In this document: in pieces, positions 1 through 20,510 of the stretch
How positions within the stretch are numbered: position 1 is the first letter of the stretch
Layout: the number at the start of each line of letters is the position of its first letter
Origin: Bdellovibrionota bacterium FG-2
Lineage (GTDB): Bacteria; Bdellovibrionota; UBA1018
Direction of reading: 5' to 3'
Assembly: GCA_051382305.1 (NCBI GenBank)
Contig: JBBCAV010000307.1
Coordinates: 1-20,510, forward strand
Length of the DNA stretch: 20,510 nucleotides
The notes under the pieces: generated by a model
The model's database searches: none
Seen by the model: the letters and a program-made list of their open reading frames with translations, nothing else
What the model was told of the DNA's origin: nothing
Position numbers and translations under genes: made by a program

Positions 1-255
1 GCAATCCGTCCCAAAATCTAAGTTGTGGTAACCGATATTCTGACAGAGTGCGGGATAGTGACGCTACCAGGTAATTCAACCAAAACTGCGCACCGCATCT
101 AAGTAACAGATATTTTGAGGCAATTCGTTAGCAATAAATCGAGGGAATTATCCCTTGCTCTTGGTCCCTCGTCAGTTTACGTTTCTTTCCATCTATTCTG
201 AAGGACGCGCTTACAAATTCCCACAACTACTGGGACTCAGCTTTGGAGGAATAAT

Positions 256-1008
256 GTGACGCAACATGTTCAGGTCTTATCGCTTATCGTTCCCGTGTAC
301 AATGAGGAGCCCCATCTTGCCACAGTCATCAATCGCCTAATGGCCACCTCGTGTTCATTAAGTCGCGAGTGGATTTTTGTTGATGATTGCTCGACTGACA
401 AGAGTCTTCAGATTCTTCGTGAGCTGCAGCCCCGTTTCGGGTTTCGCCTCATTGAACAAAGCTCTAACCAGGGTAAGGGGTGTGCAGTCATCCGGGGGAT
501 TGCTGAGGCTACGGGTGATCTGATCATGATTCAGGATGCGGACTTTGAATATGATTCCAACGAAATCCCGCTCCTTCTTGAGCCCCTTCTTGAGAACAAA
601 GCGGACGTCGTTTACGGTAGCCGTTTTAAGAAAACGACTTTCCTCGTTCATCGCACCTATCATTATTTTGTGAATCGGTTTTTGACGTTCATGAGTAACC
701 TTCTCTCTGGGATTTATCTGACCGATATGGAGACATGCTACAAGGTTTTTCGGGCGGACCTTGTAAAGAGTATGCGGCTGCAATCGCGGCGTTTTGGGAT
801 TGAAGTGGAGTTCACCGCCTACATCGCAAAAGTAAGGGCACGCGTTTTTGAACTCCCGATTTCCTACTATCCCCGCACACAACTTCAAGGCAAAAAAATC
901 AACTGGAAAGATGGAGTCGCGGCTTTGTTTCATCTTATTCGCTTTAACTGGTTTACTTCACGGGAGCAGGCATTTTCAAAATTGCCGGAGCAGTATCGGC
1001 CGGAGTGA
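256..1008 (+). CDS. Glycosyltransferase family 2 (DPM1-like polyprenol-phosphate glycosyltransferase)
   Basis: Motifs LSLIVPVYNEE, FVDDCSTD, NQGKG, IQDADFEYD (DxD), DVVYGSRF, TDMETCYK, GKKINWKDG. GGAGGA RBS precedes the GTG start. Confidence 0.93.
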   Translation: MTQHVQVLSLIVPVYNEEPHLATVINRLMATSCSLSREWIFVDDCSTDKSLQILRELQPRFGFRLIEQSSNQGKGCAVIRGIAEATGDLIMIQDADFEYDSNEIPLLLEPLLENKADVVYGSRFKKTTFLVHRTYHYFVNRFLTFMSNLLSGIYLTDMETCYKVFRADLVKSMRLQSRRFGIEVEFTAYIAKVRARVFELPISYYPRTQLQGKKINWKDGVAALFHLIRFNWFTSREQAFSKLPEQYRPE

Positions 1009-1151
1009 GAAGAAAAAGGGCTGTTGCCTGACGTCGGCGCCATTGATTTCAATATGGCTGAAGTTTGCAGTGTTGTTGCCTGGCACATTAATTTGTAACT
1101 GAGCGAAGGCGTCTAAATTGCCGAAGCGTAACAAGGAGTGTCAAGGGTGTC

Positions 1152-1199
1152 AGCTCTCGGGCGTTGGGAAGGTTATATATTCCTCATTCACTTACATGT
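1152..1199 (+). repeat. Short degenerate left-end copy of the epimerase-derived repeat
   Basis: agctctcgggcg..ttatatattcctcattcacttacatgt aligns with agctctcgggcg..ttttttattcctcatctgcttgtatgt at 13040 and with the copy at 11539. Confidence 0.6.
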
Positions 1200-1289
1200 G
1201 CTACCAACCTGGCCACAAGGATTCAGTGACGGCACACAGGGAGTAGAAATGGATACCACTTGAGTCAATAACTGAGGTATACAGCGGTC

Positions 1290-1742
1290 ATGCCTAAGAA
1301 AAAGAGCCTGACAGACCAGGTTACGTTTAATAATGCGGCGCTGCTTTTTGTTCTCCTTTACGGATTGTGGAGACGACGAATGATCCATGATCCTATGCCG
1401 ACTGCCGAAGTCATCGGATACACCTCTTTCAATAACTTCCTCGCTCGGCATGCCCAAACGGTCTGGTCAAAGCAGGTCTGGAGCAATGTTGTCCATGAAT
1501 TACACGAGAAGGGTCTAGTTACACTTCCCGCTGTTAGTCCCGAGGATGGCCTCAATGCAGTGGGCCTGAGCAGCTATGGCTGTAGCGCTCCTGACGAAGG
1601 TTTTGAAAAGGTAAGTAGCTGGGTCGCTAATGTTCTCCGTGGCAAGCACAAATGGATGATCACGGTAAGCCCTGAGTGGAAGCGGCTGTTTGATAAAATT
1701 TATCGAGGCCAGCTTGATCCGAAGGACGCTCAAACCTGGTAG
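1290..1742 (+). CDS. Hypothetical protein (150 aa), first gene of a two-gene operon
   Basis: GAGGT RBS upstream. Ends 2 nt before the next ATG. No family recognised. Confidence 0.65.
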   Translation: MPKKKSLTDQVTFNNAALLFVLLYGLWRRRMIHDPMPTAEVIGYTSFNNFLARHAQTVWSKQVWSNVVHELHEKGLVTLPAVSPEDGLNAVGLSSYGCSAPDEGFEKVSSWVANVLRGKHKWMITVSPEWKRLFDKIYRGQLDPKDAQTW

Positions 1743-1744
1743 CC

Positions 1745-2257
1745 ATGAGCTTCGAATCCGCACAACGATTCTATTCCCAATACGCAATCCCCACCTTGAC
1801 CCGATTGAAGGCTCAGAAGGTAGTGCGTGGGGATTATTCCATCACGCCACAGCCTGATGGCTCATTCAGATCAGTATTTCAGTTTCTGGCTGCGTGGGAG
1901 GTTGAGATCAAGTTCCGCTACGGTACCGCGCTTGATCGATTTATCCTAAGGGCCTCCGGAGTTGCAGACGAAGACCGCAAAAGAACTTTGAATACCATCC
2001 ACTCGTTTCATTTTCATCCCGACATCCGAGATTCTGACCTATGGGGCTGCGTTGACGAATATGAAAGAGGCCCGCATCTTCATCTGTACTTTGAGCGAGA
2101 TACCAAGCTCATCTCGCTCGCTACAAATCCAGTGCCTTTAGACAGCTTCTTGCTTTTTCTCGTTGGACGTCATCATAAAACAAAGATGAAGCATATTCAG
2201 AAGGTTCTTGGGCTTGAGAATGTCCAGGCGTTTGGTCTTGCCGCAATAATTGCGTAG
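1745..2257 (+). CDS. Hypothetical His-motif protein (170 aa), possibly DUF2290/TumE-like toxin
   Basis: FHFHPD...GPHLHL...PVPLDSFLLFL pattern. Tightly coupled to the upstream ORF. Family assignment is by resemblance only. Confidence 0.5.
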   Translation: MSFESAQRFYSQYAIPTLTRLKAQKVVRGDYSITPQPDGSFRSVFQFLAAWEVEIKFRYGTALDRFILRASGVADEDRKRTLNTIHSFHFHPDIRDSDLWGCVDEYERGPHLHLYFERDTKLISLATNPVPLDSFLLFLVGRHHKTKMKHIQKVLGLENVQAFGLAAIIA

Positions 2258-2354
2258 TAATGAAGGCTTTATTAGTTTTGTTTATCTGCCCTGTGTATGA
2301 AATTTCAAATGTTTTTGTGGGGGCTGTTCTTCTTGCGCATTTGGGTGATGGCAA

Positions 2355-4031
2355 TTAACGCTTCGCAGGTCGAACCTCAGGTACGGTAAAAAGTTCTTTC
2401 TCGAAAACGAATTTAGCCGCTTGAGCTACCTCAAATACGCCATCTAAAGACGTGGCGTTTCTGAGTGTCCAAACGCATTCTTTTACCGAACGGAGCCGGC
2501 CGACATTTAGCTGGCTACGAATTTGAAGAGGCTTAGCTTGTGAGCAGTCTTGCCGCTTTTGGTCCAATACAATCAACCCCGTTGGGTAGGTCTTGAGAAA
2601 AGATTGAAGATCTTTGCGCGTTTGAGCAGAAGTGAAGTTACACCCTACGGCGTCTCTAATGAAAAAGGGGTGCGAGTAGGCCCCACCAATGAATTCAAAA
2701 TAGAGGCTCGGGATATCATTTGCCCAGCAGTGATCGTGTAGGAGAAACACCGGGAGGCCGGTCGCTCGTATTTCCTGGTAGGCAAGATAATAAAAAGAGA
2801 AGTTGCGGGGTATCGTCCGAATCCGATCTCTGCTTGCCCACGTATCTCGAGCCATGGAGGCGGCCATTGAGGCGACAAGCGCGAAGAGTCCGAATGACAA
2901 CGTCAGTGGCATAAGGGCACTGAGAGTTTCGGGTAGGCACTTATTCAGAGATTGCGCCGCACGTGTGAGACCTCCTACGAGTGACTCTAAACTTAGGACA
3001 AAAACGGCGAAACCGAGGCCAAAAAACGGGCTGAAGTAGCGCGACCCAAAGCCATAGCTCGAGCGAGCGCGACAATAGATAAAAAAGGCCGGCGTGACTA
3101 GGCAGAGAAGAATCAACAAATGAGTGATCCGTTTGCGATCAAAGACAAACAGACCAATAAAGAGGGTGATTCCTAAAATATAACGATGCACTGGGAGGCC
3201 AAGATACGAGATGAACTCCTGCCACAGCCCCCATCCGGCGTTGGCAACATCAAGAAACAGGCGCGGTGTCCAAGAAACCTGGGCGCCACTTGGGGGCTTA
3301 TTCATTAAAGCGGTGAACGCAGGTTCGTTCAAGTATCGGGTCGCAACGCAAATGCAAGCGAGTACAGTGATGAGTCTGATTAGTTTATTCCATTGTTTCA
3401 TCCGGATGCTGTCAAGGGCGCGCAGCCCATAGGCTCCAATAATAAGCGGGAGCGAAAAAAAATGCGTGTTGGCAAAGAGCAGGCTTGCGAGCGCTAAAAC
3501 TCGCTCGGAGGCTCGGGGTATGAGGAGTGCAACGGAGCACCAGAGCAGGGAGACCAAAGACACTAACGAATAGTGCCGGGCTTCGGCTGAGTAGCCTACT
3601 TCGACACCGTGTTGAGTGATCCATGCACCCGCAAAGAAGGCGAACGCTACGGCGATCCAGGGCGAAAGCCCGGGTCGCCTAAAATGGCGAAGCGTGATGC
3701 AGTAGGCGGCAATGATCGTGACCAGGCTAAAAAATAGGCTAGGAATCCGCAAAGAGAGCTCGTCATGGCCGAACAGCGGAAACCAAAAATATTTTCGAAG
3801 AAAAAAATCGAGCATCGGTTGAAACTGCGACCACAATTTCGCTCGGAGGTCCCATAGGTCGGTTGAGGCAAAAACAGGGTAGTTGTGGTGAGCTTCATCT
3901 TCCCAAAATCCCCGCGTTATTTGGGGCAGGCGCAATTCGAGCGCTCGTGTGAGGAGTAAGAGGAGGGCGCTGATGATGGCGGTGGGGAGAAGGATTCTTT
4001 TGGTGCTGAGTCGCGCTAAATAATTTCCCAT
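2355..4031 (-). CDS. Polytopic membrane GT-C fold glycosyltransferase (GT39/PMT/ArnT-like)
   Basis: FWEDEA after TM1, QPM..F, ELSLRIPS, YSAEARHYSL and RYF motifs, about 10 hydrophobic segments, soluble C-terminal domain. Lies near a polyprenol-P GT2. Confidence 0.75.
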   Translation of the reverse strand: MGNYLARLSTKRILLPTAIISALLLLLTRALELRLPQITRGFWEDEAHHNYPVFASTDLWDLRAKLWSQFQPMLDFFLRKYFWFPLFGHDELSLRIPSLFFSLVTIIAAYCITLRHFRRPGLSPWIAVAFAFFAGAWITQHGVEVGYSAEARHYSLVSLVSLLWCSVALLIPRASERVLALASLLFANTHFFSLPLIIGAYGLRALDSIRMKQWNKLIRLITVLACICVATRYLNEPAFTALMNKPPSGAQVSWTPRLFLDVANAGWGLWQEFISYLGLPVHRYILGITLFIGLFVFDRKRITHLLILLCLVTPAFFIYCRARSSYGFGSRYFSPFFGLGFAVFVLSLESLVGGLTRAAQSLNKCLPETLSALMPLTLSFGLFALVASMAASMARDTWASRDRIRTIPRNFSFYYLAYQEIRATGLPVFLLHDHCWANDIPSLYFEFIGGAYSHPFFIRDAVGCNFTSAQTRKDLQSFLKTYPTGLIVLDQKRQDCSQAKPLQIRSQLNVGRLRSVKECVWTLRNATSLDGVFEVAQAAKFVFEKELFTVPEVRPAKR

Positions 4032-4319
4032 TGTCCTGCCATAGTCTTCCCTGGTATTGAGCTACTTTAGAAACTAAGGGCTTGCAACGTAATACCTGGA
4101 CCGGCGGAAAGGAAATGCGCAGGCGTCCTCTGTCACGGCCTAAGTGCTTCAGCTGAGTTATTGTGTTATATTACATATAGTTAATGCATTTGCGTTCGGT
4201 TTGGTTCGACATCTGCAGATAACGGCTAATGTTTTTGTGTAAAATCAGCGATAAAGCGTGTAGAATGTAACCTATGAAGCGCATAATTGTGATGTTGAAT
4301 GCGCAGATAGGAGAGTTTT

Positions 4320-4832
4320 ATGAACATACCAGAACAAATAACTACATTTAGCGATTATCAAGGGATCAGTGAATCCTTCTCATTGACTCCCGCAACTCAG
4401 GGCTACCACGCTAGTTGGAGCGGATTTTGTCGAGCGAGTAGCGCCGCCAATATCATTGGCCAAGTGCCGGTGGGCACTTTCCTTGAAATCAAAGACCGAA
4501 AGTTCTCAGGGGAAAGTCTGATTGTTATTAGGAGGGGCGATTTTGAACGCCTGGTAAAATCGTCACGATCATCGTCCCAGATCAAGAAGGTGCTCTTCTC
4601 TATTGAAAAGACCGTTTTGACATTTCAACCTGGTACTGACCCCACAAACATAATTCAGGCGGTAAAGGAAATCGCGAGTCTTGGTGTCGAGTTGGCGCAG
4701 CCAATGCCAGAATTCTCGACTGCTGCAAAATATATTGCCCATGCACATGCAGCTAGGGAGGATAAGACCGAGATTGACTTCGAACTTCCCAAGACTAGGG
4801 CTGAGTTGAGACGTGGCGTCAAAAAAAAATAG
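4320..4832 (+). CDS. Hypothetical protein (170 aa), possible antitoxin-like protein
   Basis: AGGAGA RBS. Overlaps the next gene. The segment FLEIKDRKFSGESLIVIRRGDFERL loosely resembles a Phd/YefM-type fold. Confidence 0.6.
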   Translation: MNIPEQITTFSDYQGISESFSLTPATQGYHASWSGFCRASSAANIIGQVPVGTFLEIKDRKFSGESLIVIRRGDFERLVKSSRSSSQIKKVLFSIEKTVLTFQPGTDPTNIIQAVKEIASLGVELAQPMPEFSTAAKYIAHAHAAREDKTEIDFELPKTRAELRRGVKKK

Positions 4833-5294
4833 GCTTGATCTCGATGTCGAGGATTTGTGCAAGTCGCTCGAGGGCAAGCACACGACCGAGGGCTGGTCTG
4901 CGGCCAAGAAATGGTTTCAAGATCAATTTGGCGCTGATGTTGGTAAAAGACTGAAGTTCTTAGATTCCATCGTCTACGCGGGAAATCCCTATGTCTATAA
5001 TCCGGGTTCTGGTGTTCAAGAATTCAAAGTTTTGCAGGGGGACATTATTCGCTCAACCCTTGTCAAACTCCCGAATCAACCGGAGACCTGTATTGGAAAT
5101 CTTGCGTGTTTTGAGGAGGTTTCCTACATCGAAAATACTGTTCTACAGGTTGCAGATCGGGTGGCAAGCCTCAGCGACGTTGGTTGGCACCTTTCAATTC
5201 CTTCCTTGTCCATACATTCGCAAGACCCTCTTTGGATGATCTCAAGATTCGCGCGAACTCGAGGCCCTCAATGGTGAGTCCTGAAAAAGACTGA
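4813..5294 (+). pseudogene. Hypothetical LQGDII-motif protein with apparent frameshift near 5192
   Basis: After RVASLSDVGWHL, adding one T to the ctttc at 5191-5195 gives FNSFLVHTFARPSLDDLKIR...PEKD* ending at 5294. This reads as a more protein-like C-terminus than the tracked one. Confidence 0.5.
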
Positions 5295-5991
5295 TCTCGG
5301 GAGCCATTATCTTTCTCGCATTGTTCTCGTCGGGGTCTTTCAGTCGAGTCCTACTACCATCGTTGAGCATGGGCGCTATTTCGCCGATCTTGCAAAAAGG
5401 CTGTCAGCCAGTGTTACTGTCGCTGAAGTCAGCGATTCGGCCCCCGCGGAGGTCCCCCGGCTAATTGTAAACTTTGAAAACATAACCTATGCTCTAGGGC
5501 TCGATCGAATCTCGGTAGCCGTGGTTCCTCGCGCCCCAGAAATGCCAGCTCCAGATGGTGATTTTAAGAATTGTATTTTGGAAGCGAGGCAGGAGATCCG
5601 TAAATTCGCGGAACAAGAATCCCTTGCGATCAGCTTCTGTGGTGTTTTAGTAACAGCAAGATGGCCTTTTTCGCTTCAGACACCAAACGAAGAGATCGCT
5701 GAGTTTCTGTGCCGAAAGTTACTGGGTGGAAAACGATTTGCCGAGGCAGTCGCCTCGTTTTCATTTCAGATTGGAAAAAAGGTTGGAGAATTCTTCGTCA
5801 ACTATCAAGCGCGTTCATTTGAGGTTAGGGCGGTCGCGGTTGACTCGTCGACACTAATGGAGCGTGGTGTGGAAATATTGTTCGACGTTAATAACAGGCC
5901 AAAGATCAATAAGGGCAATGTAGGGGATGAACTCTGTGCGCTGGAATCGGCTGCCCGGAGGGAACTAAACGCTTTGGTTCCCAGTCTCTAA
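5281..5991 (+). CDS. Hypothetical protein, TIGR04255-like; longer than the tracked ORF 5521-5991
   Basis: The frame is open from 5278: LKKTDLGSHYLSRIVLVGVF...DSAPAEVPRLIV...DRISV, continuing to ERGVEILFDVNN. Probable CTG start at 5281 after GGTGAG. Confidence 0.55.
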   Translation: MKKTDLGSHYLSRIVLVGVFQSSPTTIVEHGRYFADLAKRLSASVTVAEVSDSAPAEVPRLIVNFENITYALGLDRISVAVVPRAPEMPAPDGDFKNCILEARQEIRKFAEQESLAISFCGVLVTARWPFSLQTPNEEIAEFLCRKLLGGKRFAEAVASFSFQIGKKVGEFFVNYQARSFEVRAVAVDSSTLMERGVEILFDVNNRPKINKGNVGDELCALESAARRELNALVPSL

Positions 5992-6225
5992 AAATGCCGA
6001 AGCGTGATGCAGTAGGCGGTCGTCAGCCGCGAGCACGTCTTCTCTGATCCTCTTTAAGTCATTAAATAGGGCTCGGTCGTCCTCAAAATCAATATTTGAA
6101 CAAAGCGCGTTGTCCATGGCTGTATAGTTAAAAAAATCTCCAAAGGAAATCACAGCCGTAAAACCAGAAGTAAGTAAGTCCAAGGTCTTTGTGGGCGAAA
6201 CTTTGAAAAACCAACCCTTTTTCAC
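5965..6225 (-). CDS. Small hypothetical protein (86 aa)
   Basis: GGAGA-like RBS upstream on the minus strand. DDRALFNDLKRIREDVLAA looks like an amphipathic helix. Convergent overlap with the previous gene. Confidence 0.4.
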   Translation of the reverse strand: MKKGWFFKVSPTKTLDLLTSGFTAVISFGDFFNYTAMDNALCSNIDFEDDRALFNDLKRIREDVLAADDRLLHHASAFLETGNQSV

Positions 6226-6291
6226 TTCGGTCTTTCTCCAATCGGCTTAAATGGTCTCGGCTCCGCATTGTCCTTTTCAGCTTTGGGATGC

Positions 6292-6322
6292 AGAAACAAA
6301 ACAGGGAACCTTGCGGCTCCCT
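6292..6322 (-). terminator. Rho-independent terminator-like hairpin
   Basis: Minus strand reads AGGGAGCC-GCAA-GGTTCCCT then GTTTTGTTTCT. The GNRA loop and a G-U pair work only on the minus strand. Confidence 0.65.
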
Positions 6323-6629
6323 GGGGTTGTAACACTTGTTGCTTCCTATAAGGAACCACCAAGGGGTTATAAGTAACCACCTTTATACCTATCCTTCATT
6401 TGCTGTCTATCGTAACTTTTTTGCGCCGGGGTGCACGAATTAGCCCTTGAATGTTTGGGTGCGGCTTGGAGCATTTTTGAAGGATTTTGTGGCGCCAGGT
6501 TGAAAATATTACACGGCCTTTCGATGGCCGGGCATCCAGATCAATCATCCCCTGAATCCTTAAGTGAAAATACTGTGTAAATTCAAGGCGACAAATCAGG
6601 GCGGACCCCGCTTTCCGCTTGGATGCCTC

Positions 6630-6646
6630 TTGGTATAGCTGTTGCT
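6630..6646 (+). promoter_or_regulatory. Sigma54 (-24/-12) promoter of cassette 1
   Basis: TTGGTATAGCTGTTGCT has GG-N10-GC spacing with TTGC at -12, about 40 nt upstream of the precursor ATG. Confidence 0.75.
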
Positions 6647-6685
6647 ATGTGCACAGAGTCAAAAATGATGAAGGGGAGATACTTT

Positions 6686-6952
6686 ATGAAGAAAAATTTG
6701 ATTGGTTTTCCGTTTCTTGGTTTGGCTTTGGCGGCTTCGGTGTTCGCAGGAGAGAATCCTATGGGCAAGGCGCAAAGTCTGGAAAGTCGTGTGCGCTTGG
6801 AGCGGGGTTCTCAGAACCCACTGATTGTGGATCTAAGATCCCGGATCGAGGCGATCAATGAAATGAACGGCGAGAATGGAAAAACTTTTATCGACCTTGA
6901 CGCACTGGAAAAGGAAATGAGTCATTCAGGAGTTACTGTTTCATCGGGTTGA
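6686..6952 (+). CDS. Secreted peptide, putative RiPP/signal precursor (88 aa)
   Basis: AAGGGGAG RBS 7 nt before ATG 6686. Sec signal MKKNLIGFPFLGLALAASVFA. Tail EKEMSHSGVTVSSG is Ser/Thr-rich with no Cys. Directly upstream of a LanM-type dehydratase. Confidence 0.78.
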   Translation: MKKNLIGFPFLGLALAASVFAGENPMGKAQSLESRVRLERGSQNPLIVDLRSRIEAINEMNGENGKTFIDLDALEKEMSHSGVTVSSG

Positions 6953-6996
6953 TTTCTTCAGTGGCTTCAGACTAAAATTCACCCTAGTATTCAGAG

Positions 6997-8124
6997 GTGA
7001 CTAAAGAAATTTTAGGGGATTCGCATAATTTCGCACGTCGTGTTCAAAAATCAAACGATGGTAGCATTTCCAAGCCAAGGTGTTTGATTTGGGAAGAGTC
7101 GTTCTTGTCCAAAACAGGGAGAATTCGAGTCCTTATTGATTCGGTTTTTCAAAAGGCAAATCTGCCGTCCCCGATGAGGATGGCACCTGAATTGGAGTTC
7201 CAAGTGTTTTCTGACCCCTTTGTTTCTGGGGTAGTTGAATGCCTAGAGTTAGGGTTTGCCACCTATGAAGACTTGAGCCCAGAGCACTTGTCGCTTATTG
7301 GGGGCGTGATTGCGATCTGCACTTGGTTTGGGATTACAGATTTGCATGTCGACAATCTCGCATTTGGAAAAAATTTAACCCCCGGCGGCCAGGTTACCTT
7401 TTTTCCCATCGATATTGAGTGTATTTTTGAAAAGGTGATGCTCCCTTCGCAGACCAGCCTCGTCTCAAATCCTCACGCACTGAATGGGATTTTTGATAAG
7501 GCTGGTCTTTTTCAGTTAAGGGAACAGGGTGCCTGGGAGAATCCTCTAAACTTTGCTTCACTCCTTGATGGGTTCATGACCGCGATGGACTGCCTGGATA
7601 GTAACGCTCATACCATTTTTGAGTCACTATTGAAAATGAAGGAAGTGCAGGGGGCCCCTATTAGAGTAATTGCTCGTGCCACGAGGACCTATGTTGAATT
7701 GGGACAAGATCGTCATGCCCTACTGGAACCCTCACTTTTGCCTAGTGAGAGTGAGCAGCTTGATCGTGGAGATATTCCGTATTTTTTTAGGACGCTAACA
7801 TCTTCAGCGGTCTTTCATTATTCTTCTTTTGAGGGTGCGATTCAGGCCTCGGGTTGGACAAAAGACAAGAATGGGTATTTTGACGTGCCAGAGGTTTTCA
7901 TCAGCGATCATCTTGAAGGAAAGGTGGATTTGCAGGAATTTTCAAGAAGAAGGCATGCGGCGAGCGCCCTTCAACTTGTGCGATATTTTTCCCCAAAACT
8001 CCAAGGTGACAAATACAGTATTGGGAAAACTACGGTCTCGCTGTCTCATGAGATGATTCAGGTTCGCTATAGGGATCAACCACTATTTGAAACAAACCGA
8101 GCGCCTGTTTTGGAGTCGAAATGA
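6997..8124 (+). CDS. Stand-alone LanM-type dehydratase/kinase domain (DUF4135) without a LanC cyclase domain
   Basis: LanM N-domain motifs in order: GDSHN..R.V, KPR, TDLHVDN, PIDIECIF, IRVIARATRTY, EQLDRGDIPYF. Only 375 aa. Stop overlaps the next start (ATGA). Confidence 0.88.
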   Translation: MTKEILGDSHNFARRVQKSNDGSISKPRCLIWEESFLSKTGRIRVLIDSVFQKANLPSPMRMAPELEFQVFSDPFVSGVVECLELGFATYEDLSPEHLSLIGGVIAICTWFGITDLHVDNLAFGKNLTPGGQVTFFPIDIECIFEKVMLPSQTSLVSNPHALNGIFDKAGLFQLREQGAWENPLNFASLLDGFMTAMDCLDSNAHTIFESLLKMKEVQGAPIRVIARATRTYVELGQDRHALLEPSLLPSESEQLDRGDIPYFFRTLTSSAVFHYSSFEGAIQASGWTKDKNGYFDVPEVFISDHLEGKVDLQEFSRRRHAASALQLVRYFSPKLQGDKYSIGKTTVSLSHEMIQVRYRDQPLFETNRAPVLESK

Positions 8125-9647
8125 GGTCGCTTTTTCTTCTTCTCCTATTTTTTTCTATTAACAGTCTTGCATCTGAAATGAGGTCAGCGAAAATGCTAAA
8201 GCTTTCATCTTCTACCGCTTCTTTTGCTTTTGATCCGACTTTGGCCCGAGGTTATCAGCAGTTTATGCTGCTAGGACTGTTTTGCGATACTCTTGTACGG
8301 TTGGGAGAGTCTGGGGCCATTGAGGCTGGTATCGCCGAATCTTGGAAGTTTTCTCAAGGACCCGGCAGTCATCGGTTTACTTTCAAGCTCAATTCTCAGG
8401 CGCGATTTCATGATGGGCGTAAAATCAATGCTCGCGATGTTGCATGGAGTTTGTCGAGACATTTTTTTTCTAACTCGAGTTCTATCGTGAAAACGTATCT
8501 GGGGGGAGCCCTCAAGAACACTGCAATTTCTCCTTCCAAATTGCTTGAGGCGATTCAGGTGGAAGGTGATGATACTCTGAGTGTCGAGCTTAAGGGTCCT
8601 TATCAGCCTTTTCTGAGTATTTTGGCCTCGCCTGCGTTTTGTGTGTTGCCTCAAGATTTTGACATAAACAAGCCAGTGGGGTCGGGTCCATATTTGGTTG
8701 AGACGGCCTCAAAAGATGGCAAGACTCTTCTGACTTCTGCGCCCGGTTTTATTGGCAATCCCCCTTTCTTTGGACGGATTTCAGTTACAATACTTAAATT
8801 TAAGGATGAGATTTTGAATGCTTTTAAGAAGGGTGACATTGATTTTGCCTTGGGAATTCCATTTTCTGAGTTTAGAGAGGGAGATTTGCCTGCTGATGGA
8901 GCTTTTCAGCACGGAAATAGTCTTTCAATAACCAGCATTTTTTTGAATCTTAATCGTACCATGTTCAAGAGTCGGGATTTTAGAAAAGACTTGGCTGCAC
9001 TTTTCAATTTGGTGAAAAACTCTCCGGGTGCCATGAGTAGTTTTGATCGGTTGCAGACGAGTTTTTTGCCGATTGGTATCATGCCGCAGTCGTATTATGA
9101 GCGCTCTGCAATCAATATGAGCCCCGCCGCGTTTAAAAAGAAGTGGGTGGGGCAGATTCCTGCTGAATTGGATATCGTAATTGCGATGGGTTTTTGCACA
9201 CCTGAATACAAAACAGCGCTCGCTAGTGTTTTTGAACAGGCGGGCCTGAGTTATCGAATACGGGAACTCAAAGGTGAACCTTTGTTGCAGGCGATGTTTA
9301 AAGGCGATTATGATCTTGCTTTTGTTCCCTACGCGGGGCTTCTCCCGGATCCAGACGGATTTTTAGATCTACTCAGTCCTGAAGGGATCATGAAGGCGGG
9401 ACAGATCCCAAGTGCGAAGGTAATACAAGCGCTTGAAAAAGTTCGCTTTGAAAGTGATACTCAATTGCGGCTTAAGGGATATGAGGGGGTCCTCAAGCCC
9501 TTTGAAGAGGACTATTATCTTATTCCTATAGCGCAGCAAAATTTGCCCGTATTGTATCGGAAGGGTTTGCATGTGCCGGATTCTAAGTTTCGGTTTCATC
9601 TGGATTTGAGGGGGATACGATTGGAGAGTGGCAAGCCAAATGGCTAG
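8121..9647 (+). CDS. Family 5 (OppA/DppA-like) solute-binding protein, orphan
   Basis: Signal peptide. FDP, DTLVR..G.I..GIAESW, FTFKL...ARFHDG.KI.A.DV.WSL and PVGSGPY motifs. No permease or ATPase gene adjacent. Overlaps the kinase start. Confidence 0.9.
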   Translation: MRSLFLLLLFFSINSLASEMRSAKMLKLSSSTASFAFDPTLARGYQQFMLLGLFCDTLVRLGESGAIEAGIAESWKFSQGPGSHRFTFKLNSQARFHDGRKINARDVAWSLSRHFFSNSSSIVKTYLGGALKNTAISPSKLLEAIQVEGDDTLSVELKGPYQPFLSILASPAFCVLPQDFDINKPVGSGPYLVETASKDGKTLLTSAPGFIGNPPFFGRISVTILKFKDEILNAFKKGDIDFALGIPFSEFREGDLPADGAFQHGNSLSITSIFLNLNRTMFKSRDFRKDLAALFNLVKNSPGAMSSFDRLQTSFLPIGIMPQSYYERSAINMSPAAFKKKWVGQIPAELDIVIAMGFCTPEYKTALASVFEQAGLSYRIRELKGEPLLQAMFKGDYDLAFVPYAGLLPDPDGFLDLLSPEGIMKAGQIPSAKVIQALEKVRFESDTQLRLKGYEGVLKPFEEDYYLIPIAQQNLPVLYRKGLHVPDSKFRFHLDLRGIRLESGKPNG

Positions 9648-11523
9648 TATGGAAGTTCGATCTCAATCGCTCGCGCGATTTCTTTTTGGGCGCCTTATGC
9701 TTTGGCTGGGGCTGGGATTTATTTTCTTCGCCGTCGTTTCGAGTTTCTATCTGATTCGTTTGACTAGGCAAATTGCTCGAGAACGAGCCGAAGTTTCTCA
9801 ACATTGGTTTACGGCGGGAATTCGAGAGGATGTTTTGTCGGGGATTGATTCTTCGAGCTATCGCAAATGTGAAATGCTTTTTTCTGAGAAATCAGTTTTG
9901 CGGGTCGAAGTCAAAACTTCAGATCGCGTGATATGTAGTCTTGAGAAGCCTAAGTGGGACCGGGGGATAGCCATAGATACGAGTGTTTTTTTTGATAGGC
10001 AGGAGAAAAATAAGGCTGCAACTCTGACTGTTTTTTACGATCAGTCTTTTGTGACGGAGTTGCTAGAGAAGATGCTGGTCTTTTTTGTGATCGTTCTTTT
10101 GCTTTTTCTTCCTGTATTTTATCTGTTGGTTCGTAGAGTAGATCGGGTTCTTTCGAGGCCGGTATCGATATTGGCGAATCGCTTCAAAGAAGGTTTGCCC
10201 GAATTCAGTGTCCCGGAAAAAGCGGAACTTGCACAGTCTGAGATAACTGAAATTCGGGATATTCTTGGAAGTTTCTTGGGTGCCTATTCTCGAATTCAAG
10301 CTTTTCAAGATCAGGCTCTCAGAGATGCGGCGTCAAGAAGTTTGGCCGCCATCGCCACCCAAGTCTCCCACGACATCCGCTCCCCCCTTGCTGCATTGAT
10401 CTCTGTTGCCCACAACAGCCCTGGTCTCCCGGAGGACTCACGCGTGCAGCTCAGAGAAGCCGCGAATCGAATTCGCGATATTGCGAATCAGCTTTTGGAA
10501 AAGAACCGCGAAAAGAAGCAGGAGAAACGCAATGTCTCAGCAGGCGCAGAGGGCCACGCGTCCGAAGATCCTCACTCCGGCGCCGGAGGCGCAGCGCGTC
10601 TTGATGGCATGTCCACCGAAGATCGCTCCACCCAGCTCCTCTCCGCCATCCTCGAGTCCGCTATCTCCTCAAAACGCCTGCAATACGCCGATAACCCACA
10701 AATCAAAATCGAATCACATACCGAGGATAGCGACTCTGCCTACGGACTTTTTGCGACACTTCAGTCGACCGAATTCTCACGCGTGGTTTCGAACCTAATC
10801 AACAACGCGGTCGAAGCTTTTGGTGAAGCGCCCATGCCCTCAAAAAAACCCGGGCGCGTCGACGTTTTCCTTCGAGACGAGCAGGGCAACGCTGTGATTG
10901 AGGTCCGCGATAACGGCAAGGGAATTCCCCCGCACCTTTTGGCAAAAATTGGCGGGCAGGGTGAGACTCATGGCAAGGCGGGCGGCTCGGGCTTGGGCGT
11001 GTATCACGCGAAGAAAACGATCGAAGCGTGGGGGGGCCGGCTTGAGATTGAGTCGCGAGAAGGCCCAAATGAAAACCAGGGCACGACGGTGCGAATGAAA
11101 CTGCCGAAAGCGGCGGCGCCCGGGTGGTTTGCGCCGAAGATTCCGGTGGAGGGGATACGAACCATTGTCGTTTTGGACGACGATCCAGGCATTCACAAAA
11201 TTTGGGAGGGGCGGTTGGCGGCGCGTGTGGGGTCGCGAGAACAGGTGGTCGTGCTGCATTTTTATTCCGCGCAAGAGATTCTTAAATGGTATCGCTCGAG
11301 CCTGGGCATGGGCGAAGCTGGCGATAACCCGCTGTATCTTTGTGATTATGAGCTGGTGGGTTCAAAAGAAACGGGCCTCGACGTTATTGAAAAGTTGGGC
11401 ATAGCTCCGCAAAGCATTTTGGTGACCAGTCGCTACGATGAACCCGCCATTCAAGAACGCTGCGTGCGGTTTGGGGCAAAGCTGTTGCCCAAGGGACTGG
11501 CGCATCGGGTGCCGCTGGGGTGA
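9628..11523 (+). CDS. Membrane hybrid sensor histidine kinase (2 TM, HisKA, HATPase_c, C-terminal receiver-like domain)
   Basis: Two TM helices flank a short periplasmic domain. H-box QVSHDIRSPL, N-box NLINNAVEA, DNGKGI, GSGLGV. Receiver-like VVLDDD...LCDYEL...GLDVIE...LVTSR. Exact start may be 9640 or 9649. Confidence 0.93.
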   Translation: MASQMASMEVRSQSLARFLFGRLMLWLGLGFIFFAVVSSFYLIRLTRQIARERAEVSQHWFTAGIREDVLSGIDSSSYRKCEMLFSEKSVLRVEVKTSDRVICSLEKPKWDRGIAIDTSVFFDRQEKNKAATLTVFYDQSFVTELLEKMLVFFVIVLLLFLPVFYLLVRRVDRVLSRPVSILANRFKEGLPEFSVPEKAELAQSEITEIRDILGSFLGAYSRIQAFQDQALRDAASRSLAAIATQVSHDIRSPLAALISVAHNSPGLPEDSRVQLREAANRIRDIANQLLEKNREKKQEKRNVSAGAEGHASEDPHSGAGGAARLDGMSTEDRSTQLLSAILESAISSKRLQYADNPQIKIESHTEDSDSAYGLFATLQSTEFSRVVSNLINNAVEAFGEAPMPSKKPGRVDVFLRDEQGNAVIEVRDNGKGIPPHLLAKIGGQGETHGKAGGSGLGVYHAKKTIEAWGGRLEIESREGPNENQGTTVRMKLPKAAAPGWFAPKIPVEGIRTIVVLDDDPGIHKIWEGRLAARVGSREQVVVLHFYSAQEILKWYRSSLGMGEAGDNPLYLCDYELVGSKETGLDVIEKLGIAPQSILVTSRYDEPAIQERCVRFGAKLLPKGLAHRVPLG

Positions 11524-11538
11524 AGAGGGGTTGCGCAG

Positions 11539-12011
11539 GCTCTCGGGCGCTGGCAAAGCTTTTTATTCCACATCCGCTTGTATGTATCCCGCCGCACCCG
11601 ACAGCGAATACGGATGGGAGAAGCTGTTCAGCTTTGGCCCTGAAGGGACCTGGAACGGGGGCAAGGAAAAAGCTCCTGCTGCTTTGTCGCGTAAAATCGC
11701 AGGGGCTGCCGATGGCGGCGAAATCGAAATTTGGCCACAAGGATCCAGTGACGGGAAACAAACCCGCTCGTTTCTGTATATTGAAGAGTGCTTAGAGGGC
11801 GTTCGCCGTTTGATGAATTCTGATGTTACAGGCCCTGTCAACATCGGCTCCGAATAGATGGTCAGCGTTTTTGAACCTAGGGCTTTGCCGAAATGATCAT
11901 GAAAACCGCGGAGAAAAAGGTGACGATTAAGAGTATTCCGGGTCCGGTGGGAGTGCGCGGACGCACTTCGATGCCGCTGAATTAAGGGGCAGATGGCGAA
12001 GGGGTGAGTGG
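11539..12011 (+). pseudogene. Decayed GDP-mannose 3,5-epimerase-like SDR fragment, repeat copy A
   Basis: FYSTSACMYP, DSEYGWEKLFS (YxxxK), GKEKAPAALSRK, QTRSFLYIEECLEGVRRLM, PVNIGSE, GPVGVRGR. Carries deletions, a stop and frameshifts, and lacks the N-terminal Rossmann motif. Confidence 0.85.
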
Positions 12012-12334
12012 GGGTGGCAAGCATGAGAGAAGCAAAGCTAAATCGTCGAGGAATTTAGGAGTGGAAACGGTAGGTAGGTGTTGTTCAACAAGCGGCTCCC
12101 GGTTAGCACAAGGCTTGCATCTTGTGTCGTTACGTGAGTTTAGCGTAAATGTGAGGTGACGATTGCCGTCAAAGTGTCTAAAGTTTTGACGATTATGGAG
12201 GTATTAGTTCTTTACTTGAGTTCTTGCGAATAGGGACCGATAATGGATTGTGGGCAAGGTAGCCCCGGTTCTTAAAGTTTTGGCTTGCAATGTTATTGGT
12301 GACGACCTAATACTTGGCTAGAAAGTTTGATTAT

Positions 12335-12394
12335 CACCCCTGGTGCTTCGGTGCCAGGGTGCGAAGCCGCCGAAAGGCGGCTTCTGCGTTTTTT
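12335..12394 (+). ncRNA. Structured RNA leader upstream of the NYN gene (two tetraloop hairpins plus U-tract)
   Basis: CACCCCTGGTGC-TTCG-GTGCCAGGGTG (cUUCGg loop, G-U pairs), then GAAGCCGCC-GAAA-GGCGGCTTC, then T6 immediately before the ATG at 12395. Confidence 0.6.
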
Positions 12395-13033
12395 ATGAGC
12401 AAGAAATTCAAAACGATTGTCTACATAGATGGGTTCAATCTTTATTACGGATGCCTCAAAGGTACTCCGTATCGCTGGCTCAATCTTAGAACGATGGTTG
12501 AAAAAATTCTTCCCAAGAATGAAATTGTTCAAATTAAGTACTTTACTGCTCAGGTGAGCGGTTCTGTGGATGATCCAGATAAGCCACAAAGACAGCTCAC
12601 TTACCAGCGCGCACTTAAGACCATACCAAATCTCGAAATTTACAAGGGGCAGTTTCTGAGTCATCCCGGCTGGAGACCTTTGGCCGATGGAGGCAAGATG
12701 GTCAGAGTTATGTTGACTCAGGAAAAAGGATCAGACGTGAATTTGGCTACTCATGTTTTGGCCGACGCATTTGATAGGAAATTTGACGCGGCTACCATTG
12801 TTAGCAATGACTCAGACCTTAAGGCTCCGTTGGTACTCGTGAGGGATCGATTTAAAAAAGGTGTGGTTTGGATCAATCCTCATTCGGAGAATCCTGATTC
12901 GAAACCCAGCGGTGAGCTGAATCAGGTTGCCTCGATCAAACGAGGAGTTTTTGAAGAGACCTTGAAGGTGAGCCAGTTTTCGACAGAGATGAGTGATGCG
13001 AAAGGGCTCTTTCATAAACCGAAAGGCTGGTAG
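12395..13033 (+). CDS. NYN domain (LabA/DUF88, PIN-like) ribonuclease
   Basis: VYIDGFNLYYG, IKYFTA, QEKGSDVNLA, IVSNDSDL. Start moved to ATG 12395 because the tracked N-terminal extension runs through the hairpins. Confidence 0.92.
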   Translation: MSKKFKTIVYIDGFNLYYGCLKGTPYRWLNLRTMVEKILPKNEIVQIKYFTAQVSGSVDDPDKPQRQLTYQRALKTIPNLEIYKGQFLSHPGWRPLADGGKMVRVMLTQEKGSDVNLATHVLADAFDRKFDAATIVSNDSDLKAPLVLVRDRFKKGVVWINPHSENPDSKPSGELNQVASIKRGVFEETLKVSQFSTEMSDAKGLFHKPKGW

Positions 13034-13040
13034 GGCGTGA

Positions 13041-13627
13041 GCTCTCGGGCGCAGGCATAGTTTTTTATTCCTCATCTGCTTGTATGTATCCCGAGCACAA
13101 TCAATTGGATCCTAACAACCCCAAGTGCTCCGAAGACTCCGCCTATCCCGCCGCACCCGACAGCGAATACGGCTGGGAGAAGTTGTTCAGCTTTGGCCCT
13201 GAAGGGACCTGGAAAGGGGGCAAGGAAAAAGCTCCTGCTGCTTTGTCGCGTAAAATCGCAGGGGCTGCCGATGGCGATGAAATCGAAATTTGGCAATAAG
13301 TAAGAATCAATCACGGGAAACAAACCCGCTCGTTTCTGTATATTGAAGAGTGCTTAGAGGGCGTTCGCCGTTTGATGAATTCGGATTTCACAGGCCCTGT
13401 CAACATCGGCTCCGAATGGATGGTCAGCGTTTTTGAATTTAGGGCTTTGTTGAAATGATTATGAAAAGCGCTGGGAGTCACGATTGAGAGTAAGCCGGGT
13501 CCAGTGGGAGTGCGCGGACGCACTTCGGATAATGCACCGAAGAGTGCAATGATTTGTAAAAAACATAACCGGGCACCTTCGATGCTGTATAAGTGGATCA
13601 AGGGGCAGATGGCGAAGGGGTGAGTGG
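13041..13627 (+). pseudogene. Decayed GDP-mannose 3,5-epimerase-like fragment, repeat copy B (longest)
   Basis: Long near-identical stretches shared with 11539-12011. Retains EHNQLDPNNPKCSEDSAYP. In-frame stop after EIEIWQ. Confidence 0.85.
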
Positions 13628-14347
13628 CGGGTTTGGCGGGTTTAATTTGTAACTAGCGCCACGCCCGGCTTTTGCTGAAGCCGCAAAAACACCTTTTTTT
13701 ACTAACAATTGAAGCTCTCTTGACGCCGTCCGCTCGGAAACGGATCCAAGGGTTTGATAATCGCTATTCGTGATTTGACCATTTTTGCGAACGAACTCAA
13801 TTGCATGGATCTGACGCTCATTTAACCCAAGTTTATCCAGCTGTTCCTTTGACCACTGTTCCCGCCGAAAAATTACGCGAAACCGCGAATGCATGCTGAT
13901 GTCAAATTCAGGAACGGGCAATTGCGACGCACGCATTATCTCTACCATCCGGACAGTTCCTGATCCCCATCGTTCAATTAGCCCAGTATTAAAAAACGCT
14001 TCTGCAATCTTGTCGTTGCGGGGGACGGAGTCATGATCCTGCAATAGGTTCTTGGGTGAAAGCGACGGAGGGAGCGTTCCTGGGTTCCAAATCTCGAGCC
14101 GATCATCGTACAACCGAATTTGAATATTGCCGCGTTCGTTATAGTCGCGATGACAGACCGCATTCAGTAACGCTTCTCGAATTGCATCCAAGGGGTACTC
14201 CCAAATCACCTCTCGGCGCGGTTCCCCTTTGATCGCAAACTCCGTTTTGAAACCAACTATCTCTCTCAGAATGGTGATGTGTCTGCGTCTGGTTTGGAGG
14301 GCAACGAAAAAAGACTCCTGATTTTTAGGCAGGAAGAGCATTTTCAT
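13598..14347 (-). pseudogene. 5'-truncated ATP-binding/RecG C-terminal (HATPase_c_4) plus winged-HTH protein
   Basis: EYPLDAIREALLNAVCHRDY, DDRLEIWNPG, PRN..IA, IERWGSG and a C-terminal HTH (ITNSDY..VSERTASRELQ). The N-terminal domain usual in this family (often AlbA_2/Schlafen) is absent. Confidence 0.75.
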
Positions 14348-14587
14348 ATTTTCTTGGAGCGCATTCGAAAAACTTCTTTTCAGCGTGCGGGCGATTTACT
14401 GCCGGTGCCGAAAACGGTGGTTGATTGTGAGCTGCCAGGGCCGTGGTCCAAATATGCGACAGTGTGGCGTGTGATGTATAAGTTGCTTACGGAGCGGTAT
14501 CTCGAGGCAGATGATTTCTTCTTCTTTTAGGGCTGCCCACATAAAGGTAATGATATCAGTGGATTAGTTTTTTAGGATTGATTTTTG

Positions 14588-14624
14588 TTGTAGTTTAAAT
14601 ACAATTATTGTAATATAAATACAA
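14588..14624. promoter_or_regulatory. Tandem palindromic operators TTGTA-N7-TACAA (x2)
   Basis: TTGTAGTTTAAATACAA (14588-14604) and TTGTAATATAAATACAA (14608-14624) lie just before the RBS of the XRE gene. Confidence 0.75.
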
Positions 14625-14641
14625 CAGAGAGGTGGTCTGTA

Positions 14642-15013
14642 GTGCCAGGCAAAACATTTGGGACATTTTTCAGAGCGCAGCGGATGAAGCGCAAGCTCAC
14701 GTTACGCAAATTTTGTGAAGATCACGAATTTGATCCTGGGAACATTTCAAAAATTGAGCGGGATCTGTTTAGTGCTCCTCAATCTGATGAAAAGCTCCGA
14801 GAATATGCCAATGCGCTGTTGCTTGTAGAGGGATCGGATGACTGGGTTGAATTTTTTGATCTTGCCTCTGTCTCAAACAAGACGGTAGGCATCGGTAGAA
14901 TCAGCGATGAAACGCTCCTGAGAAAATTGCCCGTTCTGTTTAGGACCCTTGAAAATAAGGAGCTGACAGAAGAAAAGTTAGATCAGTTGATTGAGTTGAT
15001 TCGTAGGTCTTGA
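14642..15013 (+). CDS. XRE-family HTH transcriptional regulator
   Basis: FG.FFRAQRMKRKLTLRKFC...DPGNISKIER HTH signature. GAGG RBS. Confidence 0.88.
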   Translation: MPGKTFGTFFRAQRMKRKLTLRKFCEDHEFDPGNISKIERDLFSAPQSDEKLREYANALLLVEGSDDWVEFFDLASVSNKTVGIGRISDETLLRKLPVLFRTLENKELTEEKLDQLIELIRRS

Positions 15014-15017
15014 AAGT

Positions 15018-15602
15018 ATGACGTCGTTCCTGACTTCCGCTGACATCGACAAGGCCGTGAATGCGTTTTTGCAGAAGTTTCACCCGAGTCGGTCGATCCC
15101 CATCCCCGTAGAAGAGATAATCGAAACTGAAATTGGCGCTGCAATCACAACGATTCGCGGTCTTATGGACGAACTCAGCATAGACGGCTTTTTTTCAAAC
15201 ACCTTTGATGAATTGTTTATAGATTACCACATTTTTATGAATAGAACGCCTAGGGCTCGGTTTACATTTGCACACGAATTGGGCCATTTCTGGCTGCATT
15301 ACGATTACGTCACTGGACAAGAAATTCCCTCCACTCAGTTCTGGAAGCAAATGAAGATGGAGCAGCAGAACCAAGATCACTCGCGCTTCGAAGTTCAGGC
15401 GAATATGTTCGGTGCGCAGCTGCTTATGCCCAAAAAAGAAATACTTCGGGAGTTTAGCCGTATCAAGAAGGCTTACGAAATAAAGGCAAAACAAACCTTT
15501 CCTGATGCAGTCATCGCTCCGTATGTCGCAAAAGAGGTTGCCAAAATATTCATGGTCTCCGAAGAATCTGCCGCGTATCGGTTAAAGGATTTTTTCAAAT
15601 GA
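15018..15602 (+). CDS. ImmA/IrrE family metallo-endopeptidase (Peptidase M78/DUF955)
   Basis: IPIPVEEI, RARFTFAHELGH (HExxH), EVQANMFGAQLLMP, F.VS..AAYRL. Confidence 0.92.
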   Translation: MTSFLTSADIDKAVNAFLQKFHPSRSIPIPVEEIIETEIGAAITTIRGLMDELSIDGFFSNTFDELFIDYHIFMNRTPRARFTFAHELGHFWLHYDYVTGQEIPSTQFWKQMKMEQQNQDHSRFEVQANMFGAQLLMPKKEILREFSRIKKAYEIKAKQTFPDAVIAPYVAKEVAKIFMVSEESAAYRLKDFFK

Positions 15603-15674
15603 GCTGGCAGAAAGTTATTCGGTCATACGCGCCGATCAGGAAATTGAATTTAGGTTGAGAAATGGAGTGAGAGA

Positions 15675-15870
15675 CTCCGAATGGATGGTCAGTGTTTTTG
15701 AACCTAGGGGCTTTGCCGAAATGATCATGAAGATTGCGGAGAAGAAGGTGACGATTAAGAATATTCCGGGTCCGGTGGGAGTGCGCGGACGTACGTCGGA
15801 TAATGCCCCGAAGAGTGCAATGATTCGCAAGAAGCTTGGCTGGGCACCTTCGATGCCGCGGGCGGGGTGA
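15675..15870 (+). pseudogene. Right-half copy C of the epimerase-derived repeat
   Basis: ctccgaatggatggtcag...ccgggtccggtgggagtgcgcggacg...KKLGWAPSMP matches the 3' halves of copies A and B. Confidence 0.82.
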
Positions 15871-15873
15871 GGG

Positions 15874-16105
15874 CTAAGGGTGAACTTCGAGAGGGAGCCT
15901 GGAAAGAATTTCAGAGAAGACTATTTCGGCGATACTGATTGCTATTTGAACTTCACTTTCTTCGATTTCATCGGAAAAACCAGGGTAGCGAGTGGTTGCG
16001 GCGTAGGGATTCAAACAAACGGCCTCGTCAATGAGTTCAGTGAGAGTCGCGTCTTTCTTGAGAGCTAGATCACCATGATAGCTGTCCCCGAGGATCAAGC
16101 GGCAT
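15874..16105 (-). pseudogene. HEPN domain toxin with an internal deletion
   Basis: ATG at 16105 (MPLDP...) overlaps the MNT stop. The C-terminal LNPYAATTRYPG...AISIAE is in another frame, and the central helices are missing. Confidence 0.7.
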
Positions 16106-16412
16106 AGAACTCTTTTCCTTCGTGGATCGCGGTTTCTGGCAACGATCTGATGACTGATTTTCTTTACTCAAATTTTTGCTCGCTAAAGATAATGACGCCA
16201 ATAGGAGCAGGGATGCCTCTGAGGGCGCTACGATAAGTGCGCTGGGCCAATCGATACCCGGGGGCGTCGGCTGTTGGCGTGATTTCAATCACGATCACAA
16301 GGATGTCGTAGTCACTGTTCGCGGAGCCCTCGCCCCGCGCACGCGAGCCAAAAAGAAACACACGTTTGGGGTGAAACTCTGCCACGAGCCAGCCAGGTGG
16401 CGTCAAGTGCAT
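16095..16412 (-). pseudogene. Minimal nucleotidyltransferase (MNT) antitoxin with a premature stop
   Basis: FLFGSRARG...NSDYDILVIV. An in-frame TAA at 16164-16166 is followed by the typical tail RKSVIRSLPETAIHEGKEFYAA* ending at 16095. Confidence 0.8.
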
Positions 16413-16463
16413 AAGCAGGGAAGCTGAGGCCGTGCTATAGTAGGTTCAAGATAGGAGTTTTCT

Positions 16464-16790
16464 ATGGCAAAAGCAGAGATCAAGTTTCCGAAAAAAGGTG
16501 CCGTCTCCAAACTCAGGCAGATGAATAATAGCATGAGACATCAGCCCGTTTCGCCTGAACTGGTGGAATCGCTGAAGAAACGTCCAGAGAAGAATCTCCA
16601 AAGGAGATTGCTACATCGAAGCGTAAGCAGGAACCTAATCTGGGACTCTGAAGGGGCGGTTGGGGTGAAGAAAGGATTCTGTGAGTTAGCGTCTTTCCTT
16701 GCGGCCCATTCGGGAGCGCGCCGGGGCTGTCTCGTGGATCATTTTAGCGCACCCGAATCGTTTTGTCTTTCTTCCCGATCGCTTGCTTGA
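16464..16790 (+). CDS. Small basic hypothetical protein
   Basis: Strong AGGAG RBS before the ATG. No family recognised, and the C-terminal half is doubtful. Confidence 0.4.
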   Translation: MAKAEIKFPKKGAVSKLRQMNNSMRHQPVSPELVESLKKRPEKNLQRRLLHRSVSRNLIWDSEGAVGVKKGFCELASFLAAHSGARRGCLVDHFSAPESFCLSSRSLA

Positions 16791-16810
16791 AGAGGGGTGA
16801 ACTCAGAACT

Positions 16811-17788
16811 ATGAAGATCAGAAACGTTTTACGTTCGCTTCTTGGCGTGACGAACCGCGATCTCAATGAGGCAATTCAAGCGGAGCAAGCAGAAGGGGCT
16901 GCATTCGAACGTTTGCTTTTCCCCATCGCGTGTCTCAAAGATTTTTACCTGATTCAGTTTTATAAGATGACCGATAGAGGAAGGGCGATTGCTGGTTTGG
17001 GCGCAGATTGGGATGAAAAACACGCTTATCGCAAAGCGGTATTTGAATATTTCGAGCGTAAGGCGGTCATTTCGCTAGGTCCCAGCCTTGGCTTCGATTC
17101 AACTAACGGCGTTGGTGCCCACCGATATCCGGCTTTGGCTTTTCGTGCCGGCATGAATGAACTTTTTGAAAGAGATTCATTTTTGCGACATTGGTATTCT
17201 AAGACCCCTTTTTCTAAGATTGAGGGTTCTCTCACATCCTCAAATCGAGTCTGGGTCGACGACATGGATCAGCGAGGATACAGGACCCTGTTCTGCAAGA
17301 CTCATCTTGGTTTTCTCGCCACTACCCTCGTTTTCTTGATCGACCGCAAAACCGGCGGTTTTGCGCTCGGGCTCTCTAGTGGACGGGGAGGGGAGGAAGA
17401 TGCTCAAAAGGCTTTCATGGAGGCTGCGACCAATTTGTTTTTTGGAAATGAGGGGAAGCAAAATGAGGAATTGATCTCTCGGGTTAAGGTCCATGGGATC
17501 ACGTCACTCATTGATCATCGGACCAATTGGCTCTTAATTAATCCGGTTCCCAGCTGGGTACTTTCTCTTGTCGAATCTACCGATCAGCAAATCAGAGTTG
17601 GCAAATTGAGGGACCCGAAAGTGGAGCGCGTAACCCTCGCGATGGCGCCAGTGCCGGTTGTGGGCGCTCGATGCGAAGATTCTTTGAATTTGGTGCTTGG
17701 ACTACCCAACGAACGTGACCTCGCTATACTTCGGCGATCCCAACTTCATCCTATCGACGACGATTTTGTTCCGCATCCAATCCCATAA
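16811..17788 (+). CDS. ycaO: Stand-alone YcaO-family protein (azoline-forming type C-terminus)
   Basis: KAVFEYFER, STNGVGAH...NELFERDS (ATP-binding motifs), KAFMEA, and the Pro-rich C-terminus VPHPIP. Alternative TTG start at 16763. Confidence 0.9.
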   Translation: MKIRNVLRSLLGVTNRDLNEAIQAEQAEGAAFERLLFPIACLKDFYLIQFYKMTDRGRAIAGLGADWDEKHAYRKAVFEYFERKAVISLGPSLGFDSTNGVGAHRYPALAFRAGMNELFERDSFLRHWYSKTPFSKIEGSLTSSNRVWVDDMDQRGYRTLFCKTHLGFLATTLVFLIDRKTGGFALGLSSGRGGEEDAQKAFMEAATNLFFGNEGKQNEELISRVKVHGITSLIDHRTNWLLINPVPSWVLSLVESTDQQIRVGKLRDPKVERVTLAMAPVPVVGARCEDSLNLVLGLPNERDLAILRRSQLHPIDDDFVPHPIP

Positions 17789-17911
17789 TGCATAGTGACA
17801 AGTTGGCGCTTTTTTGTAAAATATACATACTGCCAATGTCCGGATTTTTGGATCAAAAATGTAACCAGCTATTATTACAAATGAACAAATGTTTTTTTAT
17901 CGTGCCGAGGT

Positions 17912-17928
17912 TTGGCCCATACCTTGCG
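17912..17928 (+). promoter_or_regulatory. Sigma54 (-24/-12) promoter of cassette 2
   Basis: TTGGCCCATACCTTGCG has GG-N10-GC spacing with TGGC and TTGC, about 115 nt upstream of the precursor ATG. Confidence 0.68.
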
Positions 17929-18044
17929 TCAATGCGACGACGCAATCGCATATAAATGTTTTGAGCATTTTAGTGTGGTATTGACAAAACTGATAAAACT
18001 ATGGACGCTCGGTATGTCGGCGTTCGAAAAATGAGGGATTGTAT

Positions 18045-18203
18045 ATGAAGAAGATGCTTTTCGTTGCTTTGGCAGTATTGGCTACACTGACTGAGTTCCT
18101 ATTGGCCCGGGGATTCAAAGTCGAGGAATACAAAAGTTCTACAAAAGAGAGCCACATAGCCCGGGATGGGACTTCTACTTGTCGAAGCGTACGTGGTGGG
18201 TGA
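18045..18203 (+). CDS. Unannotated 52-aa signal-peptide-bearing putative RiPP precursor
   Basis: Hand translation: MKKMLFVALAVLATLTEFLLARGFKVEEYKSSTKESHIARDGTSTCRSVRGG*. GAGGG RBS. The stop overlaps an in-frame GTG of the SBP gene (GTGA 18200-18203). Confidence 0.8.
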   Translation: MKKMLFVALAVLATLTEFLLARGFKVEEYKSSTKESHIARDGTSTCRSVRGG

Positions 18204-19714
18204 TCGTTCCTAAGCATAAGTCTAGAATTGCTGTCTTAGGGGTATTTCTCATGGCTTTGAATCAAAGCACACCAATAGAAGCAAGCGTCTCTCTTGCCAA
18301 TCGTGAACCTGAGATTCGGGTGGACCAAAAGCCAACCTTGCCGATGGATCCTATCAGGATTCAGTCTATGGCGGATTACGATCTGCAGTTGTGCCTTTAC
18401 CGCACTTGGTTTGAGTACGATTCGTCTCGAAAGGCAAAGTCGGGAATTGTCTCAGAGTGGTCTTTTGATTCCAAAAGGGGGGTATATCGCTTTACGATAG
18501 CTCAAGATTCCAAGTGGTCAGACGGGAGTCCTGTTCTATCCGGGCAGTTATTGAAAAACCTTAAACGGGCGGTTGCACTTAAGACCACCTTTGGCGAAGC
18601 AGTCCAAGGATTGATCAAGCTTGAAAATGCAAAAGCACTTGATGATCGTAATTTTGAGTTAGAAACTCGAGATCATCAACCTTCTGAGAAATTTTTTCAA
18701 CGAATGGGCTCGAGCTTTCTTGCCCCGGTAAATCCTGACGATTGGGACAAAGACTTTCTTCTTAAAAGTAATCGTCTGACCAGCGGTCCTTATAGAATTG
18801 TTGCAAGTGATGCTCAAGAGCTCAAATTGGAGGCGAATCCAAATGACAAGACTTCGCCGAAAACTCGTCCACTGACTGTTGCCATTCGGTTTCAGCCTGT
18901 CACGGATTTAGCCGCCTTTGTCGAAGGAAAGTCCTGGGCAAATGTGTTGCAGACAGCAACTTTGATGCCCAGCCAACTTGCGGAAAAAGTGAAGAACCGA
19001 AACCTCCCGTATTGGACACGTGGTTTTGATCGTGTATCAAGACTAATGCCCGTAGGGGCGGGAAAAGTACTCGAGGGCCGGAGGAAGTTAGCTTTAGCAT
19101 TTGGCGCTGTGTGGGCCGATTTCAAGGTTTCCTCTTTGCCTTTCAATTCGAGGAAAGCCAATAGCCTCCAGCCCCCGGGCTATCCACTTTTGACTGAGTT
19201 GGATTTTCGCTCTTTTCTAAAAAATGGAGCGGAAAAACTGAAACGATCTGTAAAAATTGTCGCTTTAACTTCTCCTCAGAATGATTTTCAATCGCCGCTT
19301 ATCTTAGCGGCTTTTCAAACCCTTGGGATTCAAGTTACGTGGGTATGGGCAAAATCTTTTGCCGAGTTAGACAATTTAGTTTTACAGGATCTGACTATTG
19401 ATTTTCAATTAGGAAGCTTTGGTGTCGCCGATCCTGAACCAACGACTTGGATGGGCCTAATTCTGACGGAAAACTCCCCATTTGTAGAAGTAACTGCTTC
19501 AGATCTCTCCACATTCAAGAGAATTGCCGCGATCCCCTCGAAAGAGGAGGAAGTTAAGAAATTTCAATTGCTCTTAAGGGAAATGGGGTTGCGCGGGAGC
19601 TATGTTCCCTTATTTCATTTTTCCACTCTGTCATTGGGACAACCGGGTATCAGTTTTGAAAATGTTCAGGAACTTGATGAAACTGTCGACTATTCGAAAC
19701 TCATTGTTAAGTAA
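18200..19714 (+). CDS. Family 5 solute-binding protein, orphan
   Basis: MDP, SGIVSEW, YRFTI...KWSDGSPV, TSGPYRI, YVPLFH. GTG 18200 preferred over TTG 18179. No permease or ATPase adjacent. Confidence 0.88.
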   Translation: MIVPKHKSRIAVLGVFLMALNQSTPIEASVSLANREPEIRVDQKPTLPMDPIRIQSMADYDLQLCLYRTWFEYDSSRKAKSGIVSEWSFDSKRGVYRFTIAQDSKWSDGSPVLSGQLLKNLKRAVALKTTFGEAVQGLIKLENAKALDDRNFELETRDHQPSEKFFQRMGSSFLAPVNPDDWDKDFLLKSNRLTSGPYRIVASDAQELKLEANPNDKTSPKTRPLTVAIRFQPVTDLAAFVEGKSWANVLQTATLMPSQLAEKVKNRNLPYWTRGFDRVSRLMPVGAGKVLEGRRKLALAFGAVWADFKVSSLPFNSRKANSLQPPGYPLLTELDFRSFLKNGAEKLKRSVKIVALTSPQNDFQSPLILAAFQTLGIQVTWVWAKSFAELDNLVLQDLTIDFQLGSFGVADPEPTTWMGLILTENSPFVEVTASDLSTFKRIAAIPSKEEEVKKFQLLLREMGLRGSYVPLFHFSTLSLGQPGISFENVQELDETVDYSKLIVK

Positions 19715-20510
19715 GAACCTTTTTCGCCACGGGCTTTTGCTTGGGTTGCTTTTTTGGTTGGGGGCTCAAATCCCTTTCACGCTTGTTGTGAGTCAGTATT
19801 TTTTCCATCAGGAAATCGCAGCGGACCTTTCGCAACAGGCCTCACTTCAAAAATTACTGACTGAACTTTATGAACAAGGTGCTCGATTTGGAGATATCGT
19901 AAATGCCAGAGGCGCAGTTCTCAAGTTTGGTGCACCCTTTGGCCTCAAAGACTTAGGCGTTTGCCGGAACGGCCGGGAAATCTTGCCTCGACCCTTGGAA
20001 TCTCGTTGTAAGAGTGAGCCTAGACAATGGGTTCCTGTTCAGACTTCTGCGGGAAGGATTGATCTTGAGTTTCAATGGACCCCTCCGTCGATTTCTGACC
20101 ACAGTATTCCCCTTCGTGCAATCGGTGGCAGCGCGATGCTCAGTCTATTTCTGGTTCTTGGGGTGGTCATTCTGCTTAGCAGGAAGCTTTCCACTTTAGT
20201 CTCTAAGCTTGCTGGTCAAATTGCTTCATCCCGATCCTTAGATACCTTGACGCAATTATCCTCAGAGCTCGAAGAACTTACACCTATCAGCTCCGCCCTA
20301 CATATTGCCAAGACTCAGTTAAATGAGTCTTTAAATGAAAATCTGAAACTGAAAACAGAAGTCGCGGTCGGTAATCTCGCCACCCAAGTCTCCCACGACA
20401 TTCCGATCCCCCCTTGCTGCATTGATCTCCGTCGCCCACAACAGCCCTGGTCTCCCGGAGGATTCACGCGTGCAGCTCAGAGAGGCCGCGAATCGGATAC
20501 GCGATATTGC
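19704..20510 (+). CDS. Second membrane sensor histidine kinase (partial, runs off the window; +1 frameshift near 20402)
   Basis: Hand translation from TTG 19704: MLSKNLFRHGLLLGLLFWLGAQIPFTLVV (TM1)...AMLSLFLVLGVVILL (TM2)...LATQVSHDI, then RSPLAALISVAHNSPGLPEDSRVQLREAANRIRDI after removing one base. Confidence 0.88.
   Translation, partial: MLSKNLFRHGLLLGLLFWLGAQIPFTLVVSQYFFHQEIAADLSQQASLQKLLTELYEQGARFGDIVNARGAVLKFGAPFGLKDLGVCRNGREILPRPLESRCKSEPRQWVPVQTSAGRIDLEFQWTPPSISDHSIPLRAIGGSAMLSLFLVLGVVILLSRKLSTLVSKLAGQIASSRSLDTLTQLSSELEELTPISSALHIAKTQLNESLNENLKLKTEVAVGNLATQVSHDIPIPPCCIDLRRPQQPWSPGGFTRAAQRGRESDTRYC
20377..20510 (+). repeat. Near-identical copy of 10352-10484 (HisKA coding region)
   Basis: Manual alignment gives about 7 substitutions, all synonymous, plus 1 inserted base in about 133 bp. 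No similarity is visible upstream of tcgccacccaagtc. Confidence 0.92.

Follow-up and report, generated by a model that had tools for sequence, protein, structure and literature searches.

In CBP–ChiS of Vibrio, LuxP–LuxQ and TorT–TorS, a (hybrid) histidine kinase has as its ligand-binding partner a periplasmic binding protein encoded by a neighbouring gene. Autoinduction by modified peptides is represented by AgrD/AgrB/AgrC, ComX/ComQ/ComP and, for nisin, NisK/NisR, in which a ribosomally made precursor is modified by its own dedicated enzyme and the product is sensed by a histidine kinase. CBP is a Pfam SBP_bac_5 protein working with the hybrid kinase ChiS, and the table of the review that covers it appears to contain no peptide-binding solute-binding protein (SBP) feeding a sensor kinase (PMC8050422). 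A third relevant group, the bufferins, consists of RiPPs that are modified in the cytoplasm, exported by Sec and active in the periplasm, with no dedicated exporter; the portions of the source dealing with them describe no SBP or kinase partner (PMC11626156). The window analysed here, a 20,510 nt stretch of DNA from Bdellovibrionota bacterium FG-2, encodes two cassettes in which, as in the Vibrio CBP–ChiS arrangement, an SBP gene adjoins a kinase gene and, as in the Gram-positive autoinducer systems, a precursor, a modifying enzyme and a histidine kinase occur together.

Gene organization

The features of the two cassettes are as follows.

6631..6645, + strand: sigma-54-type promoter motif (TGG-N8-TTGC class; motif scan), 55 nt upstream of the cassette-1 peptide gene
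6686..6952, + strand: putative cassette-1 precursor peptide, 88 aa (sequence reading, homologous small ORFs)
6997..8124, + strand: stand-alone LanM-type mini-dehydratase, DUF4135 core, no cyclase domain, 375 aa (PF13575, E = 2.3e-10)
8121..9647, + strand: orphan family-5 periplasmic binding protein 1 (SBP1), 508 aa, with signal peptide (PF00496, E = 6.9e-36)
9628..11523, + strand: hybrid sensor histidine kinase 1, 631 aa (HATPase_c, E = 8e-23; paralogue alignment)
16811..17788, + strand: stand-alone enzyme of YcaO type, 325 aa (ATG at 16811), carrying ExxER motifs and PHPIP at the C-terminus (PF02624, E = 1.8e-10)
17913..17927, + strand: sigma-54-type promoter motif (motif scan), 132 nt upstream of the cassette-2 peptide's ATG (18045)
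18045..18203, + strand: putative cassette-2 precursor peptide, 52 aa from an ATG behind GAGGGA (sequence reading, homologue on contig C271)
18179/18200..19714, + strand: orphan family-5 periplasmic binding protein 2 (SBP2; PF00496, E = 1.1e-15)
19602..20510, + strand: N-terminal portion of sensor histidine kinase 2, truncated at the contig end (likeness to kinase 1)

All eight protein-coding parts lie on the + strand. Cassette 1 runs from the peptide through the mini-dehydratase and SBP1 to the hybrid kinase; cassette 2 runs from the YcaO enzyme through the peptide and SBP2 to the truncated kinase. ORF analysis and Pfam/NCBIfam matches confirm the observation from which this work started, that the same four-part set is present twice in the window. 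The two cassettes are parallel in their parts but not in their order, the peptide preceding the maturase in cassette 1 and following it in cassette 2. As originally noted, the window ORFs include no ABC permease, ABC ATPase, protease or immunity-like gene. The source assembly is fragmented (85% complete, 4.4% contamination), so some apparent paralogues, such as C271, may be strain variants.

Precursor peptides and maturases

The cassette-1 peptide ORF has a GGGGAG ribosome site 7 nt ahead of its ATG. Its product begins with a Sec-type signal peptide, continues through a helical stretch to a leader motif of the I-D-L-D-x-L-E type and closes with an 11-residue tail that is rich in Ser, Thr and Gly and contains no Cys; it gave no significant Pfam or NCBIfam family match. 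Homologous small ORFs with the same leader motif and variable tails lie directly upstream of the DUF4135 genes in three further loci (L029, L075 and L028), and the motif [IVLMF]-D-[LMIVF]-[DE]-x-[LIVM]-E, followed by a variable Ser/Thr/Ala/Gly tail of 12–25 aa, occupies this position in 11 of 29 DUF4135 loci outside the source genome. The cores of this type mostly contain no Cys and few His. Two of the four precursors first examined (L075 and L028) have no signal peptide, and of these two loci only L028 has an ABC transporter nearby.

The mini-dehydratase scores above the Pfam cut-off for DUF4135 (PF13575; 40.6 bits against 29), with a match confined to residues 187–238, and far under that of the LanM model TIGR03897 (E = 2.7e-9; 35 bits against 304). 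Its 92 homologues are 308–469 aa in length, and their family profile matches CylM (5dzt; E = 2e-5) and LicM2. The predicted structure (pLDDT 89.8) gave the same two enzymes as the top Foldseek hits (1.8e-7 and 7.2e-6, respectively), followed by lipid kinases. Across 44 family members there is little or no variation at the positions equivalent to CylM D252/H254, K274, D347/H349/N352 and R506/T512, while the equivalent of D364 was placed solely via the LicM2 alignment and residue spacing; the roles of the CylM residues in phosphorylation and phosphate elimination have been described (PMC4550811). The enzyme thus retains the DUF4135 core of LanM with its catalytic residues and shares the lipid-kinase-like dehydratase core of the class II LanM proteins CylM and LicM2. 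In contrast to these proteins of ∼900–1000 aa, it has no counterpart of the first ∼245 residues and no LanC-type cyclase domain; the Pfam scan found no LANC_like match. Judged from its sequence, the cassette-1 tail also lacks the Cys from which a LanM core forms thioether rings, so that no lanthionine is possible in this cassette. One published mining of DUF4135 proteins left out those of <500 aa (PMC10676384).

The cassette-2 maturase exceeds the cut-off for PF02624 (41.1 bits against 25.7), over profile positions 113–227 only. The profile of its family matches the M. jannaschii YcaO 6pe3 (E = 1.5e-12), the top Foldseek hit of its model (pLDDT 86.3) was the M. kandleri YcaO 6ci7 (2.3e-11) and the ATP/Mg-binding ExxER motifs are kept across the 17 YcaO sequences aligned. 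Model and motifs together indicate a member of the YcaO superfamily, with the fold and ExxER motifs common to other stand-alone YcaOs, namely the McrA-thioamidating archaeal enzymes and the cyclodehydratases McbD and LynD. Its proline-rich C-terminal end resembles the PxPxP motif of the cyclodehydratases. A SagD-type TOMM azoline cyclodehydratase is not indicated: the score against TIGR03604 (E = 2.4e-11; 43 bits) is under the cut-off of 219, and the window ORFs include no E1-like, TfuA, dehydrogenase or other partner gene. The two maturases are therefore of different types, as had been proposed, DUF4135/LanM-type in cassette 1 and YcaO in cassette 2, each with catalytic motifs and fold kept; both look competent as enzymes.

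The N-terminus of the cassette-2 peptide is hydrophobic and could serve as signal peptide or as anchor, and the tail contains one Cys, nine residues short of the end. A small ORF at the equivalent place on C271 shares 80% identity with this peptide. An ORF that ends at the SBP start and carries a Cys in its last 16 residues was found in 14 of 19 other SBP–YcaO–kinase loci, compared with 78 of 232 antisense controls for such a Cys. No convincing precursor was found at three YcaO loci of the source genome (C328, C216 and C114).

Binding proteins and kinases

Both SBPs can be assigned to family 5 on the basis of SBP_bac_5 matches and signal peptides read from the sequence. The start of SBP1 overlaps the dehydratase stop (ATGA), and SBP2 likely begins at the GTG at 18200, overlapping the TGA of the cassette-2 peptide. 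The adjacent permease and ATPase genes of Opp/Dpp/Nik-type systems are absent from the window for both, in keeping with the proposal that they work without a transporter, and of 33 related SBP-plus-maturase loci one has an ABC ATPase motif within 8 kb (a regular-expression test only). The best NCBIfam models for SBP1 were NikA (E = 1.9e-24), CntA (8.3e-16) and Opp-type binding proteins, all under their cut-offs; its nearest neighbours in this collection are nickel- and metallophore-binding proteins rather than Opp. For SBP2, which is 74% identical to its C271 paralogue, and for the SBP of contig C107, Opp-type models score about as well or better. SBP1 clusters with the SBPs of other DUF4135 loci (clade support 99%), and across the SBP tree the maturase class changes 11 times, against a mean of 22.6 for shuffled labels; as few as 11 changes were reached in 0 of 200 shuffles. 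Since kin share labels, this shows that the cassettes are inherited as units and not that their parts have co-evolved.

Kinase 1 carries a HATPase_c domain, a HisKA match under the cut-off (E = 2.3e-4; 21.6 bits against 26.9) and two hydrophobic transmembrane segments around a periplasmic loop of ∼105 aa. Alignment of 12 paralogues shows no variation in the H-box or at the receiver-type positions D517/D518, D573, T600 and K622, consistent with a hybrid kinase that ends in a receiver-like domain; as Pfam Response_reg was not reported, the receiver assignment rests on the alignment. The paralogue family occupies 14 places in the genome at E ≤ 1e-62. Kinase 2 starts between 19602 and 19677, and its reading frame shifts just past the H-box, near 20396. 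Translated in the +1 frame, the final ∼115 nt give protein identical to kinase 1, and the frame change may be an assembly artefact at a repeat.

Recurrence of the cassette

The source genome contains 13 adjacent pairs of family-5 SBP and kinase genes, beside which lie YcaO enzymes (six), radical-SAM enzymes (five) and a DUF4135 dehydratase (one). The radical-SAM enzymes comprise three rSAM/SPASM proteins, a YydG-like rSAM with a GNAT and a B12-rSAM (on C123). A second B12-rSAM lies ∼1 kb from the pair on C129, on the opposite strand.

In public genomes, the kinase family has 570 confirmed loci, mostly in Bdellovibrionota and Elusimicrobiota, of which the best 80 were examined. A family-5 SBP adjoins the kinase in 32 of the 61 of these with at least 2.5 kb of upstream DNA, leaving about half of the examined family without one, and in ten of 11 cases in the source genome. 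Upstream DNA of at least 5 kb is available for 48 of the best 80. In this set a maturase (YcaO, DUF4135 or rSAM) is present at 14 of the 23 loci that have an SBP and at one of the 25 that do not. This tabulation of genes upstream of kinase homologues, suggested together with the original prediction, came out largely in its favour: leader-like small ORFs are conserved beside the pairs, while nine of the 23 SBP-bearing loci have no recognised maturase, so that the module also works with other enzymes or none. Other neighbours at kinase loci include methyltransferases, hydrolases and a Peripla_BP_6 protein.

Reverse searches from the maturases covered 401 genomes of the host's phylum. Mini-DUF4135 proteins occur in 33 of them, and 23 of the 29 loci outside the source genome touch a family-5 SBP gene (12) or a kinase gene (11), with six touching neither. 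The YcaO family occurs in 148; 18 of 29 such loci touch both genes, eight the SBP only, two the kinase only and one neither. This linkage in 28 of 29 loci sets the family apart from known stand-alone YcaOs, and the YcaO gene is usually flanked by the SBP gene on one side and the kinase gene on the other, the ends overlapping. Gene content, catalytic residues, folds and precursors are thus conserved and their linkage recurs, at 13 places in one genome and in many others, beyond chance. A literature search found no description of this architecture, and we regard the cassette as widespread but undescribed.

Output elements

Three elements extend the original prediction: sigma-54-type motifs before both peptides, sigma-54 activators near the cassettes and a phosphotransfer candidate. 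Both motifs in the window may act as promoters. The strict motif occurs 44 times in the 2.79 Mb of loci scanned, or once per ∼63 kb. Besides the two window peptides, it precedes the YcaO operon of C133, L177 and the C271 peptide, where it sits in the corresponding position (L023 position 1298); it is present in just three of 16 candidate-precursor upstream regions and one of 19 further regions. Of 81 public kinases, 23 have an NtrC-type (sigma-54) activator within 8 kb and ten have nearby a small protein of ∼65 aa that carries an invariant His; only three such small proteins were detected in the source genome. A weak hhalign match to the kinase H-box (E = 3e-4, probability 40%) makes this small protein a phosphotransfer candidate. 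Candidate genes for both proteins lie beside sister cassettes; the window encodes neither a phosphotransfer protein nor a response regulator.

Functional implications

Comparative genomics partly supports the original interpretation of private signalling channels, and we lean, at slightly better than even chances, towards each cassette being a self-contained circuit of peptide ligand and receptor. The small gene would encode a precursor, and the ATP-dependent enzyme of the same cassette would modify the precursor's C-terminal tail in the cytoplasm, the mini-dehydratase converting Ser/Thr to dehydro-residues in cassette 1 and the YcaO activating the backbone at Cys to give a thiazoline or thioamide in cassette 2. 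The product may reach the periplasm through its Sec-type signal peptide, with no dedicated exporter, and there be captured by its modified tail by the transporter-less SBP, which would dock on the short periplasmic loop of the two-TM kinase. The kinase, responding to the peptide, would pass phosphate from His to Asp internally, probably then to the small His-containing protein and on to an NtrC-type activator, which could fire sigma-54 promoters such as those before both peptide genes and so provide positive feedback. The signal may be shared between cells or act on its producer alone. Exported products of 30–75 aa are too large to diffuse from a diderm cell and should need help to cross the outer membrane. 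This speaks against classical quorum sensing and makes the 'quorum-sensing-like' label the weakest part of the reading.

Other roles for the same genes can be envisaged. The SBP–kinase pair might respond to a cue from outside, such as oligopeptides of environmental or prey origin, with the peptide cluster as its regulated output, for example an antimicrobial or envelope-active product. Lantibiotic clusters usually include a two-component regulator, family-5 SBPs commonly bind unmodified oligopeptides (as Pfam and NCBIfam names reflect), about half of the kinase family has no maturase and many of the hosts are Bdellovibrionota. We nevertheless consider this unlikely, given that maturases are nearly confined to SBP-bearing kinases, that the YcaO gene mostly sits between and overlaps the two receptor genes, that the cassette-2 peptide gene is translationally coupled to the SBP, that SBP lineages track maturase class and that the cassettes show no linkage to an exporter, leader protease or immunity gene.

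Azolines and thioamides bind metals well, and a periplasmic metallophore or buffer, with the SBP binding metal or metal-loaded peptide and the kinase reporting metal status, would imply homeostasis rather than communication. The closest curated neighbours of SBP1, NikA and the staphylopine-binding CntA (both under cut-offs), the Cys-, His- and Gly-rich peptide tails and the retention of products of this size in the periplasm fit such a role, as does the precedent of the Sec-exported, copper-binding bufferins, in the account given of them in PMC11626156. The cassette-1 tail and most DUF4135-type cores, however, have no Cys and few His, SBP2 and the C107 SBP fit Opp-type models at least about equally, no metal transporter or efflux gene is linked (an ABC ATPase is near one of 33 loci) and 13 cassettes with very different cores seem more than metal sensing in one genome needs; this role appears quite improbable. 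Far less credible is that the enzymes modify the SBP or kinase itself, as YcaO does McrA, with the small ORFs incidental. The nearest solved YcaO relatives are indeed archaeal enzymes that thioamidate McrA, the C328 copy matches NCBIfam methan_mark_1 and three YcaO loci have no clear precursor, but the small ORFs are conserved at fixed positions with a leader-like motif and variable tail, and three unrelated enzyme classes in one slot fit a common peptide substrate better than a protein.

Comparison with known systems

The peptide ligand/receptor circuit favoured here would differ from each of its closest relatives. In CBP–ChiS, LuxP–LuxQ and TorT–TorS the partnership of binding protein and kinase is established, whereas here it is represented by gene adjacency and overlap only; their ligands (chitin oligosaccharides, AI-2 and TMAO) are made elsewhere, whereas the presumed ligand here is a modified ribosomal peptide made within the cassette; and CBP also serves a transporter, whereas the present SBPs are orphans. 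The bufferins share the Sec signal peptide on the precursor but employ MNIO/DUF2063 enzymes and bind copper; the Pfam scan of the window ORFs found no MNIO (DUF692) enzyme or DUF2063 partner, the maturases being of other kinds. The predicted YcaO substrates, exported small proteins with a Cys near the C-terminus, are unlike those of known YcaOs. In the Gram-positive systems, the kinase binds the peptide directly through a polytopic membrane domain and export relies on dedicated proteins, while in these diderm hosts an SBP is interposed and export is probably by Sec. A further departure from the Gram-positive scheme is that the class of modifying enzyme is interchangeable and that a phosphorelay appears to carry the output to sigma-54.

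Organization of the two cassettes

Open reading frames and family profile matches bear out the original prediction of two four-part sets, each comprising a small peptide, a maturation enzyme, a family-5 periplasmic binding protein (SBP5; SBP_bac_5, PF00496) and a kinase. Both sets lie on the forward strand of the window; likewise, no transporter, protease or immunity gene is found among its ORFs. The genome assembly is fragmented (433 contigs, 4.34 Mb, 85% complete, 4.4% contamination) and the window is an entire contig (C307); the genome has its best relatives among the Bdellovibrionota.

Features of the window (coordinates, strand where assigned, description)
256-1008: family-2 glycosyltransferase (PF00535, E 5.9e-32)
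2355-4031, -: 558-aa multi-TM protein adjoining the glycosyltransferase, without a Pfam match
6631-6645, +: sigma-54-type promoter motif of cassette 1, 55 nt before the ATG of the first peptide gene
6686-6952, +: cassette-1 peptide, 88 aa; strong ribosome site, Sec-type signal peptide, Ser/Thr/Gly tail
6997-8124, +: DUF4135 protein, 375 aa (PF13575, E 2.3e-10)
8121-9647, +: SBP1, family 5 (PF00496, E 6.9e-36)
9628-11523, +: kinase 1, 631 aa; two TM segments, H-box, HATPase_c (8e-23), C-terminal receiver-like domain
12314-13033: NYN-domain protein
13598-14347, -: HATPase_c_4/RecG-C-terminal-like protein
14642-15602: XRE-type HTH and IrrE/ImmA peptidase pair
16811-17788, +: YcaO protein of cassette 2 (PF02624, E 1.8e-10)
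17913-17927, +: sigma-54-type motif of cassette 2, 132 nt before the ATG of the second peptide gene
18045-18203, +: cassette-2 peptide, 52 aa; hydrophobic N-terminus, tail with a single Cys
18200 (probable GTG start), +: SBP2, its start overlapping the stop of the cassette-2 peptide
To the contig end (20510) and beyond, +: kinase 2, with a shift of reading frame directly after the H-box

Five further ORFs of 150-170 aa (1290-5991) gave no family match. The last ∼115 nt of kinase 2 (20390-20510) code for a stretch identical to kinase 1, and the frame change may be an artefact of assembly, a collapsed repeat at the contig end, rather than a real pseudogene.

Between the cassettes, a segment of ∼430 nt is present in three partial direct copies that are 84-96% identical (11539-11970, 13041-13585 and 15708-15856) and bracket the NYN-domain protein, the RecG-like protein and the XRE-IrrE/ImmA pair. 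Judged by its translation, the forward strand of the repeat resembles part of a gene for an NAD-dependent sugar epimerase/dehydratase, and the copies look like serial insertions into one target gene or duplications of it.

Recurrence of the cassettes

Kinase 1 has matches at 14 places in its own genome at E ≤ 1e-62, and Pfam searches of this genome returned 20 matches to SBP_bac_5, six to YcaO (five of them above the cut-off) and one to DUF4135. Mapping these family matches onto ORF maps gave 13 adjacent SBP5-kinase pairs. A YcaO protein accompanies the pair in six loci (contigs C307, C271, C133, C328, C216 and C114), a radical SAM/SPASM enzyme in three (C107, C168 and C206) and the single DUF4135 protein in the window. 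Other pairs have a YydG-like radical SAM enzyme and a GNAT protein (C102), a B12-radical SAM enzyme (C123; a second is encoded ∼1 kb away from the C129 pair, on the other strand) or a creatininase and an amidohydrolase (C166) as neighbours. C271 repeats cassette 2, small ORF included, at 74-80% protein identity, possibly as a paralogue and possibly as a strain variant. In C123 (locus L017, 2446-5130), an 894-aa protein downstream of the B12-binding radical SAM enzyme carries an SBP5 domain in its C-terminal half (residues 459-814), its ∼450 N-terminal residues having no Pfam match.

A scan of public genomes, one per species, with the two most conserved kinase motifs confirmed at least 570 loci of the kinase family. 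The best 80 of these, in which ORFs were called, clustered and labelled by profiles built on the own-genome copies, belong mostly to Bdellovibrionota and Elusimicrobiota; Myxococcota and 'delta' bins contribute a few. Among these best 80, an SBP5 is adjacent to 32 of the 61 kinases with at least 2.5 kb of upstream sequence and is present for 23 of the 48 with at least 5 kb. In the latter set a maturase (YcaO, seven; DUF4135, two; radical SAM, seven) occurs in 14 of the 23 loci with an SBP5 and in only one of the 25 without, a comparison that is descriptive and carries no formal test, since the loci are interrelated and were picked by similarity to kinase 1. Methyltransferases, α/β-hydrolases, an acyltransferase, peptidases and a Peripla_BP_6 protein take the place of the three enzyme types in other loci, and one of 33 loci with both SBP and maturase has an ABC ATPase motif no more than 8 kb away. 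Of the phylum's 401 genomes, 193 contain the kinase family at E ≤ 1e-60, a figure that gives presence only and not copy number because two candidates were scored per genome.

Reverse searches of the same 401 genomes started from the enzymes instead of the kinase. Mini-DUF4135 proteins were found in 33 genomes, representing 27 of 203 genera; of the 29 loci outside the FG-2 genome, 12 have an SBP5 no farther than 1.5 kb away, 11 have a kinase of this family and six have neither, three of the latter being longer forms (554-596 aa). The YcaO family is represented in 148 genomes from 95 of the 203 genera, and its best 29 loci from other genomes have both SBP5 and kinase in 18 cases, SBP5 only in eight, kinase only in two and neither in one. 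The commonest gene order in YcaO loci is SBP, YcaO, kinase, with overlapping gene ends.

The predicted maturation enzymes

For the DUF4135 protein there are 92 homologues, 308-469 aa long, some of them bearing names from Fluviispira and Silvanigrella. According to the CylM study, residues Asp252/His254 and Arg506/Thr512 act in phosphate elimination and Lys274 and Asp347/His349/Asn352 in phosphorylation (PMC4550811); a profile search and an alignment of 44 homologues show the matching positions to be invariant or nearly so. The predicted model (pLDDT 89.8) matches the structures of CylM and LicM2 first, followed by lipid kinases. Compared with LanM, the protein is missing the ∼245 N-terminal residues as well as the cyclase domain, and the tail of its putative cassette-1 substrate contains no Cys; it is therefore regarded as a dehydratase-only relative and not as a lanthipeptide synthetase. 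A DUF4135 mining study left out proteins shorter than 500 aa (PMC10676384).

The YcaO protein keeps both ExxER motifs and ends in PHPIP. Its profile matches Methanocaldococcus jannaschii YcaO best (E 1.5e-12), and among the matches of its model (pLDDT 86.3) are the YcaOs of Methanopyrus kandleri, M. jannaschii and Escherichia coli and the cyclodehydratases LynD, TruD and McbD. The product would be an azoline or a thioamide, the sequence being compatible with either. Going by conserved residues and models, both enzymes look active.

Candidate precursor peptides

The window DUF4135-type peptide shares a leader motif, hydrophobic-D-hydrophobic-(D/E)-x-hydrophobic-E, with those of three other loci (L029, L075 and L028). 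The tails that follow are variable, 11-25 residues long (12-25 in loci outside the FG-2 genome) and rich in Ser, Thr, Ala and Gly. A small ORF with this motif lies directly upstream of the DUF4135 enzyme in 11 of 29 loci from other genomes, some of them belonging to organisms already represented among the public loci. Of the first four precursors of this type, those of the window and L029 have a signal peptide; those of L075 and L028 are ∼31-aa peptides without one, and L028 contains ABC transporter genes downstream.

For the YcaO type, the 1.3 kb upstream of the SBP was taken for 19 loci. In 14 of these the SBP start marks the end of an ORF whose last 16 residues include a Cys; by the same Cys criterion, 78 of 232 antisense ORFs qualify. 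In many cases the Cys is the second-last residue and follows a Gly, with an L-x-x-(R/K)-G motif about ten residues earlier, and similar Cys-tailed ORFs occur in loci L043, L051, L055, L067 and L103. The DNA upstream of the SBPs in three of the own YcaO loci (C328, C216 and C114) contains no convincing precursor. In two SBP-YcaO-kinase loci (L185 and L186) the Cys-tailed ORF is replaced by an open frame of 160-175 aa ending in a common Trp-Thr-Glu-Leu-acidic-Gly-Asp-Val motif without Cys; this may represent a different substrate class of the same YcaO family.

In the radical SAM loci C107 (L013, 7965-8327) and C168 (L014, 7939-8295), a secreted ORF of 118-120 aa with a Gly-rich, Trp-containing end lies between the radical SAM and SBP genes and fits better as the precursor than an ORF of ∼75 aa between the sigma-54 activator and radical SAM genes of C107, C168 and C206. 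The latter was rejected on account of its H-box-like helix with an invariant His and its lack of both a signal peptide and a variable tail. A secreted small ORF with the same Gly-rich, Trp-containing C-terminus is found in a YcaO locus (L169), so that one kind of tail may be served by more than one enzyme class. Both window peptides and the 120-aa ORF of C107 gave no significant Pfam or NCBIfam match, nor did the small ORF of C133 in NCBIfam. Taken on their sequences, the small ORFs are putative conserved precursors.

Binding-protein lineages and the output side

A quick maximum-likelihood tree was built from 43 SBPs linked to kinases, SBP2 and the C271 SBP not being among them. On it the labels YcaO, radical SAM, DUF4135 and none require 11 changes; shuffled labels require 22.6 on average, and none of 200 shuffles came down to 11. 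SBP1 falls in a group of six (99% support) with other DUF4135-linked SBPs. Since relatives share labels, the tree shows inheritance of whole cassettes; matched SBP specificities would agree with it but are not proved by it. Co-folding of SBP1 (residues 19-508, 32-row alignment) with the unmodified mature cassette-1 peptide (67 aa) gave a score of 0.01 and a mark of 0.32, values that speak neither for nor against binding, the peptide being unmodified and its fold uncertain.

The output side extends the picture given by the original prediction. Of 81 public kinases, 23 have a REC-AAA+ sigma-54 activator no more than 8 kb away, and such an activator also adjoins the own cassettes C107, C168, C206, C133 and C328. 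Next to it, in ten public and three own loci, is a protein of ∼65 aa with one invariant His, which matches the kinase H-box (hhalign E 3e-4, probability 40%) and, weakly, Pfam HisKA. We infer that it may be a histidine phosphotransfer protein joining the hybrid kinase to the activator. In eight public loci (cluster c3; L050, 4802-5866, and seven others) a short protein of ∼350 aa with a Sigma54_DBD match (E 1.3e-12) stands beside the kinase and may be a cassette-specific sigma-54 paralogue. Among the window ORFs, neither the His protein nor the activator is encoded. The strict sigma-54 promoter pattern is rare (44 occurrences in 2.79 Mb); besides the sites before both window peptides, it is present in C271 at the position matching cassette 2 and ahead of the C133 operon and the L177 precursor, and is missing from 13 of 16 and 18 of 19 of the other loci. 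With so few loci carrying it, the motif was abandoned as a general feature of the cassettes and retained for the window.

Functional implications

The most economical reading of the cassettes is that of a peptide ligand/receptor circuit. The modular peptide signalling originally proposed gains support from the recurrent linkage of its parts; its weakest point is the cell-to-cell, quorum-sensing-like component, as the exported products, by their size, would need help to get out of a diderm cell; an autocrine or periplasmic role, or release of processed fragments, has therefore to be assumed. It is also possible that the cassettes sense metallophores, that the SBP-kinase pair is the regulator of a peptide cluster or that the system serves protein maturation.

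Within the ligand/receptor reading, a bolder and rather doubtful extension is that the cassettes are plug-and-play orthogonal channels, each differently modified ribosomal peptide having its own SBP/kinase receptor, with a dozen or more in parallel per genome and processed fragments of the exported peptides passing between cells. Gram-negative lineages, here Bdellovibrionota and Elusimicrobiota, would then have their first described quorum-sensing language that is RiPP-coded and SBP-received.

The analysis defines several unannotated families: a LanM-type dehydratase of 350-400 aa without a cyclase, together with its leader-motif precursors, and a YcaO subfamily inside sensor operons, with putative substrates carrying a Cys near the C-terminus. 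To these are added radical SAM cassettes with Gly/Trp-tailed secreted putative substrates and the ∼65-aa histidine phosphotransfer candidate. If the receptors are specific, they would offer ready-made orthogonal ligand/sensor pairs for synthetic biology, and the SBPs could serve as bait for the natural products of orphan RiPP enzymes.

Kinases that sense modified-peptide autoinducers are found in Gram-positive bacteria, where signalling by modified ribosomal peptides is textbook knowledge; to our knowledge, such signalling is nearly unknown in diderm bacteria. The cassettes would be a conserved multi-copy architecture that could fill this gap, and they come from phyla that have been little studied, predators and groundwater lineages among them. 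Full-text searches of openly accessible papers found no description of the cassette architecture. Individual elements have precedents: Sec-exported RiPPs are known as bufferins (PMC11626156), and in CBP-ChiS a family-5 SBP works with a hybrid kinase (PMC8050422). The novelty lies in how these parts are combined, in an enzyme slot with interchangeable occupants and in the numbers involved, a dozen or more cassettes in one genome and hundreds of loci across two phyla.

Follow-up and report, generated by a model that had tools for sequence, protein, structure and literature searches.

LanM-like enzymes acting outside the formation of thioether rings have already been described in three systems. 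In the polytheonamide pathway, which belongs to the proteusins, PoyF is a cyclase-less LanM-type dehydratase that, as reviews describe it, dehydrates Thr without ring formation. EmbM, the enzyme of phospeptin biosynthesis, is presented in Paoli et al. 2022 as a LanM-like kinase without cyclase, acting on a Cys-free precursor to give a phosphopeptide. The third enzyme, CcaM (LanMbC), comes from dehydrazole clusters that also contain YcaO; it is a DUF4135 protein that introduces dehydro residues and no lanthionine, and in E. coli it reportedly had no effect on its unmodified precursor. The dehydrazole survey dropped DUF4135 proteins of less than 500 aa, and the 375-aa enzyme family that we consider here therefore lies outside it.

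The window analysed here is the whole stretch of 20,510 nucleotides of contig JBBCAV010000307.1 from Bdellovibrionota bacterium FG-2. A sequence-only reading had drawn attention to positions 6686-8124, coordinates that proved exact when we re-read the open reading frames, and had proposed there a cyclase-less LanM dehydratase paired with a Cys-free, Ser/Thr-tailed peptide, possibly an undescribed RiPP subtype. The pairing and the tail hold. The kind is not unprecedented, as PoyF and EmbM/phospeptin are already cyclase-less and LanM-like, and the signalling context of the two genes had been missed. The cassette comprises the following features.

6631..6646, + strand: sigma-54-type -24/-12-like element, a weak lead, some 40 nt ahead of the ATG of the peptide gene
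6686..6952, + strand: precursor peptide gene, 88 aa, ATG start, with a purine-rich ribosome-binding site upstream
6686-6748 (residues 1-21), + strand: putative Sec-type signal peptide, cleavage expected at a small-x-small site, judged by eye
6887-6910 (residues 68-75), + strand: conserved recognition motif hydrophobic-Ile-Asp-Leu-Asp-x-Leu-Glu, defined by its conservation in relatives
6911-6949 (residues 76-88), + strand: Cys-free tail with five Ser/Thr, ending in Ser-Ser-Gly, read from the translation
6997..8124, + strand: stand-alone minimal enzyme of LanM type, Ser/Thr kinase and phosphate lyase (DUF4135), 375 aa, GTG start, no cyclase domain
8121..9647, + strand: SBP_bac_5 periplasmic solute-binding protein (SBP) of family 5 (peptide/nickel/opine type), 508 aa, N-terminal signal peptide, Pfam 124.6 bits
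9628..11523, + strand: membrane histidine kinase, 631 aa, HATPase_c 81.4 bits, HisKA 21.6 bits and thus under the cut-off

We firstly consider the enzyme. Its GTG codon is the sole in-frame start that retains the conserved N-terminal Gly-Asp-x-His segment, since an in-frame stop sits 12 nt upstream. The 375-aa protein belongs to the Pfam family DUF4135 (PF13575; 40.6 bits against a cut-off of 29, E 2.3e-10), with an alignment that spans residues 187-238 only. When the family profile was compared with the PDB, it matched CylM (5dzt, E 4.3e-5) and LicM2 (6st5, E 0.0031), and it aligned the Gly-Asp-Ser-His, Asp-Leu-His-x-x-Asn and Arg-x5-Thr segments of the enzyme to CylM. The AlphaFold model (pLDDT 88.8, pTM 0.91) gave CylM and LicM2 as top matches by Foldseek, followed by the VPS34/PI3K lipid kinases. 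In CylM, according to the CylM paper, phosphorylation involves Asp347, His349, Asn352, Asp364 and Lys274, and elimination involves Asp252, His254, Arg506 and Thr512. We observed that all nine residues have kept their equivalents (Asp8, His10, Lys26, Asp115, His117, Asn120, Asp139, Arg223 and Thr229), each invariant or at least 90% conserved among 118 family members. The elimination residues correspond to Asp8, His10, Arg223 and Thr229, and the presence of all four favours dehydration over a phosphorylated end product. The LanM kinase/elimination motifs claimed earlier are thus borne out, 'DLH' being Asp115-Leu-His117 and 'DIE' being Asp139-Ile-Glu141, in agreement with the DUF4135 match, the fold and the catalytic residues. 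So is the claimed absence of a LanC domain: Pfam gave no PF05147 (LANC_like) match in the enzyme, which stops at residue 375, and the full-length LanM model TIGR03897 scored 35.4 bits against a cut-off of 304. By computed family, fold and catalytic residues, the protein is a stand-alone LanM-type kinase/lyase core without cyclase. Homologues are present in the culturable relatives Silvanigrella and Fluviispira.

The 88-aa peptide matches no family of Pfam or NCBIfam. Its translation shows the absence of Cys, the acidic stretch and the SHSGVTVSSG tail, all as had been read before; the putative Sec-type signal sequence at residues 1-21 had been overlooked. The N-terminus is hydrophobic, with a Kyte-Doolittle 10-residue maximum of 2.26, and in place of a nitrile-hydratase-like or Nif11 leader the peptide has a signal peptide and the 8-residue motif.

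Upstream of the peptide gene, the -24/-12-like pattern occurs once in the window, with 0.08 matches expected and at least one match in 8 of 100 shuffled sequences. Among relatives the strict pattern was found at 1 of 27 loci, and with a relaxed score of at least 5 it was found in 2 of 17 upstream regions, compared with about 4% of random windows. Based on this poor conservation, we rejected the element as a conserved promoter of the cassette and keep it as a weak lead only. A scan of positions 5900-11800 for sigma-70 promoters and terminators gave no more sites than in shuffled sequences.

The association of enzyme and peptide was then considered across the phylum (Bdellovibrionota), in an extended set of 32 related loci from which duplicates were removed. 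A small ORF bearing the motif adjoins the enzyme gene in 26 of them (20 of 30 in the first non-duplicate locus set), and no recognisable form of the peptide is present in 4 of the 32. Across all fetched loci, duplicates included, 45 of 13,725 small ORFs have the motif near the C-terminus, and 40 of these 45 are immediate neighbours of the enzyme gene, within a zone that contains 780 ORFs. The peptide-enzyme pair is downstream of the kinase in 13 loci and upstream of the SBP in others, so the pairing survives a change of gene order. Behind the conserved motif the tails are variable (10-23 residues); all 21 aligned tails contain Ser/Thr, which make up 87 of 313 residues by hand count on the alignment. 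A recognition sequence that is conserved and a core that varies, both encoded beside the enzyme, make up the arrangement of a RiPP precursor and its maturase. The sequence-only reading had proposed to look at whether homologous precursors keep the Ser/Thr tail and lack Cys, and they do so in 21 of 21 and 17 of 21 tails, including that of the window; the other 4 have one Cys each. Homologues consistently paired with a separate LanC and Cys-containing substrates, which the same reading had named as counter-evidence, were not what we found, as a separate LanC gene adjoins the enzyme gene in 1 of the 32 loci (L117).

A model of the peptide-enzyme complex points in the same direction. Three runs scored 0.82, 0.82 and 0.80, the best control reaching 0.02, at a mark that is passed by 58 of 80 solved complexes and, among mismatched pairs, by 2 of 110. 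At least 59% of contacts are common to the runs, with a partner pLDDT of at least 56. In this confident model the peptide makes its contacts through the recognition motif itself, and the interface of the enzyme consists of residues 148-162, 321-329 and 362-371; the C-terminal subdomain (about residues 300-375) is predicted to form the leader-binding surface. No solved complex of a LanM with its leader is known to us, and it therefore seems unlikely that the docking merely reproduces a known structure.

The picture of two genes was right as far as it went, but incomplete. The SBP start overlaps the enzyme stop by 4 nt, and the kinase gene in turn overlaps the SBP gene by 20 nt. The best PDB relatives of the SBP by sequence are AapF (7kz8, E 1.2e-15), binders of peptides, nickel and dipeptides, and MbnE (5icq, E 1.3e-7), the latter being a known family-5 SBP that binds a RiPP. 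Nickel, opines and haem are likewise ligands of this family, and membership in it therefore does not prove that the ligand is a peptide. As read from its sequence, the kinase has two hydrophobic segments around a presumably periplasmic part of about 100 aa, then a His box, the HATPase domain and a C-terminal receiver-like extension. Pfam did not detect Response_reg in the kinase of the window but detected it in the homologous kinase of locus L116. No ABC permease or ATPase gene was found by Pfam among the ORFs of the window, so that we have here an orphan SBP beside a membrane histidine kinase, an arrangement kept in 25-26 of the 32 loci (SBP_bac_5 adjacent in 26 and absent in 6, kinase in 25). 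A sigma-54 regulator is present in 14 of the 32 loci, and MFS_1 in 11, with 4 further ORFs at the same position lacking a Pfam match; the cassette of the window has neither a sigma-54 regulator gene nor an MFS gene. Such a context of SBP_bac_5 and histidine kinase, with or without sigma-54 regulator and MFS, suggests that the peptide serves signalling and is not a natural product standing by itself.

The transporter varies with the peptide. Some precursors of relatives, of 22-40 aa, have no signal peptide, and all 15 MFS or same-position transporter ORFs are in loci with such short peptides; MFS was found in 0 of the 7 long-peptide loci scanned with Pfam. Well-supported branches of an IQ-TREE phylogeny force at least two origins of the state combining a short peptide with MFS; most such loci form one clade and the covariation thus rests on few independent events. 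A prolyl oligopeptidase gene lies inside the cassette in two relatives (L118 and L122).

Two candidate extensions of the cassette were rejected. Three unannotated ORFs upstream (4320-5991) had no tblastn match in 80 + 20 related loci. Likewise, the large Polyangiaceae branch of the enzyme family does not carry the cassette: the motif was found in 4 of 80 contig loci, none of them labelled Myxococcota or Polyangia, tblastn found the SBP and the kinase in 5 and 6 of the 80, and the branch is without the SBP-kinase pair. The absence of both motif and pair limits our reading to the Bdellovibrionota branch.

The window contains a second, paralogous cassette with the same type of receptor.

16811..17788, + strand: YcaO-like protein, gene 1, Pfam YcaO 41.1 bits against a cut-off of 25.7
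18045..18203, + strand: 52-aa peptide, gene 2, its N-terminus resembling a signal peptide and Gly-x-(Ser/Ala)-Thr-Cys being conserved close to the C-terminus
18179..19714, + strand: SBP_bac_5 protein, gene 3, Pfam 58.1 bits, conserved in related regions
19602..20510, + strand: histidine kinase, gene 4, an ORF reaching the contig end

Among 401 genomes of the phylum, 45 contain homologues of the YcaO-like protein. In 6 of 7 regions (the window and L163-L167) the 52-aa peptide is retained between the genes for YcaO and SBP, the seventh, L168, having a different ORF of 121 aa. The second kinase gene is identical to positions about 10352-10484 of the first at 126 of 134 nt, with one gap, a 1-nt insertion directly after the His box. 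Genome-wide we counted 12 pairs of family-5 SBP and kinase, 10 of which adjoin a peptide maturase (DUF4135 in one case, YcaO in four and radical SAM in five). That the receptor pair recurs within one genome next to YcaO and radical-SAM enzymes as well hints at an architecture of general use and not a one-off.

Based on these results, we propose that the dehydrated and exported peptide is sensed by the SBP-kinase pair and that the whole forms a self-made peptide signalling circuit, a proposal that we hold to be evenly poised between right and wrong. The minimal LanM enzyme would recognise the 8-residue motif of the neighbouring precursor, phosphorylate with ATP the Ser/Thr residues of the 13-residue C-terminal tail and then eliminate the phosphate to give dehydroalanine or dehydrobutyrine, the likeliest target being the Ser-Ser pair beside the C-terminus; no thioether ring would be made. 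Dehydration is predicted from the conserved residues alone, and their conservation does not guarantee activity on the peptide, as CcaM, also a DUF4135 protein, was inert on an unmodified precursor in E. coli. The modified precursor would leave by Sec through its own signal peptide, and the 22-40-aa precursors of relatives would be exported by the co-encoded MFS transporter. We know of no RiPP precedent for Sec export of a dehydrated protein. Once in the periplasm, the modified tail would be the ligand of the co-transcribed orphan SBP, and the SBP would control the histidine kinase encoded next to it as well as, in many of the relatives, a sigma-54-dependent response regulator. The family, fold and catalytic residues of the enzyme, the conserved gene set and peptide motif and the docking model are computed results; the chemistry, the export of the modified form, its recognition by the SBP and a role in signalling are inferred. 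The cassette may thus unite a peptide signal of its own making and the matching receptor, working in an autocrine or quorum mode.

Other explanations share parts of this evidence. The enzyme might only phosphorylate the tail, as EmbM does for phospeptin, and the phosphopeptide would then be exported and sensed, an option that the sequence-only reading had already raised. EmbM is indeed cyclase-less and LanM-like, with a diphosphorylated Cys-free product and a cluster that holds a histidine kinase and a regulator; its elimination residues, however, are reported as mutated, whereas Asp8, His10, Arg223 and Thr229 are at least 90% conserved in the 118 sequences considered here, and we regard a phosphorylated end product as unlikely though worth keeping in view. 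More radically, the enzyme may not act on its neighbour at all, the peptide being an accessory of the SBP-kinase pair and the DUF4135 protein a kinase for a lipid, a small molecule or the sensor proteins. The fold is shared with lipid kinases by Foldseek and the DUF4135 alignment is limited to residues 187-238, but the motif and tail stay beside the enzyme despite altered gene order, docking places exactly the conserved motif on it (0.82 against 0.02) and LanM-specific elimination residues are retained, which makes this explanation very improbable.

Alternatively, the product could be a linear dehydro-peptide with a function of its own, antimicrobial or protease-inhibiting, the SBP and kinase serving autoinduction or immunity sensing as with nisin and subtilin. 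Lantibiotic clusters commonly hold a product-sensing kinase and a regulator, in line with such a function, and the prolyl oligopeptidase of the L118 and L122 cassettes could free a small active peptide. Phospeptin, for its part, is reported to have protease-inhibitory activity. We nevertheless find a free-standing product decidedly unlikely: among the Pfam matches of the window there are neither immunity-type ABC genes nor an exporter with a peptidase domain nor additional tailoring genes, the sole conserved partners are receptor components, 12 receptor pairs in one genome fit signalling channels better than a dozen antibiotics, and the tails, at 10-23 residues, are very short. The dehydro residues might also be intermediates of a cross-link, be it lanthionine or lysinoalanine within the peptide or a covalent link to the SBP or to some other protein of the periplasm. 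Dehydroalanine is an electrophile, 4 of 21 tails have one Cys and L117 has an adjacent LanC gene. Against this, 17 of 21 tails, that of the window included, are Cys-free, and tblastn with the L117 LanC gave 0 matches in the genome, which is 85% complete; only a marginal chance is left to a cross-linked product.

We found no description of a cassette of minimal LanM, SBP and kinase in the literature searched, subscription journals and supplements lying outside the search. If the signalling circuit is real, it would be a case of a RiPP precursor with a Sec signal peptide. The 375-aa enzyme would be a very compact leader-guided Ser/Thr dehydratase, directed by an 8-residue motif to natural substrates down to 22-28 residues, and as such could be of use in peptide engineering and give insight into the recognition of leaders by LanM. 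More tentatively, and with somewhat less than an even chance of being correct, Bdellovibrionota may run unrecognised modular channels of peptide signalling, each with an exported peptide, a maturase (minimal LanM, YcaO or radical SAM), a family-5 SBP, a kinase and often a sigma-54 regulator, about a dozen of them orthogonal in this genome. In that case these bacteria would possess a Gram-negative, periplasm-based counterpart of the modified-peptide quorum sensing of Gram-positive bacteria, and with its 26-aa substrates the 375-aa enzyme would form the smallest natural LanM-type dehydratase system. If the circuit holds, the use of self-produced peptide signals by Bdellovibrio-like and Oligoflexia bacteria becomes a directly testable question, as ligand, maturase, receptor and kinase lie within about 5 kb.

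With LanM (CylM 5DZT, LicM2 6ST5), the enzyme shares the kinase/lyase fold and the nine catalytic residues, and the guidance by a leader motif is presumably alike. In contrast to LanM, it has just 375 aa, as the LanC cyclase domain is missing altogether and some 250 residues are missing at the N-terminus, and its substrate is Cys-free and thus has no Cys core for thioether rings. Like PoyF as reviews describe it, it has no cyclase domain and has kept the elimination residues; the PoyF precursor, however, has a nitrile-hydratase-like leader and belongs to a large multi-enzyme cluster, whereas here one enzyme is accompanied by an 8-residue motif, by a signal peptide or an MFS exporter, and by a receptor made of SBP and kinase. 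The EmbM system also has a single Cys-free precursor and a minimal two-gene core, in a cluster that holds a histidine kinase and a regulator too. EmbM is set apart by the reported loss of the elimination residues, which are kept here, and by the phosphopeptide as its end product; moreover EmbA combines a Nif11 leader with a Gly-Gly site, and no SBP is reported for the EmbM cluster. CcaM differs by its size of about 1015 aa, its fusion to a required zinc-free cyclase domain and its leader-independent, azole-dependent action.

On the receptor side, the cassette resembles LuxP-LuxQ, TorT-TorS and AioX-AioS-AioR, in that the gene of an orphan SBP adjoins one for a membrane histidine kinase; a sigma-54 regulator is often present, and transporter genes are absent. 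These are SBP-dependent sensor kinases whose ligands are small molecules made elsewhere, whereas the presumed ligand here is a ribosomal peptide that would be encoded and modified within the cassette itself. With the nisin-NisK, subtilin-SpaK, AgrD-AgrC and ComX-ComP systems it would have in common a modified ribosomal peptide, its export and a cognate kinase. In those systems, which belong to single-membrane Gram-positive bacteria, the peptide binds the kinase directly; the circuit proposed here would instead use a linear dehydro-peptide, exported by Sec or MFS and read through a periplasmic SBP as intermediary.

The sequence-only reading had placed a cyclase-less LanM-like protein beside a small peptide, and both genes were confirmed at the coordinates that it proposed:

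6686-6952, + strand, precursor peptide ORF, 88 aa, ATG start
6997-8124, + strand, enzyme ORF, 375 aa, GTG start

Translation of the peptide ORF also bore out that it lacks Cys and that an acidic stretch (DLDALEKEM) precedes a Ser/Thr tail. The ATG at 6686 is preceded, at a distance of a few bases, by a purine-rich ribosome-binding site. Because an in-frame stop is found 12 nt before it, GTG 6997 is the only start that retains the conserved N-terminus of the enzyme, and the family-wide conservation of this N-terminus in sequence alignments supports the 375-aa form. The public gene call for the same enzyme, P0001, has only 339 aa and starts 36 residues late, which would remove three catalytic residues, Asp8, His10 and Lys26. 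The sole sigma-54 -24/-12-like site of the window (6631-6646) is located about 40 nt 5' of the peptide ATG; relatives show no conserved counterpart in front of their peptide genes.

The Pfam family DUF4135, the LanM dehydratase domain, matches the enzyme with 40.6 bits (cut-off 29), the model for a whole LanM protein gives just 35 bits against a cut-off of 304, and no LanC-like domain was detected in the Pfam scan of the enzyme. A profile built from 26 homologues matched CylM (5dzt, E 4.3e-5) and LicM2 (6st5) among solved structures, and aligned the segments Gly-Asp-Ser-His, Asp-Leu-His-x-x-Asn and Arg-x5-Thr with CylM positions ~250-254, 346-352 and 505-511. According to the CylM paper, phosphorylation relies on Asp347, His349, Asn352, Asp364 and Lys274, and phosphate elimination on Asp252, His254, Arg506 and Thr512. 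The equivalents in the enzyme are Lys26, Asp115, His117, Asn120 and Asp139 for phosphorylation, and Asp8, His10, Arg223 and Thr229 for elimination. A family alignment of 118 members shows no variation at His10, Lys26, Asp115, Asn120, Asp139 and Arg223, and conservation of 90% or more at Asp8, His117 and Thr229. The AlphaFold model of the enzyme is confident (pLDDT 88.8, pTM 0.91), and in a Foldseek search of the PDB it came closest to CylM (E 1.7e-6, query TM 0.54) and LicM2, with VPS34/PI3K lipid kinases next. Therefore, on the basis of the profile, residue and Foldseek matches, the enzyme amounts to the kinase/lyase core of a LanM, and lacks both the cyclase and the N-terminal ~250 residues; the LanM-like motifs without LanC that had been read from the sequence are confirmed.

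By its sequence the enzyme belongs to a sizeable family of short, stand-alone proteins. A word-indexed search returned 92 relatives of 308-469 aa, 86 of them with a precomputed DUF4135 match; the only named ones were from Fluviispira and Silvanigrella, which are Bdellovibrionota of the class Oligoflexia. Searched with a full profile, 1.84 billion cluster representatives yielded 1737 matches at E <= 0.001, 552 at <= 1e-10 and 376 at <= 1e-30, and the length was 254-407 aa in 149 of the 150 best matches. When one genome per species was taken, 131 loci had a relative of the enzyme and 80 were kept, mostly labelled Polyangiaceae or Myxococcota, with a few Oligoflexia, Bdellovibrionaceae, Bdellovibrionales and Oligoflexus. 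In the sample from the window's phylum, the enzyme was matched in 33 of 401 genomes, the window's own included. Longer forms of 552-596 aa, with no cassette around them, occur at three loci (L130, L104 and L110). The enzymes of the Polyangiaceae/Myxococcota branch (L004-L080; alignment A1) are larger, ~400 aa, with a conserved Cys-rich C-terminal tail of three Cys amid Ser/Thr that is absent from the window's enzyme; this tail could be a metal site or an enzyme-fused substrate. Neither the motif peptide described below nor the pair of solute-binding protein and kinase was found in this branch.

In relatives from the phylum a small ORF adjoins the enzyme gene, mostly upstream of it, and these peptides share the motif hydrophobic-(Ile/Val)-(Asp/Asn)-(Leu/Val/Met)-x-x-(Leu/Ile/Val)-Glu; the tail that comes after it has 10-23 residues. 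A regular expression requiring the motif to end 4-35 residues before the stop was matched by 45 of the 13,725 small ORFs of all loci; 40 of these 45 fall within the short stretches on either side of the enzyme gene, which hold 780 ORFs (loci fetched twice are included in these counts). With duplicates removed, 20 of 30 phylum-sample loci have a motif ORF. Among the 32 extended loci of the phylum (L111-L142) the figure is 26, including five that came to light only when the stretch separating the kinase gene from the enzyme gene was examined; the ORF is doubtful in L120 and L138, and none was found in L124, L126, L128 and L130. Just four of the 80 one-genome-per-species loci have one (L001, L003, L030 and L048), none labelled Myxococcota or Polyangia. 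The motif Glu is the sole invariant column in 21 aligned peptides. No tail is without Ser or Thr, which together make up 87 of the 313 tail residues (hand count), and four of the 21 tails have one Cys each. The peptides come in two forms. The long one has 72-101 aa, in most cases with a hydrophobic, signal-peptide-like N-terminus (the window, L111, L113-L115, L118, L119, L121 and L122), 10-residue Kyte-Doolittle maxima of 2.0-2.7 and small-x-small cleavage sites judged by eye. The short one, of 22-40 aa, is scarcely more than Met, motif and tail, and is preceded by a good ribosome-binding site. Most short tails, and also that of the window, carry a Ser-Ser pair 1-3 residues from the C-terminus.

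Docking also supports binding of the peptide to the enzyme, at the level of a predicted model. The complex predictor, given the alignment of the enzyme together with the C-terminal 42 residues of the precursor (alignment A2), returned scores of 0.82, 0.82 and 0.80, and 0.02 for the best control; in its calibration, 58 of the 80 solved complexes and 2 of the 110 mismatched pairs pass at that mark. The runs had at least 59% of contacts in common, with a partner pLDDT of at least 56. The confident contacts involve residues 19-26, 28-30 and 32-33 of the 42-mer (precursor 65-72, 74-76 and 78-79), which cover the conserved motif and the start of the tail, and enzyme residues 148-162, 321-329 and 362-371, which form the loop after the metal-binding Asp and the C-terminal helix and strand. 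We know of no solved LanM-leader complex that the model could have copied.

Downstream, the start of a gene for a 508-aa SBP_bac_5 protein (SBP), with its own signal-peptide-like N-terminus, overlaps the enzyme stop by 4 nt, and the gene of a 631-aa membrane histidine kinase overlaps the SBP gene by 20 nt. The Pfam scan of the window ORFs detected no ABC permease or ATPase gene. By sequence, the closest solved relatives of the SBP bind peptides, nickel/metallophores, opines and haem; one of them is MbnE, which binds the RiPP methanobactin. Of the 32 extended loci, 26 have an adjoining SBP_bac_5 gene and 25 an adjoining histidine kinase gene, and another two break off at a contig edge. Fourteen of the 32 encode a sigma-54-dependent response regulator and 11 an MFS transporter, with four more ORFs of equal size at the same position without Pfam match; the order regulator, MFS, SBP, kinase, short peptide, enzyme recurs in 13 loci. 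Each of these 15 MFS or same-position ORFs belongs to a locus whose short peptide has no signal peptide; MFS was found in none of the seven Pfam-scanned long-peptide loci and is absent from the window too. In an IQ-TREE phylogeny of the enzymes, 13 short-peptide-plus-MFS rows form one clade (support 100/99), L116 and L138 fall outside it, and well-supported branches force at least two origins of this state. The covariation is real, though based on few independent events. An adjoining LanC gene occurs among the 32 loci only at L117 (G178:C8), directly 3' of the enzyme and with a Cys-free 26-aa peptide; tblastn with this LanC found no LanC-like sequence in the window's genome, which is 85% complete. 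There are other local additions: the enzyme copy of a same-genus genome (L126, G263:C8) is preceded by a radical-SAM gene and by a 116-aa ORF rich in Cys, and two cassettes (L118 and L122) enclose a prolyl oligopeptidase gene.

The right end of the window (16811-20510) is built like the first cassette, with a different maturase:

16811-17788, YcaO-like gene
18045-18203, 52-aa peptide; N-terminus signal-peptide-like, conserved Gly-x-(Ser/Ala)-Thr-Cys close to the C-terminus
18179-19714, SBP_bac_5 gene
to 20510, histidine kinase gene running off the contig

A conserved version of this set, 74-80% identical, lies on a different contig of the genome, and four other genomes have it as well. Over the His-box region, the kinase genes of the two cassettes share 94% DNA identity (126/134 nt; 20377-20510 against ~10352-10484). 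That of the second cassette has a 1-nt frame-shifting insertion right after the His box, where the contig ends; possible explanations are a pseudogene and a misassembly within a repeated gene family. In the window's genome, tblastn revealed one DUF4135 gene and many kinase paralogues, and Pfam scans around the latter (loci L163, L168, L174-L176 and L178-L180 of genome G000) showed SBP-kinase pairs adjoining several maturases, with radical-SAM genes on contigs C107, C168, C102, C123 and C129 and YcaO genes on C216, C133 and C271. By our count in this incomplete genome there are about 12 such pairs, 10 of which adjoin a RiPP-type maturase (radical SAM 5, YcaO 4, DUF4135 1); several also have a sigma-54 regulator.

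Other features of the window were noted. A 558-aa ORF (2355-4031, - strand) lies in a stretch of unusually strong AT skew (0.20-0.27), and three ORFs of 154-170 aa (4320-5991, + strand) precede the cassette; these four have no Pfam/NCBIfam match and are absent from related loci. Directly after the kinase, a 139-aa ORF (11438-11857) aligns with the NAD-dependent epimerase family over the family's C-terminal end alone and, from this match, looks like a gene remnant. At 14642-15602, a small helix-turn-helix protein (weak HTH_19 match, below cut-off) stands before an IrrE/Peptidase_M78-domain protein; regulators of mobile-element or toxin-antitoxin-like type are typically paired in this way.

We propose that the cytoplasmic, ATP-dependent enzyme would bind the peptide motif, phosphorylate Ser/Thr of the tail and eliminate the phosphate, giving dehydro residues and no ring. 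The peptide would then leave the cytoplasm via Sec, or via the MFS transporter for the short form, and in the periplasm the orphan SBP would take up the modified tail as its ligand and thereby set the kinase activity. The computation supports the first layer only, namely family, fold, residues, synteny, motif and docking; from it we infer the chemistry, the export of the modified form, the SBP binding and the signalling role. That enzyme and peptide are a true pair is very probable, and the whole chain, from dehydration to kinase sensing, has about an even chance.

If the pairing holds, dehydration is the probable outcome. A phosphopeptide as end product would follow EmbM, which phosphorylates two Thr of the Cys-free EmbA to give phospeptin and is reported to be devoid of the elimination residues; since the window's enzyme, in contrast, has all four equivalents, we consider this outcome rather unlikely. 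A kinase of unrelated function would agree with the lipid kinases among the Foldseek matches but is unlikely, as the motif ORFs cluster at the enzyme gene. Also unlikely are dehydro residues as intermediates for cross-linking, for which a Cys is present in four of the 21 tails and none in the window's, and a bioactive linear dehydro-peptide as product, the sensor serving autoinduction.

The sequence-only interpretation is partly supported, and its "undescribed RiPP subtype" is too strong for the enzyme-substrate idea alone, because PoyF, EmbM and CcaM are in print. Our literature search covered main texts outside subscription journals; there we found no description of a 340-400-aa family with an 8-residue motif, of signal-peptide-bearing or 26-aa precursors, or of a fixed coupling to SBP, histidine kinase and often a sigma-54 regulator. 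The enzyme class is already known, and the surprising part is the cassette architecture, the way it recurs in one genome with three types of maturase, and the prospect of testing peptide signalling in Bdellovibrionota. PoyF, which dehydrates one Thr in polytheonamide biosynthesis, is, like EmbM and the window's enzyme, LanM-like without a cyclase. CcaM is also a DUF4135 enzyme and yields only dehydro residues, but it has ~1015 aa instead of 375 and is azole-dependent, and its study discarded DUF4135 proteins below 500 aa. On the proposed reading, the present system would join a stand-alone LanM-type dehydratase with features of modified-peptide autoinducer systems and SBP-dependent sensor kinases.

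Follow-up and report, generated by a model that had tools for sequence, protein, structure and literature searches.

A stand-alone YcaO enzyme encoded next to a conserved signal-peptide-like peptide, a solute-binding protein, and a sensor kinase in a Bdellovibrionota bacterium

The window, i.e., the whole stretch of DNA that was analyzed, comprises 20,510 nucleotides of contig JBBCAV010000307.1 from Bdellovibrionota bacterium FG-2 (assembly GCA_051382305.1). Its last part contains the following features:

16811..17788, + strand: mini-YcaO gene (ATG at 16811, stop at 17788; 325 amino acids plus stop; protein ends in PHPIP)
17795..17822, + strand: promoter-like candidate just 3′ of the YcaO stop codon (GTGACA, 16 nt, TAAAAT; 10 of 12 consensus positions)
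17908..17999, + strand: conserved intergenic block, common to both paralogous cassettes of the genome (alignment A3)
18045..18203, + strand: gene of a putative precursor or signal peptide (ATG at 18045, TGA at 18203; 52 amino acids), assigned by pN/pS, homologues, and alignment A2
18200..19714, + strand: gene of a family 5 (OppA/NikA-type) solute-binding protein (SBP), with an SBP_bac_5 match at 1.1e-15 and weak matches to OppA and NikA NCBIfam models
19662..20510, + strand: 5′ part of a sensor histidine kinase gene, identified by tblastn and translation and cut by the contig end

The first gene had been predicted to encode a YcaO protein of about 325 amino acids with a PxPxP end, and this was borne out by the gene call, Pfam, AlphaFold2, Foldseek, and the PHPIP tail. 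The start codon corresponds to the Met that is used by the homologues in the family alignment. The profile PF02624 matched the protein with 41.3 bits (cut-off, 25.7; E value, 1.5e-10) and placed it in the YcaO superfamily; the match was confined to the central 115 residues (residues 95 to 209). A search of solved structures by sequence with the mini-YcaO family profile yielded McbD alone (E value, 0.0083), and therefore a fold search was needed. The AlphaFold2 model (pLDDT, 92.1; pTM, 0.89) retrieved YcaO entries only among the Foldseek matches listed to rank 41 (TMq, 0.39 to 0.60). The top match was 6ci7_A (E value, 8.8e-10), the thioamide-forming YcaO of M. kandleri, and 6pe3 was also among the best matches, so that the closest structural likeness is to the minimal YcaOs of methanogens (M. 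kandleri and M. jannaschii; McrA thioglycine). According to an excerpt of PMC5589413, these enzymes are, like mini-YcaO, small and without a recognizable partner. They differ from it in that their substrate for thioamidation is a large enzyme subunit and not a small peptide, and in that neither an SBP, a kinase, nor a small open reading frame (ORF) is encoded beside them.

Within the mini-YcaO family alignment, E117, E120, R121, D122, E204, and H322 were found to be invariant, and E79 and E82 were kept in at least 90% of the rows. The family residues T98, E117, and E120 align with T148, E167, and E170 of McbD; by alignment, mini-YcaO thus carries the acidic Mg/ATP-binding residues on long helices. 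In McbD, E167 coordinates Mg2+, the exchanges T148A and E167A lower the activity, and the C-terminal proline lies in the active-site pocket and is important for catalysis (PMC6395948, excerpt). A PxPxP C terminus is canonical for azoline-forming YcaOs (bioRxiv 10.1101/2025.07.11.664356, excerpt), and mini-YcaO ends accordingly in VPHPIP. The tails in alignment A1 read PHPIP in 20 of 24 rows, [H/Y]HPIP in 3 of 24, and PHFVA in 1 of 24 (the distant paralogue L003). Across the wider family, PxPxP was present in 27 of 146 full-length members and PH[F/P/C][I/V]x in most others; the strict tail is limited to the close mini-YcaO subfamily. The curated model TIGR03604, which represents SagD-type maturases that form thiazoles and oxazoles, scored mini-YcaO with 43.4 bits, far below its cut-off of 219.25.

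No E1-like/ocin-ThiF protein, TfuA, or dehydrogenase was found in a Pfam scan of 25 ORFs of the window, which agrees with what had been noticed earlier and could be extended to the genome (85% complete): PF07812 (TfuA), TIGR03605 (SagB-type dehydrogenase), and TIGR03603 (E1-like/ocin-ThiF partner) gave no match there, while a control genome did give a match to PF07812. An E1-like/ocin-ThiF/RRE partner was also absent from the four related neighborhoods examined. Mini-YcaO hence lacks both the RRE-containing partner that is usual, though not universal, for azoline-forming YcaOs and the adjacent tfuA gene of thioamide-forming YcaO-TfuA pairs.

The original prediction had further pointed to a 52-amino-acid ORF downstream of the YcaO gene whose single Cys lies in a T-S-T-C-R-S cluster. 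The encoded sequence is MKKMLFVALAVLATLTEFLLARGFKVEEYKSSTKESHIARDGTSTCRSVRGG, the sole Cys is residue 46 (codon 18180-18182), and a GAGGG motif is located 8 nt upstream of the ATG. The peptide can be divided as follows:

Residues 1 to 21: signal-peptide-like segment
Residues 22 to 38: predicted recognition stretch, FKVEEYKSSTKES
Residues 39 to 46: core, ARDGTSTC
Residues 47 to 52: variable tail

A paralogous cassette is present on contig C271 of the same genome and is 76% identical. Comparison of codons 1 to 46 of the peptide gene with the C271 copy revealed that third positions take 24 of the 33 differences. The pN/pS ratio was 0.10 in frame and rose to 1.59 and 3.93 when the two alternative frames were read. 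Thus, 18045-18203 is a real gene under purifying selection, as is also indicated by its relatives: a small ORF of the same layout lies between the genes for YcaO and SBP in all 17 loci whose downstream DNA could be read. These loci (the window, L002, L004-L013, L022, L023, and L025-L027) all carry a YcaO of the family. Sixteen loci that match the YcaO core only, at an E value of 1e-8 or weaker (L014-L021 and L028-L035), belong to other YcaO families and were left out, as was L024, whose sequence breaks off within the YcaO gene; the distant paralogue L003/L064 was handled separately. The search for similar small ORFs beside homologous YcaOs, which had been proposed together with the ORF, thereby gave a positive result in all 17 loci.

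In the alignment of the 17 peptides (A2), C46 is invariant, with Met1 as the only other invariant residue. The Cys is preceded by Thr in 16 peptides and by Ser in the L013 peptide, and the consensus reads K-x-x-T ... G-x-G-T-x-T-C. The Cys is located at residue 44 to 49 in 16 of the 17 peptides, and the tail beyond it varies from 2 to 73 residues. The small ORF of L025 contains the core twice. All 17 loci therefore display an adjacent candidate precursor with a Cys/Ser/Thr residue, invariably Cys, at the presumed site of modification, and the peptide shows the organization of a RiPP precursor, with a conserved recognition part, a constant spacing between this part and the core, and a gene beside that of the enzyme. 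Curated families gave only subthreshold N-terminal matches for the 52-amino-acid peptide (LPAM_1, 13 bits; NprX, 15 bits with a cut-off of 75), and no Pfam match was obtained for seven related small ORFs.

Each of the 17 peptides contains a 10-residue stretch with a mean hydropathy of at least 2.17 that starts within the first 9 residues, and 15 of them have K or R within residues 1 to 6. A possible cleavage site follows LLA21 in the 52-amino-acid peptide. Judged from these sequence features, the N terminus resembles a Sec signal peptide, and the peptide looks Sec exported. The peptide stands as a conserved partner of the YcaO, but probably not as a simple cytoplasmic precursor. Amidine cyclization, which had been considered as one possible modification, is unlikely because the signal-peptide-like N terminus leaves no free amine near the core. 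The ORF at 16464-16790 had been named as an alternative substrate. It was checked and dropped: it belongs to no Pfam or NCBIfam family and has no counterpart at the other loci (best tblastn E value, 0.21).

The association with the two downstream genes was similarly constant. A homologous SBP gene follows the small ORF in 16 of the 17 loci, the exception being L022, whose contig ends 149 bp past the small ORF, and a histidine kinase gene follows the SBP gene in 12 of the 13 loci that extend 600 bp or more past the latter. The linkage of such YcaOs to SBP-kinase pairs, on which the original prediction had been made to depend, consequently holds. Among 301 genomes sampled from the phylum, 24 encode a mini-YcaO at an E value of ≤1e-20, and an SBP or kinase match was located beside the YcaO gene in 24 of 25 loci fetched from this sample. 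We found no description of the cassette in the literature; supplements of YcaO similarity networks (e.g., PMC13063428) may list the family. More distant cassettes (15 loci read) were less uniform. The small ORFs of L042/L064, L043, L052, and L059 lack any Cys, some of them keeping a Gly/Ser/Thr-rich end, and no small ORF with a hydrophobic N terminus was found in L045, L046, and L051.

Given the Cys-less small ORFs, the putatively exported small protein could be a mere accessory or ligand of the SBP-kinase sensor, with the YcaO modifying another protein, such as the SBP, the kinase, or some housekeeping protein. Such a division of roles would have a parallel in E. coli YcaO, which modifies a ribosomal protein and not a RiPP (PMC13063428, excerpt). 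In the close subfamily, however, the small ORF always directly adjoins the YcaO gene, its Cys lies at a constant distance from the peptide N terminus, and the core is duplicated at one locus. Structure prediction of the complex also argues against a different target. The 52-amino-acid peptide and mini-YcaO reached ipSAE values of 0.71, 0.70, and 0.72 in three runs, compared to 0.01 for the best of three controls. Of 80 solved complexes, 58 passed the docking mark, as did 2 of 110 mismatched pairs; these counts apply only roughly here, as our own alignments were used. The runs shared at least 91% of their contacts, with a partner pLDDT of at least 71. In the model, residues 22 to 36 of the peptide contact the YcaO N terminus, with residues 32 to 36 pairing with YcaO residues 31 to 36, while residues 37 to 48 contact E79, E82, R83, residues 95 to 99, 207 to 215, and 232 to 237, and I324-P325. 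The peptide is therefore predicted to dock on the YcaO, with its core facing the catalytic residues as well as the C-terminal Pro. Based on these data, we regard a target other than the peptide as very unlikely. Solved YcaO-peptide complexes exist (LynD, McbBCD, and M. jannaschii YcaO), and the docking pass may partly reflect likeness to them.

These properties allow a comparison with the azoline-forming YcaOs McbD, LynD/TruD, and BalhD. Mini-YcaO shares with them the YcaO fold, the Mg-binding Glu pair together with the active-site Thr (aligned to McbD), a PxPxP end with a free Pro, and a substrate candidate in which Cys follows Thr. It differs from them in its length of only 325 amino acids, in lacking an E1-like/ocin-ThiF/RRE partner and a dehydrogenase, and in its TIGR03604 score. 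Its candidate precursor has a single conserved site and opens with a signal-peptide-like segment. In the docking model, the leader binds to the YcaO's own N terminus, and the cassette is tied to an SBP and a kinase and not to an exporter or immunity gene.

With module and substrate unchanged, the T-C site or its surroundings could also undergo another YcaO chemistry, namely, formation of a backbone thioamide, ATP-dependent cutting of the variable C-terminal tail, or oxazoline formation at a neighboring Ser/Thr. The best structural match, the M. kandleri YcaO, is a thioamide-forming enzyme that is independent of TfuA, and the TIGR03604 score is far under the cut-off. Thioamidation requires no Cys in the substrate, though, whereas the invariant residue here is Cys, the natural nucleophile for cyclodehydration; moreover, mini-YcaO has the PxPxP tail, and the genome gave no TfuA match. 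The Gly/Ser/Thr-rich end that is retained in some Cys-less distant cassettes would also suit another chemistry. Cutting of the tail is suggested by the post-Cys segments of 2 to 73 residues, which vary as though they were dispensable, and has a precedent in MusD (7u58), a YcaO-like peptidase that hydrolyzes C-terminal residues with ATP and acts at the C-terminal region of the peptide (PMC10885120, excerpt). MusD has the YcaO fold and appeared at rank 34 in the Foldseek list, but it comprises 651 amino acids and belongs to a cyanobactin pathway, its substrates already bear azoles (PMC10885120, excerpt), and nothing at the present loci points to cleavage by mini-YcaO. Taken together, we consider a chemistry other than formation of the Thr-Cys thiazoline unlikely.

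The gene following the peptide gene most likely starts at GTG 18200-18202 and thereby overlaps the TGA of the peptide gene (18201-18203); TTG 18179 is an alternative start. The SBP has an N-terminal signal or anchor of its own, as read from the sequence, and Pfam scans of the window ORFs detected no permease or ABC ATPase. The start of the kinase gene is approximate, since ATG 19602, 19662, and 19677 are all possible. Its translation displays a first transmembrane segment, a loop of ~105 amino acids, a second transmembrane segment, a coiled coil, and an H-box (SHDI). In tblastn searches, the window kinase matched the gene that follows the SBP gene at 8 other loci, each of which encodes HisKA and HATPase_c. 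A +1 frameshift is present right after the H-box His (~20401-20404), with the +1 frame reading RSPLAAL..., and the contigs of run X1, probably the source sample, contain both kinase forms at this site. Being frameshifted at the H-box and cut by the contig end, the window copy of the kinase may not signal. A response regulator was not visible.

The cassette therefore contains an SBP without a transporter beside a membrane kinase, the arrangement of SBP-dependent two-component sensors. Examples of SBP-dependent sensor kinases are LuxP-LuxQ, TorT-TorS, and CBP-ChiS. SBPs that are encoded beside a sensor kinase and activate it have been described (excerpts of PMC11113362 and PMC8050422). The present loci resemble these systems in that a periplasmic SBP without a transporter is encoded beside a membrane kinase with a periplasmic loop, and they differ in that the operon itself encodes the presumed ligand along with an enzyme that would modify it. 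A second analogy is provided by the pheromone circuits of Gram-positive bacteria, in which the thiolactone of AgrD is sensed by the kinase AgrC. In both cases, a ribosomal peptide with a reactive Cys would undergo processing and export before a histidine kinase encoded at the same locus senses it, as we propose for the cassette. Unlike AgrD-AgrC, the cassette belongs to Gram-negative hosts and would employ YcaO chemistry, Sec export, and sensing via an OppA-like SBP.

The DNA between the YcaO and peptide genes was also inspected. L002 and L022 retain most of both promoter-like hexamers. The site is nevertheless a candidate only because a promoter/terminator scan of 16400-18300 returned 3 sites versus 1.9 expected from shuffles, a total that does not exceed the shuffles. 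The intergenic block contains an inverted repeat, TTGCGTC (17924-17930) and GACGCAA (17939-17945), separated by 8 nt. In L002, the repeat reads TTGCGTT ... AACGCAA; i.e., both arms are changed and the repeat is preserved. The block was not seen in L022 or L004. As an RNA structure it was discarded (z, −1.68; 13 of 200 shuffles fold as well), and an Rfam scan of the whole window gave no match.

From these observations, we propose that the four genes form a module in which a partner-independent YcaO makes a thiazoline at Thr-Cys of a Sec-exported peptide that is sensed by the SBP-kinase pair, and we assign a probability of roughly 0.6 to this reading. The 52-amino-acid peptide would be made in the cytoplasm, where the stand-alone YcaO would read residues 22 to 38 with its own N-terminal helices and β-strand 31-36, so that no E1-like/RRE partner would be needed. 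The core, ARDGTSTC, would then be threaded into the ATP/Mg site, the Thr45-Cys46 amide would be activated, and the Cys thiol would close the thiazoline ring (−18 Da), which would remain an azoline because a dehydrogenase is absent. After export by Sec and loss of the signal peptide, the OppA-like SBP would bind the peptide in the periplasm, or after its release and reentry, and, having no transporter of its own, would report to the adjacent kinase. Several points were counted against this proposal. The Sec signal peptide would compete in time with cytoplasmic modification, a product of 31 residues is long for an OppA-type pocket, and in some distant cassettes the small ORFs are Cys-less, or none with a hydrophobic N terminus was found. 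The azoline in particular is disfavored by the TIGR03604 score, by the M. kandleri thioamide YcaO as the closest fold, and by the rarer PxPxP in the wider family.

A related strategy is used by the bufferins (BufA with the MNIO enzyme BufB and BufC), in which the conserved Cys of a ribosomal peptide with a Sec signal peptide becomes a heterocycle while still in the cytoplasm and the product then acts in the periplasm (PMC11626156, excerpt). The cassette likewise encodes a ribosomal peptide with a conserved Cys and a putative Sec signal peptide, its heterocycle and export being predictions. The enzymes and rings differ: an iron oxidase and a thiooxazole in bufferins versus an ATP-dependent YcaO and a would-be thiazoline here; in addition, the excerpt of PMC11626156 does not mention an SBP or kinase with bufferins. 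By analogy, the modified peptide could be a metal-binding or redox-reactive factor of the periplasm and not a signal, with the NikA/OppA-type SBP and the kinase monitoring its loaded state. The heterocycles of bufferins, derived from Cys, bind periplasmic copper (PMC11626156, excerpt), the SBP of the window weakly matches both OppA and NikA models, and the lone Cys of the peptide lies within a Gly/Thr/Ser-rich loop. A gene for a TonB-dependent receptor is located directly upstream of the YcaO gene in L027, but it was seen at this one locus only. The peptide offers a single Cys for heterocyclization and no His- or Cys-rich site, and metal-resistance genes are absent from the window and the neighbors examined, which makes a metal or redox function unlikely.

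Most characterized azol(in)e RiPPs are antibiotics, and the hosts of the cassette are predators. The product could accordingly be an antimicrobial linear azoline peptide, i.e., a bacteriocin, for which the SBP-kinase pair would provide only regulation or immunity. We consider this highly improbable, because the peptide has at most one heterocycle site, neither the window nor the four neighborhoods examined contain a gene for a dehydrogenase, ABC exporter, protease, or immunity protein, and Sec export would deliver the peptide to the producer's own periplasm.

If the proposed module is correct, its YcaO would be the smallest self-sufficient one of the azoline type, and its catalytic domain would itself recognize the leader, a property useful to enzymology and peptide engineering. 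The module would also add to the bufferins a second kind of RiPP that is exported by Sec. In addition, it would provide Bdellovibrio-like Gram-negative bacteria, in which, to our knowledge, peptide signaling is hardly known, with a ribosomally made and modified peptide signal and a dedicated receptor for it. The module is compact, comprising four genes and one predicted site of modification, so that the hypothesis is directly testable, and the many paralogous and variant cassettes form a natural series in which peptide, enzyme, and receptor are matched. More tentatively, the cassettes may define a new class of signaling RiPPs of Gram-negative predators, in which a pheromone-like peptide is heterocyclized by a self-sufficient 325-amino-acid YcaO that needs no RRE to read the leader, exported by Sec, and perceived by an OppA-like receptor-kinase pair, each cassette being one of several interchangeable units of enzyme, exported peptide, SBP, and kinase. 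On the same contig, a further unit contains a stand-alone DUF4135 (LanM-N-like) enzyme, a hint that communication channels based on modified peptides may form a family.

The genome is a draft of 433 contigs that is 85% complete, and the window is one entire contig of 20,510 bp. Four plus-strand genes, encoding a YcaO protein, a small ORF, a solute-binding protein (SBP) and a histidine kinase, were found between 16.8 and 20.5 kb:

16811-17788, plus strand: YcaO protein of 325 aa (Pfam YcaO)
18045-18203, plus strand: small ORF of 52 aa, with GAGGG 8 nt ahead of its ATG
18200 onward (likely GTG start), plus strand: family-5 SBP, its start overlapping the TGA stop of the peptide gene (GTGA)
Overlapping the SBP gene end and running off the contig, plus strand: first ~280 residues of a membrane histidine kinase

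A spacer of 256 nt separates the YcaO gene from the small ORF. The window contributes two near-identical paralogous cassettes, which made a selection test possible: a second cassette of the same genome (L002, contig C271) encodes a YcaO that is 76% identical, an SBP that is 74% identical and a 50-aa ORF in the same place. Across codons 1 to 46 of the two small ORFs there are 33 base differences, and third positions account for 24. In the frame of the small ORF the pN/pS ratio was 0.10, whereas the two alternative frames gave 1.59 and 3.93; for the genes on either side it was 0.23 (YcaO) and 0.20 (SBP). Judged by these substitutions, the small ORF is a gene under purifying selection. Upstream of it, an intergenic block (17908-17999) is better conserved between the two cassettes than the surrounding sequence. 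It holds the inverted repeat TTGCGTC, 8 nt, GACGCAA, which reads TTGCGTT ... AACGCAA in the paralogue and has thus changed on both arms together. The block had no Rfam match and no significant RNA fold, and it is not present in the related loci L022 or L004; a regulator may use it as an operator.

Similar small ORFs were searched for beside homologous YcaO genes. Species genomes yielded 10 family loci out of 18 returned (L004-L013) and metagenomes 6 out of 14 (L022-L027); the 16 other returned loci were excluded as weak matches covering the YcaO core only. L024 terminates within the YcaO gene, leaving 17 loci with readable downstream DNA (the window, L002, L004-L013, L022, L023 and L025-L027). 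In all 17, a small ORF separates the YcaO gene from the gene that follows; the hidden 52-aa peptide gene of the original prediction is thus upheld by in-frame purifying selection and by these counterparts. A homologous SBP gene follows in 16 of the 17 loci (the contig of L022 stops 149 bp past the small ORF), and of the 13 loci reaching at least 600 bp further, 12 have a histidine kinase gene after the SBP gene. Kinase genes of the window used as tblastn queries detected nine of these kinases, the window's own included; two are hybrid kinases by Pfam (L011 and L013), and one was recognized by an H-box in an open-ended ORF (L027). The exception, L010, has IS66 genes at the kinase's place. The predicted linkage of homologous YcaOs to small peptides and SBP-kinase pairs therefore holds. 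Genes beyond the four are unrelated and differ from locus to locus. These loci establish a conserved four-gene unit, and we assign a probability of roughly 0.9 to its being a functional unit. That its product is a bacteriocin is unlikely, since there is no exporter, no immunity gene and no set of multiple heterocycles.

No peptide examined matched a curated family. In an alignment of the 17 peptides, Met1 and the Cys are invariant, Thr precedes the Cys in 90% or more, and the consensus (n = 17) reads K-x-x-T ... G-x-G-T-x-T-C. The Cys occupies residues 44 to 49 in 16 of the 17 and residue 57 in L013, which carries an insertion. The part following the Cys varies from 2 to 73 residues. C-terminal extensions of 43 to 73 residues occur in 7 of the 17 (L005-L008 and L025-L027), most with a similar helical pattern. 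The L025 precursor (844-1203) contains the core VAGDGTGTCIQGK twice and then a long helical tail, like multi-core RiPP precursors. All 17 peptides have a strongly hydrophobic N-terminal stretch, with Lys or Arg among the first six residues in 15; a lipobox-like VVGC is present in L027. By its composition, the N-terminus looks like a Sec signal peptide. Amidine cyclization, one of the outcomes originally predicted, is unlikely because the peptide N-terminus appears to be a hydrophobic export signal.

The YcaO protein scored 41.3 bits against the Pfam YcaO model (cutoff, 25.7), with a match limited to residues 95 to 209, but only 43 bits against the SagD-type model TIGR03604 (cutoff, 219). It is therefore a YcaO outside the curated thiazole/oxazole maturase family. 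Modelling with AlphaFold2 from 24 homologues reached a pLDDT of 92.1 and a pTM of 0.89, and all Foldseek matches listed through rank 41 were YcaO structures, among them M. kandleri YcaO (E 8.8e-10), LynD (TMq 0.60), M. jannaschii YcaO, E. coli YcaO, MusD, TruD and McbD. Profile alignment placed McbD residues T148, E167 and E170 at T98, E117 and E120 of the family, T98 lying within a nearly invariant S-T-N-G turn. In McbD, E167 is reported to coordinate Mg2+ and T148 to point into the active site, and the free C-terminal proline of McbBCD lies in the active-site pocket and is described as important for catalysis (PMC6395948). The predicted PxPxP C-terminus was confirmed as PHPIP in the window protein and in 20 of the 24 aligned sequences, with H322 invariant; PxPxP is described as the canonical motif of azoline-forming YcaOs (bioRxiv 10.1101/2025.07.11.664356). 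On the evidence of these alignments, the YcaO shares its ATP/Mg residues and its C-terminal tail with cyclodehydratases. As predicted, the 25 window ORFs include no E1-like/ocin-ThiF partner, no TfuA and no SagB-type dehydrogenase. The same enzymes are absent from the ten flanking proteins of four related loci and were not found genome-wide, where the 85% completeness of the genome leaves true absence unproven.

To dock the peptide, the YcaO alignment and residues 22 to 52 of the peptide alignment were given to a complex predictor. Three runs gave ipSAE values of 0.71, 0.70 and 0.72, against 0.01 for the best of three controls, with a contact agreement between runs of at least 91% and a partner pLDDT of at least 71. 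Of the solved complexes, 58 of 80 reach the same ipSAE mark, as do 2 of the 110 mismatched pairs; these counts are approximate because our own alignments were used. The prediction supports binding of the peptide by the YcaO, although part of the pass may stem from likeness to existing solved YcaO-peptide complexes. In the model, β-strand 31-36 of the YcaO pairs with peptide residues 32 to 36 (S-T-K-E-S, its Thr being the conserved Thr33), and peptide residues F24-K30 lie on YcaO helices 15-22 and 69-74. Residues 37 to 48, including T45-C46, lie against E79, E82, R83, the S-T-N-G turn (95-99), residues 207-215 and 232-237, and the last two residues, I324-P325. The peptide core is thus predicted to sit in the active site. 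The leader would be read by the catalytic domain's own N-terminus, so the enzyme would work without an RRE-bearing partner; in the solved LynD and McbBCD complexes, in contrast, a separate domain or subunit is reported to hold the leader (PMC6395948). The docking result and the fixed Cys spacing argue against the YcaO acting on another substrate, and the peptide is probably its substrate.

For the chemistry, we propose a cytoplasmic, ATP-dependent cyclodehydration that would convert the Thr45-Cys46 amide into a thiazoline, which would stay unoxidized because there is no dehydrogenase. We give thiazoline formation at T-C an even chance. Other outcomes on the same peptide, namely a thioamide, an oxazoline or trimming of the variable tail in the manner of MusD, are favoured by the top fold match (a thioamide-forming enzyme), the variable peptide tails and the distant cassettes without Cys; the invariant Cys, the PxPxP tail and the missing TfuA speak against them. 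Following cyclodehydration to the thiazoline, the peptide would be exported by Sec and lose its signal peptide, perhaps after Ala21. Bufferins, which are described as RiPPs that are exported by Sec and bear a heterocycle derived from Cys, are a precedent (PMC11626156). Alternatively, the peptide could act in the periplasm as a metal or redox peptide like the bufferins, with the sensor monitoring its state; the weak NikA match of the SBP and the TonB-dependent receptor gene just upstream of YcaO in L027 (211-2802) are in keeping with this, but the peptide offers a single candidate ligand residue. In the proposed route for the thiazoline peptide, the transporter-less OppA/NikA-like SBP would capture it and signal to the adjacent kinase via the kinase's ~105-aa periplasmic loop. 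SBPs encoded beside sensor kinases are reported to activate those kinases (PMC11113362 and PMC8050422), and sensing of the peptide by the SBP-kinase pair is about as probable as its opposite. What is signalled might be cell density, autocrine state, prey contact, or the peptide in a metal-loaded or oxidized form.

The module combines known kinds, a YcaO-type RiPP enzyme and an SBP-dependent two-component sensor. In the full texts searched, which included few subscription journals and no supplements, we found no YcaO linked to an SBP and a kinase, no YcaO substrate with a Sec signal peptide and no YcaOs of Bdellovibrio, Oligoflexia, Bdellovibrionota, Bacteriovorax or Opitutaceae. The window contributes a gene order that starts with the YcaO, the PHPIP subfamily and its tight G-x-G-T-x-T-C core, and a docking prediction with controls.

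Stand-alone YcaOs of this size (mini-YcaOs) were detected at E <= 1e-20 in 24 of 301 genomes sampled evenly from the phylum. An SBP or kinase match adjoins the gene in 24 of 25 loci fetched, in the order YcaO-SBP or SBP-YcaO-kinase. Searching 1.84 billion representative proteins with a profile returned 84 clusters at E <= 1e-30 and 778 at E <= 1e-10; the 150 best matches listed are mostly 300 to 360 aa long, and shorter ones resemble fragments. By these counts, mini-YcaOs are a sizeable family with the PHPIP subfamily as one branch. The tail of the wider family is usually PH[F/P/C][I/V]x, strict PxPxP occurring in 27 of 146 full-length members. Among distant cassettes, L044, L047, L048, L050, L049 and L062 have small ORFs ending in G-x-[S/T]-C plus 1 to 3 residues, those of L042/L064, L043, L052 and L059 lack Cys, and L045, L046 and L051 showed no small ORF whose N-terminus is hydrophobic. 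If the Cys-less cassettes are active, the chemistry of the family cannot be thiazoline formation alone. One of them is a third cassette of the same genome (L003/L064, contig C133), with a 362-aa YcaO (20% identical, ending in PHFVA), a 121-aa Cys-less ORF with a hydrophobic N-terminus and then an SBP; its YcaO is 97.5% identical to that of L042 from a same-genus genome.

The kinase frame of the window shows a +1 shift directly past the codon of the H-box phospho-acceptor His (~20401-20404), and the next frame reads RSPLAALISVAHNSPGLPEDSRVQLREAANRIRDI, the canonical H-box continuation. In the one public sequencing run with this stretch, a 1,383-nt contig matches the window's version, a short 82-nt contig has one letter fewer at 20401, and depth at the contig end climbs six-fold, from ~10 to 60. 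The shift may be genuine, making the gene a pseudogene, or it may reflect an assembly tangle among paralogous kinase genes at the end of the contig. The contig stops before the catalytic part of the kinase and before any response regulator.

A second, parallel cassette was observed on the same contig (6623-11523, plus strand):

6623/6686-6952, plus strand: small ORF with a signal-peptide-like start (MKKNLIGFPFLGLALAASVFA...) and an SHSGVTVSSG end
6997-8124, plus strand: stand-alone DUF4135 protein of 375 aa (Pfam, 40.6 bits), resembling part of the LanM N-terminal domain
8121-9647, plus strand: SBP_bac_5 protein
9628-11523, plus strand: histidine kinase

The stand-alone DUF4135 family had 92 matches, Fluviispira and Silvanigrella included. 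This cassette suggests that different peptide-modifying enzymes plug into one scheme of exported peptide, SBP and kinase.

The YcaO cassette may lie within a variable island. Upstream of it runs a series of defence- or mobile-type genes (12314-16412):

12314-13033: NYN-domain protein
13598-14347, minus strand: protein with a RecG C-terminal-like HATPase_c_4 domain
14642-15602: HTH and M78/IrrE peptidase pair
15874-16412, minus strand: HEPN and nucleotidyltransferase pair

There are hints that the cassette moves horizontally; what is presumably a transposase-like fragment (2-217 of L002) stands immediately ahead of the paralogous cassette. In a Chryseolinea MAG, which lies outside the phylum, the cassette of L010 has a DDE_Tnp_1 transposase gene upstream (89-1216) and the IS66 genes downstream (4324-6686).
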